DNA of 64,000 nt, taken from Mobula hypostoma. Lineage: Eukaryota. Positions within the stretch are counted from its first letter, which is position 1. Every line of letters begins with the position of its first letter. Of the stretch, positions 1 through 64,000 are shown piece by piece. The DNA lies in the NCBI RefSeq assembly GCF_963921235.1, contig NC_086097.1, positions 155,126,001-155,190,000 on the forward strand, read 5' to 3'. The position numbers and the translations under genes were made by a program. The notes beneath the pieces are model-generated. The model was not told the DNA's origin, ran no database searches, and worked only from the letters and a program-made list of their open reading frames with translations.

Positions 1-79
1 GGATCAAGGGCATCATCATTGTGTTGTTAAGCACTGGTTTTTATGATCCTAAGCAGTTCCAGTGAAGGAATACCATGAC

Positions 80-212
80 GTTTCCAATACAAGAGAGCTA
101 GTCATTGACTTCAGGAAAGGAAGAGATGCTCATCCTCCAGGTTACATCAACGGTGATGAGGTCAAGAGGGTTGAGAGCTTCAGGTTCCTAGAAGTAGACA
201 TCATCAATAGGC
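80..212 (+). mobile_element. Rex1/Babar LINE RT C-terminal fragment
   Basis: Translates as TRELVIDFRK...YINGDEVKRVESFRFLEVDI, typical of the Rex1 post-RT region. Confidence 0.7.
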
Positions 213-329
213 TGTATAATGGTTAGACTTTGGTGAGAACAGGTGGAGGTTCTAAGTAAGTTTCTATCAAGTGTTTTTTCTCTTTGTCTAGAAATGCATA
301 CAGTAGCTAGTGCAGTGAGAATAGATCCA

Positions 330-1080
330 GAATGAGTGGTATGTTCTTCATGTAAGATCTGGGAACTCTAGGAAACTTCCAGTCTCCTTGATAACTATAT
401 CTGCATGAAGTGCATTGAGCTCAGCTCCTTAGAGACCATGTTAAAGAACTGGAACTGCAGCTGGATGACCTTCGGTGCTCATAAGGGAGAATGAGGAGTG
501 ATAGATAGGAGCTACAGGAAGGCAGTAGTCACACCTAAGTTGCAGGATGCAGGAACAGTACCTGATTGACTGTCAGGAGAGGGAAGGGAATAGGCAGTCA
601 GTGTTAAGTACCACTGTGTCCATGCCCCTGAATAATAAGTATATAACTTCGGCTCTTGAACCAAAAGGGGTAACTTTACACAACTTCACTTGACCCATTG
701 AAATGTTCCCACAACCTATGGACTAATTTCAAGCACTCTTCATCTCATATTCTCAATATTTATGGTACTTATTTATTATTTTTATTTCTTTCTTTTGTAT
801 TTGTACTGTCTGTTGCCTTTTGCACACTGGTTGAATGCCGTTAGTACGGTCCTTCAGTGATTCTATTATTTTGTTATTCTATTATTCTATTATGGATTTA
901 TTCAGCATGTGCACAACAGAATGAATGTCAGGGTTGTATATGGTGACATATATGTAATTGATAACAAGTTTACATTGAACTTTGGATTCCGTTTGTGAGG
1001 TTGGGGGCGGGGGGGGAGTGACTTGCCTAGGTGAAGCCGTGGCAACAGGGTCTCTGGTACTGAGTCTGGCTCCAGTGGTT
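330..1080 (+). mobile_element. CR1 LINE ORF1 remnant (zinc finger/leucine zipper), split by a Rex1 tail
   Basis: VVCSSCKIWE...YICMKCIE...VKELELQLDDLR and PLNNKY motifs; sequence resumes at about 984. Confidence 0.7.
650..983 (+). mobile_element. Rex1/Babar 3' UTR inserted into CR1 ORF1
   Basis: Same 3' UTR as copies near 45125-45405 and 47220-47540; AACTT occurs at both junctions. Confidence 0.7.
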
Positions 1081-1704
1081 GAACCCAATAGAGAAAGGGC
1101 AATTTTGCATTCAGTGTCATGTATTGAACCAGATTTGAATAGGGGGCTTAAGATAAAAGAACACTTAGGAGGTAGTGATCACAATAAGACAGAAGTTTGA
1201 GAGAAAAGCTAAAGTCAAATGTATTAGGATTACAATGGAATGAAGGGAATTACAGAGTCTTGATAAAGGAGCTGGCCAAAATTGATTGGAAGGGGTCACT
1301 AGTAGGGATGATGGCAGAACAGTGATGGTTGGAGTTTCCAGGAGCAATTTAGAAGGTGCAGGATAGGTACATCCCAAAGTATTCAAAAGGGAGGATGAGG
1401 AATCCGTGACTGACAAGGGATGTCAAAGACAACATAAAAGCAAAAGAAAGGGTACATTATAGAAGAAAACAGGGGGAAGTTAGAGGATTGGGAAGATTTT
1501 AAAAATTAACAGAAGGCACCTAGAAAAACATATGGAGAGAAAAGATTATCTATGAAGGTAAGCAAGGCAACAATATAAAAAAGGACACCAAAAGTTTTTT
1601 TTTCAAATATATAGAGAGTAAAAGACAGGTGAGAATGGATATGAGATCGCTGGAAGATGATGCAGGAGAAATAGTAATGGGAGACAAGAAATGGCTGATG
1701 AATT

Positions 1705-2387
1705 TGTAAGGGGTTTCTTCTTTTATGTTACTGCATAGGCTAATTAAAATGGCTTCTTTGTTGTGTTAACTGCTGAGAAAGTTCTCTCGCTAGCAGCTTG
1801 TTTGGGTTATATTATTGATAAGAGAAAGAACGATAAATTGGGATAGATGTTATTCTTTCTTGTGTGTCTGTAAGCTATTGTGATGCATGGGTTTTTGGGG
1901 AGAAGGCGCGATGAGGAGAGAGAGAGTGGATGCGATGTTGTGAGCTGGCCAACGAGGCAGACCCCGAGGCAGACCCTGAGCTGAAGTCCGAGGTCTAGGG
2001 TCTTCAGCAAGGAGAAGAGACAAAGACAGACTCGTGTGGAGTGTCTGGTTGACCACCGTGGTTGGTCCCAGGCAATGGGTCGAGGTGGTCAGAGGGGATC
2101 GAATGGTGAATAGAGAATCGTTACTAGAGTTCCAACTGTTTATGCGTGAAGAGGTTTGGTGCCTTTTACTTTCCTTTTATATTTTATCTCTATTAATTAC
2201 ATAGTTCCAATAATATCTATAAACTGTAATCATTTACTCATATATGGTGTATTGTCTGTTATTTGGCGGGGTGGGGTACATCACACAGCATCCACAACAA
2301 ACACAGTTTGGCAGGGCCGAAGGCTGCTTCTCCAGACGACAGCGAGTTGAGCAAGCCTGAGGCTTACCGGGGGGGGGGGGGGCTACA
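1705..2387. mobile_element. Solo LTR (683 bp), probably Gypsy type
   Basis: TGTA...TACA termini; AATT at 1701-1704 and 2388-2391; removing it restores the CR1 sequence GATGAATTTAATAAG. Confidence 0.9.
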
Positions 2388-3422
2388 AATTTAATAAGGA
2401 CTTTGTGTCACTGTTCACTGTGGAAGAAGATGCTAGCAGTATGCCAGAAAATCAAGAATTTTAAGGGGCAGAAGTGAGTATAGTGTTTTTACTAAGGGAA
2501 GTTGCTTGGGAAGCTGAAAGGTCTGAAGGTAGATAAATTACCTGGACGAGATGGAATGCAGCACTGGGTTATGAAAGAGATGGTGGAGCTGTTATTAATG
2601 ATCTTTCAAGAATCACTGGATTCTGGAATGGTTCTGGAGGAATGCAAAATCACAAATGTCACTCCACATTTTAAGAAGGGAGGGAGGCAAAAGAAAGGAA
2701 ATTAAAGGGCAGTTAGCCTGACTTCAGTGGTTGGGAAGATCTGCAAATCCATTATTAAGGATGAGATTTTGGGGTACTTGGAGGCCCATGATAAAATATG
2801 CCAAATTCAGCACAGTTTCCTTAAGAGAAAATCCTGTCTGACAAATCTGTTAGAATTCTTTGAGGAAATAGCAGGCAGGGTAGACAAAGGAGAGTCAGGA
2901 GATGTTGTTTACTTGGACTTCAGAAGGCCTTTGACAAAGTGCTGAATATGAGGCTGCTTAACAAGATAAGAGCCCATGATATTACCTAAAAGATGATGGA
3001 TTGAAGACTGGCTGACTGGTAGGAGGCAGTTTGTGAATAAAGGGGGCCTTTTCTGGTTGGCTGCCAGTGTCAGATGGTGTTCTGCAGTGGTTGGTATTGG
3101 GACCACTTCTTTTCAACATTATATGTCAATGATTTGGATAATGGAATTGATGGCTTTATGGATAAGTTTAAGGACAATACGTAGAAAGGTGAATGGGCAT
3201 GTAGTGTTGCGAAAGCAAGGTTTTTGCAATAGGATGTAGACAAATCAGGGGAATAAGCAAAGAAGTGGCAGATAAATATAGTGTTGGGAAGTTTAGGGTA
3301 ACGTACTTTGGTTGAAGTAATAAAGGCATAGACTATATTCTAAATGGGGAGCAAGTTCAAAAATCATGCAAAGGCACTTGGAAGCCCTCGTGCAGGATTT
3401 CCTAAAGGTTAACTTGCAAGTT

Positions 3423-3700
3423 CTATTTAATTATTTATTGACATACAGCACAGAATAGGCCCTTCGGCCCATTGATCCACACTGCTCAGCAATCCCCTGT
3501 TTTAATTCCAGCCTAATGACAGGACAATTTCCAGTGACCAATGAACCTACCAACTGATATATCTTTGGACTGTAGAGTTAGCTAGAGCACTCAAAGGAAA
3601 CCCACACAATCACAGGGAGCATTTACAGGCAGCAGCAAGAATTGAACCCAGGTCACTGGTACTTAATGTTGTGCCAACCACTACACTATGATGCTGCCCC
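3423..3700 (-). mobile_element. tRNA-derived V-SINE (HE1-like)
   Basis: Minus strand carries A-box TAGTGTAGTGG, B-box GGTTCAATTC, a central GGGTTTCC...CAGTCCAAAGA V-domain-like block and a CR1-like tail ending in (AAAT)n. Confidence 0.8.
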
Positions 3701-4382
3701 ATGTTTGAGTCGGTGGTAAGGAAGGCAATGTTGGCATTCATTTCGAGAGGACTAGAATACAAAAGCAAGAAGCAGATCTGTAATGCTAAGGATCTATAAG
3801 GCTTTGGTCAGCCTGCACTTGGAGTATTGTGAGTAGTTTTGGGTCCATTATCTCAGAAAATATGTGCTGGCTTTGGAGAAGGCCCAGAAGAGGTTTACAA
3901 GAATGATTCCAAGAATGTAAGGTTCAACATATAAGGAGCGTTTGATGGCTCTAGGCCCGTACTCGCAAGAGTTTAACTGATTGAGAGGGGATCTCATTGA
4001 AACCTATTGAATATTGAAAGGCCTAGATAAATTGGATGTGGATAGGGTGTTTCCTATAGAGAGGGAGTCAAGGACCAGATTGCATAGCCTCACAATAGAG
4101 GGACATCCATTTCGAAAAGAGATGAGGAGAAACCTCTGTTGCCAGAGGGTGATGAATCTGTGGAATTCATTGGCACAGACAGTTGTGCAGGCCATGTCAT
4201 TGGGTTTAGTTAAGGTGGAGGTTGATCATTTCTTGATTAAACAGGGCGTCAAAGGTTATGGGGAGAAGGCAGGAAAAGGGTTTGAAAGGAATAATAAATT
4301 GTCCATGATGGAATGGCAAAGCAGACTTGATAGGCCAAATGGCTTAATTCTGCTCCTTTGTTTTCTGTTCTTATGGTCTTAT

Positions 4383-4972
4383 AAATGCAAGGATGTAATG
4401 CTCAAGCACTATAAGGTATCGATAAGGTATTAGTCAGACGACACGGAATACTGTGTGCAGTTTTGACCCCCTTTATCTAAGAAAAGTTGTTCTCATTTTG
4501 TAGACAGTCCAGAAGAGGTTTATGAGAATGATTCTGGGAATGAAAGAGTTAATGTATGAGGAGTGTGCAATGGTTCTGTGCCTGTACTCACTGGAGTTTA
4601 GAAGAATGAGGAGGAATCACAGTGAAACCTATTAAATATTGAAAATCTTAGATAGAATGGATATGGAGAGAATTTCTTTTATTGTGAGGGACTTTGGGTC
4701 CAGAGGGCACAGCCTCAGAATAGAAGGATGTCCATTTAGAAAAGAGATGAGGGGGAATTTCTTTAGGTAGAGGGTGGTGAATCTGTGGAATTTATTGCCA
4801 GAGACACCTGTGGAGGTCAAGTCATTGGGTATACTTAAAGTGGGCATTGATAGTTTCTTGATTTGTCAGGGTATCAATGCTTATGGGAAGAAGGCAGGAG
4901 AATGGGGTTGAAAGGAATAATAAATCAGCCATGATCAAAAGGTTCTGCAAGCTTATGGCTTATGGTCTATGA
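4383..4972 (+). mobile_element. CR1 LINE 3' fragment
   Basis: RVVNLWNLLP-coding region and CTTATGG tail. Confidence 0.85.
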
Positions 4973-5559
4973 CCCTCACAATTTTTTATAACTCTATAAT
5001 GTCTGTATGTCTTTTAAGCTTGTGACAAAGAGGGATGTGATGGAATTGCTTCTCCTGTCTTTCTAAGTGATAGAGATTATATGTCTGGGAGAAGTTATCA
5101 TGGAAAACCTAACTCAGGACATGCAAATAAATCAAACATAAGATACTGTGCTTCAGACCAATAGTTGGAAGGGAAATCTGAAGGGAAGTATTGAGAAAGA
5201 AACTAAGAGAATAGTTGCTATAATTTTACCTTTCAGATTAGGTACGGAGTGCTGGCTTTCTCTATTGGCCCACATGGTATGTATTCTTCAAATTCCAGCT
5301 TTGTCTCCTGAACCAGCTGTCCTGGGATGGGATTGAATTTGTTATTGTTTTTTTCACTTTTATTGATGTTGATGGTGCTATTGAGCTAAATCTGTAAGGA
5401 AGATGACTCATTCAAAAGATGTGCATGTACTTTGCCAGAGGTTGGATTGAAGCAGAAAATGCTGCAGAAGGGAGAAAATCTTGATGCAGAATGGAAATTC
5501 TGAAATTTCTAAAAGCTAAAACTTTCCTGAAGCCGGAGGCATGCTGTTTGCTTCCAGCA

Positions 5560-7298
5560 GCTGGAGAGATTGTGGAGGCATTAACAATGATCTTTCAACA
5601 ATCGATGGATTCTGGCATTTTACTGGATGACTGGAAAATTGCAAATGTTACTCTGCTATTTAAGAAGGGTGGGAGGCAGCAGAAAGGAAACTATGGCCCT
5701 GTTAGCTTGACATCAGTGGTTGGTAAGTTGTTGAAATTGATGGTTAGGGATGAGATTACGGAGTACCTGGAGGCACATGACAAGATAGGCCAAAGCCAGC
5801 ATAGTTTCCTGAAAGGAAAATCCTGCCTGACAAACCTACTGCAATTCTTTGAGGAAATTACAAGCAGGGTAGACAAAGTAGATGCAGTAGGCGTGGTGTA
5901 CTTGGATTTTCAGAAGGTCTTTGACAAGCTGCCGCACATGAGGTTGCTTAGCAAGATAAGTGCCCATGGAATTACAGGGAAGTTACTAGCATGGGTGGAG
6001 CATTGGCTGATCAGCAGAAAGCAGAGAGTGGGAATAAAGGGATCCTATTTTGGCTGGCTGCCGGTTACCAGTGGAGTTCCACAGGAGTTGGTGTTACAAT
6101 GAATGTCAATGATTTGGACTATGGTATTAATGGTTTGTGGCTAAACTTGTCGGTGATACAAAGATAGGTGGAGGAGCAGGTAGTGTTGAGGAAACAGTGC
6201 CTGCAGAGAGACTTAGATAGTTTTGGGGAATGGGTAATGAAGAGGTAAATGAAATACCATGTTGGAAAGTGTATGGTCACGCAGTTTGGTGGAAGAAATA
6301 AATGGGCAGACTATTATTTAGATGGGGAGAGAATTCAAAATGCAGAGATGCAAAGGGACTTGGGAGTCCTTCTGCACGATACACTAAAGGTTAACCTCCA
6401 GCTTGTGTCGGTTGTGAAGAAGGCAAATGCAAAGTTGGCATTCATTTATAGAGGTATAAAATATAAGAGTAGGGATGTGATTTTGAGGCTCTATAAGGCA
6501 CTCGTGAGACCACACTTGGAGTATTGTGTGCAGTTTTGGGCTCCTTAAAGGTCCCGAGTTCGAATCCAACTGGCTCCCCTGCACACTTTCCAGCCGTGCT
6601 GGGTTACCAGCTGGTGATCTCTTTGGAAACTCACCCGGCAGAAGGCAATGGCAAACCACTGCTGTAACTTCTCTGGTACGCGGTTCCCCACTACGTCAGA
6701 GAAGCGTGGGGGAAAATCGTCCGCTAACCGGAGAAACTCCAGATGTGATGTACCTTTCCTTTATTTTAGAAGGGATATACTGACATTGGAGAGGGTTCAG
6801 AGAAGATTCATGAGAATGCTTCCAGGAATGAAAGGGTTACCATATGAGGAACGTCTGGCAGCTCTTGGGCTGTATTCCCCAGAGTTCAGGAGAATGAGGG
6901 GGGATCTCATAGAAACATTCGGAATGTTAAAGGACCTGAGCAGGTTAGATATGGCAAAGTTATTTCCCATTGTAGGGGATTCTAGGACAAGAGGGCACGA
7001 CTTCAGGACTGAAGGGCGTCCATTTAGAACTGAGATGTGGAGGAATGACTTTAGTCAGAGGGTGGTCAATCTGTGGGATTTGTTGCCATGAGCGGCTGTG
7101 GAGGCCAAGTCATTGGGTGCATTAAAGGCAGAGATAGATAGGTTCTTGATTAGCCAGGCCATCAAAGGGTATGGGGTGAAAGCAGGGGAGTGGGGATGAC
7201 TGGAAAAATTGGATCAACCCATGATTGAATGGCAGAGCAAACATGATGGGCTGAAAGGCCTACTTCTGCTCCTGTATCTTATGATCTGATGGTCTTAT
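5560..7298 (+). mobile_element. 5'-truncated CR1 LINE (RT and 3' UTR)
   Basis: ORFs 5491-6102 (WKIANVT..., YLDFQKVFD, SGVPQ), 6249-6548 (LVRPHLEYCVQFWAP) and 6648-7091 (RGDLIETF); CR1 tail. Confidence 0.92.
6548..6760 (+). mobile_element. 5'-truncated tRNA-derived SINE with RTE-type motif, inserted in CR1
   Basis: B-box GAGTTCGAATCC, GAAGGCAATGGCAAACCAC motif and ACCTTTCCTTT tail; it splits the CR1 sequence GCTCCTTA/TTTTAGAAG. Confidence 0.7.
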
Positions 7299-8573
7299 AG
7301 GTCTCTTTTAGCTATTACCAATGAGCAGCATGTGCCAACAAGAGATGAGATCTTAGTGAGAGGATAGTTCTGGGGTAGGGGTAACATCCTTACTGGAAGG
7401 AAGAAAGTTGGCATAAGATTTGATTGGAGATTTCTAATGGTCTGAAGAGCAATAAGTCAGCATTGTCCAACCCCACAACATTAACCACTGCTGCAACTGT
7501 TTTGTGAGTGGCCTCAAACAATTACTTTCAAGGTCTGATGTCTGAATATCTGAAGAAATTATAACGAAAGTGAAACAACATAAATTAAGGTTTGGAAAAG
7601 CCTTTATGATAAATTTGAGCCTGGGCTAAAATAAAATAACTTCCCACCAATTGGTCTGTTTCAGAACAGACATTCTATTATCTAGCAGAGCAAGGTAATA
7701 ATAGTCACCAGAATGCCCATTTAGCTGAATTGCATTGTTTTCACATTTGTAGCACTTCAGGCAGTGCTTCAGAGCTATCACGTATCTTGTAGGTAGATGA
7801 GACTGTGATTTTTAAGTTCAAATTTGAATCAAGGTTTAGGAGCAAAATTCACAAGTCTCTGTAAAGAGGAAATATAGAAATGAAAATGCCGTTAATTTGA
7901 AGGTGAAACTACAAGTGTTAAAGTATGTCCAGTCTACAGTTCATATGCCTTGGTGTTGTCCATTAGAATCTCTAGCACCATTTTCATTTCAGACCGGTGA
8001 TCTGGTTTATGAAAAATGTCAGTTCAGAATTTTTAAACAGTTGAACAGTATCCTTTTGCATTTAATTGAATTTAATCCACTGCTTAGGCCATCTTAGTGT
8101 ATATTAACATGTGGAGAAACTTTATTGTATGAGAACAAATATCTGTCAGTTCATACTCCATACAAGCAAACATATTTTTTTAAAATCTGAAAGCATGAAT
8201 GAGGTTTTTAAAGTTTTCTTGGTATAGGATGCAAGATGCTAATGAAAAAAAAGAAATCACTAAGTAGTGTAATCAAGTTAATGTTAGAAAAATTGGAAAT
8301 CTAGTAAATTATTTTATGAGATTCAATTGCACTGACAGGAAGACAGGGTCTCCAGCAGTGGGGTTAGCATCATAGGATACTGGTTTGAAATAACTGGTAA
8401 GTGAGGTGTTATAAAAAAAATGTGTTTGCAAAGCGAGTTGTTGTGGCCTGGAATTCTTTCTCTAAACGAATGGATAAAGCCCCAAAGTAGATAAGATTAG
8501 ATATGTATTTATGAAACAGTAAAGATCTATAGAGATAAAACCATTGAAGGAAACAAATGGAAAGCTTTTTACA

Positions 8574-9421
8574 AATGACATGCACAAGGTTCTATGACCT
8601 GTGGCTAAACAATTTTGCACATTAAAAATAATGATAACAAAATGATGATAAGAAGGCATCCAGGAGTTTGTGATAGGAGGACCAACAATATATAGTTAAC
8701 TAATAAAATCTGAAAATTAAGAAAGAAAAGGACATGATGGGCTATGTGTTGTCTGTATTCAATGATTCCATTGTACAATAAATTGTGTCAAAACATCACA
8801 ATGAAATTCTAATTCCTATGTGTAGACATGTCTGGCTTGCTTTAAAGTTTTACAGACCATGGAGTACTACTTTACTTAACACTACTAAAGGCAATAGTTG
8901 ATGAATTCTGTCTTCATCCCCTTACTGAGTTGTTGTTTCAGTGTTAATTGTTACTTGGACAATGCTTCCATGCACCCGAGTGCATGTGTGTCCATACATT
9001 TTGTTAGGTGGTAGGGCAGAAGTTGATAAGTAAAACCCTATAGACTCTGTGAACTTGAAACCAAAACAGAAAATGCTAACTCTTGTTTTTCTTTCCACAA
9101 ATGCTGTCTGACCTGCTGAGAATTCCCAGCATTTTCTTCTATTTCACCATTTTGTTTTTGTTTTTATTAGGACAGATTAAGGTGTAACTACAGATCTGAT
9201 TAATTTCTAAAATTTATTGCAGGGTTGACAAAGAAAATAGATTGGAATTTTGCTGGAATGCAACAATGAATGACATGCACAAAGTGCTATGACCTGTGGG
9301 TATACAATTTTGCACATAATGATAACAAAACGATGATAAGAAGGCATCCAGGAGTTTGTGATAGGAGGACCAACAATATATAGATAACTAGTAAAATCTG
9401 GAAAAGTAGGAAAGAAAAGGA
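8574..9421 (+). repeat. Diverged direct duplication of about 155 bp (8574-8732 and 9269-9421)
   Basis: Both copies read AATGACATGCACAA...GAAGGCATCCAGGAGTTTGTGATAGGAGGACCAACAATATATAG...GAAAGAAAAGGA. Confidence 0.9.
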
Positions 9422-10808
9422 AGGGTATAAGAATCATTCCCATAGAAGATGAAGAAATTCAAAAAAGAGAAAATATTTAGCCATAAATTAATTCAAGCAG
9501 GAATGGAATCTAAAGTTTTATTTCTCCTTTCTGATCTGGGAACAATGGCTTGGATCAAATCAATAATTATTGCATTATTGAAATGGTACTGAATATTAAT
9601 TCTGAGCCCAAGTTCAATATTAACCTCATCACTTTAAGCAGCAAAATCCAATGAATTGTTCTAACTTATCAGGTGAAGAGCTAAAAGCCATTTATAAGAT
9701 GTACTTGAGGGAATAGTTTAAATCTGCCAATATCATCATGAAATTAGTAACCCTTAATATAACTCTTCATCTTAGTGTAAATTACTATTTGATGTGTCCG
9801 TTTGTAATGGCATGTGCTGTTAACACAGTTATTTGTTTTAGAAGATAGTGTCCAATATTTTTACTGTAAGGGCTCTCATCCGCTATAGAAATACTTGACA
9901 AATAGATATAAATCTGGAATTTGTTTGACTATAAAATCACAATTGTCTTGATGTGTGGGGAAGATATCTGCATCAAAGCTGATTTAGTCCATAGGGGGCC
10001 AATATCCCAATGCAAACTACATAAAATATATCATTGCCAGAGACCTTTCTACTAATGAAGAATGTATTTTCTTATTGAAAGGAATACAATTAGGCCTTTG
10101 GCAGTTCAATAAAGAAAATATTCCAGCATCAAATCACAAAATATTGAAGGGGCAGCTGTCTTAGTCTCTGCCGAATAATGTGTTACAAGAAGAGAATGCA
10201 GCAATGTCAACACAAGATCTAAACAAAGAAGCAGAAACTCATTGATCTTTAGTGTTAAATGGATGCTATTGCATCAAAACTACATTTCTCTTAATAAGTA
10301 ACACTGATGGTCCAACCAAGTCTCTATCCATTGATTTTTCATCTGAAGCCTTAGAGGCTAAATCATATACTGTATAAGTTGCACGATAATACGAGCATTT
10401 TCATTCTATCAGCCCTGTTCCACTGGTCAATTAAATCATACCTAACCTGTATGTCTGCTCTGTTCAAAAGCTAATGAACTGTACCCTTAGGCATAGATAG
10501 CGAATAAAAATGTTTTTCATCTTGACTCAGCTCTCACAACATTTTGGGGAGAGAATTTCAGAATTCCACAAATGTCTTTTGAAAAATCTCTTCTCTTCCC
10601 GAACTTAGAACCAGCTAGAATTATTCATTTCTTGACTAATTTGGTTTGAAATAAGGAATGAATGGGAAAGCAACTGTACACCCATGTGACTAATCATCTT
10701 GAAAAAACTGAGAAATTAGCATAGCACTAATTTTCCCTTTGTGAAGCAAATAGAAGTTACTGTAGGTGTCAAGTAGAATGTGCAGACTGAAATAAGCAAG
10801 AGGAAATA

Positions 10809-11575
10809 CAGGTGGCCCTCAGTATCCACAGGGGATTGGTTCCGGGACCCCCCCCACGGATACCAAAATTTGTGGATGCTCAAGTCCTTTATATAAACTG
10901 GCATAGTATTTGCATATAACCTACGCACATCCTCCCGTATACTTTAAATCATCTCTAGATTACTTATAATACCTAATACAATGTAAAAACTATGTAAATA
11001 GTCGTTATACTGTATTGTTTAGGGAATAATGACAAGAAAAAAAAAGTCTGTACATGTTCAGTACAGACGCAACCATCGTAGCTCTTCTGGGAACGCTGAT
11101 GCTGCCTCAGCAAAAATAGTGTTCAGCGTTTGTTTTGCAGCGAGCCGTTATAGAGGCAGCGCGCATGCCATAGCTTTGAACTGCGTGAGATTTTCGCTAC
11201 GATTGACAGTGCTGCAATGATTGCAGAAAAGTATGACTTTAATTTTGAAAGGGCTGTCTTCCCAATTCTGGTAAGTGAAACTACACTACATTATTTCTAC
11301 TTAATATAGGCTGTGTATTTATCATATCATTCCTGCTTTTACTATATGTTAGTGTTACTTTAGGTTTTATGTGTTATTTGGTATGATTTGGTAGGTTATT
11401 TTTTGGGTCAGGGAACACTCAAAAACTTTTCCCATATGAATTAATGGTATTTCCTCCTTCACTTTATGTCATTTCTGCTCTACTTTCAGATAGCAGGGGA
11501 AACCTGTGCAGTAATTTTGATCCATGGTCGGTTGATTCCGCGGATGCAGAACCCGTGGATACGGAGGGCCGACCG
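10809..11575. mobile_element. Non-autonomous TcMar-Tigger element, MER2-like ends with an extra internal segment
   Basis: TA at 10807-10808 and 11576-11577; imperfect TIRs CAGGTGGCCCTCAGTATCCACAGG and (reverse complement) CGGTCGGCCCTCCGTATCCACGGG. Confidence 0.88.
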
Positions 11576-12716
11576 TAATGACAAGATCAAGAGAGAAGAA
11601 GAATATAATAGAAAAGTTTTTTTAGAGGCTTAAAAGAATGGAACTCTGTACACTTAACAAGTAAATTTTTGGTATCATTGGGATATTTGCTGCTGATTTA
11701 CACTCATAATTAACCACTCACAAAATGGATACTTAAAATGACAGACTTTCTAGGCCAGAGGTCAACTAATTATTTTTGCAGTGCTTCTTCAGATAGATTT
11801 GGTTTTTCTTCCTCCTGCAATCTTTAATTATAATCAATTATTGTCCTTAATTATAATTTGCTTCCTTTCTAACCTTACTTCCAGCTCTCAAACTCAGTGC
11901 TTAGTTCTTAACTATCATATAGATGGAGTGGCCTGGAAGTTCTTTGGTATGCTAAAGTTTATTGCAATGTTTTTGTGATGGGATTGCCTCAGCAAGGTTA
12001 AATGTTTAAGATTCACTGCTGAATAACCCGATCATAATTTTACTTGTGAGATGTGCCACTCTACAGCACTCCGAGGAAAACATCAAGGGAAGCCTACATC
12101 CAAAGCCTGGTCCTGGAGTTGGCCAAGGGACAACCAATGGTCAGAAATGTCTGTTGAAGATTTGTCAGGGTTTGAATCAATTGTCACCATGGGTCATTGT
12201 GGTCATGCTGAAGAAAAGGGAAGATAAGGGCTTTATTTAGGTTTAAAGGTCATAGAGTCATTGAGTACTACAGCACAGAAACAGGCCTTTTGGCCCTATT
12301 AGTCCATGACAACCTGATCTATGCTATCCCATCTACTTGCAACTAGGCCATATCCCTTTAAACCTCTTCCATCCATCTACCTATCCAAATTTCTCATAAA
12401 TGTTACAAGCATCTACCACTTCTGCTTGTAGCTTGTTCCACACTTCTACTACCCTCTGAGTGAACAAGATTTCCCTCAATTTCCCTTTAAATACTTTACC
12501 TTTCACCTTAAAACTATGACCTTTAGTTCTAGCCTCACCAAAACTGAGGAAGAAAAGTTTGTATGCATTCATCCTATTGATACCTGTTGTGATCTCCCAT
12601 CATTTTCCTGCACTCCAGGAAATAAAGTCCTAGCCTATTTAACTTTACCCTGTATCTCAGCTCCTCAAGTCATGGCAGTATCCTTGTAAACTTTCAAACC
12701 TATTGGTATCTTTCCT

Positions 12717-14322
12717 GATAGTGCCAGAGGATCTTGACGGTGTCAGAGGTTCTTGACGGCGCCAGAATTTCTTGACAGCGCTAGAGGTTTTTGGTCGTGG
12801 CAGAGATATTTGCAGACCCAGGCGACTTCTTCCAGCTCATTCACAAAACAGCTTTTCTTCTTTTTTTCTCATGCCTCCCTTTTCCATTCAAGGTGGCTGG
12901 GTTTCTGTCAAAATCTGTGATCTACAGCTGCAGCTCAAACTATGGTTCTCCATGGGTGGTGGTTTCTTTCTCTTGGACTTGCTGTGTGGCCTGGTGTTTT
13001 CATATCTCCAGGTGTGGCCTGGAAGGCATAAGCCTTTGGTGTGTGGCCTGTGGCTTTCCCAGTTCCTCACTGATGTTACCAACTGAAGTGTTGCAGAGAC
13101 TGAAACATCAAGACAGTGGTCAGTGTGCACAATTATCAAAGGAAAGCTCCTGCACTTGAGTGATGTCTCTCTCTTGATGGTGAGTGAGAGTCTGTTGGTC
13201 CTCGAGTTGGGGAACTTGGGCAAGTGGTATTAAAAATTGTAACATTGCAACAGCAAGCTGCTAGCCTCCCCTCTTGTTGTTGCTAGAGTGATCTCTCTCT
13301 GTCTCTCTGTCTCTCTGTCTCTCTGTCTCTCTGTCTCTCTTTGCTAATGAGAGAGAGAGAGCCTGTCTGAGTGTTACAAAGGGGCGTTGGGGGCGGATCC
13401 AAGTGCAGGATACAGACACGGAGGTAATTCTAACAGAAGTGTATTTTATTAATAGTTGCCAGGAAAGCCAGAGAGCGAGGATTAGATGCTTGAATGTTGG
13501 ACAACAAACCAGAGGACCCTGGACTAGGACTTGGACACGGAGCTTGGACTTGACTTGGACACGGAGCCTGGACTCAGACTTGGACGCGGGACAACAAAAC
13601 AAAACAAAGACAGACAATTCATATCTTGGCTCGGAGCAGCAGCAAACAGCCTGCAATTCTCAGCTGAACATGAGATGACAAAACCCAACAACGACAGACA
13701 ATTCATATCGTGACACAGGGTAGCCCATGAAGTGGCAAATGGCCAGCAATCATTTAGCTGAACACGAAAGGACAGAATTCCCAAAGCAACCCCAGGCACC
13801 GAAGCCACTTAACATCAACCATTCTCGGCGGCCCAGAACATGCATTGCCTCACTGGCTGAGGAGTCCATTCTCAGCAGCCCCGGAACGTGCATTGCCTCA
13901 CTAGCTGCAGTGTGATGGTCCAGCACCGAGGAATTGCTGCCGGTTCGGATGAGGATCAGGTGCCCTAATCAAGGAGCCTGGTAGAATAGGGGGAAAAGGA
14001 AATTAACTGAAGTGAGGAGTCAACGGACAAGACCGTGACACTGAGATGTTGAAGTGTTGGGATGGACAGTAGTTTTTGATGGACTCTAGATCATGGTCTC
14101 TTTGGGAGCTTTGCTATTATTTTCATGGTGACTGGTGGGAGATTGAGACTTTTTCTAGAGCAAGTGAAAGGGTGGAGAGGGAGCTCGACGCTTTTTCTGC
14201 TAATTGTGCATTGGGGAGGGGGGGCTTTGGGATTCTAATATTTTGTGCACATCTGCAAAGAGTAAGAATTTCAGTTTGTATACTGTATACATTCTCTGAT
14301 ATTAAATTGAACTATTAAATTG
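12717..14322 (+). mobile_element. Non-coding Rex1-tailed non-autonomous retroposon containing a solo LTR
   Basis: 5' tandem GACGGYGCCAGAGG units, (CTCTCTGT)n tract, 3' end shared with 16886-17150. Confidence 0.6.
13372..14040 (-). mobile_element. Solo LTR (669 bp), Gypsy-like
   Basis: TGTTAC...GTGACA termini; CTGAG at 13367-13371 and 14041-14045; AATAAA on the minus strand near 13447; internal GGACTTGGACACGGAGC tandem repeats. Confidence 0.92.
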
Positions 14323-14610
14323 ATTAAAGGCAGGTGACTAGAACTGCCCACAATACTCTAGATTTGGCCTTACCAATGTCTTGTACAACATCACCACTGT
14401 AAAATTATGCTGGAGAGGTAGTGATGGAAAACAAGGAAATGGTAGATGAACTTAATAACTATTTTGCATCATTCTTCACTGTGTAAGACACTAGCAGCAG
14501 GTCAGAAGTTCAAGAGTGTCAGGGAGCAGAAGTGAGTGGAATTGCTATCACTAAGGAGCAGGTTCTTGGGAAGTGAAAAGGCCTGGACCAGACAGACTAC
14601 ACCCCAGGAT

Positions 14611-15571
14611 AGTCATAGTCGTAGTCATACTTTATTGATCCCGGGGGAAATTGGTTTTCATTACAGTTGCACCGTAAACAATAAATAGTAATAAAACCAT
14701 AAATAGTTAAATAGTAATATGTAAATTATGCCAGGAAATAAGTCCAGGACCAGCCTATTGGCTCAGGGTGTCTGACCCTCCAAGGGAGGAGTTGTAAAGT
14801 TTGATGGCCACAGGCAGGAATGACTTCCTATGATGCTCTGTGTTGCATCTCGGTGGAATGAGTCTCTGGCTGAATGTACTCCTGTGCCCAACCAGTACAT
14901 TATGTAGTGGATGGGAGACATTGTCCAAGATGGCATGCAACTTGGACAGCATCCTCTTTTCAGACACCACTGTCAGAGAGCCCAGTTCCATCCCCACAAC
15001 ATCACTGGCCTTAGGAATGAGTTTGTTGATTCTGTTGGTGTCTGCTACCCTCAGCCTGCTGCCCCAGCACAACAGCAAACATGATAGCACTGGCCACCAC
15101 AGACTCGTAGAACATCCTCAGCATTGTCCAGCAGATGTTAAAGGACCTCAGTCTCCTCAGGAACTAGAGATGGCTCTGACCCTTGTAGACAGCCTCAGTG
15201 TTCTTTGACCAGTCCAGTTTATTGTCAACTCGTATCCCCAGGTATTTGTAATACTCCACCATGTCCACACTGACCCCCTGGATGGAAACAGGGGTCACTG
15301 GTACCTTAGCTCTCCTCAGGTCTACCATCAGCTCCTTAGTCTTTTTCACATTAAGCTGCAGATAATTCTGCTCACACCATGTGACAAAGTTTCCTACCAT
15401 AGCCCTGTACTCAGCCTCATCTCCCTTGCTGATGCATCCAACTATGGCAGAGTCATCAGATGACAAGACTCTGTGCAGTAGTTGAAGTCCAAGGTGTAAA
15501 TGGTGAAGAGAAAGGGAGACAAGACAGTTCCCTGTGGAGCCCCAATGCTGTTGATCACTCTGTCGGACACA
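14611..15571 (-). mobile_element. 5'-truncated Rex1/Babar LINE
   Basis: GAPQGTVLSPFLF, DDSAIVG, LNVKKTKELMVD and SFLPVAIKLYN motifs; (CTATGA)n tail; TSD CAGGAT at 14605-14610 and 15572-15577. Confidence 0.93.
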
Positions 15572-15860
15572 CAGGATTCTGAAAGAGGAAGGTGAAGAGA
15601 TTGTGGAGGCATTATCATGATCATTCAAGAATCACTGGTATCTGGCATGGTTCTGCAGGACTGGAAAACTGCAAGTGTCACACTCCTCAAGAAGGGAGGG
15701 AGTGAGGCAGAAGAAGGGAAATTATTGGCCAGTTAGCCTGATTTCAGAGGTTGGGAAGATGTTGGATTTGACTGCTGAAGGAAAGGTTTCAGGGTACTTG
15801 GAGAAAGATGGTAAGATAGGCCAAAGTTAGTATGGTTTCCTGAAGGGAAATCTTCCATAT

Positions 15861-15950
15861 CGCGGGGGTTATATGGGAGGCAGGGTTTGAGGGTCGGCAC
15901 AACGTTGTGGGCCAAAGGGCCTGTACTGTGCTGTACTATTCTATGTTCTA
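15861..15950 (+). mobile_element. Short CR1 3' tail insertion
   Basis: Matches the reverse complement of 61765-61860; (TTCTA)n tail. Confidence 0.75.
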
Positions 15951-16045
15951 TGAATATCTTGGAATTCTGTGAGGAAAGAATAAGCAGGATAGACAAAGGA
16001 GGGTTGTGTACGTGCTTGAATTTTCGGAAGGCCATTGACACAGTG

Positions 16046-17150
16046 GAAAGAAGGTGGAGCTTAGGAGACGATGGCACCTAATAGCAACTCCTTTACTTGC
16101 ATCTTTGGAAATAGCTCTATTTCTATATTTAATATCTCTGTTTTACCCTTTGAAGACCCTAACCTGGAGTTACACGCTGACTTCGGTTCTTTGCAGGAAT
16201 GGGACCCATTCTCGGGGTCTCATGACTGGTCGCTATTTGACATACCAAGGATGCGGCCTAGAAGACTAGCACTCCTTCGGGGTTCTGGGATTTCATGGCT
16301 CTGGAGGTGGGCAAACTTGAGGTCGGTGCCTCCGCAGGAAATCAATGTGTCGTGGTAGATGGAAGATCGAAAGCAGCAAGCTGGCTGTGTGCCCAGAGAC
16401 CCGAGTTCTTCAGGCACAGAGCTTGGAAAAAGCTCCACAACAGACTTTTAACATCATAAATCAACAAGTTGTTTGTTATGTCTTCCCTCTCACTGTGAAA
16501 CAAACTCATTCATAAGGCCAGTGATGTTGTGGGGATGGAACTGGACCCTCTGACGGTGGTGTCTGAAAAGAGGATGCTGTCCAAGTTGCATGCCATCTTG
16601 GACAATATCTCCCATCCACTACATAATGTACTGGTTGGGCACAGGAGTACATTCAGCCAGAGACTCATTCACTGAGATGCACCACAGAGCGTCATAGGAA
16701 GTCATTCCTGCCTGTGGCCATCAAACTTTACAATTCCTCCCTTGGAGGGTCAGACACCCTGAGCCAATAGGCTGGTCCTGGACTTACTTCCTGGCATAAT
16801 TTACATATTACTATTTAATTATTTATGGTGCAACTGTAACGAAAACCAATTTCCCCCGGGATCAATAAAGTATGACTATGACTATACCTTTTAGGGAGAG
16901 AGAGCACCTGTGGTATGTCGAATTACTGGGTGAACGAGTAGTCTTTGGAGTACTGCAAGTCTGTGTCTTTATTATGCTTTGCTGCATGCTTGAGTGTTTA
17001 GTGGGGGGTGCCAATGCTTTTTTGGGGGGTTCTAACATTTAACTGTCAATCATTCTTTGGGGCTCTCCTTTGTTTTCATGGATGGTTGCAAAGAAAAAGC
17101 ATTTCAGGATGTATATTGTACACATTTCTCTGACATTAAATGTACCTATG
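16046..17150 (+). mobile_element. Second non-coding Rex1-tailed retroposon with a nested Rex1 copy
   Basis: GATGGCACC 5' motif; 3' part GAGAGAGAGCACCTGTGGTATGTCG...CTCTGACATTAAATG shared with the 12717-14322 element. Confidence 0.6.
16501..16884 (+). mobile_element. Rex1/Babar 3' fragment
   Basis: Near-identical to the reverse complement of about 14611-15030; (CTATGA)n tail. Confidence 0.9.
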
Positions 17151-17479
17151 AAACACGGCGCTGCACATGAGGCTGTTCAGCAAGATAAGAGCTCAGGATA
17201 TTACAGGAAAGACACTAGCATCGATAGAGCATTGGCTGATTGGCAGGAGGCAAAGGGAAGCTTTTCTGGTTGGCTGCCTGTGACTAGAGGTGTTCTGCAG
17301 GGGTTTGTGTTAGGATGGCTTATGGCTTATTGTATGTCAATAATTTGGATGATGGAATTGATGGCTTTGTGGCCATGTTTGTGAACAATATGAAAATAGG
17401 TGGAGGAGCAGGTAATGTTGAGGAATAATAGATCTGTATTTATAGTTCTCTTCGTTTTACTGTTTTCAATAGTTCACTG

Positions 17480-18940
17480 TGATTCACTGAATAAGTCCAA
17501 CCTTGGTTTATTCTCCCATAGTGCAATACTTCACACTTGTTTACATTCAATTCCATCTGTCATTTTTCAAGCTATCTTCCCAGCTGGCCAAGATAAGGCT
17601 TCAAACTTTTGATAGCCTTCCTCACTGTCCATTATGTTCTTAATCATAGTGTCATCTACATGACCATATCATCTAAATCACTAATATAGATGATAAACAA
17701 TAATAGACCCAGCATTGATCCCTGCAAAACACCACTAGTCACAGGTCTCTACTCAGAAAGAGACACAACTTTCTGGTTTCTCCTGCTAAGCCAATGTTAA
17801 AAACAGTTGACTGCTTTGTCCTGGTCATGAGTGGTCCATTGAGTACCAGGATCTTGTGTCAGATTAGGGACCTCTGGGGCAGGGTCAGGGTTAGAGTTGT
17901 GGAATGATATAGGGGTGGAGATGGACAGAACTAAACTATAGAGTTGTGGTAGATTTAGAGATGATTAAAGATTTGGGTTTGAGGTTGGTGGTTGGAGTCA
18001 TTATTACAATGTTAAGATGGCCTGAAGGTGAAGAGTTAAATATGGAAACAAACCTGAATGGGGCTCCCAGTTTTGCTCTTCAATCTGTTATAAAGTCAGA
18101 ATCACACAGCTGGGAAACAGGCCCTTCGGCCCATCTGGTCCATGTTGACTCTGTTGCTCAATGAACTAGTTCCATTTGCCCAATCTATGTGCATATCTAG
18201 AATGCTTTTAAGTGTTGCTGATGTGCCCACTTCAAATATTATTTCTGGCAATACACACCACACCTTGCGTGAACAGGATGCCCTGGTGTTCCTTTCAAAT
18301 ATCTTGCCTTTTATCTTAGAAATATGCCCTCTTTTTTCAGCACACCCTCCCTGGGAAAAGACTATATTCTTTCACCCTGTATGTGCCCCTCATGATCTTG
18401 TATAGTTCTATCACTCTTTGAGATATTACTCAATCTCTTACATTCCAGTTCTAGTCTACGCAACCCCACCTTGCATCTCAGCTCCACCCCACCCCTACTA
18501 AGTCGAGACAACAACCTGGTAATTTCTTCTTTCTGAACACTTTATCTAATTTAATCATACTTTTCTTATAACTATGTGACCAAATCTGAACACTATACTA
18601 TGTGTGTCCTCACGAATTTCTTACACAACAGTAACATCACTTCCCAACTTGAGTGATGAAAGCCAGCATGCCAAATGCCTTCTTTATCACCTTGCCTATC
18701 TTTGGCGCCAGCGTTCACAAACAATGCAATGCACTACTAGGTCCCATTATTCCAGGAATTGTATAGTCCTACCACTAGGTTATTTATGAATCTGATCTAG
18801 TTTCTCATCTGGATACCATGCAATGTAATCTTCTAGATTAGCCTGATATGAGGATCCTTGCCAAAGGTCTTGCTAAAATCCATTTGGACAACATCCACTA
18901 CCCTATCATCATCTACCTTCTTGGTTACCTCCTTCATTTT
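17480..18940 (-). mobile_element. Old CR1 fragments (about 17480-17820 and 18090-18940)
   Basis: Minus strand gives VVDVVQMDFSKTFGKDPH and GVLQGSMLG-type RT motifs; CR1 3' end near 18095-18150. Confidence 0.65.
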
Positions 18941-19243
18941 TCTGTTATAATGGCAGCAAGGTTTATATTCGAGGTCAGAGTCCTCAATCATGTAGGATGC
19001 TATGATTAGGAAAAAGTTAGATGGTCCCCAGTAGTTGATGGCAGATGGACCACTGACAAAAGATCTGTCAGGAAAGGTAACTTTGTCTGCTAATAATTTC
19101 ATTTTCTTGTTTAATTATACAGTCTGTTGTAGGTTAACAGTTTTCTTTATATGTACCTGTTTTTTCTTTGTATTATATCATTTTCGTTTTAATCGGTGTA
19201 CTTTTTTTTACTTCTTTACTGTTTTATGACTTTAGCTGATCTT

Positions 19244-19283
<40 letters not shown>

Positions 19284-19331
19284 CATATATATGTATATAT
19301 TTATATATATATATTTTTTTTTATATATATA
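19244..19331. repeat. (TA)n microsatellite in the L1 spacer
   Basis: Interrupted TA/CA dinucleotide run. Confidence 0.95.
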
Positions 19332-19604
19332 CACTTTTCCTTAGTGAGCGTCTATCGGAAGTCATGTGGGTAGATTTAGAGCTCGCTTCTTTCTGGCTGG
19401 TCTATCTTAGATTTAGCTTTGGGGTTACGGGGTGGGGGGGGCTTCACTTTTTAGTTTTTCTTTGTTCTGGGGCTAATACTTCTTTACTGAAGTATTTGTC
19501 GCGTTCTCTTTCCCGTTATCTCCTGTTTATTCTGTTCCCTTTCCAGGTTCGTGGGTCGAACCCATTGTCACTCCTCCTTTATTTGAGGGTTGATTTTAGG
19601 GTTT

Positions 19605-22600
19605 ATGGAGTCTACTATTAATTTTGTCTCTTGGAATACTAACAGTCTTAATCATCCAATAAAAAGGAAAAAAATCTTTTAAGTATTCCGGAGACTTAAA
19701 GCACATATTCTATTTTTACAAGAGACCCATGTGCGGAGGGGGGACAGATTATGTTTTTTTAAGTTCTGGAAGGATAAACACTTCCATTCGAATTCCAATG
19801 CCAAAATTTGAGGAGTTTCTATTTTATAGATCCCTCAATCACTTTTGTGCAACATGATATTATTTCTGATCCGAATGGTAGATTGGTTAGTGGTTTACTC
19901 TTTAATAAAATGGTAGTTTTGGTTAATGTCTATGCTCCTAACCTGGACTATCCGGAATTTTATAAATCATTATTTAATTTGTTCCCGAATTTGAATGAGT
20001 TTTCACTAATCTGGGGCAGAGATCTTAATACTTGTTTATCCTCATTATTGGACCGTTCGGCTCCTTTACAGACTCTACCCAATAAATCTGCAACCTTGAT
20101 TAATTCATTTCTCTCAGATTCCGGGTCAACGGACATTTGGCGTTTTTTGCATCCTCAGGAAAAAGATTTCTCTTTTTTTTCACATGTTCATCATTTCTAT
20201 TCAAGAATTGATTATTTTTTTATTGACTCTCGTCTTATTTCTTCAGTGGTTAAATGTGAATATGACTCTATAACCATTTCAGATCATGCTTCACTTAAGC
20301 TTTCTATTAAAATATTGGCCAATACACAAAATAATAGACAATGGTGTTTTAATTCGCTGTTGCTTCAGGACTTGGATTTTGTTAACTTTATGAATGAACA
20401 GATTGATCTCTTTTTTACAATTAACTGTACAGAGGATATATCCATGAATACCCTTTGGGATACTTTTAAAGCTTATATTCGTGGCCAGATCACCTCGTAC
20501 TCTGCTGCTTTGAGGAAAAGGTTGAAGGAGGAGGAGCTGGTTCTTGTGGATAAGATTAAGGAAATTGATAAGAAATATGCTACAGCTCCCTCTGAGAAGT
20601 TGTATAAACAAAGAACTGAACTTCAAATGGAACACAGTTTATTACTTTCGTCCTCTATTGCAAATCAATTAATGAAAACGAAGCGAATTTTATATACACA
20701 GTGACAAAGTTGGTAAACCGCTGGCTAATCAGTTGAAGACTAACTCTACTAAATTTCAAATTAATCAGATTTATAGTCAAAAAGATCGACTGACATTTGA
20801 TCAAGCTGAGATTAATCAATCCTTTTTTGACTTTTATTCCGACTTATATCAATCAGAGTCTCCACGAGATTCTAAACATGTGTTTGACTTTTTAGATAAC
20901 CTAGATTTCCCTAAGATTTCACACGATATATCTTCTATGTTAGACACTTCCTTTACCACTGATGAGATTAAGAATGTTATTTTTTCTATGAACCCGGGGA
21001 AAGCTCCTGGTCCTGATGGGTTTACCGTGGAATTTTATAAATTTTTTGCATCCTCATTAATCCCTTGGCTATTCAGGGTTCTGGAGGCCTCATTAAAACT
21101 TGGTAAACTACCTGAATCCTTTTATAGAGCATCGATCTCTTTAATATTAAAGAAGGATAAAGACCCTGCTCAATGTGCATCTTATTGACCAATATCTTTG
21201 TTAAATGTTGACTCTAAAATTTTTTCTAAATTATTAGCAAACAGACTAGAAAAAGCACTTCCTTATATTATCTGGGAAGACCAAACGGGCTTTATTAAAA
21301 ATTGTTACTCTTTTTATAATATTCGTACACTTTTAAACATTGTCTATATCCCGTCACAAAATGATCCTGAATGCGTAATTGCCCTAGACGCTGAAAAAGC
21401 CTTTGACAGGGTCGAATGGCCTTACTTACTTAAGGTGCTTGAAATGTTTAACTTCAGCCTGAAATTTATATCCTGGATCAAATTGTTATATCATTCTTCT
21501 ATGGCCTCAGTTCGTACTAACTCTTTAAATTCACCTTTTTTCCCTCTTTTTCGAGGTACCAGACAAGGTTGTCCTCTTAGTCCTTTATTATTTGATATTG
21601 CATTAGAACCTCTTGCAATTGCTATTCGAGAATCTCCTAATATTATTAGTATAACTCGTGGTTTAAAGTCTCATAAAGTATCACTTTATGCTGATGACTT
21701 ACTTTTATATATTTCTAATCCTCAAAAATCTATTCTTGCAGCTTTAGATTTATTAGCACAATTTAGTCTTTTTTCAGGTTATAAGTTAAATCTCAGTAAG
21801 AGTGAACTGTTCCCGATTAATAAGCAAATTCCCTTATATCAGAACCTCCCGTTTAAATTGGGTAATGATCATTTTTCATATCTTGGGATTAAAATTACCT
21901 GTAAACATAAGGATTTATTTAAGACTAATTTCCTACCCTTAATTGATCACATTACACAACTTTCATTTAAATGGTCTCCACTTTATTTAACTTTGATTGG
22001 TCGTATTAATGCTCTTAAGATGTTTATTCTGCCAAAATTTTTATATATATTTCAGGCATTACCGATTTTTGTTCCAAAATCCTTTTTTGACAAAGTTGAC
22101 TCTAAAATTTCTTCATTTATTTGGCAAAATAAAAACCCGAGACTGGGTAGAATACATCTACAGAAAGCTAAGAGAGATGGAGGTTTGGCATTACCAAATT
22201 TTAGATTCTATTATTGGGCAATTAATATTCGACACATGAAATTTTGGTTACTTGACCAAGATACACTATCCATTCCTAAATGGGTAGTATTGGAATTACG
22301 ATCTGCTCAAGGTTATGCACTTGGCTCCATTTTAGGTTCTTCTCTTCCTTTCAATTTGAAACGCCATAAACAGCTTTGTAACCCGATAGTAAAACATACC
22401 TTATGCATTTGGTTTCAATTCCGAAAATTTTTCGATCTTAATCATCTGGGCTAGCGATTCCTATTTTAGGCAACATATTCTTTCCCCCTTCCTCTACGGA
22501 CCATGCCTTTCAAATTTGGAAGACCAATGGTATATCACGGTTTTTGGATTTATTTTTAGATGGCTCCCTTATGTCTTTTGAACAATTATCTAACAAATAT

Positions 22601-23371
22601 AACTTACCAAGAATACATTTTTTAAAATATCTCCAAGTTAGAAATTTCCTAAGTACCATACTTTCTTCCTTTCTGGCGTTACCCCCTACATATATTTTAG
22701 ATACTATGATTAACCTTAACCCAAGTCAGAAAGGTGTAATGGCTATTATTTATAATACTATCATGAAACTTAGGAAAGCTCCTTTCGATAAGATTAGGTC
22801 AGATTGGGAAGAGGAATTGGGCTTCACTATTTTGGCAGATGACTGGGTGTATATTTTACAACTAGTCAATACTTCCTCTATCTGTTCCAAACATTCCCTA
22901 ATTCAATTTAAAATTGTTCTTAGAGCACATATGTCTAAAGATAAATTAGCTCGTTTTTATTCTCATATTAACCCTCTTTGTGACAGATGTCATGGGGAGA
23001 TAGCTTCCTTAACTCATATGTTTTGGTCCTGTCCTACTTTGGAAACTTTTTGGAAAGACATTTTTAATATTATCTCAAAGGTATTGATTACAGATATTTC
23101 TCCCCATCCTATTACCGCTATCTTTGGATTACCTAAGATTTCCAGTAATCTTTCCCCTTCAGCCCATAGAATGATTGCATTTCTTACTTTAATGGTGAAA
23201 AGATGTATTTTACAACATTGGAAGGAGATTAATGCCCCAACTACCTTTTTTTGGTTTTCTCAGATGATACTATGTTTAAATTTGGAAAAAATCAGAAGTA
23301 ATCTTTATGATACTTCAGATAAATTTGAACAGACCTGGAGATCTTTTATTCAACATTTTCATTTAATGTAA
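19605..23371 (+). pseudogene. L1 ORF2 pseudogene (APE endonuclease, reverse transcriptase, CCHC zinc finger)
   Basis: MESTINFVSWN, FLQETH, NVYAPN, SRIDYFF, ISDH, KAPGPDGF, DAEKAFD, RQGCPLSPLLF, YADD and CDRCHGEIASLTHMFWSC; at least 6 stops or frameshifts. Confidence 0.95.
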
Positions 23372-24485
23372 CATTTTTTTTCTGTTTGCCCATATTGACA
23401 TCCCCTTCTTGCTTTTTAACTGTTTATAATGGAGGTCGGGATGAGGATGTGATTGTTTTAAGTTGTTTAAGTCTATTTGATATCTAGTTAGCCCATTGCT
23501 TTGCTTTGCTTTTTTTAGATTAATTGCACGGTGGGTTTTTTTTTGGGGTCTTTCTTTTGGGTTTTTTCTTCTCTTTATTGATATATATGGAAAACTAGTA
23601 TACTGTTACATTACCTCATTATTTTACAACTAAACTGCACTGTTTGTACTATTTTTTGTGTATTAATATCTCTTGTAAATTTATATCACAACAGTGTATT
23701 AGTTTCTACATGGCTTACCTTTTGTGTACTAATTCAATAAAAAGATTTAAAAAGGAAAGGTAACTTTGTCACTTACTAACCTATGACAGTAGTTGGGTGA
23801 CTTAGACAGGAGCTTCAGTGACGAAGAGTGATCTGCATGGAGTTGTAAAATCATGGCGATATAAAGCATAAAAACAGGGTCCTTCCATCCACCAAGTCCA
23901 AGTTGGCTATCATAAAACTATCATTATACTCTTCTTATTCTAATTCATCTTATTTGCAGAAAGGCAAAAGAGTGACCCGATCAGTTATTGGAAGTCACAA
24001 AGTGACCGCAGGATGGTTATGAGTAGGTCAAGAGTCCCGCCTAGAGCAGAATGAGGTAGAGAAAGGGAAGGTAGTCAAATGTTCATCAAGGGTGATCTCT
24101 CGCCCTAAAGTGCAGGTATATCCCCAAGGAATATCGGCTTTTTGTCATTTACTAGAAGTTACTGATCAGGACTTCTGTATAGCTAGTATTCATTTAATTG
24201 ATGGTCTATTCTAAACACAGGGACAAAGGAATACAGGAGAAAGAGTAGGACACCTCACTTATGATTGTAAAACCCCTCAGCGTTTCATGCCAATACCTTC
24301 ACCACAACTGAAGCTTTGCTGAATGCAGCGTGGTAAAAGTTCCAGTCAGGAGCAATTCCTGATTTAAAACCTGAGATTGATAGATTTTGGTCAATTGGAT
24401 CCAGTCAGGGTAGTGCAGATCTACCACAATCTCATTAAAAGGTGAAACAGGTTTATGAAGTAAAATAGCCAACTCTTGTTTCAAT

Positions 24486-24615
24486 GCAAAAAGGTCTGCA
24501 GATGCTGGAAATCCAAGTAATGTACACAAGATGCTGGAGGAACTGAGCACCAGCCAGCAACTATGGAAAAGAGTAAACAGTCAACGTTTCAGGCCAAGAC
24601 CCATCACTAGGACTG
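24486..24615 (-). mobile_element. Solo Penelope terminal-repeat copy with degenerate hammerhead
   Basis: GATGCTGGAAATCCAAG...GCTGGAGGAACT...ACGTTTCAGGCCAAGACCC...GGACTG, same family as 49705-49822. Confidence 0.75.
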
Positions 24616-25136
24616 TTCATATATCTTGCTTTAATGCTTTCTGGTTCTGATGAAAGATCATTGACCTGAAAGGTTAATGCCATTTCTCTCTGCAATGGAG
24701 ACTCCATGCTTGTCAAGTTGTTCCAATATTTTCCATTTATATTTAATTATGAATCATTGCTTGCCTGACCTTTCGTTGAAAAGGAACATTGCAACATTAT
24801 TTGAGATCCTGTTTCCATCATAGTATCCCATAGGTGGCATCCAAACACCACTATTTGATTTTGAGTAATACTGCAAAAAATCACTGGATTGTATTGAAGC
24901 ATTACACAGATTTTTTTTAAATAGCATGCCTCCTAGGCAATCAGAATAAATTAGGTATTTACATATAAATACTGTATTTTTTTCTCATAAAAGGTCACTG
25001 GAGTCTCACCAACAGTCAAGCAGAAAATCCTGGAGTAATGTCATGGTTATTAGGTAAATACTTGCCACCCACTGAAGCTGAGACTGATTTAGGTTTCCTT
25101 TTCAACCTCTTGTCAGTGCTGATCCAATACCTGCTT

Positions 25137-25425
25137 CAGTAGCACAGTGGTTAATGCGACAATATTAGAGTTTGCGTACCATAGTTCAGAGTTCAATCCC
25201 AGTGCTCTCTATAAAGACTTTGCATATCATCACCACAGAATGCGTAGGTTTTCTCTGAGTGCACCGGTTTCATCCCACAGTCAAAATACATACAGGTTAG
25301 TGGGTTATGGGTCATTGTAAATTGTCCCACGATTAGTTTAGGGGTAAAGTGAGGGTTGCTGTGCAGCAGGTCTCGAAGGGCCGGAGAGCCTATTCTGTGC
25401 TGTATCTCTAAATGAAAAGTAAAAG
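25137..25425 (+). mobile_element. V-SINE
   Basis: A-box TAGCACAGTGG, B-box GAGTTCAATCC, CCGGTTTCATCCCACAGTC core, CR1-like tail. Confidence 0.75.
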
Positions 25426-25864
25426 AAATAAGTAATGTAATACTGATGGAGAACTGACATGTGTGACATGCTTCCTGTAATTCATATGTACATATCTAAA
25501 GCAATGTTAAATAAAGTGAAAATTAAATATTAAATAAAGTGAATAAAAGCTTTAAAAATGTGCCAGAAATCTGAAAGAAAACAGAAAATACTGGAAAAAC
25601 TCAGCAGATCAGGCTGCATACGGAAAGAGAAACAGTTGCTGTTTCAGATCAGAAACCCTTTGTCAGATCTGGTAATCTTGGTGACAGAGAAAATGGGGGA
25701 GAGGGAGGCAGGCAATGCATGCAACAAAGGGAATTTCCTGGCAAGAAGACCATGAGGACTGAAAGAAGGTAGAGGAGGTGTACACAGAAGGAGATGAATG
25801 CTTCTGGTAGTAATGACATTGGTTAATTTAAGAAGCAATATTAGTTGACGGGAAGTAAACATTT

Positions 25865-26225
25865 AAGACCATAAGATATAGGAGCAGAAGTAGGCCACTC
25901 GGCCCATTGAGTCTGCTCCACCATTCAATCATGGGCTGACCCAATTCTTCCAGTCATCCCCACTCCTCTGCCTTCGCTCCATACCCTTTTATGCCCTGGC
26001 TAATCAAGAACCTATCTATCTCTGCCTTAAATGCACCCAATGACTTGGCCTCCACAGCCGCTCGTAGCAACAAATTCCACATATTTACCATCCTCTGACT
26101 GAAGTACTTTCTCTGCATCTCAGTTCTAAGTGGACGTCCTTCAATACTGAAGTTGTGCCCTCTTGTCCTAGAATCCCCATACCATGGGAAATAACTTTGC
26201 CATATCTAATGTGTACAGGCCTTTG
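25865..26225 (-). mobile_element. CR1 3' fragment
   Basis: Closely matches the reverse complement of 6935-7298. Confidence 0.88.
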
Positions 26226-27114
26226 AAATCCTGAACTCAGACTCAACAGTATTTAAAGTCATTTATTTATTTACCTATCGATCTATTTGGGCTCTTCCAG
26301 CCCTTTGTCCCATGATTCAGCCAGTGTTGCTGAATCATGGGACAATTTACAATGAGTAATGAACCTACTGGTGTTTTGTTTGGACTAAATGGTAATTATA
26401 AAATATGCAGATGTTTGGTATTGGTACTGAAGGGTGGTCCTGTGCTGCCAGTTGCCTTTAACTGTCGTTCTTTGTCGATTCTGATTTCTATTTCTTTGGT
26501 GGCTTATACAGAGACCAATGTGAGCTTGAAAACAGTATCCCCACGTTCAACCAGGTATATTACAACCTCAGAGCTCAACGCTGAATTTAACTATTTCAGA
26601 TAATAGACTTTTCAGACTGTGTTGAGACTAGTTGGTTCTGATGAAAAATCATGAAACTAATATTAATTAAGTTTTTCTCTTTCTACAAGTGCTTACCTGA
26701 CCTGCTGGGTATTACATATTTCTAGCAGCTACAGTGTTCTGTCATCATAGTTCCAACAGTTGTTCCCCACCCCCCATCATGATTACTCTTTATTCGACAG
26801 GTTGGTAGCAACCAACAGAGCTACACCATCTTCTCTGATTCATGGCCCTCTGGATCATTCAGTCTCACTTCACCTTCATCCTGTTATAGTGAACTTATTG
26901 TTTATTCCATCCCTCTCCTATGGAAATTAAACTTCTTTTGTTACGCTAATGGGAAAAAAACATTAGTTTGAAAAAATACCTATATTTTGTTTTCCATAGA
27001 TGCTGTGTACTTGCTGAATATTGCTCGCATTCTGTTTTCAATCTAATCTCTAACTTGAATTGTAAAACGAAATAGCTGCACCATCTTCAATATGTTTTAA
27101 CTTAGATGAGATCT

Positions 27115-27420
27115 TTATTTATTTATTTATTTAGTGAAACAGCAAGCCCCCTAGGTTCTTCAAGCCACACCATCCCAGAACCTCCATGAGACCCGATTAA
27201 CCCTAACCTAGTCATGAGACAATTTACAATGACCGATTAAGTTACCAGGTATGTCTTTGAGCTGTGGGAGGAAACCGGAGCACTTGGGGAAAACTCATGC
27301 ATGTCACGGGGAGAGTGTACAGAGGTTCCTTACTGAACGACACCGGACTTGACCTCTGGACTTGGAAACATCCTGAGCTGTAATAGCGTTGCACTTACCA
27401 CTATGCTACCACGGCACCCT
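27115..27420 (-). mobile_element. V-SINE
   Basis: Minus strand begins GGGTGCCGTGGTAGCATAGTGG; CTCCGGTTTCCTCCCACAG core; (AAAT)n tail. Confidence 0.75.
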
Positions 27421-27519
27421 TACTGGCTTCTTGCATTTGTTAAACTAGCTGGTTACCCATTGGTCCTCCAGTGCTAAATTATAGAAAGGGTGATCGTGGA
27501 AAATAGCAACTGATATTGG

Positions 27520-27890
27520 GATTGGCGTTGATGTATTATTGTTGTGATGTGCACAGAGGAACAGCGAAAAACTTTGTGTTTTGCATGTCATCAATTCAGA
27601 TCATTTGATTACAGCAGTGCATTGAAGTAGTACAAAGGAAAACAGTAAAGAATGCGGAATACGATGTTATAGAGAAAGTGCAGTGCAGGTGGATAATAAG
27701 GTGTACGTTCATAACGAAGTAGACTGTGAGGTCACAAGTCCATCTTATCGTGTTAGGGGACTGTTCAATAGTTTTATATATGTTTTGTCATTTCTGTCCA
27801 ATGGGAGGGTAGAGAAGAAAGAATTCCAGGAATAAGTGAGGTCTTTGATTATGTTGGCTGCTTACCAAGGTAGCAAGAAATGTAGATAGT
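27520..27890 (-). mobile_element. Old Rex1-type 3' fragment
   Basis: Resembles the other Rex1-type 3' UTRs in the window (TTTATT start, CAGTGAAAA-like and GTTCAATAG motifs). Confidence 0.45.
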
Positions 27891-28619
27891 TCATTATCAG
27901 TCCTGTCAAAATGCGAGGCACATGACAAATTAGTATAATATTATGCATTCTTGCTGTGCTAACAATAATATGAAATCCATCTTGCTTACAATGCAGACCA
28001 ATTGGATGGATATAACTTTTGTGCTGTCGGCTCCTGAAGGAATTCTGAACTGGATTGACACTTCTTGCCCTCTTAAGGCAGTGTCAAGGAAAGTATAACG
28101 TCTGCTGAATTCTAAAAACATCAGTCTGAGGTTTGCTCAAGAATAGCAAGGGTAAATTTAGTGTTGGTAAATTGAACATAAGGAAATTGGAAAGATACTG
28201 TATTTTGTAATCCAAACAATTTTTGATTTCATTATTTGATTGGGCCCATGACCTTTTAACCTTAGCACCATAAGCAGAATGCATTGCTCACTTGGTAATA
28301 AAAAGTTTTCAATAATAAATCTAATTCTAATATTGTAAATGTACATGGGCATGGTTTGCCGGTGTCCAAAACAATGAACATAGAAAATTACCTTTCGGTC
28401 AGTGCATGCCAACTTTGTTAGTGGGAGTTCTCGGTGCATGGGCTCCATGATCTCGATCTGTACAGTTCAATGCTATAATTGCATTAGCAGAGATAATGCT
28501 GTGACATCAATGGCACTACATCAGAAATACAGTAAGCTACTCATATTTTATATCGCATTGTATTCATGTCATCTTTTCTAAACTTCATTGACATTCAGTA
28601 TCACCCTTCTGAAGCCTAA

Positions 28620-28950
28620 TCTTCTTTGAAGTGTAAGAAAATGAAAGCCAAATTACTCACAGCAATGTTCCACAAACCAAAGTGTGATAATGACCAGATC
28701 ACAAACAAGAAAATCTGCAGATGCTGGAAATCCAAGCAACACACATAGTATGCTGGAGGAACTCAGTAGACCAGGCAGCATCTATGGAAAAAAGTAAACT
28801 GTCGACGTTTCAGGCCAAAACCCTTCAGCAGGACTGATAATGACCAGATGTCTGTTTTAGAAATACTGACTGAAGAGTGAATATTGGCCAGGACACTTTG
28901 AAGCAATACAGTACATAAAATCCAAGAAGGTCATTTTTACTTGTGGTGAA
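28620..28950 (-). mobile_element. Ancient Deu-domain SINE (SacSINE1/AmnSINE1-like) split by a Penelope repeat
   Basis: CACAGCAATGTTCCACAAAC...GTGATAATGACCAGAT...CTGTTTTAG...AATATTGGCCAGGACAC recalled as the Deu core. Confidence 0.6.
28700..28834 (-). mobile_element. 135-bp Penelope terminal-repeat insertion
   Basis: 15-bp TSD TGATAATGACCAGAT at 28685-28699 and 28835-28849. Confidence 0.88.
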
Positions 28951-29961
28951 ACATTCTGACATTTTTGTGAGTCCCCTGGAGGTCACAAACTCCTGATGCA
29001 AGTCTTCCATGACAATGTTGTTGGTTCCCTGGTGGCAGTTGCATTGTATGCTATTTTATTGATCAATTGTGAGATTTCATGGCTGGTATTATAGTTGCCT
29101 TGCAGGTGTGACCTTGGGAGGAAATCCTTAAGGGTTTGTGTTGTACATACTAAACAAGTAGCACTGCTCACTCTACAGGCTTCAAGAATAGATGCCACAA
29201 TGATAGGAAAGAGGAAAAGAGTTCTTCCAGGGAGAGGCAAGTTGATTGAGACCATTACCTGCAAGAAGCAATGTCTTTGGCTACCAGGCAGAGATTGCAG
29301 CAGTAATACTACTTACAAATGGAATCTATGAATGGCCTATTTAAGGGAGCTTGCAATACAGAATAAAATGAATCTATTTACCTCAGTGGGCTGTGATGCA
29401 CTCTGCTTGTCCCTCTGGCACCATTCCAGCATCGGATATGAAAGCAACAGAGAAAATACCCATTGAAAGTCAGTTTTCGATGCAGAAAAGTCAATGACGA
29501 TCAGCCCTAAGTGTAAGAAACACACTGAATAAGAGTGAGACTCCAGAGTGCAATGGTCAACCATATTAGTAATACTGTACCTGCATGTGGACTAGCCCAC
29601 ATATGTCCCATTACAGGATTGAGAAAAATAGCTATTCTGTGAATAAGCCACAATTGTCATTTATTAGACCAGTCAGGTTGAAAATCTGAGTGGTTGAATA
29701 TTGATTGATGAATATTTCTGAATATTGGTGATGAACATTGATCATTGCACTTTTGATGGCGTCAACTGAGAAACTTCATGACTGAACCTCGAGTGCTGGA
29801 AATCATTGTCTGTATTTTGTCCAGAAGTTAATTAGCCTGTAAATAGGCAGAGTTTTGCTCTATTCAAGGACAAACGTATCTTCATTTTCAAAGTACTATT
29901 AGCTTCACTGCAGTGGGAAGGAATTTCTAACCTGGGACTTCCATACCATTCAAGAAAACAA

Positions 29962-31320
29962 CACAAACATGAAAAAAAATCTACAACTGCTGGGAATCCA
30001 AAGCAACTCACACAAAATGCTGGCGGACTCAGCAGACCAGGCAGCATCTAGCGAAAAAGTAAAGAGTCGGTGTTTCAGCCCAAGACCCTTCTTCAGGACT
30101 GAGAGGGAAGGGAGGAGATGTCTGAATTTAAAGGTGGGGGTTAGATGAAAGGGGCTAGCTGGAAGGTGATAGATAAAGTTGGGTGGGAGGGAAAAGACAA
30201 GGGCTGAAGAAGAAACCCCTGATAGGAGAGGAGAGTGGACAATAGAAAAGGGAGAATGAGGAGACCCAGGGGAAGCAACAGGCAAGTGAGAAGAAACAAA
30301 AGATCAGAGTGGGGAATAGAGGAGTCACAGTTGCGGGGGGGGGGGGGTCTTTGTTCACCAGAGGAGAAATCAACGTTCATACCATCAGGCTGGAGGATAC
30401 CCCAATGGAATATAAGATGATGGTTCTCATGCCAACAGTGGCCCATCTTGAAGAGACCATGGAGGGAGTAAGATATGGCCCTTGTGGCTAAAGGGATCAG
30501 GGAGTATGGAGGGAAGGCTGGTACAGGGTTCTGAGTTGGATGATCAGCCATGATCATACTGAATAGCGGTGCAGGCTCGAAGGGCCGAATGGCCTACTCC
30601 TGCACATATTTTCTATATTTCTATGTTTCTATCAACATGTTGGAAAGGGAATGGGAATGAGGATTAAAATATTTGGCCACTGCGAAATCCCGCTTGTGAT
30701 GGATGGTGCGGCGATACTCAATGAAGCAGTCCCCCAATTTATGACAGGTCTCACCAACGTAGAGGAGGCTGCATCAGGAGCGCCGGACGCAATAGACAAC
30801 CCCAGCAGATATGCAGGTGAGGTGTTGCCTCACCTGGAAGGATTGTTTGTGGACCTGAATGGAGGTGATGGAGGAGGTGTACGGGCAGATGTAGCACTTA
30901 TGCCACTTGCAGGATTAGGTGCCAGGAGGGATGAATGGGCAAGGGAATCGCAGAGGGAACAATCCCTGTGGAAAGCAGAAGGGAAGGAGGAAAAGATATG
31001 TTTAGTGGTATGGTCCCTTTGAAGATAGCGGATGTTGTGGAGGATAATGTGTTGGATATGAAGGCTGAATTGTAGGTAAGGACTAAAGGGACTCTATCAC
31101 TAATATGACAGTGGGGAGATGGGCTAAGCGCTAAAGTATGGAAATGGCTGCGATGCAGCGAGGACACAATCAATTATAGAGGGAGGAAGACCACATTCTT
31201 CAAAGAATTAGGACATTTTTGATCCTCAGGAATGGAAAGCAGCATCTGGAAAGTAGATGAGGTGGAGGTGAAGAAACTGACAAAAGGAAATGAAACTTGT
31301 TTCAATGGCTCATCTGAAAG
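29962..31320 (-). mobile_element. Penelope-like element relic (GIY-YIG endonuclease region and terminal repeat)
   Basis: Minus strand 30720-30803 gives GVVYCVRRS*CSLLYVGETCHKLGDCF; DRVPLVLTYN and LQPDGMNVDFS motifs. Confidence 0.85.
30466..30631 (+). mobile_element. CR1 3' tail inserted in the Penelope element
   Basis: GGCTCGAAGGGCCGAATGGCCTACTCCTGC followed by (TTTCTATG)n. Confidence 0.85.
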
Positions 31321-31361
31321 GCAAGACTTCACTGGTGTGGTAGTGCCTTGGGACTACTCTC

Positions 31362-31690
31362 AATCATAGAATTATAGAATCCCAGAGCACGACAATGCAG
31401 AAATAGCCCTTTGACACATTTAGTCCATGCTGACCTGATGTTCTGCCAAGTTCCATCTACCTGCACCCAGACGATAGGCTTACAAACCCTTCTCATCCAT
31501 GTACCTATGTAACTTCTCATAAACGTTACAATTGAACACGCATCTGCAACTTCACACTCGCACAGTGAAGAAATTGTCACTCAGGTTCCTTTGCATATTC
31601 CAGCTTTCACCCAAAACCTACGATGTCTAGTTTTAGTCTCAGCGAACCTGAGGGGAAAAGCCTACATTCACTCCATCTATACACTTCATA
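31362..31690 (-). mobile_element. CR1 3' fragment
   Basis: Similar to 12245-12580. Confidence 0.75.
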
Positions 31691-33479
31691 ATGTTAAATA
31701 CCTCGATAACACTTCCCCTCCATCAATACAATATGTTTTGTTGTCATTGAAAACAAAAATATTTGAGAAAAAATAATCCATTGAGCCGACTGATAGTGTG
31801 TAGAAATGTGCAGCATCTTTGGGATTTGGGAAGGAACGGTTCAAAGGTTCATCTGACCAACAGAAAATGTTGGGGGGGGGGAAGATGTGATGAATATGCC
31901 AGTATAAATGTGATGGAAGTGAACGGCTTCCCTCTATTTCACAAGAAAATGTGAGAAAGCTGGCATTGGTAAAAACCTTTATGCTCCAGATAATGAAGTA
32001 AAGTACAATCATCATTATGGTTTAAGAAGAATATGGTAGGTTGGTGTAAGGAAAAGGCAATCATAATACTGAACCAACTCCCTGGCTAAGATCAACCGTA
32101 CAGTACAGGCCCATAGTCAAGCTAAACCAAATAACTCATTTCCACATTGCATGGTCTACTGAACAGCTCAGTCACTGGGGAATCTGATCGGCAGGTCCTC
32201 TTCGCAGCTTGTGACGGAAGCAGCTTTTCTTGAACATGTTTTTTAATTATCCAAAAGAAATATTTATGCATGAAGATGGTTGCCTGCGGAAATTCTGCCA
32301 GTCCCCATCCTCCAACAATTACCATGTTTTACATTCAATACCAGTATGAACAAACTGTGATATATTCCTATGAGGAACTTCAATTATTTCAGGCAAGATC
32401 AGGAGCTAACTACTTGGGCAACATGGAGCGATCTGCAGGAAGCATTTACTGGATAGAGTCATCCTCGCTGCTGTTTGATGGTGAGCCATTACGTGAGATT
32501 CAGCAAGTGCCAATGAACAGACAGAGGAAAGTGCAGATCCTACTGCTCGGTGGAAGGTGACATGAGAAATGACTGTGATGCGTGAACAGATGTGAAGTCA
32601 GGAAGCTTTTATACTTTCTCCTTTTCCTTTGCAGCTGTCAGTTCCATTGACAAGTTCACATTGGAAAAGCAGCACTTTCACCCTTTTCTTAAAATAGCTA
32701 AACCCATTCCTTCAAAGTGACATAATGTTTTCAACTCTTGCACTGAACGATTAATTCTGATAATGGCAGAGCGTCCGCTGGGATCATTGAAGCCTGACAC
32801 TGCCATGTAGTACTTTTATTAATATGGCATCAGCTGTTTGTTTATTCTTTATTATCTCATTACACAAATATTTCCTGCTCCTTCACCGAAGAAAGTAGGG
32901 ATAGACCAGATTATATCTTTGGTTTAATTTTCACTTCTTTTGTCTGCAGTTAACAGATTAAAGCCTCAAAATGGAGGCATCAGCATGACAAACCATGATC
33001 ACGAGGGATGCAGCCTGCTCCATTGTGAAAGGGGACAACCGTCAAGACTCCAAATCATGAGGCTCTTTCAGCTGATATAGCTCTTTTAGTATAAAAAAAT
33101 TGGGTACTAGTGCATGACCGCCTAAGAAGTTCCAGAAGGATTAAATAGAATTGCCTGAGGCTTTTGCTGTCATTCAGTGCTTCCCAACAAAATAAAAGAA
33201 GCTGAAAATCTGAAAATGAGCAGAGGATGCTGAAAACACATTTTTGTCATTTGTGTCTTTAAGTTATTACCACTTCGTGCATTGCACAAAATTGCTGCAG
33301 CAAATCTCTGGCTCAGTGGAATAAGAAAATTGTAGTTTCAAACTTTATTCCAAGGCAGAAAGGAATTAAAGAACTTCATATCGGTTGTGGGTGAGAGGCA
33401 CGAGTTAGTTGGCAATGTCACAATGTACCAATAGGACCTCATAGCAATAAGAAAATTTGTCCTACAATTCTCATCCTGG

Positions 33480-33677
33480 TACCACAATATAAAACCTGAT
33501 TAACCATAGTGTAATATTCTGATTCCCACAGTATGAACTCTGTTCACCAGAAGGTACCCTCTGATTCACCACCGTAACATCTGATTCACCACAGTGTAGT
33601 CTCTGATCCATCACAGTATAACCTCTGATTCGCTGTCGTGGAATACCTGATTCACCATAGTATAATATCTGATTTAC
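33480..33677. repeat. Degenerate minisatellite, unit about 22 bp, about 9 copies
   Basis: Consensus approximately CTCTGATTCACCACAGTATAAC. Confidence 0.85.
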
Positions 33678-35789
33678 GACAAATCGTGCAACAGGAAATC
33701 CAATTTCAACATAAAGATATTAATCACATGGCTTTGAAGAGATGAATTTATTTGGGTGAACAAGTCAGATGTTTCCAATATTAATTTAAACTCAATATCT
33801 GCCGCATTTTAAATGACATGAAAAAGCTCAAAAATGCAATCAGTCATTGCTGCAGGTGTTGGACATCAGGGAGGTCAGTTAAATGAAGTACAAATTGAGG
33901 TCTAATCAACAAATTAATTTAATTTACTTGTTTAAGGGATGCACACATTGCTGTAAAAGCAGACAATCATTGCCCAATCTTGATTGTCTACTTGATTATT
34001 TCAGACGGTGACTTAGAGCCAATCAAATTAGTGAATCAAAGTCAGTTATAGACTAGAACAGGTAGAATGGCATATCCCATTTCTCAAAGGAGATCAGTGA
34101 ACCACATGAGTATTTGAGTTCATGCATTAATGAATGTTGTACTGTGAGCATTTTGCCATAACCAGAAGATGGAGGAGTCACCAAAATAAATTTTCAGACA
34201 TCCTTACTTAAAAAAATCATAACCTTTTTTAAAATTATATGCTTGAGAGCACAAACCACATATGGAGGCCAGTGGCAGAAGATACCTGTGCTGTGAATGT
34301 GTGACCCACAGCACTTCTCAGAACTTCAGGACTTCTACCCTCACTCAAGAGTTCCCAAAGTCTGCATGACAATTAATCATTCCAAACAGAACTGTTGTTT
34401 TTGTTATGAAGAAGGCTCCATTGCAGAAAGAACAGCACAAGGTCTCTTTCAGAAAAGTATTGGATGACAATTAATTTTTTTTTATTTTGATGACGATGCT
34501 TATCAGAGAGACAGATTTGTGAAATTAGACCTATTAACTTCTTTTGTTTTGAAGGATCCAGCTGCAGGAATAAATTAATGGCCAGAGCAAGAACTCTTGC
34601 TGAATCCTCTACCATTTTGTAGCCAATCAGAGATGCTGTGTAACTCTATTCAGTTCTCTATCGGAGACATATCTTTCCACTGTGTAAGAGCTGAACTTGT
34701 CATTGTGCTGTTGAGGTTGATAGTCTATACACCATCAGTGACAATGTCTCAGTTGCTCTTTACTTCATTTGAGAGGAGAATGATCTCCCAGAGATCTGTT
34801 AGAGCTCACTGAATTATTTTATTGCTGAACAAAAGCAGGCTTCAGAATAGCATTTGAGAAATTTGGCTCCATTTCAGTGTTCCATTGCTTAGCTTTCACA
34901 ATTCAATTAGGGGCCTATGATAGCAATTTACCATTCTCTGATGGGATTATCTAATCACAAGTTCTATATATGATTGATAACCTATTTAGATACAACAAAA
35001 AGGTCCTGACATTGGAAAATTTTAGAAGCAATTGAAGTTTAGTACCACATGAATGCTGTAGTACAAGTTGCTGAAACAACTACTAAGTGCCAAATCAAGG
35101 TAAAACTCTTCTCTATCAAGAGTTTCTTGAGGACAGGACAGGCTGCTTTCAGTAGTAATTAGACATTCTGTGTCCTAAATATTTACTGGATATACTTGTA
35201 ATCCCACCAAAGATTAATTATTTTGGATATAAATTAAAGCAGAGCTGAATTAACTGATATTTAATTAATAGTCTAGCAAATGAATCCAGTAAGCAGTTGA
35301 GTCATTTAAACCAGGAAGGTCTCTACTAATTTCTACTGGAGAAGAACACTTAACCAATAAATCAGTGAGATTTAGAGAAATTAGTAAGACATTCAAAATT
35401 TGTACTCTGTGTAGCTTGACTGGTTAGTTGCTACCATTTGAAGTAGTTCATAAGGTGTTTTTTTATTGCCCACAGCAATGGTCATTCTGAGACCAAATTT
35501 TGTTGCATTTTATATTGATATTCAGTGGAGCACAATAGTTAAAGTTTTATGACTTAAACAGAGGCCTGTAAAAAGAGTACACACATCAACAAAGATAGCT
35601 TTTCAAATTGTAACAAAGTGTGGATAAAGCTGAAAGAAATAGGACTCCATCATTTAATTTGGAGCATGTTAAATTTCTCTGGCTGAGAAATCCAATTAGA
35701 GACTAAAATGAAGATATTAATGAATATGAACAGTGATACACAAGTAAAGTAAGTACAAGTAGACAGATAGGGAAAGAACAGCTCTTCTT

Positions 35790-37690
35790 TGAGACCAAAG
35801 GAGTAAATGATATGTGGAGACAGGGAATTTGGATGAAATCCAAACTGAATACTTCTCATCAATCACCAAAAAAGAAGGATGTGGAAGCCGTTGCCTTGGG
35901 AAGGTGTATATTTATGTATATCCTAGAGCATGTCAGTATTAAGTAGATAAATATGTATTAGGTGTCAGGGAAAATTTCAATGGGAAAAATTCAATGTTAG
36001 ATGAGAGGTACCGTATCTCAGAAAGTTAAGGCACATAAGGTCCAAAGTGAATGGCTATTTTGATCCAAATTTGATTTGGTAAGATGAGGCAGAAGTGGGG
36101 GTGGATGATTGCCGTTCCGATTGACTATGCATGATCAATGCTCTGCCACATGGATCAGTACATCCCAACTCCTATACTCATTACCCTGATTTATGAAGGG
36201 CCGTGTGCTGCAAGCTGTCATTATGACCCCGTCTACTGGTGATGCCATTTTCAAGGAATTATGGATCTGTGTTTGCAGGTCCCTTTGTTCTACCACACAG
36301 CTCTGTGTCCGACAGTTCACTGTATAAATCTTATCCAGGTTTGTTCTCCCAAAGTGCAACTCCTCACTTTTGTCTGAATTAAATTCCAGCCGACATTTTC
36401 CAGGTCGTTTTCTTAGCTGGTCCAGATTACTCTGCAAGCTTAGATAGCCTTCCTTGTTGTCCTCTATGCCCTTAGTCCTGGTATCACCTGCAATTTTGCT
36501 AATCGAGTTAGTATTAGTATTGATGACTCAGCAGCACACCACAAGTCACAGGTAAGATGACAAGTTGAGCACAACATTGGCAGATGGACTTTAATCTCAA
36601 CAAATGTGAGGTAATGCTTTTTGGGAAGTCAGATAAAGTTAGGACATTTGTAATAAATGGTAAGCACTAATGACTGTTGATGAACAGAAGGACCTTTTGT
36701 TCATGTCTATCATTCCCTGAGATTGGCAACACAAGTAGCCAAACCCTGCCTTCATAGGTTGGGGTATAGAATATAAGACTTGGAAATTCACTTTGCAACT
36801 TTACAAAGTACTTGTTAAGTTGGTTTAGAGTATAGTGTGTAGTTCTGGTTGTCACACTGTAGGATGAATGTGATCGGAAACACAGAAGACCTACAGCACA
36901 ATACAGGCCCTTCAGCCCACAATGCTGTGCCGAACATGTACTTACTTTAGAAATTACCTCGGGTTACCCATAGCTCTCTGTTTTTCTAAGCTCCATGTAC
37001 CTATCCAGGAGTATCGTTAAAGACCCTATCGTATCCACCTCCACCACCGTTGCCGACAGCCCTTCCCACGCACTCACCGCTCTCTGTGTAAAAAAAACTT
37101 ACCCCTGACATCTTCTCTGTACCTACTTCCAAGCACCTTAAAACTGTGCCCTCTCATGCTAGCCATTTCAGCCCTGGGAAAAAGCCCCTGACTATCCACA
37201 TGATCAATGCCTCTCATCCACTTATACACCACTATCAGGTCACCACTCATCCACCTGGTTGAGCTGATGAGAGTACAGAAGAGAATCACCATGATAGTGT
37301 TTGTATTTGATTTGTCTTCTTTGTAGTGAAGGGAGCCAAGGAGTCACCCGATAGGTATATATCAAATTATGAAAAGCCTTGATAGTATAGACTGTCAGAT
37401 TCATTCTCCCATGATAGGGCTATGAAAATAAGAGGCCATTGATTTATGGTGAGATGTGGAATAGATTTTCTCTTAAAAGGATCTAAGGGGAAAATTTACT
37501 ACACAGAGATTGAAATTCAGAGCGCCAGAACTTTCAGAGAAGGAGGTGGAATCAGGTGCTTTTAAATGTGGTTTTGGCTTTCACATGGCAAGACAGAGAA
37601 GGATATAGAAAATTGGAATGAGTGTAGAAATGTAAAAGTTTGGCTTGGGGGAAGGTGGGTTGAGAGGCCTGTTTCTGTGCTGTATGACTC
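35790..37690. mobile_element. Cluster of CR1 fragments in both orientations, with a younger minus-strand copy at about 36878-37250
   Basis: ORFs 36135-36437 (FNSDKSEELHFGRTN) and 37074-37292 (GDLIVVYK...RGHSFKVLG). Confidence 0.75.
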
Positions 37691-37944
37691 TGCATCTCTG
37701 TGCCTGGTCTGCAACCGTAGCCTTGGGCCTCATTAGATTTTCTGACTAATCACCAGTCATATCACAATCTAAGAAACACAGATGCTAGAAATCTGATCTA
37801 TAAATAGAAACTGCTGTGAACTCCAAGCAAGTCAGTCAGTATCTGCTTGTATGTCTTCAAGAATTCCTGGTAAAAGCACTCAAAATCTGAAAGAATGATT
37901 TTTCCTTGATTTTGTAGTGGGATCTTACAAATGGCAAAGGACTT

Positions 37945-38112
37945 AAACATAAGAGATTCTATAGATGCTGGAAATCTAGAGCAACGCACACACACACAAA
38001 ATGCTGGAGGAAGTCAGCAAGTTGGGCAATATCTTTAGAGGAGAGTAAACAGTTGACGTTTTGGGCAGAGACCTTTGATCAGGACTGGAAAGGAAAGGGG
38101 AAGAAGCCGGAA
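37945..38112 (-). mobile_element. Penelope terminal-repeat copy
   Basis: GATGCTGGAAATCTAGAGCAAC...CAAAATGCTGGAGGAA...GATCAGGACTGGAAAGG. Confidence 0.75.
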
Positions 38113-38364
38113 ACCATAATGGCAAAGAACATTATTATGATGAATCAGTTTCTTCATAGACTCACAAAATAACAGGTTCCCAAACACCCAAACTGTCTTT
38201 CAATTCTCAACACCTAACATGGAATGCTGATTTCTGGTTGCTTCTTGCCTCTTCGCCAGTTGTTTATCACATGCTATAAATTCTCAGAACTTTTATAGAG
38301 GACAATACTCACATGAGTCGTATAGATTAAAACCTATCAATTGAAATGGCTGGGGACAAAATTG

Positions 38365-39090
38365 AACTGAATTATTTTTTACATCCTTAACATACATGAG
38401 TAAAGATCTCTACATTATGTCCCCATCTAAATGTGCCGTCATAGTAATTTATAATAAATGGAACAGACAATGGAACACAGAGTACACTCAAGTCAGCGTG
38501 AGTTTATCAGTCTGATGGCCTGGAGGAAGAAGCTGGCCCAGAGCCGGTTGGTCCTGGCTTCATGCTGCGACACAGCTTCCCGGATGGTAGCAGCTGGAAT
38601 TGATTGTGGTTGGGATGGCTCGGGTCCCCAATGATCCTATGAGTCCTTTTTACACACCTGTCCTTGTAAATGTCCTGAATCATGGGAAGCTCATTACTAC
38701 AGATGCGCTGGGCTGTCCGCACCACCAGCTTTTGGAGGGACCGAGAGTCGGACTGTGGTCGGTGCTTCCAGGATGCTGCATCGGCAAGTTTGCGGCGCGG
38801 GAAGCTCACGGCAGGGAGAGCTTTCTTCCTTCTACCATCTTTGTGAGATGTTGGGGCTTTCGAGAGACTTTGAGACCTTTTTACCCTGCCCATGATCTGT
38901 TCTTCTATCAAATTACGGTATTGCTTGCACTGTTGTAACTATATTTTATAATTATGTGGTTTCTGTCAGTTTTTCAGTCTTGGTCTGTCTTGCGTATCTG
39001 TGATATCAGACTGGAGGAACATTGTATCATTTCTTAATGCATGCATTACTAAATGACAATAAAAGAGGATTGCGTGTCCTCATAATCTAC
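38365..39090. mobile_element. Head-to-head Rex1-type pieces (minus about 38365-38730; plus 3' tail about 38730-39090)
   Basis: Minus strand gives VVRTAQRI...IIGDPSHPNHNQFQLLPSGK; plus strand ends ACAATAAAAGAGGATTGCGTGTCCTCATAATCT. Confidence 0.7.
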
Positions 39091-41220
39091 TCCAATCTGA
39101 ACATTAAAAAATACCGCTAGTCTTCAAAGTCAGTTGACTTGAAATTCCAATATCTCAGGGAAGGCCGAATGCAAACAGCAGCGAAGGGTTATGCTCTGTC
39201 CAAGTCTCGACAAGCACTACGACGACAAGTATGGAGTTAAGTACTATCACGTTTAAATAATAATTAGCTGACATGTGCAAATTCACAAGCGCAATTGTCC
39301 TATCTACTGAGTTGACAATTCTGTGGTTGTGACAATGACTAAACACTGGCATTGATCTAAATTATTCTTGCAGCATTAAAAAACCCTTTCTGCAACAATA
39401 ATCTCAGTATATTCCTTGATTAATATAAATGATTTAAACTCCGTAATTCACACATATATTTCACATATGAATTATATCCAGTTCTCGTTACAGAACAATC
39501 TGTAAGATTACTCTGCTAGACTATTTCACCTTGTGTACTTTTGAGGGAATTGAAAGGGTTTTGGTTAACTAATTTGCTTGATTCATGTCTTATTGTTCTC
39601 ACCTTGCAGAACTACGATGTATAAGACCGTAAGATAGAGGAGCAGAATTAGGCTATTTGGCCAATTGAGTCTGCTCCACCATTTCATCATGGCTCATCCT
39701 TATATCAGGTGTCGCTGTCTGTTGTCTCTTAGACACAGGTAGTCAAGTCAGCACCATGTCCGAACAGTTCTTTAAAGAGCACCTGAATGGAGAGGATGAG
39801 GATATTTTGTCCACTGCTGGCTGGCTTAGGGTAACAGCCACTACCGGTCTTGATATTCCTTAACCTGGGTATCTAGAGCTCGAGGTTCAAGCGATAGGCA
39901 TGAATACACCCCAATTGTGGCTTTCTAGTAGTCAGGGATCCCATTAGCAGTGAACAACCTGTCCCAGGCAGAGTCGACATGACTGGTCTGAAGGTGAAAA
40001 TGGAAAAATGTCATTTTCTGCAGTCAGAGGTCAAGTTCCTGGACACCAGGTATCAGCCAAGGGGATAGGCACAGATCCCGAGAAGGTCTCGGCTGCTCAG
40101 CAGTGGTCAGTACCATCTACGGTCAAAGACTTGAGATCAGTTTTCGGCTTTTATGGTCATTATAGACGGTTCATTCAGGGATTCTCAAAGATTGCAGGTC
40201 TGCTGCATGATGTAGTGAATCTGTGTCTTTAATACAGGGAGACTTAGTAAAACAAACCATCTGTTAAAAGTCTTGGATGGAAGAATGTCAAACTGCCTTT
40301 GGCTTGCCCAAAGAGAAACTGGCCAGTTCACCCATCCTCGGCTTTGATGATTTCACACAAATTTTTATCATGGAGACCGATGCCAGCAGTCGTGGACGAG
40401 GAGCTGTTTTATACCAGCAACAGGGAGAGACAAAGAGGGTTATTGCATATGCAAGCCGATGATTGAGAAATGCTGAAAGGAATGATAAGAATTGTAGCAG
40501 CATGAAATTAGAGCTGCTTACACTAAAGTGGGCTGTAGCAGAGAAGTTTCGTGGTTACTTATTGGGTTTCAAATTCACCATAATAACTGTGACAGTAATC
40601 CGTTATCCCGCTTGAAAACTGCCAAGTTGGGAGCAATTGAGCAGAGATGGATCTCACAGTTGTCAGAGTTTGACCTTGATGTTTAGTATTGTCCCGGTCG
40701 GAGCAATACCGTAGCTGATGCTCTCTCTACACAGCCATTTGGAGAGGTGTCTGAGCCTATTCGAGAGGAAGCTGAGTCTGACGGGTCTGTGGCAATCTGT
40801 AGTCTGATCATTTGCAGCGTCGATCTTGATCCGGCACTGGTTACCGCTGGTCTTCAAAGCTGTAAGGTTAAGTAAATCCGAGCTGGTAGTAGTGATGCAA
40901 GGAAACACCCTATCCCTTCCATGCTATTCTAATGGAGACTTGCACACTTTTCAGCAGCAAGGCCCTGTGTTAAGTGTCTTCAGAAACTTATGGGACAGAA
41001 AAAGAATGCCGGCAAGGAATGTAAAGCTCTGCCGAAACTGGTTTTGTCTCTGTTAAAGCACTGGGACAGTATCAGGGAGCAAATGGGGTCACTGTGTGCT
41101 GTAGTTGAGGATGAGAAGCATGGGGAATGTTATCAGCTTCTGCCACCTACCAGCTTGAGGAATAAAGTGTTCGGGTATGTACATGACTCTATGGGTCATC
41201 AAGACAAAGAGCATACTCTA

Positions 41221-41356
41221 TGTAATATTGATGTGACTCGGACACCGCTGTAGATTGAACAACCACGTTTATTCACCAGACTTCCACTTTTTACTTTTTC
41301 CACGTCCTGAGGTCGTACGCACTCTGACGCTACGAATACTCACACAATACAGTACA
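41221..41356 (-). mobile_element. Very short solo LTR (136 bp) inside the Gypsy integrase
   Basis: TGTA...TACA; CTCTA at 41216-41220 and 41357-41361; AATAAA on the minus strand. Confidence 0.85.
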
Positions 41357-42046
41357 CTCTACACATGTTGAGCAGCAGATGTCTTTGGATGGGCACGCAC
41401 GAGGATGTGGCACAGTGGATCAAAAATTGCCCGTGTTGTGTTTTAACTAAAATGCCACACCCTGAGATCCGCCCACCCACCCCGTGAAGTTATTTCTTGC
41501 TTCTAAGCCACTGGAAGTTGTTGCTGTAGATTTCACTGTGCTTGAGCCGGTAACTGATGGGCATGAGAAAGTTTTAGTAGTCACAGACATTTCTACAAAA
41601 TTCCCCCACGCGTTCCCCACTTGGGAACTACAGCAAAGGTGCTCTTGAGGGAATGGTTTTTGAAGTACGGTGTTCCTGAGAGGTTGCATTCTGACCAGGG
41701 CTGTAACTTTGAAAGTGAGGTCATAACTGAGCTTTGCAAACCGTACGGGGTAAAGAAAAGTCGTACTACACCCCAGTGTGTACTAAACACTCAGTGTGAG
41801 CGTTTCAACAGGGCGATGCTTGATTTGTTGCCTACGTTGTCTCCAGAAAAGAAATGCAAGTGGCCAGAGCATCGACTCGAGTTAGTGTATGCGTATAATG
41901 TGACGCCTCACGTAACCACCGGATATTCCCCTTATTACCTACTGTTCTGTGTTGATCCCCACTTGCCTGTGGATGCTCTGCTGGGGCAGGAACAGTCTGT
42001 AGACAGGAAATAGCCACACAGAAGAAACAACTGAATGATGCTCATG

Positions 42047-42177
42047 CAGACATCCCACCTCTCCCAGAAGTTCCGGGAGTCCCTGCATATTAATAGAGGC
42101 TCCCTGATGCCCGCAAATTATATACAATGTCCCAGAAATCAATTTTTTTCAGAGCGAGAGAGCGCGAGAGCGACCAC

Positions 42178-42208
<31 letters not shown>

Positions 42209-42550
42209 TGTTCCAAAAAAAGAAAATATAAAACATACGTCACCCCAGACTGCCCTAAAATATACCCCTGCCTAATAGGGGTCAAAAATAATGACAGTGT
42301 TGTTTGCTGCACTATTTGCAAGTGACTTTTCTATTGCCCATGGTGGGTTAAGACTGTAAAGGACATATTGAAGTGAGTTTTACAGGTGTCATTCGTTCAT
42401 TATCGTAGCTAACGTTTTTCAAACTAGCTGGCGAGCTGCTCAGGAGCTACTCTATTGCAGACATCCTACCTCTCCAGGAAGATCTGGGAGTCTCCAGCAA
42501 ATTGATGGTGCTGCCTCCCTGAAATGAGTTTTTGCAGGTTGGGATGTCTG
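42047..42550. mobile_element. MITE, probably hAT-related, inside the Gypsy element
   Basis: TIRs CAGACATCCCA / TGGGATGTCTG; CTCATG at 42041-42046 and 42551-42556; internal (GA)n tract. Confidence 0.85.
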
Positions 42551-43134
42551 CTCATGCCAGAGCAAAAGAATACTCCGATCAGAAGGCTGCAGAATGCATT
42601 GCCTTACAGGAGCATAAAATTTCAAGACCGTGAACACAGTCGACATCCGGCCCTGTAAGAACGTTCCCACCCCAGCTCCCCAAAGGAGACTGCAAACTCC
42701 GATAATTCAGGCTAGCCCTCGCCTGGGACATGAATCAGATTCTGGGGACTCGGAGAATGGAGTGATACTGGGGTAAATGTGTCAGAACAGGGTGTACAGA
42801 ATCTTGACCCTAGCCTTGACAACATGTTTGCTGGAACTGTACAAACTCCGGGAACTGAGACTGCAGCGCCAGCGACTGCTGATACAAGGTCGGGTGTTGG
42901 TAGTCCTCTCGTTGCAGCATCCTGCGGGAGTAAAAGAGTAACTGCTGGACAGCACTCCAACGCACACCTCGGACCAAGCTCAGTCCGAGATGTGGCCTCC
43001 ATAATTCCTGCAGAACTGTCCCAGATACTGGGTAGTCTAAATTCAGTTCCCTTTAGAGAAGCAGTTAAAGAGGTGAAAAGTACCGTTGTAGAGAGTGAAT
43101 AATTGAGGGCGCTTGCCTGTATTCAGGGGAGAAA

Positions 43135-44052
43135 TGTAACCAGGTGACCGCTGAATGTTGTTTTTTATCGTTAAAATGCACATATATTCACCCTGGCAAT
43201 GCTAAGCGGCTGCCTTTGCCTTTAAGAGAAAACGGTGACATCATAGTTTACGTGCGGTTAGAAAGAAAGAGTTAAAATGTTCTAGAAAGATCATGGAGTG
43301 CTTGGAGCGGCTCTTTCTCTCCCCTCGAGGAGTACTGGACATATGGCGAGGAAAGGTGAAATAATATTTGATAATATCGACGTAAATTCGTTTATACTTG
43401 TCTGTAATCTGGAATATGGTATTTTGACAAGTTTTGCATGTGGATGCTTTAAATTTTCGCGAGTAAGGTATCGGCGCTGAACAGTGTGATAGGGTGAAGT
43501 TCTTTATCGACCTAGTAGGTTAGACTTTCTAGTAATTTAACTATAAGGCAATATCTTGTAAAAGTTTATTTTTGTCTTTATCGTTTCATGACTGAATGTG
43601 AATTTAACGGAGTAATGTGAATCTCTGTTCGGGTAGCGTGACCGAGAGTATTTCATTTCAGGGTCTAGTCTATACTGTTTAGAAGTTAAGCAGGTGAATC
43701 CCAAAATGAGTACACCTTTTGGTTAAGACGAGATATATTTAGTTATATTTTTGATGTGTTTAAGGTATAGGGTTGATGGGATTCTAATGTTATTTGTATT
43801 GTCTTTTTTAAAGAATTGACACTACCATATAGGTTTTGTATATTTTGTTTCATTTTCATACTGCATACATAACAAGTTGATTCACAACTGTGTGAACCGA
43901 ACTTAAACTGAAATTGTAACAGCAGGAACTGTTTCTTTAAATTCATTTTGTTGTTTTTATTTTCATACCCTCTTTCTGCCTAAACCAGATAAAAGAATTG
44001 AAGACCCAAAAAAGTGTTTGTTGTCCCGAGTGTGTATTTTTCCCAGGCTTCA
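43135..44052 (+). repeat. Gypsy 3' LTR (about 918 bp)
   Basis: Starts TGTAAC directly after the PPT; probable end GCTTCA; end position not confirmed by a TSD. Confidence 0.6.
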
Positions 44053-44055
44053 TAA

Positions 44056-44672
44056 CTGTGCAGACTGTTTTCTAAATGGGGAGAAATCCAAAATTATGAG
44101 ATGCAAAGGGTTCTGGGAGTCCTGCAAGGTTAAATTGCGGGTTGATTTGGTGGTGAGGAAGGCAAATGCAATGTTAGGACTAATTTCAAGAGGTCTAGAA
44201 TATAAGAGCAGGGATGTGATACTGAAGCTTTATAAGGCACTGGTGAAGCCTCACCTTAAGAAATGTGAACAGTTTTGGGCTCCTTATCTAAGAAAAGATG
44301 TTCTGGCATTGGAGAGGGTTCGGAGGAGGTTCACCAGGATGATTCCAGGAATGAAAGGGTTATCAACAAAGAGGCATTTGATGGCTCTGTACTGGTTGTA
44401 ATTTAGTAGGATGAGGGGAATTTCATTGAAACCGTTTGAATGTTGAAAAATCTAGACCGAGTAGATGTGGAAAGGACGTTTCCAATGGTGGGGGAGTCTA
44501 GGACAAGAGTGCACAGCCTCAGGATAGAGGAGCATCCATTTAAAACAGAGATGCGGAGGAATTTCTTTAGCCAGAGGGTGGTGAATTTGTTACCAAAGGC
44601 AGCTGTGGAGACCAGGTTGTTCGGGTATTTAAGGCAGAGATTGATAGGTTCTTGATTGAACATGGCATCAAA
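44056..44672 (+). mobile_element. CR1 3' fragment
   Basis: ORFs 44018-44401 and 44440-44655 with LYKALVKPHL and FFSQRVVNL. Confidence 0.88.
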
Positions 44673-44679
44673 GTTGATC

Positions 44680-45405
44680 TGACGTTAACTTTAAATTCCA
44701 GGGTGTCACTATCTCAGAGGACCTATCCCAGACCCGTCATATAAATGTAATTGCAAAGAAAGCACTTCCTCAGGAGTCTTCAGAGATTTGGCATGATATC
44801 AAAAACTTTGACAAACTACTATAGATGTCTACTGGAGAGTGTATTGACTGGCTGCATCATGGCCTGGTATGGGAACACCAATGCGTTTGAACAGAAAATC
44901 GGACAAAAGGTAGTGGATTCGGCCCAGTCTATCACAGGTAAAATCCTCCTAACCATTGAGCACATCTCCATGAGACACTGTCCTAGGAAAGCAGCATCCA
45001 TTATCAAAGATTCCAGCCTCGCAGACCTTGCTGTCTTCTCACTGCTGCCATCAGATAGAAGGTACAAGAGCTTCAGGGCCCACAGCACCAGGCTCAAGAA
45101 CAGTTACTATCCCTCAACCATCAGGCCCTTGAACCAAAGGGGATAGCTACACTCATCTATTGAGATGTTCCCACAACCAATGATCTCACTTTAAGGGCTC
45201 TTTATTGAGTTAATTCATGCTCTTGTTATTTATTGCTATTTATTTATATTTGCATTTGTACAGTTTGTTTTCTTCTATGCACTACGTGATCTTTCATTGA
45301 TCCTGTTATAGCTACTACTCTATACATTTTCTGAGTGTGGCGCAGGAAAAAGATTCTCAGTTGTATGTGGAGACGCAGGTCCTCTGATAATAAAATTTAC
45401 TTTGT
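44680..45405 (+). mobile_element. Rex1/Babar 3' fragment
   Basis: ORF 44751-45146: YRCLLESVLTGCIMAWYG...RLKNSYYPSTIR. Confidence 0.88.
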
Positions 45406-46734
45406 TCGATATAATTGAGGAGTGAAAAGGACCATAAATTGACTGTACTTCAGATTCACAGTTTAATTAACTCAAATACCATAACATAATATTGTGAACT
45501 TAAAACTCAGACCATATGAGTGATAGCGTGGGTGAATTTTGATCCCGCTTTATTTTTCTGACAAAGTAAGAAAGAGAGAATTTATTCCCAACAGGATCAT
45601 TAATTTCTTTCATGAACGGGAATCTCTATCAGTGACTGATTCACACCCTGCATTCTCCACTTCCATTTTATGTAATTGTTTCTTAGTATCCTGTGAAATG
45701 ATCAAGATCTAATCCTAATTCTAAGCCTTAATGCTGCTTGGCCTGCTGAGTTCCTCCAGCATAATGTGTGTGTTGCTTGGATTTCCAGCATCTGCTGATT
45801 TTTCTCTTGTGCCAAAGTAAATGCTGTCACTGCTCTTTATCAGGTCACCTAATAGTAGCCAATAAGTGAAAGTTTCCTACTGATTAATTTTTATATATAA
45901 ATATTGTTTGGCATGGTTTATAATAAAATAATTGCTTTTCCCTTTCTTTTGTTCCTAAAATAATTTGGGTGAGGTGTTGGGAGACAGTGAAGTTAAGATT
46001 TTTTTTAATATGTATGCCAAACAGGGTTGCTAGAGTATCTTCAACGTCAGGTAATTGTGCATGTGGAGTGTATTTTACCAAAAGGTTTGTCATTTTCATT
46101 TAGTAAATGGACCAATACCAAGTAGCTTTTTAACGCAGACTTGCTCTTGGCAACTTCACGGTACTCCAGTGTGAGTGGGTACTCCTGGAGTAGAGTTCTT
46201 ATTGAAGATTAAGCTGCTGAGGTATGATTGTGTGCCACCTGTAGCAACTCAAGTCAATACATCCCTGGATCATGGCAGGTCAATATGCAGCTGGAAATAA
46301 CTGGATGCTCTCCAGCCAGGTGAAGTACAGTTTGATCTCTTGAATGTACCTGAACCATTCATCCTGACTCTGGGGTTACATGTTTTTTTTTAACATTTTG
46401 TTTTGCACAGTAGTCGTGAGGTTCATCAAAGTTGAGAAGAGTCAATGATTCCCAATTTTTTTTCTTTGTTTCTGGCTATTGCTTTAATATAAAGAAAAAA
46501 ATGTCTGATCTCTGCGAGAGTACTAATCTTTGTTTCCAGTAACTGCCACTGAGTTTTTATACTTGATTTTTGCAAACAAGTCATGACTAGAAATTATTTT
46601 TCTTCTTTTCCTATTTCCTGATCAATCTCTCAGTATTACCTGTCCATCCTTACACTTGAATAATTTTACTGAGGCACACAGTTCCTTTTTGTTCTGTCTG
46701 TCCTTTTTCACTCTCTCTGCAACTTAAAATAACC

Positions 46735-47540
46735 AGGAAACTGGAGGTCCATGAGCCAGACCTCATCAGGGGATGAGGTGGAGAGGGTCAGTAGCTTTCA
46801 ATTCCTCAGTGTTATCATTTCAGAGGATCTGTCCTCAGCCCAGCATATTAAGTGCATTTACGAAGAAAACACAGCAGCTTAACTAACTTACAAAGATATG
46901 GTATGGCATCTAAAGCTTTGACAGATTTCTATGAAATTGTGATGGAGAGTACATTGACTTGGTGTGTCACAGCCCAGTATGGAAACACCAATGCCACTGA
47001 ATGGAAAATCTTACAAAAGATGGTAGATACTGCCCAGTCCATCACTGTTAAAGCCCTTCCCACTACTGAGCACATCTCCGTGGAGAATTGTTGCAGGAAA
47101 GTAGGGTCCCCCACCATGCAGGTCATGCTTCCTTCTTGCTTCTGCCTTCAGGAAGAAGATACAAGAGCCTCAGTACTCCCACGACCAGGTTCAGGAACAG
47201 TTATTACCCCACAACCATCAGGGGTAATAACTTCACTCATCTTCATACCCCATCACTGAACTGCTCCCACAAGCCATGGACTTGCTTTCAAGGAGTCTTC
47301 ATCTTTTGTTCTTGATACTTATTGCATTATTTATTATTATTATTTATTTTTTCTCTTCTGTATTTGCACTGTTTGTTGTCTTTTGTACACTGGTTGTCCA
47401 TCCAGTTAGGCATTGTCTTCATTGATTCTATTACGGTTTTGGAATTTACTGAGTATATACCAAGAAAATGAATCTTGGGGTTCTATATGGTGACATGTAT
47501 TTACTTTGATAAGTTTACTATGAACTTTGAATTTGAACTT
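46735..47540 (+). mobile_element. Rex1/Babar 3' fragment
   Basis: ESTLTWCVTAQYG and LLPSGRRYKSL...RFRNSYYP; (TTGAAC)n tail. Confidence 0.88.
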
Positions 47541-48799
47541 TTCCCTCTTTGCCAGTTCTGATTAAGAACCTTTTGAGCTGAAGTATTAACTCTGTCTCTC
47601 CATCTATAGAAGTTGCCTGTCTTGTTGAATATTTTCAGTATTTTGTTTTTATTTTAGATTGCATTTTTAAAACATATTCATTACACAAATTTATCCCAAG
47701 ACATTTCATTAAGTGCACCACTTGGTTATGCTTATTTATCAGCTTTAATCTATTGCTTGTTGTATTGAAGCACACATGTGACTCCAGAACTTGTCTGATC
47801 TCATTTTCGAGTAGGGCACGTGTTAACTTTTGCTACCACCCCATCCACTCCTTATCCACCCCTAAACACAGGCTACTGCTAAAATTTCCCACGGCAGGTG
47901 TTATGTTCCAGATTATAACCAACCTTTGGATGAAAATGTTCTCCATTAGATCCAAAGCTCTTACCCCTTACTTTTAATCTCGGCCCCTTGGTTTAGACAT
48001 TTCCCTCAAAGCCTGTCCCATTTACTTTTGAAGTAATTGATCATTATTGTTTCCATCCTCTCCACCAGCACATCAGTTTTATTTGCTGCACGAAAGGAAA
48101 TTTTTCTTCATATTCTCCGGTCTCTTGTTCAAAATGTTAAACCTAAAGTCTGTATCTCCGAGTCCTTCTATCTTCAGCTAATGAGCAGAGTATTTATTTA
48201 TCTCCCTCAGTTAAAACTATGATGATATCCATTTTAGCTTTCATGGCTTCCTTGAAAGCAATCCCAGCTGCTCCATTCCAACTTACAAGCAATACTCTCT
48301 CTTATTTACAAAATATTAAGTACATCTCCTCTGCACCCTCTCTAGGATCTTCAGATTCTCTTTCTTTTTCAGATTCAGTTTCATTTTATTTATGATATGT
48401 ACATTGAATCATAAGTGAAATGTGTTGTTTTGTGTTAATAGCCACCACACCAAGTGATGTGCTGGGGGTAGCCTGCAAGTGTCACCACACATTCTGTTGC
48501 TAACGTACCATGCCCACAGGACAACAAAGCAGAACACCACAAGCAACAAAACCGCAAAACAAGCCACATTCCTCCCACCCTCTTACTTACTCACTCACAC
48601 AAAATCCCTCCAACCCTAGAACAAAGAGTCCCTGAACTCAAGTCTCCAGCCTCCAGTGGACAAGGATTCCGCCATTGGGCTTCAACTTCCTCAGCAGAGG
48701 TGTAGTGGACTTGGGGCTCCAGCCATCAGATCTCGATTGCTGGACATTAGGGTTTCAGTTTACAGTATCAATCCAAGACTTGCTGATGGAAATGAATGA

Positions 48800-48990
48800 G
48801 GACCCCAAATAATGGGCTTTGAATGCAGACCCTTTGTGACCAGGACCTTGTACACTGGGCCTCAGATACCAGACCCTCTGATGACTGGGACAGTAAACAC
48901 TAGGACTTGAATGCCAGAGGCTCCAATGATTGGGACCCTGAATAGTAGGCCTCAAATGCCACACTTGCCTATGGCAGGACCCTGAACACA
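48800..48990. repeat. Degenerate tandem repeat, unit about 43 bp, about 4 copies
   Basis: Recurring GGGCCTCAAATGCCAGACC...GGACCCTGAACAC-like units. Confidence 0.65.
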
Positions 48991-49275
48991 ATCTGGTCTC
49001 TCCAATTCGCATACCTCGGGGCTTGTCGTCATTCATACTTCCTACCCACCAGGAATTTCAATATCAGCACCTGCTGTGACTCACTGATCTGGGGAATAGG
49101 GCTTCCATTCCTTGCTCTCACTGTTCTGCCAGCCTGTTATCCCACCACAGCTGTCTTTTGTCCCACATCCACGTCACTGGTCTTTGAATGTGGAGCAGAG
49201 AGCTGACCTCCGATCCTTATACACTTGTCTCCAACCAAACTTGATTTCTAACTCCCTGTTGTCTTCAAAACCTTC

Positions 49276-49503
49276 TGAAGCACCTTCAATAATTCCAAAA
49301 GACTGAAGTAGGGAAAATACTGAAAGGCTTTTATTCGCAGTAAATTACGACTTCCGTGCTGACTGTCTGCCCCTGGGCTGAGGGGAAGGAGCAAAGCGAA
49401 ATCACCTTTATTCAGGGGTCTGTGGGAGGAGCCACGGGGGCAGTCAGCAGAGGGGCGAGTCCAGACAGTTAACCCAGTTACAACATATATATGGTTTACC
49501 ACA
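49276..49503 (-). mobile_element. Solo LTR (228 bp), possibly Copia type
   Basis: TG...CA termini; CCTTC at 49271-49275 and 49504-49508; AATAAA on the minus strand. Confidence 0.88.
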
Positions 49504-49704
49504 CCTTCCCTACAAATTAAAGATAACTTCTCATTCTTCCTAAAGTGTAGTGACAGCAAAAAGATGTAGTGACCTCATTGCGGCCTCAGGACAACTTTAT
49601 GAAGGTTTATCGTAACTTTCTGCTTTTTGCTCATTACTTCTCCTAGTGAAGCCCAGATTACTGCTCTGCCAACTTCTCTCACAACAGAAACACAAAAATC
49701 TATA

Positions 49705-50778
49705 GGTGCTATAAAATCCAAAGCAACACACACAAAGTGCTGGAGGAACTCAACAGGCCGAGCAGCATCTATAAAAATGAGAATCAGTCGACGTTTCGGA
49801 ACAAGACCCTTCTTCAGGACTGGAAAAGGAAGGGGGAAGGTGCCAGAATAAAAAGGTTGGGGAGTGGGGAAGTGGAATGAGGATAACTAGAATGTAATAG
49901 GTGAAGCCAGGTGAGTAGGAAAGGCAAAGGGCTGGGGAGGAAAGAGTCTGATAGGAGAGGAGACTGGACCATTGGAAAAAGGGAAGGAGGGGACCTAGGG
50001 GTCCCCTAGGGGAGGTGATGGACAGGTGAGAAGAGGAAGAGGCCAGAGTGGGGAATTGAAGAAGAGGGAAGTTGGAGGGATTTTTTTTAACAAAAAAGTG
50101 AAATTGATATTCATGTCAGCAGGTTGAAGGTACCCAGATGGAATATAAGGTGCTGGTCTTGCACTCTGAGATTGGCCTCATCGTGGCAAGAGAGGAGGCC
50201 ATGAATTGACATGTCGGAACAGGAGTGAGAATGGAAATTACAATGCTTAACCATCGGTAAGTTAAGCTTCTGACCGATGAAACAGAGGTGCTCGACAAAG
50301 CAGTCCCCCAGTTTATAGTGGATCTCACCAATGTAGAGGAGGCCACATCAGGAGTCGGGAGCACCAGACATAATAGACGACCCCAGAAGGTTCGTAGGTG
50401 ACGTATTGCTTCGCCTGGAAAGAGTGTTTCAGGTGCTGAATGGAGGTGTGGGAGGAGTTGAATGGACAGGGTTCAGAACTTTGGCTGCTTGTAGGGATAA
50501 GTGCTGGGAAGGCAATTAGTGGGAAAGGACGAATGGACAAGTAAATCAGGATGGGAGCCAATCCCTGTGGAAAGTGGAGCTGTGGGGAGGTGAAGATGTG
50601 TTTGGTAGGATCCCTTTGAAGCTGGTGGAAATTGTGGCAAATGATGTGTTCGATGCAGAGGCTCATGGGTGGTAGGTTAGGACAAGAGGAACTCTATCAT
50701 TGTTGAGGCTTCAGGAAGATTGGTAGAGTCTGGATGTTTGGGAAATCGAGGAGATGTGGGTGAGGGCAGCATCAGTGA
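49705..50778 (-). mobile_element. Penelope-like element relic (GIY-YIG region and terminal repeat)
   Basis: Minus strand gives GVVYYVWCSR...LLYIGE; collinear with 29962-31320. Confidence 0.87.
49785..49822 (-). ncRNA. Minimal type-I hammerhead ribozyme motif
   Basis: CAGUC-CUGAAGA-AGGGUCUUGUUCC-GAAA-CG-UC-GACUG: 5-bp stem I, intact CUGANGA and GAAA core, GUC cleavage triplet. Confidence 0.72.
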
Positions 50779-51847
50779 TCTTTCTCTCAATATATCTCCT
50801 CATTTTCAGAAAAATATGTAAATGAACCTCAGATCTTTAGAACATTGTTATAAAATTGATACTGCATCTTCTAATCCTTCTCACACCTTCTTCCAGTGAA
50901 CTCCCATTTTCTAATTGTTTGTTGTTAGCCTACTCATGTCCTGCTGCTGTTATTTAGTGATAAACTGCACACTTCCAAGTTTATATCATCGACTAAGTTT
51001 AAATTCTTACTCCGTCGTTCAATATTGCCTTTTTACATTAACTTTAATAATGAAACCCAAATTACTGCTTTATTGACTTTTCCTTCAATATATTAAATAG
51101 ATCTTGCCACCTTTAGAATATACAGTATACTCATTTCAGACCTTTATAATGCTATCACTAAATTAATATTGCCATTTATACAAATCAAATTCTTGGGGAA
51201 CTTCATTACCTGCAGTTCTTTGATTATCCCAACTCATTGTCCTTAAACTGAATTTGTACCTAAGCTGACACTGATTCCACTTGCAAGAGCCTCAAATTTG
51301 TTGCCTTTTAAAAAAAAATTAGAACTTTGTCAAATGTGAAGTGAAGAAGAAACCATTTGCAGCCTGTGAGTCAAAGATATGAAATGAAGGAGAGAGAAGA
51401 GAGAACTAGGATTAAGAATGACTGCATACATTCTCATAATGGACCTCATAATGCCTCAGAGCTGCCCTTTCTCATAATAGCCAATGGAGTTCCTAAGTGG
51501 AGGTTAAAATGTACATTTGTTTTATCTTCCTCCAGTTCTTTCCAGCTTATATTTTTTTACCTCTTGAAAGAAAAATGGGACTGTCAGTGAATTTGTGTGG
51601 TTGAGGGGGCCATCCTCGTTCAATGTGTGAAACTTAAGATTCTGCCCATTGAAGGGCTGAGTCTTAATGATAGTGTGTAGATAAGTGTCTGTTGAGGTCT
51701 AGTGAATTGTACAGTAAATGCAGTTCTACAAGGGATTGAATACAAATTTTTGAAGACTACCATTTCTGTGAGATTTTTTTTCTTGCATGGCATCAATGTT
51801 CCTGGAACGATACTTCTACCTTTGACGTCTGTCATTACCTCTTATTA

Positions 51848-52045
51848 CATAAGAACATAAGAAATAGGAGCAGGAGTAGGCCATCCGGCCCATCGAGCCT
51901 GCCCCGCCATTCAATAAGGTCATGACTGGTCTGTCCGGAAACTCCACTCCATCTACCGGCCGTTTTCCCATAACCCTTAATTCCCTTACTATGTAAAAAC
52001 ATATCTAACTGTTTCTTAAATATATTCAGTGAGGAAGCCTCTTGA
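51848..52045 (-). mobile_element. CR1 3' tail
   Basis: ACATAAGAACATAAGAAATAGGAGCAGGAGTAGGCC start. Confidence 0.85.
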
Positions 52046-52365
52046 GCATATCTACCCCTGTGTGGCTACAGAATATCTAAAAACCTCTTCTGCCTATGTT
52101 TCTAATGGATTCCGTAACATTAACTTTCTCCTTCCACAGATGTTGTCTGACCTGCTGTGTGCTTGTAGTATTTTTCTACTTCTGTTTCAGATTTCCTGCA
52201 CCTGCAGTGTTTTTATTTTCTTCCCCCATAGGTCACTGGAAAAACTTGGTTGTCTCTCTGTGACACATTTCTCAAAGTTTGCAAGTTAGTTCCACTTTAT
52301 TTAATGTAAAGCACCACTGACTGTAGCCACCTAGCATTTTCCCTTTATGGTGCGTAGTTAGTATT

Positions 52366-53028
52366 TAAATAGTGTTGCCTACATTCACTACTGATCCCTC
52401 TACAGAGACATGGAGGCAATGAACTGCATAGGTACCACTGGGTATTCACAGAAGCCAATTAAAACAGCAGACAGAAATAATGTTATTGCTTCGATGCAAT
52501 GAGTTGGCCTGATTTAATTGCATATTACTATCGCAATGCCCTTTATCAAAGGCTGTCAAATTTAACAATTCTGTTATTCCTATAGTAACAGTTGTATAAG
52601 TTCACAAGAATGTAAGAAATAGAAGCAGAAGTCTGTTCTTCACTTTCCTGCTATTCAGTTAGATCATGACAGATCTTTTACTACAGTGTGTTTTCCTGCA
52701 CTTTTCCCATTTTCTGTAATTGCCTTTCCATCTAAAAATCTATCTGCCTTTGGAAAATTTACTCAGTGTATGAGCTTCCATAGACACCATGGGGTGAGAC
52801 ACCAAGTACATAAACAGAAATGTGGTCTCACCAAGGCCTCACATAATTGCAATAAAATAATTTTATTCTTGTTCTGATAACATTGTCTTGGAATAAAAAT
52901 CAACATACTGTTTGCCTCTAAATAGTGTTGCCTACATTCACTACTGATCCCTCTACAGAGACATGGAGGCAATGAACTGCATAGGTACCACTGGGTATTC
53001 ACAGAAGCCAATCAAAACAGCAGACAGA
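52366..53028 (+). repeat. 110-bp direct duplication (52366-52475 and 52919-53028), one mismatch
   Basis: TAAATAGTGTTGCCTAC...AAAACAGCAGACAGA in both; differ at AATT versus AATC. Confidence 0.95.
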
Positions 53029-53320
53029 GCTTGTATTAAGTTTCACTGATCTATGTACAAGCACTAAATGAAACTGAACCTTCAATTTCCCACCACTATG
53101 AAGTTACTTAACTATTCTATTTTTTCAACCAATGTCAATAACCTCATTTTTTTGACATCATCTCACATCTGTCACATCCTCCCCTGTTCACGTAGCCTGC
53201 TTTTCTCCTGCTAAAGCCTTGTTGTATCTTCCATGCTACCACCCAGTTTGAGGTCACAAGCAAACTTGGATATATTACACTTAGTTCTGCTACCCATTGA
53301 TATAAATTACTAACAATATA
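52600..53320 (-). mobile_element. Old CR1 fragment hosting the second 110-bp copy
   Basis: Minus strand gives IILLQLCEALVRPHF; CR1 tail near 52605-52630. Confidence 0.7.
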
Positions 53321-53352
53321 TAATGCTCTAGTAAAGGGTTCACTGTTAACGT

Positions 53353-53992
53353 TGTAGGGTATTTCATGTAATGGTCTTTCTGTAGAAACAGTATTTGGGT
53401 TATGGTTAGAGATAATGGTTGCTTCAGAATGTGAGTCATCCAGTCAAGAGCGCGGGTTTTTTTTGTGTGTGGCTGACACTGGTGTGAGCTTTGCTCTTAG
53501 TTTGGCAGGAGATAAAGAAGATGCTGGAGAGAACCAGTTGTAGATTTGGACCCGGTGGGGACTGTGATTCAGTGCAGTAATGTGAGGAGTCTACTGAGGA
53601 TTGGTGAATATGACTTTTGGAAGAGTTGACTTCCAACCTGTGCACACTTGACTGTTTAATTATGATGACCCTTTTTGCTTTTTTCTTTCTTAACTTAACT
53701 AAGTGGTTAGTAAAGTAAATATTCCTAAATATACTTCCTTTAATTGCATACAGTGTTCTGTCTGTTATTTCCTGGCAACGAGTTGTAACACGGTTGCCAG
53801 TCACACAGCACTCCCACTAACTGGGATTTGGATGGGAAAGATGTCCCAATCCCACGGATTTTGGGGGACCAGAGTGTGTATTCCCTAGAATAGCGCGGCC
53901 CGAGAACGGTGGGTCTTTTGGGGCAGAGTTGGAAGGCTGTCAGCGAGGGCTAATGAGCAGTTTCCAGAGAAACCCAAGAAAGCAGTGTTACA
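53353..53992. mobile_element. Possible old solo LTR
   Basis: TGTA...TACA ends and loose similarity to 1705-2387 (GTCTGTTATTT...TCACACAGCA); no matching TSD. Confidence 0.45.
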
Positions 53993-55204
53993 AGTACTGG
54001 CAAACTCTTGGCTATAGCCTTCCAAGTAGAAAATTGCCTATTTGTTCCGACTGTCTATTTCGTGATATTGAGCCAACCCTTAGCCCACGCCAGTATATTT
54101 GTCCAAATTGTGTGATTCATGTTTGGTTAATAACCTTTTGTGCATTTAATGAAGGTCATCTGAATGACTGAGGCTAATGTATTGATTCTCCAGGATCTAT
54201 TTTGCTCGTTGTAACCTTTGTAAACTTTGTCAATTATGTTTAGTCTTCTATAGATGCATATTGCATTTGCCAATGCTTTTATTACTGTTCACCTGACAAC
54301 TCCTCACACAATTCATGCTCAACCAAGAGAGATGAAAAATGAGAGTCCTATTCTAAGATGCTGTGGATAATCCACTGTCAATGATGAACTTTTCAAACGG
54401 GCCATAAGCTGAAAAGTAAATCCTTGAGAGTTTATTTACAGAAACTCATGGTTTAGGACCTCTGCCATGTTACAATGTCTTTGAAGTAACAGTCATTGTA
54501 GAACTAACAAAATTGCTCAGAAATGGCCAAAACTGATTTAAGCAGTCATTTGAAAGTATAAATAACATTGGAAATAATACCAACTTTAAGATTACAGATC
54601 AACTGTTCCATTACAGCATCTTTGTCATGCTAACGATTGAATATGAAATCTTTCTTTTTTGACTAAACTGAATGGAAATGTTACAATGAAAGGGGAACAT
54701 TGCCTGTGTCAAATTGTCATAAGAATTGGTTTGGATTACAGATAAAGGAAACTCAGAGAGAGGGAGCAAACCAAAAGAGTTGTAGGGAGAAAAAATTCTG
54801 AATAGACACCATGGAGAGCTCTGTCTTAAAGTAATGATAAAATATATCGGAACAAGTAATATAGAACTCCAGGGTAGCTCGCAAGCAAAACACAGACAGG
54901 ATTGACAACTTATTGATAATGTGTGTTTAAGTGTGTAAAATGCTTGGAGTTGCAATTAAAGATAGAAGTACTAGGTAGAGAATAAGAGGTCTAATGAGAA
55001 TACTTATACCTTTTGTAATTTCATGTTGTTTGTCATCATATTTCTAGATTGTAAATTTATATTATGTTTAATTGTGGTTTTTTTTTGCGTTTTAATAAAC
55101 TTAAAGGGGTTTTGGGTTGTGATTTTTAAATGCACTTTTACCACATTAATAGAAAGAATTCCAGCATTTCGTACATGCTGTTTGTTTGTTCTATAGTTTC
55201 CCAT

Positions 55205-55480
55205 TTTCTGTGGCCTCCGCCGGTCGTGGTGGACCATGGGTCCTGTGCCTGTGTTAGTCACTGGTTTGTCGAGCAGCGTCGACTGTGGCTATTGAGGTCG
55301 ATCCTGGAACGCAGGCTCTACCACAAATGCTGCATGTGTCGGGTGTTGTGGAACTGGTGTCTGCTGTGCTCTCTGTTTAGCCCTCCGCTCCTCGAACTGA
55401 CTCAGGATCACTCTTTCGCCTTGCTCTCGGTGTTGCTGAAGAGTACCTCGCCATTTGTTGCGGTCTACTGTCTAAGTAAT
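55205..55480 (-). mobile_element. RTE-clade LINE 3' end
   Basis: Minus strand gives VDRNKWRGTL...SQFEERRAKQR and, across frameshifts, TCSICGRAC/SRIDLNSHSRRC* zinc finger plus a short 3' UTR. Confidence 0.75.
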
Positions 55481-56559
55481 AATCAGGTGAGATCCAGTGC
55501 AATCCTTTGATCATGTATATATTACAGAGTGCAAATGTGCTGTTTAAGAAGAATTTCAAATTAACCTTGCACGTCATTTCGAGCTCTTCACTTCTGGAGT
55601 ATTACTCTGCAAGTTACCACGTAAGGAATTCATGAGAATAAAGATATCACACTGGTGATGATGAAGCATTGGAACAGAATGGTGTCCAAAGCAGGAAAAT
55701 GAGTAAAGGTTTTGAATTGCCTTGCACCTCTGTGACAGGCTGAATCACAACACCTCAGTGCAGATTGGAAGTGATAGGTCTTGAGTCAGACCTAAACACA
55801 GTTGAATTGTTACTAAACTCAACTCTGTTAGAACAGGAACAGAGAAAGATGGCAGCACAGATAATCTGACTATATCGCTCTGATGGTATTGGGTTTGCTG
55901 ACCATGAAGTTCCAAACTCAAATGAAGATCTTCAGCCCTGTCTGACATAGATAATACCACTTGGCACATCAAATAGCTGATCTATTAATATTTGGAAGAT
56001 GTATGTACTGAGAGGGTCAATACCCTTACTAAAGGGAGGTTATACTGTATCCAAAGGCTAGATTACTTCCCTCTTCATCCTCCATAGCAAGTTTAGTTGC
56101 CAATACCCACTAGTTGAGCGGTGAGTCCCTCCTCCCTACCAAGGGGAAGATACTTCCAGCTAACATAGCAGATTAAATACAGTTTATTTATTTTTAGTGA
56201 TACATGCTTAAATCCAGTCAAAATTCTTAAAGCACATTTAAAACTTGGAGTTTTCCAAATTACAATTTCTAAAACAAAGGATTCCAAAACACAGACACAA
56301 TTCCAATAAGCTAAAAAGATATAAGCTGTCTTTTAACTTCAGACTGATCATTGCATGCTATTTACATTATGAACTGAAGACTGGCTACCGTTTATGACAA
56401 GAACCTCAACAAAGCATATTGGTTGAAATTTTAACTTATTCATTTACTCAAAAACAAATCTTTGATCGCTGCAGTGTCAGCTGCTTTGCTAGAAAGCTGA
56501 GCTTGACAAAAAGGACCCCTGGTTCTGCACAGTGAATATCCATCATACGGTTGACAAGA

Positions 56560-57330
56560 AAAGTGGAACCTTTCTTGAACAGGAAGAAGGTTGTGTACTT
56601 AAGGTTTGGGAAGCAATGACCACAGAGGGTTCTTAAGAGTTACAAGGTTGCCAGGGAGGAGCTTAAGAGGAGACTTGGGAGGCGTATGAAGGAGTTGGTG
56701 AGTAGGATTAAGGGAAACCCCAAGGTGTTCTACACAAAGATGGCTAGTGTGAGGGTAGGACTGATCAAGCATAAAAGAAGAAACCTGTGTGGAGTCAGAG
56801 AAGGTAGGGAGGTCCTAAATAAATACATGTACCTTGTTTCAGTATTCACCAGTGAATGGGAACTTGACAAATGTCAGGTCAGCATAAATCTTTCTAATAC
56901 GCTGGAACATGTCCAGGTTAAGAAAAAACATGTTTTGTAAAATATAACAATAGATAGATTGGAGGAGGGGTGGTGGTTTCTGTGGGAAGTGAGGGAAGAG
57001 GTTGTTGCACCTTTGGCAATGAGCTTGCTGAAGTACCAGAAGTTTGGAAGATGGCAATATTATTCCCTTGTTCATGGAAGTTAACAGGGATAACTCTGGG
57101 TTGTAGACCAGTGTGTCCTACATCAGTGATGAGAAAACTTTTGGTGAAGATTCTTAGAAACATTATGAGCATTTGTAAAATCATAGACTGATAAGGGATG
57201 GTCAATATAGCTTTGTGGGGGCAGGTTGTGCCTCATAAACCAATTGACTTCTCGGAGGAAATGACAGAACTAATTAATGAATGGCTGATGTGGTGTATAG
57301 GGATTTTAGTTTGACAAGGATCCCCTGCTA
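56560..57330 (+). mobile_element. Degraded CR1 fragment
   Basis: RIKGNPKVFY, VPEVWKMA and RPVCPTSVMRKLL motifs. Confidence 0.78.
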
Positions 57331-57331
57331 G

Positions 57332-58530
57332 TGTAACAAGAGAGCAATGGATGGTGGTGAACCCAAGTATAGGGGAAGGTCTAAAATAAACTCTGACTCA
57401 AAAAAAACAAGACAACACAAACAATCCAAAGGCAAAATCACGAACAGTAGTACTAGCCATACAACTCCTATGATTGAACACTGAGGCCTTTAAGTACAGA
57501 TTTTCCATGAAGGAACGTGGCAGGCAATAATTAGCAGTCTTGGGTCATAAAGAGGCAGCAGCAGCTAATCATTCTCCAGGGAATTGGAGCATTGAAACTT
57601 GGATACCTGCCACTGTTGGGTTGGGACCTTGACAGAACATCCCTCCTACAGCTAGCTCCTGTCAGCCCAGGGTGATCAGAATGGTGCTAATGAACCGTCC
57701 CTATCAAAGTAGGGTCCAGGCTGTCCCATGGAAGAATCCAGCTTCTTCCTTCATGAGGCATATACCTCCCAATCCATGAGACACTGCTTTTTTACCTTGA
57801 ACAATGTGGATGTGCAAAAGTCATTGGACTGCGTTGGTGTGTTGTCACTCAACAATTCTGGGAGGTGGAGAAGGTTTGGGATGGAGCTGGAACTCAAGGG
57901 CTAGAGACAGGATATGTAGTATGTGGGGCAAAGCTGCATAGTGCTTGGGAATTGGAGACATTTGGCCACTGGGTTGGCACAATGCAGAATTTTGAATGGA
58001 CCGATGTAACAAGCGGCCAAATTTCTCGGTTCAACCCACGTGAGGGCCAGATTTGCCAAATGGGAAGTCTATCTTCTGCAGTGGTTGGCCTGGTCTTGTT
58101 GCTATAAGTTGGCTGGCCAGCAACATCTCTCACTTTAGCCCAGTTCTGGCAATAACTCTGTACCAGTTGGTTTTCTGATGGAAGCCTAACCTCCATTTCT
58201 TGTTCTGGGAACAGTAGAGGGCAATGCCGAAATTGGCATCTGAAAGGGGAATTGCTGACAGATGCATGCGGAAGTGTGTTATGTGTAAGCTGTACCCATA
58301 TCAGGTTGTTACTCCACGTGGTAGGCTAGACATCTGAGTGTTGGCCCTGTCCGTTTGTCCATTGGTCTGTGGGTGGAACCTGGATGACAGCCTAGCAGAG
58401 GCCCCAGTAAGCTCAAAAAAGCCTTCCAAAGCCTAGAAACAAATTGGAGGTTGTGATCAGAGACAATGAGCTGGTGGAAGATGTGCTGTAACATGAGCTT
58501 GATGGTCTTTGAAGCTGGTGGTAGTTTTGG
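57332..58530 (-). mobile_element. Chromoviral (Sushi-like) Gypsy relic: integrase, chromodomain, PPT, 3' LTR (57332-57634)
   Basis: IVSDHNLQFVSRLWKAFLSLLG; DWEVY...EGRSWILPWDSLDPTLI; minus-strand PPT AGGAGGGATG before TGTCAA...GTTACA. Confidence 0.78.
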
Positions 58531-58534
58531 AAGG

Positions 58535-58790
58535 GGTATAAAGTGGTGGTCTTTGGAGAATCAGTCTGTAAGGCAAGTAGGAAGGAGCTTAAGAAGGAAA
58601 TTAGGAGAGCCAGAAGGGGCCATGAGAGACACTTGGCGGACAGGATTAAGGAGAACCCCAAGGCATTCTAGAAGTATGTGAAGAGCAAGAGGATGAGATG
58701 AGAGAGAATAGGACCAATCAAGTGTGACAGTGGAAATGTGTGTTTGGAACCGGAGGAGATAGCAGAGGTACTTAATGAATACTAATGAGG
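58535..58790 (+). mobile_element. CR1 internal fragment
   Basis: KKEIRRARRGHE...RIKENPKAF motif. Confidence 0.8.
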
Positions 58791-58794
58791 AAGT

Positions 58795-59830
58795 AAGTTT
58801 TTTTTCCAGTCTGGTGGTCCTGTTGTGAATGCTTCGTTGCCTCCTTGATGGGAGTGGGGCAAACAGTCCATGAGCAAGGTGGATGTGTCCCTTCATAATA
58901 TTACTGGCATTTTCTAGCACCTTTTTGAATATATGTCCTTGATGGCTGTGATGCAATGGGACAGTTTTAATGGTTTTGAAGTCCTATATAGCTCAACCTT
59001 TCCTTATAAAGCATGCTCCTTAATCTAGGCAACATCCCAGTAAATCCCTGCACCCACTCTGCACAGCTTCAGCTATTTTATGCATTCCTTGCAGAGATCA
59101 AACCTTCCCTTCCCCACCCCCAGGTGACCAAGCGTGGTTGGTGCAGTGAGCAGATCAGAGAACCAAGTTCAATCGTGACCCCAGGTGCTGTTTGTAGACT
59201 GCTTGGACCACGGAGATGAAATGGTCTCTCTGGTTCTCTCTCCTAAGATGCTGCCTGAACTGCTGAGTGTGCTTCTGGCATTTTCTGTTTTTATCTCAGG
59301 TTTACACCATCTGAATTTCTTTTGCCCTCTAATTCTTGAATGCACATCTCTGAAAAGTCTGTGCATATCAGAATCAGGTTTAATGACACTGGCATCTGTC
59401 GTGAAATGTATTGTTTTGCAGTAGCAGTACATTGCAATATATAATTATTTAATAAACTATGAATTACGAAAAGGAAAGTATATAAAATTAGTTAGTAGTG
59501 GAAGAAGAGTGAATAAAAGTTGAGGAAGTGTTTGTAGGTTCACTGTCCATTCAGGAAGCTGATGAAGGAATAGTTCTTCAAACATTGAGTGTGTGTCTTC
59601 AGGCTCCTGTACCTCCCTCTTGATGGTAGCATTGAGGAGAGGGCATGTCCTGGGTGATAGGGGTCCTTAATGATGAATGGTGTCACCTTCTGAAGATTTC
59701 CTCAATGCTGGGGAATCTCTTGCCCATGATGGAGCTGGCTGAGTTTACAACTTCCTGCAGCTTTTTGTCATCCTGTCCAGCGACCCCCTTCATACTAGAT
59801 GATAATGCAACTCGTTAAATGCTCTCCATG
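58795..59830 (-). mobile_element. Rex1 fragments (about 58795-58980 and 59370-59830)
   Basis: ASNIMKGHIHLAHGLFAPLPSRR; ATCAGAATCAGG tail. Confidence 0.65.
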
Positions 59831-59914
59831 GTAATTCAAAACAGTGATGACGGGCTACCCCGGCGTGTGCACACCGTGAAATGGTGAGGGAGGCTCTAGA
59901 AAAATGATAAATTC

Positions 59915-60425
59915 AAGACTCTGCAGATTTTTGAAATCTAGAGCAACGCTCACACCCAAAGTGTCGGAGGAACTCAGCAGGTCAGCCAGCATATGAGACC
60001 CTCCATTGTTTGGGGTCGACTCCTGATGTTGTGTCCTAGCTCTCTACATTGCCGATATGCCAGTCAGGGCAATAGGATATGGAGAGTAAGCTGTTACCCC
60101 TGCAGCAGACTCCCTCTCTCCATGCGGCTTATGAATCCAAAGTAAGGGCAGAGACTGATACAATTTGGCACGAGCGGTGACACAGGCATTGCCAGTCAGC
60201 ATTGAACTCAATGGAAAACTGCTTTTGGGACCCTCGGGGTTTACTACTGAAGCCGTCCTCGCGAGTGGGTAAACTGCAGCTGCAAAGCAGGGGAGGTTTG
60301 AGATCAGACTTTTCCTTCTCCTCTGTGACCCGCCATCCACGGGTAACTGGCCCCATCTGCCCATAAATAAGCATCTATGGAGAGGAATAAACAATCAACA
60401 TTTCGGGCCGTAACCCCTCACTGGT
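59915..60425 (-). mobile_element. Penelope terminal-repeat copy split by an RTE-derived insertion
   Basis: GGAGGAACTCAGCAGGTCAGCCAGCAT resumes as AGCATCTATGGAGAGG. Confidence 0.75.
59993..60369 (-). mobile_element. Non-coding element resembling an RTE 5' UTR
   Basis: TSD AGCAT at 59988-59992 and 60370-60374; minus strand GGAGAAGGAAAAGTCTGATCTCAAACCTCC...GTAAACCCCGAGG recalled from RTE leaders. Confidence 0.6.
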
Positions 60426-60649
60426 GTTGCTCTGTGAGAATGAGCCCCACTACGAGTGTGCCACACCTTTGATTTCGCCAAGCTTTGCTTCTCATCCTGT
60501 TGGGTTAGAATTGGAGCCCACACCTTGTACACTTGCAGGTTGGAGAAAGTGTCACACGGAGATGATGCCACTCCCCACTAACTCTGTGGACTGAGAGCAG
60601 TTAAGTTGTGTGGCTCCTTTCTGTCCTCTCATGGACACACACTGCAAGA

Positions 60650-61320
60650 CTGGTACATAACACATTGGAGTAGAATTAGGCTGTTCATTCCATCCCTTCT
60701 CTGCCATTCCATCATGGCAGATTTATTATCCATCTTCAACCCGTTCGCCAGCCTTCTTCCTGTAACCTTTCATGCCCTTACAAATCAGTAGCCTATCAAC
60801 CTCCACATTAAACATACCCATTGACTTGCCCTGTATGAAACATCCTATTCACATCCACTCTGTCCAGGCCTCACAACATTCAGTTGATGTAAATGAGATC
60901 CTCCACACCCCCGATTCTTCTGAACTCTTGCGATGACCGGGTAGAGTCATCAAATGGTCTGCATATGTTAATTCTTTCATTCCTGGGATCACTCTTGTCA
61001 ATCACATCTGGACCCTTTCAAATGCCCTCATATTCTATTGTAGATAAGGGGCCCAAATGTGTTCCCAATACTTTAAATGCAATCTGACCAATGCCTTGTA
61101 AAGTCTCTGCATTGCATACTTGATTTTATATTCTAGACCTCTTGAAATGAATACGAACATTGCATTTGATTCCATATCACTATCTTAACCTGCAAGTTGC
61201 TCTTTTGTGAACCCTGCATGTCCCTTTCATCCTCTGATTTCTGAATTTACTCCCCCTTTGAAAATAATTTATCCCTTTATTCCTTCGACCAAACTGCATG
61301 ACCATCTTCACTTCCTACCT
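60650..61320 (-). mobile_element. Degraded CR1 3' fragment
   Basis: Reverse complement resembles 3700-4380. Confidence 0.75.
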
Positions 61321-61764
61321 CCCACCTCACTACGAGACTTTGGATGCTGGAATCTGAAGCAACACGCAAACAGCTGGAAGAAATCAGTGGGTCAGGCAGC
61401 ATATGCAGAGGGGAATGAACAATCACTGTCTCTGGAGTAAGGGATAGAACAGATATAACCATTATAAAGAGGAGGGGGAAGCAGGTGAAGCTACAGCAGG
61501 CATGTGATGTGTGAATCCAGGTTATCAGGTGGGGTGTTGGGTGATAAGCAGATGGAGCAGGATGGAGAGAGGGAATGGTGTTTAAAGCATGGACTATTCC
61601 AGTGGTGTTTAGTACTGTGACCTTCTGGAGATGTAATTGAATTTTGCTGTATAGACCTAGTTGTTTTGTTGAGCAATGCAATTGGTGGAAATGTACATGC
61701 AGTAATTCACAACCACTGACATTGAGTTGGGGTTCACTTCAAGAGGCTGGTCTGACATGATGAC

Positions 61765-62335
61765 ATACTAGAACATAGAGTAGTACAGCACAGTACAGGC
61801 CCTTCGGCCCACAATGTTGTGCCGACCCTTAAACCATGCCTCCCATATAACCCCCCACCTTAAATTCCTCCATGTACCTGTCTAGTAGTCTCTTAAGTTT
61901 CACAAGTGTATCTGCCTCCACCACTGACTCAGGCAGTGCATTCCACGCACCAACCACGCTCTGAGTGAAAAAACATTCCTCTAATATCCCCCTTGAACTT
62001 CCCACCCCTTACCTTAAAGCCATGTCCTCTTGTATTGAGCAGTGGTGCTCTGGGGAAGAGGCGCTGGCTGTCCACTCTATCTATTCCTCTTAATATCTTG
62101 TATACCTCTATCATGTCTCCTCTCATCCTCCTACTCTCCAAAGAGTAAAGCCCAAGCTCCCTTAATCTCTGATCATAGTGCATACACTCTAAACCAGGCA
62201 GCATCCTGGTAGATTTCCTCTGTACCCTTTCCAATGCTTCCACATCCTTCCTACAGTGAGGTAACCAGAGCTGGACACAGTACTCCCAAGTGTGGCCAAA
62301 CCAGAGTTCTATGGAGCTGCATCATTACCTGACGT
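61765..62335 (-). mobile_element. Young CR1 3' fragment
   Basis: ORF 61929-62243: LERVQRKSTRMLPGL...RGDMIEVYKILRG. Confidence 0.9.
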
Positions 62336-62646
62336 AACTACGTGTTTTTTCTAACCGTGCTTTATGTACAGTTTTTGGAGGACAATATGAAGTTTGCTAC
62401 AGTTTCCCTTGAACTTAAAACACCTCACCCATTTTATTTGTGAAAACCAACATTGATGACCCTTATGCCCTAAGATGATCCCAGAGTTATTGAACCGGCC
62501 AATGCAGTCTCTTTGAAAATTTCAGTTTTGGGAGTGAAATGCCCTTGCTTGGTTTGTACATTCCATGGCCTAATTCGTCCAGTGAGAAATATCCATGGAT
62601 GACACCAGATATTAATACAGAGTAAAAAGTTCTATTCAAAAGGTTC

Positions 62647-63477
62647 AAAGAAACATCTAAACAAGCCTGATTCATTTTGGAAACAATTCCTGTGGACTGA
62701 TGAAGTTAAAATAGAACTTTTTGTCTGCAATGAACAAAGGTATGTTTGGAGAAAAAAGGGTGCAGAATTTCATGAAAAGAACCCCTCTCCAACTGTTAAG
62801 CATGGGGGTGGATCGATCATGCTTTGGGCTTATGTTGCAGCCAGTGGCATGGGGAACATTTACTGGTAGCGGGAAGAATGAATTCAATTAAATACCAGCA
62901 AATTCTGGAAGAAAACATCACACCATCTGGAAAAAGCCAAATATGAAAAGAGGATGGCATCAACAACAGGATAATGATCCTAAACACACCTCAAAATCCA
63001 CAGTGGACTACCTCAAGAGGCGCAAGCTGAAGGTTTTGCTTTGGCCCTCACAGTCCCCTGACCTAAACATCATCGAGAATCTGTGGATAGACCTCAAAAG
63101 AGCAGTGCATGCAAGACGGCCCAAGAATCTCACAGAATTAGAAACGTTTTGCAAGGAAGAATGGGCAAAAATCTCCCAAACAAGAACTGAAGGTCTATTA
63201 GCTGGCTGCAAAAGGCGTTTACAAGCTGTGATACTTGCCAAAGGGGGTGTTACTAAGTACTGCCATGCAGAGTGCCCAAACTTTTGCTTCAGGCCCTTTT
63301 CCTTTTTTGTTATTTTGAAACTGTAAAAGATGGAAATGAAAAAGTTTTCTTAAAATATTAAAGAAATGTGTCATCTTTAACTTTATGCCATTTGGAATTT
63401 AGTTCATCTTTTACTCGCTTGGCTGTTCACAGTAACAGAAATTTTGACCGGGGTGCCCAAACTTTTGCATGCCACTG
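62647..63477 (+). mobile_element. 3' half of a Tc1 DD34E transposon with IR/DR right end
   Basis: FWKQFLWTDE, KHGGGSIMLW, QQDNDPKH...SPDLNIIE (34 residues between D and E); GTGCCCAAACTTTTGC near 63272 and 63453; ends CACTG followed by TA. Confidence 0.92.
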
Positions 63478-63479
63478 TA

Positions 63480-63850
63480 TCCTTCAAAACCTTCCCAATC
63501 CCTGTACGTCTGGCTATCTTTTAAAAGTTGTTATTGTACCTGCCTCAACCACCATCTCCCACAGCTCATTCCACAAAGATGTCACTCATTGCCTAAAAAA
63601 TAAAGATGCCCCTCAAGTTCCTATTAAATCTTTCCCCTGTCACCTGAAACATATACCCCATAGTCCTCGATTCCCTAATCCTTAGGAAAGACTGTGTGCA
63701 CTCACTGTCTATGTCCCTCATGATTTTATAAACTTCAATAAAGTCAATTCTTAGTCTGCTACAGTTCCCTTCCTGACCAGCACAGCCTCTCCTGAAAACT
63801 CAAGCCCTCAACAACTGACAAAATTCTTGTAATCCTTTTCTACGTTCTTT
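63480..63850 (-). mobile_element. Old CR1 3' fragment
   Basis: CCTGCCTCAACCAC...CAGCTCATTCCA and CCTCATGATTTTATAAAC motifs. Confidence 0.7.
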
Positions 63851-64000
63851 TCAGTTAAATAACATCTTTCCTGTAACAGTGTTCACAGGATTCAGTATCA
63901 GAATCAGGCTTCTTATGAAGGACATGGAGGTAAAAATTACTATAAATTATGATATAAATGAAGAGTACAAAATTAAATGGTTGTTCATGGGTTCATGGAT

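Follow-up and report, generated by a model that had tools for sequence, protein, structure and literature searches.

The TA-flanked element at positions 10809-11575 of the window (the whole 64,000-nucleotide stretch of DNA analyzed here) combines two Tigger (pogo) transposons into one non-autonomous and now dead composite. It spans 767 bp on contig C1 of a 3.48-Gb genome, and two arms of one family, here called outer, enclose the remnant of a second, inner family that lies in the opposite orientation. Our overall reading, which we consider probable, is that this composite of two Tiggers resides in a ray and that its outer family came, by horizontal transfer, from a pool of transposons that also reached lizards, whipworms and, putatively, placental mammals (in the form of MER2). 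The parts of the element, given in window coordinates, are as follows.

10807..10808, no strand: left TA target-site duplication, read from the window sequence.
10809..10832, minus strand: left terminal inverted repeat (TIR) of the outer element, about 24 bp, the 3' end in the transposase sense; 19/24 positions complementary to the right end, and long copies have the same ends.
10809..11079, minus strand: outer left arm, from the 3' non-coding part of that Tigger family and likened to MER2 in the annotation described below; 82-89% identical to long copies and 90-93% to siblings.
11080..11112, minus strand: remnant of the outer transposase gene, the end of a Tc5-type HTH domain, reading AEAASAFPEE; 33/33 bases identical to long copy L172.
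11109..11506, plus strand: remnant of the inner (second) Tigger family, in opposite orientation and with its left terminal repeat lost; 87-98% identical in pieces to L041, L051, L057 and L059, and also matching the full-length copy L152.
11181..11252, plus strand: what is left of the C-terminal end of the inner transposase (24 codons by translation); 98.6% identical to L152 over 71 bp.
11479..11506, plus strand: inner right TIR; the next two bases are TG in this copy, TA in most siblings.
11512..11575, minus strand: outer right arm with its TIR, the 5' end in the transposase sense; agrees with the termini of long copies and of 660-bp copies.
11576..11577, no strand: right TA target-site duplication, read from the window sequence.

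The longest exact run within the outer TIRs of the window copy is 8 bases, shorter than the 9-base seed of the repeat finder, which therefore missed them. The left 269 bp, used as a query against its own genome, returned 3096 first-look candidates. Forty of these were scored, and the 39 full-length matches besides the element itself were 90-93% identical to the query, which shows that the element is not a product of chance. Both outer ends were present in 27 of 30 fetched loci, and TA flanked both sides in 19 of these 27; in a second count the corresponding figure was 20 of 26 siblings with both ends. The fetched loci, which are the best matches and not a random sample, fall into size classes of 344-350 bp (3 of 27), 410 bp (one copy), 637-676 bp and 820-1022 bp, to which the window copy is added. 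An initial annotation made from the sequence alone had described a single TA-flanked Tigger element with TIRs at this position. The flanking TA dinucleotides, the TIRs and the Tigger-type, non-autonomous character were all confirmed; its unity was not, as positions 11109-11506 are left over from a second family instead of being outer interior. The outer TIRs (∼24 bp) and the inner ones (∼25-28 bp) both lie within the Tigger limit of 40 bp or less, and the element has the attributes of a MITE: it codes for no protein, its numerous copies fall into uniform size classes, and it has its ends in common with a transposase-bearing partner. The observed/expected CpG ratio is 0.74 in the element and only 0.20 and 0.06 in the two 1-kb flanks. 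Comparison with the siblings shows that an 88-bp deletion after the inner C-terminus remnant is private to the window copy.

Copies of the 660-bp class retain part of the HTH domain on the minus strand, and six long outer copies of 2241-2461 bp, found from DDE_1 matches, combine the same ends with a transposase gene and form two subtypes. All six match the window left arm in their 3' arm at 82-89% identity over 217-259 bp. The middle of the outer transposase gene, used as a query, brought up 31 candidates, and in 14 the match extended over at least 360 bp. None of the six long copies examined has a whole open frame, the longest frames being 505 and 508 amino acids, and the outer family appears to be dead. 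Pfam assigns HTH_Tnp_Tc5 and DDE_1 domains to the transposases of both families, which have DD32D spacing, and adds CENP-B_N for the inner one; CENP-B_N was not scored for the N-terminally truncated frame of L159. The domain set that marks a Tigger transposase (CENP-B/HTH_Tnp_Tc5 plus DDE_1 with DD29-36D spacing) is thus found in long copies L152, L159 and L164, outside the window copy. Neither a pattern search for long outer copies, which recovered one short variant only, nor the first 30 DDE_1 loci, none of which held a partner of the outer or inner family, added to this set. The last ∼20 bp of the left arm gave 71 matches in 230 loci, followed by the gene remnant in 68 and by the short-form join in three; this segment is common to all short classes and absent from 14 of 14 long copies, so that the direct parent of the short classes either lies outside the sampled copies or was itself a mosaic of the two subtypes. 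A copy of an unrelated Tigger family contains 135 bp of the outer arm (L071:2889-3022), with 93-97% identity to the siblings.

The interior, when used as a query, gave 4350 candidates, and among 30 retrieved loci the outer right arm accompanied it in 16 while 14 were stand-alone. Seven of the 14 stand-alone copies possess both inner ends, are 614-1268 bp long and TA-flanked, and constitute a different element. The full-length inner form in L152 (positions 1731-3972, 2242 bp) carries an open frame of 581 amino acids that encodes CENP-B_N, HTH_Tnp_Tc5 and DDE_1 domains (Pfam) with DD32D spacing. This frame (L152:2091-3836, G000:C71:44919090-44920835) is uninterrupted although its DNA is ∼6.6% diverged from the inner family majority, and it may reflect either chance survival or early domestication. 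A younger inner subtype, L165-L171, lies only 2-4% (non-CpG) from the majority. The composite copies have common breakpoints and a 24-bp deletion, yet unrelated flanks, from which it follows that the composite moved as one unit.

From this anatomy and the established biology of pogo elements, a mechanism can be proposed. An outer element of the 660-bp class would have received an inner element at a TA lying ∼65 bp in from its 5' end, and a single deletion would then have taken the inner left end together with ∼300 bp of the outer interior. Outer transposase acting in trans could still recognize the intact outer ends and carry the composite, by cut-and-paste, to fresh TA sites. Inner transposase would be left with one of its two ends and could not excise the passenger any more. 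Copies made in this way would have decayed neutrally since.

Against the majority of 11 composite copies, the window copy shows 94.5% identity, a non-CpG distance of 0.029 and changes at 27% of CpG sites, and 26 copies of the 660-bp class have a mean non-CpG distance of 0.034, a value biased by the choice of best matches. Ray copies overall lie ∼3% (non-CpG) and ∼5.5% (total) from their own majority; the long outer copies are 0.043-0.074 from a pooled majority, a range inflated by mixed subtypes. In one shark the mutation rate has been put at 7e-10 per base per generation (PMC10587355), and MER2 was active near the split of the placental orders (PMC1914374). Given such slow mutation, the 3% distance in the ray could correspond to an age similar to that of the MER2 burst. 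A per-generation shark rate fixes no age, and by our inference a distance of 3% would fit ages between tens of millions and a few hundred million years.

That the host is a ray, as had been proposed as probable from the sequence alone, is borne out by two globin exons of the same genome, whose best single-domain matches are chains A and B of PDB 1cg5 (48 of 73 residues identical to chain B by hand count), an entry that we take to be stingray hemoglobin. It is further borne out by public proteins of the stingrays Hypanus and Hemitrygon that are 88-93% identical, over partial lengths, to the transposases of both families. More than 20 globin exon matches lie on one contig (G000:C36:102.3-103.2 Mb), a large globin array. 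A 328-amino-acid annotated protein with several isoform accessions (P0010 and P0130) is common to Hypanus and Hemitrygon; its N-terminal 176 amino acids derive from the inner transposase (89-93% identity), and judged by sequence it is possibly an exonized insertion common to stingrays.

The element might be mammalian DNA contaminating or misjoined in a ray assembly, which the annotation had named as a way of refuting its claim; in favor of this, no read or contig was recovered that bridges a junction. We give it hardly any credence. Candidates number in the thousands and lie on many chromosome-scale contigs with unrelated flanks, and this copy number largely refutes contamination; the element is joined to a second family of which this genome holds many copies, and the stingray proteins in public annotations include both families. 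The ray copies stand ∼3% (non-CpG; ∼5.5% in total) from their majority, as against a median of 18.5% for human MER2 (PMC1914374). Contigs of run X17, which is from another organism, carry the left flank at ∼5% divergence, covering positions 9700-10689 with 54 substitutions in ∼1000 bases; X17 alone gave long cover of this flank, and the little or no cover from X1, X5 and X18 proves nothing. Across the sequencing runs at least half of the words were found in 8 of 23 rows (organisms A and B), with shares of 0.21-0.26 in four rows and 0.10-0.13 in eight, and such small shares are no evidence.

The proteins of the two families place the ray elements among relatives in distant hosts. The majority outer transposase is 88% identical to protein P0135, 74% to a protein of the skink Tiliqua, 66-68% to proteins of the whipworms Trichuris suis and T. 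muris, 61-63% to those of elephant, dugong and opossum, 46-52% to those of coelacanth and two bony fish, and 36-39% to the Tiggers of Carcharodon, Pristis, Narcine and Chiloscyllium. Outside the two stingrays that have both families, no named shark or ray Tigger exceeds 44% identity. For the inner transposase, identity reaches 77-81% with the full-length proteins P0001-P0004, 66-73% with Trichuris suis and no more than 48% with any other named non-stingray protein compared. In a tree of 25 rows, which we chose from ∼240 listed matches, the ray outer transposase, P0135, the skink group and Trichuris form a clade with 100/100 support, with the mammal and Sceloporus group as its sister, and Trichuris is also sister to the ray inner group (100/100); a quick tree of 56 rows agrees. 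For both families, the element tree conflicts with the host tree, the pattern by which horizontal transfer is recognized. When the ray outer transposase was grouped with three Tiggers of other chondrichthyans, the approximately unbiased (AU) test rejected that grouping (p 7e-96); this counts for little in our view, since ancient paralogous families would be rejected as well.

As a calibration, an exon of the host cholinesterase was compared with PDB 5k5e, presumably human butyrylcholinesterase, and was identical at 278 of 469 positions (59%) by hand count. The 74% identity of the ray and skink transposases exceeds this value, in a comparison of different species pairs, for one gene and at the protein level only. 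Use of the cholinesterase as a clade marker was rejected, the exon being equidistant from butyryl- and acetylcholinesterase entries, and it served for calibration only. Descent accounts poorly for a nematode that is nested twice within vertebrate elements and for transposases that are more alike between fish and lizard than a host enzyme is to its counterpart. By this route, which is independent of the supposed likeness to MER2 on which the annotation had argued, its proposal of horizontal transfer gains support at the level of the family: the transposase groups with skink, whipworm and P0135 at 66-88%, against 59% for the host exon. We hold with considerable confidence that the outer family is of horizontal origin, and on protein comparisons both parent families are likely to have arrived by jumping between species. 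The identities of 66-74% are those of old events and indicate neither donor nor direction.

Among the best 120 matches of each search, which cover annotated copies only, the close and named relatives come from stingrays, a skink and whipworms, plus a few short turtle fragments at 64-74%, a range measured against one decayed copy. The closest proteins, P0135 and P0001-P0004, could themselves be derived from rays and so prove nothing about transfer. P0135 and the P0001 cluster are open-frame transposases on contigs of 2.0-2.5 kb, about the length of one element, 88% and 81% identical to the respective ray majorities, which suggests young or active relatives. A short-protein search for fragments of the outer transposase in mammals gave no named mammal in the best 120 of 331 matches. 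The 77 loci found in metagenome contigs were all distant (at most 44% over long segments), the prokaryote genomes searched held no match, and Rfam gave none on four loci.

Vertical inheritance would instead make the outer family an old Tigger lineage, passed down from early jawed vertebrates and still active in rays, with any likeness to MER2 limited to constrained termini or overstated. Related transposases are indeed widespread in amniotes at 53-63% (turtles, lizards, a marsupial and afrotherians), and sharks and rays evolve slowly, as the shark rate given above illustrates (PMC10587355). Protein databases hold annotated copies only, a bias that could conceal decayed shark copies and makes absence from sharks and skates weak evidence. 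Against this, two whipworm species fall inside the ray clade with 100/100 support, a position impossible by descent; the ray and skink transposases are more alike (74%) than the host enzyme is to its PDB orthologue (59%); and the best named bony-fish relatives reach no more than 52%. We therefore consider vertical descent unlikely and retain horizontal arrival as the preferred reading.

The relation to MER2 is a separate question. The annotation proposed that positions 10809-11077 and 11513-11575 match the eutherian MER2 consensus almost base for base. We likewise take the left arm and the right end to be MER2-like and the 660-bp interior to be MER2B-like, and assume that the junction segment of the short ray classes is also found in MER2. 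Searches of papers and supplements turned up no printed MER2 consensus, and the match is a putative one. The ray family may well be the same as MER2. Repbase lists MER2 and MER2B as non-autonomous Mariner-class elements (PMC5753468), and human MER2 has a consensus of 345 bp and ∼8,400 fragments at a median divergence of 18.5% (PMC1914374). The ray element and MER2 are both non-autonomous, Tigger-type and TA-flanked, and the shortest ray class (344-350 bp) agrees in length with the MER2 consensus. The window copy departs from MER2, which is ∼345 bp long with a simple interior, in being 767 bp long and containing a second transposon. Two differences from MER2 and MER2B concern the family as a whole: the ray genome retains transposase-bearing relatives of 2.24-2.46 kb, and its copies are ∼5.5% from their majority, whereas human copies are at 18.5-19.2% (PMC1914374).

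Horizontal arrival in rays is also compatible with an outer family that is a cousin of MER2, in which case a larger Tigger clade would have sent members that had diverged separately into rays and into mammals. Such a history would account for the lack of a named eutherian protein in the ray clade among the listed matches, for the place of the mammalian proteins in a sister clade at 61-63%, and for the contrast in length between the 767-bp window element and the 345-bp MER2. MER2, however, has no coding capacity and is invisible to protein searches, so that the missing eutherian protein is what a non-coding family would be expected to leave; the transposases of elephant, dugong and opossum in the sister clade neither show nor refute a link between rays and eutherians. 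The three siblings (of 27) at 344-350 bp fall on the length of the MER2 consensus (PMC1914374), and we judge a cousin relationship rather improbable.

Identity of the outer family with MER2, if it holds, would lead to a bolder scenario. Because whipworms are among the nearest named non-ray relatives of both families, nematodes come to mind as carriers. Trichinelloid nematodes parasitize mammals, reptiles and elasmobranchs. We speculate that the same transposon gave rays this family and placental mammals MER2 and MER2B, its long form with the transposase gene surviving in the ray, that a second Tigger known from mammals invaded the same rays, and that trichinelloid nematodes shuttled both, with the shared junction segment marking a near-identical element in both hosts; taken as a whole, this is a tentative proposal that may well be wrong. 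Were the MER2 match true, the slowly evolving ray genome would provide a lightly decayed record of the MER2 element, including its transposase gene, the origin of MER2 and its mobilizing enzyme could be tested directly, and the known transfers would gain a firmly anchored one between fish and mammals, for which a parasite is the candidate vector. Without the match, the ray elements are an ordinary and clean case of two Tigger families, probably transferred, and of a composite that spread as a unit.

For the inner family, we presume MER82 to be a likely, though putative, relative. MER82 is a Mariner-class element (PMC5753468) with a consensus of 653 bp (PMC1914374), within the 614-1268 bp of the stand-alone inner copies that have both ends; the ray differs in retaining a full-length form with the open 581-amino-acid frame. 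MER6 is a composite MITE with mariner ends, a V-SINE and a puzzling distribution in fish and mammals (PMC6887750). It shares with the window element the plan of a non-autonomous DNA transposon that spread with a captured mobile element as passenger, and differs in its ends and in its SINE passenger; by eye, positions 1-638 of the consensus printed there gave no match, and this comparison ruled out MER6 as the inner element (PMC6887750).

Both ray families fit the Tigger definition set out by Gao et al. 2020 (TA duplication, TIRs of <40 bp; PMC7386202), their CENP-B_N, HTH_Tnp_Tc5 and DDE_1 domains and DD32D spacing being within its DD29-36D range. Tigger transfer involving sharks is a kind of event already known, as Diaby et al. 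2022 described horizontal transfer between eutherians and two sharks (PMC9219625); those cases concern other species and, by the terminal motifs seen there, other families than the ray ones (PMC9219625). Family-specific motifs found neither ray family in the supplements of three pogo/Tigger surveys, as far as the visible part of their long cells extends, and one Trichinella element in these supplements has the first 12 bases of the outer end in common. The literature searched, which excludes most subscription journals, yielded no earlier report of these two ray families or of MER2 in rays.

Several further mobile elements were encountered in the genome and in the window. Loci L061-L090 include no fewer than four additional pogo/Tigger families, each having ends of its own, as well as four single-copy long frames of 533-608 amino acids that may be domesticated TIGD-type genes. 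Window positions 19778-23371 hold a near full-length LINE ORF2 in four adjacent frames with an RVT_1 domain and few breaks, which we take to be L1/Tx1-like. A weak integrase match below the Pfam cut-off at 41567-42013 and a neighboring frame at 42712-43122 are, from their sequence, probably a decayed LTR-retrotransposon fragment, and a Tc1-type transposase fragment with a DDE_3 domain is found at 62892-63326. Over positions 1-8000, the GC skew is strongly positive (0.23-0.30) across CR1/L2-type LINE fragments that lie in one orientation.

Follow-up and report, generated by a model that had tools for sequence, protein, structure and literature searches.

Hammerhead-bearing repeats in a 64-kb window of Mobula hypostoma DNA: probable truncated insertions of a Penelope-like retrotransposon

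Six short repeats carrying a hammerhead ribozyme motif lie dispersed over the window, i.e. the whole 64-kb stretch of Mobula hypostoma DNA analysed here. This raises the question of whether such repeats spread as a SINE-like unit in their own right, and whether their orientation and lesions reflect selection against self-cleavage or neutral decay. The reading that we favour, with a probability of roughly 80%, is that the short repeats are 5'-truncated, dead-on-arrival insertions of an autonomous Penelope-like retrotransposon (PLE), and that they are decaying neutrally.

Re-reading of the sequence confirmed the positions, the minus-strand orientation and the cores of the six motifs. The motif at 24578 has the core CUAGUGA, and the C at its cleavage site is replaced, reading as U. 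The motif at 28799 has CUGCUGA (A6 changed), that at 30063 has an intact core but an altered U16.1 (CACC), that at 38050 reads CUGAUCA and AAAA, that at 49785 has an intact core, and that at 60392 is broken. A complete motif is found in 1 of the 6 (49785), the others carrying lesions; it has all features of the minimal hammerhead (min-HHR), namely the core boxes, helices I and II and a palindromic minimal helix III, helices I and II being predicted. The bare core pattern had 5 matches in the window where 3.5 were expected, which is within chance, and the case for a family therefore lies in homology. In profile searches of the window, five of the listed copies were recovered as one family with leave-one-out E-values of 1e-24 to 1e-35 and 60392 with 4e-7, the best E-value in the reversed window, used as the null, being 1.3. 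The family unit is ~140 bp long (~137 nt), with a minimal dimer-type hammerhead at its head, followed by a tail; an ATG is located after the motif. An Rfam scan of the window returned no hammerhead model at E≤5 (its 4 matches were all chance), and an exact 23-nt tail pattern had 0 matches in viral contigs and 0 in metagenome contigs.

The profile searches yielded 15 firm family insertions, 9 on the minus and 6 on the plus strand. The view that all copies are on the minus strand thus holds for the six listed ones but not for the family, the older plus-strand copies being those overlooked at first. Two further plus-strand insertions are weak, and a possible extra motif at 24274-24311 (E 0.39) was left out of all counts. 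The spacing between motif copies is 1.3-22 kb. The copies are as follows.

24485..24615, minus: subfamily A short copy; minimal hammerhead with broken core (24578-24615) and ~95-nt tail; 5' end approximately at the helix I start; target-site duplication not above the null.
28705..28836, minus: subfamily A short copy, the least diverged (93% to the window majority); A6 changed; 5' end at helix I; perfect 15-nt direct repeat at both ends.
29960..31303, minus: 5'-truncated Penelope-like element (E 7e-49); in order, C-terminal part of the reverse transcriptase (RT), Cys linker, GIY-YIG remnant with stops and a frameshift, pyrimidine-rich 3' UTR, hammerhead (about 30063-30101) and tail; split by a CR1-like 3' end at 30469-30628.
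37950..38117, minus: subfamily A copy; broken hammerhead (38050-38087); starts ~28-30 nt within the 3' UTR; flanked on either side by a 13-nt direct repeat that has a single mismatch.
49690..50812, minus: 5'-truncated Penelope-like element; ORF remnant (E 1e-44), 3' UTR, hammerhead (49785-49822; core intact, helix II weakened) and tail.
60370..60425, minus: subfamily A copy split in two, 5' half; hammerhead broken.
59910..59995, minus: 3' half of the same copy, its tail resuming at 59913-59995 beyond a ~377-bp insertion with a flanking 5-nt duplication.
45731..45805, plus: subfamily A tail-only copy lacking the hammerhead (92% to the majority); 5' end ~50-55 nt past the helix I start.
61333..61554, minus: older A-like copy; 3'-UTR homology; core unrecognisable.
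9060..9150, plus: subfamily B copy (E 2e-12); hammerhead lacking its 5' part.
25558..25673, minus: subfamily B (or intermediate) copy with equal scores against the A and B models; broken hammerhead.
26632..26741, plus: subfamily B copy (E 3e-7); CUGAUGA and GAAA both intact (motif at 26633); helix II shortened.
37778..37845, minus: old tail-only copy of ambiguous subfamily; profile match.
47552..47663, plus: subfamily B copy; broken hammerhead.
52105..52213, plus: subfamily B copy; hammerhead lacking its 5' part; strong acceptor-like site at 52140.
59206..59322, plus: subfamily B copy; most of the hammerhead lost.
24641..24745, plus: probable subfamily B copy, a weak member (24640; leave-one-out E 2.6); both core boxes intact; 25 nt from the 24578 copy, head-to-head.
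26967..27046, plus: possible tail-only B copy, a marginal member (leave-one-out E 0.014).

The proposed origin of the unit as the terminal repeat of a hammerhead-bearing PLE is supported by the finding that the same hammerhead and tail end two ORF-bearing remnants. Coding sequence is attached to only 2 of the 6 listed copies, the other four having none, as had been noted. A tblastn search with 152 relatives gave matches in the family's frames only at 30300-31300 and 50100-50800, and the best matches of the two remnants are ray PLE proteins (E 7e-49 and 1e-44). The window ORF fragments alone matched no relevant Pfam family; among eight relatives scanned for domains, GIY-YIG was found in 7 and RVT_1 in 6, and the remnants match P0001 (GIY-YIG E 5e-4) as well as full-length relatives with RT and GIY-YIG. 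Both long copies have ~270 nt of UTR between ORF and hammerhead. The linker reads CKWHKCYIC in the 30063 element and CKRNKCYTC in P0001, in agreement with the Neptune-type CX2-5CxxC between RT and endonuclease (EN). A PLE-type RT with a C-terminal GIY-YIG, a hammerhead downstream of the ORF, and frequent 5' truncation with a common 3' end are features of EN+ PLEs, and all of them are present in this family. The parent is probably an autonomous PLE with RT, C-terminal GIY-YIG and Neptune-type Cys linker. No full-length element was recovered from the window. The tail was not recognised as an ORF start in any of 160 proteins (152, then 8, of which 7 were new), none of these being a known full-length ray element, and a conserved tail structure is unsupported, as 0 of 5 consensus pairs show a two-sided change.

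Such insertions would arise as follows. The PLE endonuclease would nick the target, and reverse transcription would begin at a set position ~100 nt downstream of the hammerhead, as it does in vitro for a lizard PLE. Because it would usually halt early, most copies would retain the tail only, or tail and hammerhead. The excerpts of PMC11167929 considered here describe internal RT initiation and an in vitro insertion that does not need cleavage. The hammerhead is a minimal type-I motif whose helix III is palindromic, a form predicted to require a second copy for folding, and on its own in the genome it is probably inert. It would thus decay at the same rate as the background, with CpG loss contributing, and would offer little target for selection against cleavage. 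According to the part of PMC4209133 on which we draw, most such motifs are single and probably belong to truncated PLEs, and a single motif gave no cleavage. The series from tail-only to ORF-bearing copies is best read as the truncation pattern known for PLEs from that work.

The ends of the copies bear directly on the idea of a SINE-like unit. The 3' end is common and the 5' ends vary, some copies having no hammerhead and two extending into the ORF; relative to helix I, the subfamily A 5' ends lie at about -1040, -990, -120 or more, -30, 0, 0, +5 and +55 (n = 8). Duplications (13-15 nt) exceeded the null in only 2 of 17 copies, 28799 and 38050, given that 1 of 600 random pairs was longer than 13 nt and that this one was a self-overlap. 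There was no clear case of a start at the cleavage site among the 17 copies. In contigs from four runs placed on the 49785 element, depth peaks on the tail, is ~12-fold less on the hammerhead, similar on the UTR and lower again on the ORF, although contig depth does not equal copy number and varies with local likeness to this one 13%-diverged copy. The summed depth in X1 was 121k at 49800, 100k at 49823, 229k at 49840 and 218k at 49964. The loose-end consensus of the contigs shows a CpG-decayed helix III. Two presumed RNA runs did not cover the element's unique flanks at all, which is uninformative either way, and no RNA run is listed as containing 24000-32000.

It appears improbable in the light of these data that the ~137-nt hammerhead-plus-tail unit is a SINE-like, non-autonomous element, transcribed from source loci of its own, always starting at helix I and relying on the PLE protein for mobilisation in trans. 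Such an element would explain why 3 of the 8 subfamily A copies start ~10 nt or less from helix I, including one (28799) that begins exactly there with a perfect duplication, and why the sequence upstream of 24578 and 60392 is not UTR-like. Moreover, Chlamydomonas has PLE derivatives that are putatively non-autonomous (PMC8557442, in part), and retrozymes derive from pLTRs (bioRxiv 2026.07.22.740005, in part). However, 5 of the 8 A copies have other start points, and the duplication-bounded 38050 copy includes 3'-UTR sequence, its upstream 25 nt resembling the UTR of the long copies more than 1000 of 1000 random stretches did. There are also 0 tRNA genes and no Rfam match, and none of the 21 B-box matches falls within a short copy. 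Depth in the genome-wide contigs shows, qualitatively, no drop across the 5' edge of the hammerhead, and the 24 of 3288 rows listed include no loose-end peak at this edge. Lastly, pairwise likeness is the same for short as for long copies, and the short ones form no subgroup of their own. It is likewise improbable that a ~137-nt subpopulation exists whose 5' end at helix I is set by a 3' splice site overlapping the helix I 5' strand. Its end would be defined because the element RNA is delimited at helix I; splicing would change the fold of the ribozyme and, at the same time, set the limits of a short RNA, which the PLE protein would copy in trans. If true, this would amount to a SINE-like parasite that lacks a promoter and is delimited by the spliceosome, with an intron-ribozyme overlap conserved across PLE clades.

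Selection against self-cleavage, as suggested in the earlier note, would be expected to leave an excess of core lesions. The core differed at 9 of 66 sites (13.6%) and the flank at 111 of 711 (15.6%; p = 0.86), 66 core sites giving the power to exclude only a large excess. Because core and flank rates are equal, one intact core in six is what plain decay would yield, the expected chance of exactly one being 0.39-0.40. Together with the 9 minus and 6 plus strands, this local outcome of the check proposed in that note is the one named there as speaking against selection, and it favours the note's own alternative of neutral decay within the window. The six listed copies are all minus (p = 0.03) and the younger subfamily A leans the same way (7 of 8, p = 0.07; 9 of 10 if two ambiguous old copies belong to it), whereas the older copies lean the opposite way (5 of 7 plus). 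As orientation controls, CR1-like 3' ends gave 5 plus and 9 minus (14 rows) and the CR1 middle part 7 plus and 1 minus (8 rows), so that the CR1 bias is inconsistent. No host exon was recognisable among the top 70 candidates of a simple splice-site scan of the window.

It is highly improbable that the window lies within a plus-strand transcript from which sense or cleavage-competent copies were purged for cutting host RNA. The lean of the young subfamily, a mildly positive G-C skew of 0.065 (unmasked sequence) and the depletion of retrozymes in Xenopus introns would agree with this. The equal core and flank rates argue against it, as do the orientation of the older copies, the intact core boxes of the plus-strand copy at 26633, the lack of in vitro cleavage by a solo minimal motif (excerpts of PMC4209133) and the absence of an identified host gene in the window; lesions in antisense copies would, furthermore, escape such selection altogether. 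Any real orientation bias could instead be due to cryptic 3' splice sites, sense intronic copies disturbing splicing, which we regard as unlikely. Candidate polypyrimidine-YAG acceptor sites fall at helix I and again ~20 nt downstream of the cleavage site, and the nine that were scored with a simple weight matrix rank 2 to 154 of the 8711 AG sites in the window; in D. virilis, the Penelope intron ends at the helix I 5' strand (PMC4209133, in part). However, the matrix is rough, the UTR is pyrimidine-rich throughout, no joint falls at these sites among 15 of 808 contig joints listed, and the window shows no overall bias needing explanation. Neutral decay of truncated PLE insertions therefore remains our preferred reading.

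As found, the family is of limited significance, and its value is that of a resource. A single vertebrate genome with dated copies by the tens of thousands would permit a well-powered test of two points. One is cutting by PLE hammerheads in vivo, which would show in 5' ends falling at the cleavage site and in a depletion of core-intact sense copies; the other is a possible overlap of the motif with a conserved splice site.

The literature search found no paper on a hammerhead PLE family in rays or sharks, although subscription papers, Repbase/Dfam or the supplements of bioRxiv 2026.07.22.740005 (chondrichthyan retrozyme set) may already include it. Non-LTR retrozymes are likewise non-coding, pLTR-derived and endowed with a type-I hammerhead, occur also as dispersed monomers and have been reported in one chondrichthyan (PMC7229834 and bioRxiv 2026.07.22.740005, both in part). 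These are defined there by tandem canonical-hammerhead units giving circular RNA, whereas the motif here is minimal and no head-to-tail tandem is present (0 of 15 tandem-repeat rows overlap any copy). The fixed copy end ~100 nt downstream of the hammerhead and the ATG after the motif are shared with PAc Poseidon of Anolis (Frangieh et al. 2024, PMC11167929, in part), which belongs to a different clade. RT, CX2-5CxxC linker, C-terminal GIY-YIG, frequent 5' truncation and a hammerhead near the 3' end resemble Neptune-clade PLEs (Craig et al. 2021, excerpts of PMC8557442), a putative assignment, since Nematis has the linker as well; unlike those PLEs, the family shows no microsatellite targeting in the window and has clear 13-15-nt duplications at two copies. 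The element is of an ordinary kind, solo minimal hammerheads from truncated PLEs having been described in 2014 (Cervera & De la Pena, PMC4209133, here cited from excerpts). The min-HHR of metazoan PLE pLTRs reported there has the same 5-bp helix I, CUGANGA, extra base before helix II, GAAA and palindromic two-base helix III, and it likewise lies in PLE ends, in most cases singly and in association with truncated PLEs. It occurs in thousands per fish or amphibian genome; the hosts named in those excerpts are teleosts, coelacanth, Xenopus and reptiles rather than cartilaginous fish, and the copy number in the Mobula window, about 15 per 64 kb, looks higher.

The hammerhead repeats in the window are best explained as truncated copies of the 3' end of an abundant Penelope-like element (PLE), which decay neutrally and carry a known minimal hammerhead. 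The six motifs of the earlier note were all found at their positions, on the minus strand and with the cores it described. The unit of ~137 nt starts with a 38-nt type-I hammerhead (5-bp helix I, CUGANGA, helix II, GAAA, a two-base palindromic helix III and the cleavage triplet GUC), followed by a ~100-nt tail with a T-rich stretch at its end. The bare core pattern was not above chance in the window (5 matches versus 3.5 expected), and the Rfam hammerhead models gave no match there. The homology of the family far exceeds chance: leave-one-out E-values were 1e-24 to 1e-35 for five listed copies and 4e-7 for 60392 (copies are named by start coordinate), and the best values in the reversed window, the null for the profile searches, were 1.3 and 0.1. 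Profile searches and leave-one-out tests gave 15 firm insertions in the window, more than had been listed:

24578, 28799, 30063, 38050, 49785, 60392, 61338 (minus) and 45731 (plus): subfamily A, younger copies (n = 8)
9064, 26633, 47552, 52112, 59236 (plus) and 25560, 37778 (minus): subfamily B, older copies (n = 7)
24640 (E 2.6) and 26967 (E 0.014), plus: weak candidates

For 25560 and 37778 the A model scores about equal to or better than the B model. A candidate at 24274 (E 0.39) was dropped from the family. The 60392 copy resumes at 59910-59995 and was scored as one copy; the insertion that splits it (59996-60369, ~377 bp) has a 5-nt duplication.

The parent element is recognizable in 30063 and 49785, where a pyrimidine-rich UTR and disrupted coding sequence lie 5' of the hammerhead. 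A Mobula protein, found with a stop-free piece of this coding sequence (65% identity), aligns with both remnants (E 7e-49 and 1e-44), and, among named relatives, those from Hypanus score best. GIY-YIG was present in 7 and RVT_1 in 6 of the 8 relatives scanned. The coding sequence contains a C-x4-C-x2-C linker, a type that marks the Neptune and Nematis clades according to PMC8557442. Judged from the ray protein matches, the host of the PLE is a cartilaginous fish, probably a ray. That four listed copies have no Penelope coding sequence was borne out, as 152 proteins match only the 30063 and 49785 regions in the family's frames. No full-length element was recovered from the window or, by tail pattern, from viral and metagenome contigs, and a splice-site scan and protein comparison found no recognizable host exon among the top 70 candidates in the window. 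Our literature search, with repeat libraries and preprint supplements outside its scope, listed no paper on this family in rays. In ray RefSeq sets, pieces of this Penelope family (P0001, which the remnants match, P0003 and P0035) carry annotations as host proteins, and one of them bears the name mucin-2. The window also holds other repeats:

2576-7300 (+): three clustered CR1-like fragments in one orientation
14615-15027 / 16499-16885: a retroelement 3' end present twice, as the arms of a near-perfect inverted repeat (93-97% over ~400 bp)
16108-16190: faint PLE RT match (E 0.2-0.3) between these arms
19778-23371 (+): long L1/Tx1-like non-LTR element with only light disruption and an endonuclease-like frame (RVT_1 E 4e-34)
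30469-30628 (+): CR1-like 3' end within the GIY-YIG remnant, in opposite orientation
41567-42013 (+): LTR-element integrase-core piece (rve E 1e-4)
52357-52475 and 52910-53028: 119-bp direct repeat, 96% identical, 553 bp apart
62892-63326 (+): Tc1-like DDE transposase piece (DDE_3 E 3e-11)

The proposal that the terminal repeat spreads as a SINE-like unit was not supported. Relative to the helix I start, subfamily A copies have their 5' ends at about -1040, -990, -120 or more, -30, 0, 0, +5 and +55. Of 17 copies examined, 2 had a direct repeat at their two boundaries that exceeded the null (3 of 600 random pairs reach at least 13 nt). One of these, 28799, begins at helix I and has a perfect 15-mer; the other, 38050, has a 13-mer with one mismatch and begins ~30 nt inside the PLE UTR, the pattern expected from truncation of a long RNA. 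There was no tRNA head in the window scan, no B box in any short copy and no tandem array of units in the window. When contigs of four public runs were compared with the 49785 element at 80% likeness, about 50,000 from each of two presumed DNA runs were placed on it. In run X1, summed depth peaked in the tail (2.2 million). It was 181,000 for the hammerhead bin, 85,000-202,000 for the three UTR bins that follow, 600-50,000 further upstream and 29 in the unique flank, and it showed no drop where the hammerhead's 5' edge is crossed (121,000, 100,000, 229,000). This depth is not a copy number and varies with likeness to one diverged copy, so it is read qualitatively only. What speaks for a SINE-like unit, an unlikely reading, is that three of eight subfamily A copies start within about 10 nt of helix I. 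For the truncated PLE ends, the common 3' end, varied 5' ends, target-site duplications and neutral-rate decay are observed. By analogy with known PLE biology, the endonuclease would prime reverse transcription of PLE RNA, which would begin downstream of the hammerhead at a fixed site and mostly abort early, leaving 5'-truncated copies.

Selection against self-cleavage had been suggested, beside neutral decay, as a cause of the core lesions and the strand bias. Counted against the window majority, 9 of 66 core sites (13.6%; 11 conserved sites per copy) and 111 of 711 non-CpG helix and tail sites (15.6%) were changed, which gives no core excess (Fisher p = 0.86) in a small comparison that excludes only a large one. 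Should 60392 open with flanking bases and not with the element, the core rate would fall further. At the observed rate, the likeliest outcome (0.39-0.40) is that one of six cores stays intact, as neutral decay would give. CpG transitions would explain 3 of the 11 core and cleavage-site changes (G12 in 38050, C17 in 24578 and 60392), and the helix III CpG has decayed in many genomic copies (loose-end consensus of contigs). By established rules, U at position 17 is not a full block to hammerhead cleavage. The six listed motifs are all minus (6/6, p = 0.03), but the whole family shows no strand bias, with 9 minus and 6 plus firm copies (two-sided binomial about 0.6), or 9 and 8 including weak ones (p = 1.0). 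One-sided selection on cleavage could draw on subfamily A, of which 7/8 are minus (p = 0.07), or 9/10 if both ambiguous copies are assigned there. However, it does not fit, because A and B share their motif architecture and lean to opposite strands. Two acceptor-like sites, absent from the earlier note, flank the hammerhead on the strand of the motif: polypyrimidine-CAG at the helix I 5' strand and, about 20 nt downstream of the cleavage site, polypyrimidine-YAG ahead of an ATG. A rough weight matrix made for this analysis places nine sites of this type at ranks 2-154 among 8711 AG sites; of the 15 of 808 joints listed from public-run contigs, none falls on the candidate sites. These sites matter, as any genome-wide sense depletion could stem from splicing, not cleavage.

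In D. virilis Penelope the intron ends at helix I, as stated in PMC4209133. The same paper places minimal hammerhead motifs in pLTRs, describes most as single elements probably left by truncated PLEs, and reports that no cleavage was found for a single minimal motif; because of this, a solo copy in the window is probably inert. At 24578-24745, motifs on opposite strands lie head-to-head with 25 nt between them, resembling the inverted pairs in that text. For a lizard PLE, PMC11167929 describes reverse transcription that starts internally, 111-118 nt inside the ORF, and insertion in vitro without need for cleavage. PLE insertions are mostly 5'-truncated with one terminal repeat, and tandem retrozymes derive from pLTRs, according to bioRxiv 2026.07.22.740005. 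The family is real but ordinary, belonging to an element type already known to carry a minimal hammerhead.

Follow-up and report, generated by a model that had tools for sequence, protein, structure and literature searches.

A minimal hammerhead motif in the terminal repeat of a decaying Penelope-like element of Mobula hypostoma

The Motif and the Insertion That Carries It

On the minus strand of the window (the whole 64-kb stretch analyzed here) lies a 38-nt motif with the organization of a minimal type-I hammerhead (table 1; its nucleotides are numbered by the established hammerhead convention). The sequence, the 5-bp stem I, both core segments, and the GUC triplet read exactly as the first-pass annotation of this DNA had reported them, and the extra A that it saw before stem II is likewise present, as a bulged A at 49810. 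GAAA occupies 49797-49794 and is followed by CG and then by UC, with H17 at 49790; the cleavage point predicted from these letters lies between 49790 and 49789. Minimal hammerheads of this kind were described in 2014 in the pseudo-LTRs (pLTRs) of metazoan Penelope-like elements, or PLEs (Cervera and De la Pena; PMC4209133), and the focal motif shares with the published ones the type I architecture, a helix I of 4-5 bp (here five Watson-Crick pairs), a core of the form CUGANGA ... GAAA ... UH, an unpaired nucleotide separating position 9 from 10.1, a helix II closed by G10.1-C11.1, the absence of loop 3, and a palindrome at 15.2-16.2 (here ACGU, with C/G there in the family majority as well). 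The loop-less palindrome and the extra nucleotide, both remarked on in the first-pass annotation, are published hallmarks of the class and not a novelty. Stem II is reduced to G-C, G-C, and G.U, followed by U.U; the family majority has four pairs, the Schistosoma motifs have a longer stem II of 7-8 bp (PMC4209133), and the focal stem II and loop 2 together hold three differences from the majority sequence of the old subfamily to which this copy belongs.

Table 1. Features of the focal insertion and other family copies in the window
Feature	Position	Strand	Basis or remark
Frameshifted C-terminal ORF remnant with stops, ~220 aa (linker and GIY-YIG endonuclease)	50132..50773	-	tblastn; translation
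Pyrimidine-rich 3' UTR part of the pseudo-LTR	49823..50110	-	sequence, comparison with family copies; boundaries approximate
Pyrimidine tract ending in CAG, 3' splice-site-like	49820..49840	-	sequence; predicted pairing with purine-rich core
Minimal type-I hammerhead motif, 38 nt	49785..49822	-	sequence; fold; sole full-descriptor match in window
Stem I, 5' arm	49818..49822	-	sequence; first three bases double as the CAG closing the pyrimidine tract
Core C3-A9 (CUGAAGA, 49817-49811) and bulged A (49810) before stem II	49810..49817	-	sequence
Stem II and loop 2, GGG-UCUUGU-UCC, decayed	49798..49809	-	three pairs including one G.U
G12-A15.1, loop-less palindrome (49794-49791), and GUC triplet	49790..49797	-	sequence
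Stem I, 3' arm	49785..49789	-	sequence
Conserved 3' part of terminal repeat, extending to the more distal of two family end points (PLE "tail")	49694..49784	-	boundary approximate
Second truncated family copy, motif broken (U16.1 and palindrome lost)	29995..31291	-	
Terminal-repeat copy, A6C sublineage	28729..28844	-	
Terminal-repeat copy, core broken	37974..38111	-	
Terminal-repeat copy, core broken	24510..24616	-	

When folded in isolation the 38-mer is predicted to form stems I and II at -7.2 kcal/mol but no stem III, which agrees with the earlier expectation that stem III needs a second copy. A full descriptor (stem I of at least 4 bp, stem II of at least 3 bp, and a palindromic insert) has exactly one match in the window, the focal site. 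The genome search with such a descriptor that the first-pass annotation proposed was run on a 400-kb sample and gave eight matches; the shuffled sequences gave none in 19 of 20 cases and one in the remaining case. The two core boxes alone occur 11 times in the window, not above the chance expectation of 8.26, and a covariance-model match, the other outcome looked for, failed to appear: an Rfam scan of the window returned no hammerhead among its seven matches at E <= 10.

The motif follows the stop codon of a broken ORF at a distance of ~290 nt. Amino acids 785-1001 of an intact family protein align by tblastn to 50773-50132 in three segments and two frames, at 47-60% identity (E = 1.4e-38), and this bears out the GIY-YIG remnant previously noticed upstream of the motif; a Pfam search with a 78-aa piece of the remnant alone gave no match. 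Since only the C-terminal part of the ORF aligns, the focal insertion is a 5'-truncated piece of ~1.1 kb without a reverse transcriptase (RT). Sequence comparison thus confirms a PLE of Neptune type, truncated at its 5' end and frameshifted, with the focal motif in its 3' terminal repeat, and the motif's initial identification as a Penelope terminal-repeat minimal hammerhead was right, given the element context and the ORF remnant. A single motif in a dispersed 1.1-kb fragment is not the layout of a non-LTR retrozyme, which consists of short tandem units with a complete hammerhead in each (bioRxiv 10.64898/2026.07.22.740005, a 2026 preprint that counts retrozymes in one cartilaginous fish).

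Five other same-strand copies in the window cover the motif and all are broken. The segment 41080-58571 recurs ~204 kb farther down the contig with 97-98% identity, as judged from 20 kb of the duplicate. The window also contains, all on the plus strand, a comparatively well-kept non-LTR retrotransposon at 19778-23371 (a run of long frames matching RVT_1 at E = 4e-34 as well as zf-RVT), an LTR-type element remnant with weak Integrase_H2C2 and rve matches at 40933-42013, a DDE_3 transposase fragment at 62892-63326 (E = 3e-11), and LINE-type remnants at 1-8000, where a strong positive GC skew accompanies an RVT_1 fragment at 5485-6099.

Full-Length Members of the Family

A search of the genome with an RT fragment yielded 260,838 preliminary candidates. 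Among 16 long-ORF loci fetched, at least seven have the pLTR-ORF-pLTR arrangement with the motif region at both ends, ~3.5 kb apart, and two (L121 and L123) have uninterrupted ORFs of 1014 and 1016 aa. In intact members a single ORF combines the RT with a C-terminal GIY-YIG domain, as in the endonuclease-bearing PLEs; the matches to RVT_1 (E = 2e-5) and GIY-YIG (E = 5e-4 to 2e-3) are both weak and under the Pfam cut-offs. The best named relatives are from a bamboo shark (68-72% identity).

The Neptune clade (Craig et al. 2021; PMC8557442) resembles this family in its single ORF with DKG, RT, linker, and C-terminal GIY-YIG containing a CxxC, and also in its partial tandems and inverted 5'-truncated partners. 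The family proteins show the DKG, a CX4CxxC linker that conforms to the CX2-5CxxC given for the clade, and the CxxC inside the GIY-YIG motif. From the linker and GIY-YIG motifs the element is classified as Neptune-type, with the qualification that the linker is given for Nematis as well as Neptune (PMC8557442). Pseudo-LTR direct repeats, inverted partners, and a 30-40 bp tail are all found in the family, and like the minimal hammerheads of PMC4209133 its motifs flank the element in both repeats and are for the most part scattered singly, in truncated elements. Reports of such motifs include Xena, Poseidon, and Neptune elements of fish (PMC4209133).

The best studied element for comparison is the Poseidon element PAc of Anolis carolinensis, which also has a pLTR hammerhead (Frangieh et al. 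2024; PMC11167929). Two internal reverse-transcription starts produce the PAc tail, and the 3' ends of young copies here are correspondingly bimodal: counted from the cut site, 40 of 75 fall between +50 and +78 and 31 between +95 and +115, two clusters ~40 nt apart. However, PAc belongs to the Penelope/Poseidon clade and has its start codon inside the ribozyme, whereas our family has the CX4CxxC linker and a first ATG ~135 nt behind the cut site. In the young subfamily with long open ORFs (L121-L136), the base of stem II is mostly G.U or an alternative A-U rather than G-C. The literature search found no paper that names shark or ray Penelope hammerheads, and the host group is not named in the covered parts of PMC4209133 (two of its three supplements included); the family may be listed in supplement file 1 of the latter or by Lunse, Weinberg, and Breaker (2017), both of which lie outside that scope.

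Abundance and Decay of Inserted Copies

The impression that the repeat is very abundant proved justified. A terminal-repeat profile built from 59 copies has 94 matches in 580 kb, which extrapolates to ~560,000 genome-wide, the sample being 58 stretches of 10 kb taken at round coordinates on large contigs and hence not formally random; one exact 34-mer occurs 6,605 times. The motif is covered by 67 of the 94 matches, and 15 pass the core, palindrome, and stem tests, from which ~90,000 sequence-intact motifs can be extrapolated (95% range 50,000-148,000; from 15 in 580 kb), compared with the 4,000-9,000 given for coelacanth and Xenopus (PMC4209133). Intact motifs are concentrated in the young copies: all tests were passed by 14 of 22 young and by one of 45 old copies.

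The focal copy belongs among the old ones: its closest 201-nt relatives, duplicate aside, are 79-87% identical. In a set of 51 old copies (the 45 sampled plus six from the window, focal copy excluded) mismatches outside CpG affect 60 of 457 core positions (13.1%), 88 of 652 stem positions (13.5%), and 150 of 1391 downstream positions (10.8%; p = 0.93 and 0.17), and when the A6 column is left out the core value is 9.9% (p = 0.65 against downstream, 0.08 against stems). As the core mismatches about as often as the stems and the downstream sequence, inserted copies appear to decay without clear selection. The young copies show a weak trend toward conservation, with one mismatch in 193 core positions against 27 in 974 (p = 0.07).

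Could the focal copy nevertheless have been domesticated as a host ribozyme? Its core is intact in a subfamily where only 5 of 45 sampled copies keep theirs, and its 38-mer is identical in the duplicate 204 kb away. However, that duplicate is 97.9% identical over 14.5 kb, which makes an identical 38-mer unremarkable, and with ~270,000 old copies in the genome thousands would keep the core by chance. Moreover, stem II has decayed, and the 41 of 68 long window ORFs that were scanned contained only transposon domains and no host gene, although short exons would escape such a scan. We consider domestication highly improbable; on the sequence comparisons the focal copy probably owes its intact core to chance and has meanwhile lost pairs of stem II.

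Selection on the Motif in the Element Lineage

The first reading had been made to depend on excess conservation of the core in family consensus sequences, and this was found: the majority sequences of the old and young subfamilies differ at 3 of 38 motif positions and 19 of 67 downstream positions (p = 0.013; for the far downstream part alone 12 of 53, p = 0.086). The three motif differences are a stem I C-G replaced by U.G, the free N7, and a stem II G-C replaced by G.U.

More distant relatives give a deeper perspective. In 80 metagenome loci whose proteins are 33-63% identical, a relaxed descriptor has 20 matches (18 sense, 2 antisense) distributed over 18 loci and none in any of 30 shuffles. 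Ten distinct relative motifs, hand-picked from the descriptor matches with near-duplicates dropped, were compared with the focal one: the stem positions show 3-5 pair types across these 11, stem II is closed by G-C in all of them, the palindrome insert is CG in eight, CCGG in two, and GC in one, and the bulge is an A in nine of the ten that have one. Pairing, palindrome, and core were demanded by the descriptor itself; the sequence variety, the strand bias, and the G-C closure were not. The relatives' motifs mostly follow the ORF by ~100-330 nt, on the sense strand. Of 33 loci seven were dropped for short flank; among the 26 whose 3' flank is 300 nt or longer, the strict motif is found in only 8 and a damaged one in three more. 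The proposed covariation of stems I and II thus holds across relatives but not within the sampled copies of this genome, where none was seen. The same core together with different, still-pairing stems in distant relatives indicates that selection maintains the motif along the element lineage, as does its presence at both ends of young copies with intact ORFs.

These comparisons bear on the simplest objection, that the motif came about by chance or is ordinary repeat sequence with no RNA function in any element. The chance-level count of core boxes in the window, the silence of Rfam, and the lack of covariation within this genome's sample would all be expected if this were so. Against it, descriptor matches far exceed the shuffles in both the genome sample and the relatives, distant relatives carry different stem sequences at a similar place and strand, and the class is already published (PMC4209133). 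At the class level we regard chance as refuted by the descriptor matches and varied stems of the relatives, and there is scarcely any likelihood left to it. One narrow pattern, aimed at hammerhead families whose stem II differs from this one, gave three matches in the genome and three in the control.

Folding and Cleavage

Published work on the class suggests how the motif might operate: in a transcript that spans both ends of an element the two ACGU palindromes would pair into a shared 4-bp helix III, and the resulting strand-swapped dimer would have two catalytic centres, each cleaving after GUC. PMC4209133 proposed such a dimer and gave weak in vitro evidence for it; the PLE variants of Lunse, Weinberg, and Breaker (2017), as related in PMC6765202, have a short palindromic stem III like the present one and cleave as dimers. 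Cleavage is likely to be slow and dependent on the element's own protein, because the naked RNA is predicted to have a masked core and nearly all genomic copies derive from uncut RNA. Once inserted, the motif decays like the surrounding DNA, as the old copies show.

The masking comes from nearest-neighbour folding models, which ignore tertiary stabilization of the junction. In these the swapped dimer of the focal 38-mer lies 1.1 kcal/mol above two monomers and those of young copies 9-10 kcal/mol above; in none of the copies tried did it have the lowest energy among the pairs. In young monomers the core is hidden within a hairpin, and the probability of stem I is ~0 with the upstream pyrimidine tract and 0.5-0.85 without it (0.0 and 0.83-0.85 for the tract at 49820-49840). 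These models fit a ribozyme whose default state is inactive and which depends on the element's protein, as found for the anole element (PMC11167929). The focal copy, which passes every sequence test and is predicted to fold nearer to the open form than the young copies, may cleave in vitro when paired.

The derivation from uncut RNA rests on the young subfamily, in which 51,937 copies are intact across the cut site and 272 start there; the prefix used for the latter count passes about a quarter of random flanks and such starts are thus ~2% at most. Nearly all genomic copies of this subfamily were accordingly made from RNA that was uncut (or rejoined) at the site. In PAc, too, unprocessed RNA is the main insertion substrate, and cleavage is protein-assisted (PMC11167929). 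As a footprint of cleavage the genomic 5' ends (272 at the cut site against 94 three bases downstream) had to be rejected, being mostly inversion junctions: 30 inspected starts at the cut site comprised 24 inversion junctions (control, 5 of 20), one internal deletion, and five without an element match, and microhomology within stem I explains most of the 24. Fold-back insertions joined at this microhomology (L184 ~1470-1530 and L193 ~1500-1590; the class occurs in L167-L196) have on the opposite strand an intact minimal core closed by a long perfect stem I (at least 11 pairs in L193).

The explanation which best accommodates the whole, and to which we assign a probability of about 0.85, is that this is the terminal-repeat hammerhead of a Neptune-type PLE, the focal copy being likely an ordinary and inactive leftover of a truncated, decaying insertion. 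The focal motif is a real, ordinary member of the class published in 2014, in a dead copy, and as one more example of that class is of little import by itself.

Splicing and Host RNA

The pyrimidine tract that abuts stem I ends in CAG, an arrangement like that of the Drosophila virilis Penelope, where an intron is reported to end at helix I (PMC4209133). CAG precedes stem I in 88 of 102 young copies and a TACTAAC-type, branch-point-like site is present in 11 of the 102. It can be imagined that the tract holds the ribozyme off, that splicing or the element's protein switches it on, that a burst of element expression renders tens of thousands of dispersed intact motifs in host pre-mRNAs cleavable, and that A6C, a core change treated below, is an escape variant which spread with its cleavage reduced; we think this improbable. 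Splicing at the CAG was sought as the gate and rejected: in none of the 102 young copies is an upstream donor joined there, the genome has no match to the junction that the best donor-like site (one candidate) would produce, and the ten distant motifs mostly have no adjoining AG. Four contig sets searched with a young copy, a kind of data that cannot show RNA ends, contained no splice-like joint among the matches listed.

Cleavage of host RNA according to copy number was suggested in the first-pass annotation; dispersed intact copies would dimerize in long host pre-mRNAs or between transcripts. Were host RNAs cleaved in this way, transcript stability across the genome would be under the influence of a transposon family. 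The extrapolated ~90,000 intact motifs lend this some appeal, as does the probability of ~0.14 that a 50-kb stretch holds two of them on the same strand. But their expected same-strand spacing is ~77 kb, the window has no second one, and the flanks are predicted to mask the core. Harm to the host would also predict faster loss of the core in old copies and none was seen; dimer activity in vitro is low (PMC4209133) and the anole element shows no RNA-seq ends at the cut (PMC11167929). With old copies lacking excess core conservation, starts at the cut site rare, and no host gene found among the scanned long ORFs of the window, the suggestion is unsupported and we judge such cleavage to be quite unlikely.

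The A6C Sublineage and a Structural Role

An old sublineage carries the core change A6C. Pattern matches with a base other than A at position 6 number 1,671, against 4,295 with A, and the base was C in 85 of the first 100 matches listed (counted by eye). In 20 inspected copies (L320-L339) the flanks are mostly common and the rest of the motif is kept, save for CpG decay. Judged from these matches, the sublineage is amplified to more than 1,000 copies. Its spread with a weakened core favours the view that cleavage is dispensable or minor; the motif could be kept for a structural role in the element RNA (protein binding, RT priming or pausing), with cleavage dispensable in the lineage. Consistent with this, A6C strongly lowers Mg2+ cleavage in other hammerheads (PMC7151607, PMC3088659), catalytic mutants had no effect on in vitro insertion by the anole element (PMC11167929), and the basal pair of stem II is G.U in 13 of 22 young copies. 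On the other side, catalytic nucleotides, and not the stems alone, are kept at 33-63% protein identity, although the descriptor required them; A6 is found in 22 of 22 copies of the young intact-ORF subfamily; and the A6C lineage may have been mobilized in trans. A purely structural role is in our opinion the less probable reading, although it is the alternative we take most seriously beside a terminal-repeat hammerhead that now persists here as a leftover.

What Penelope hammerheads do can profitably be studied in this family, because one genome combines intact young elements, ~90,000 intact-looking motifs, and a widely amplified sublineage whose core is impaired. The same A6C substitution, which the focal copy does not have, is known from the hammerhead of phage Bcep176 (PMC3088659, PMC7151607); there it concerns one phage motif, which was active when assayed with Mn2+, and here a repeat sublineage known from its sequence.
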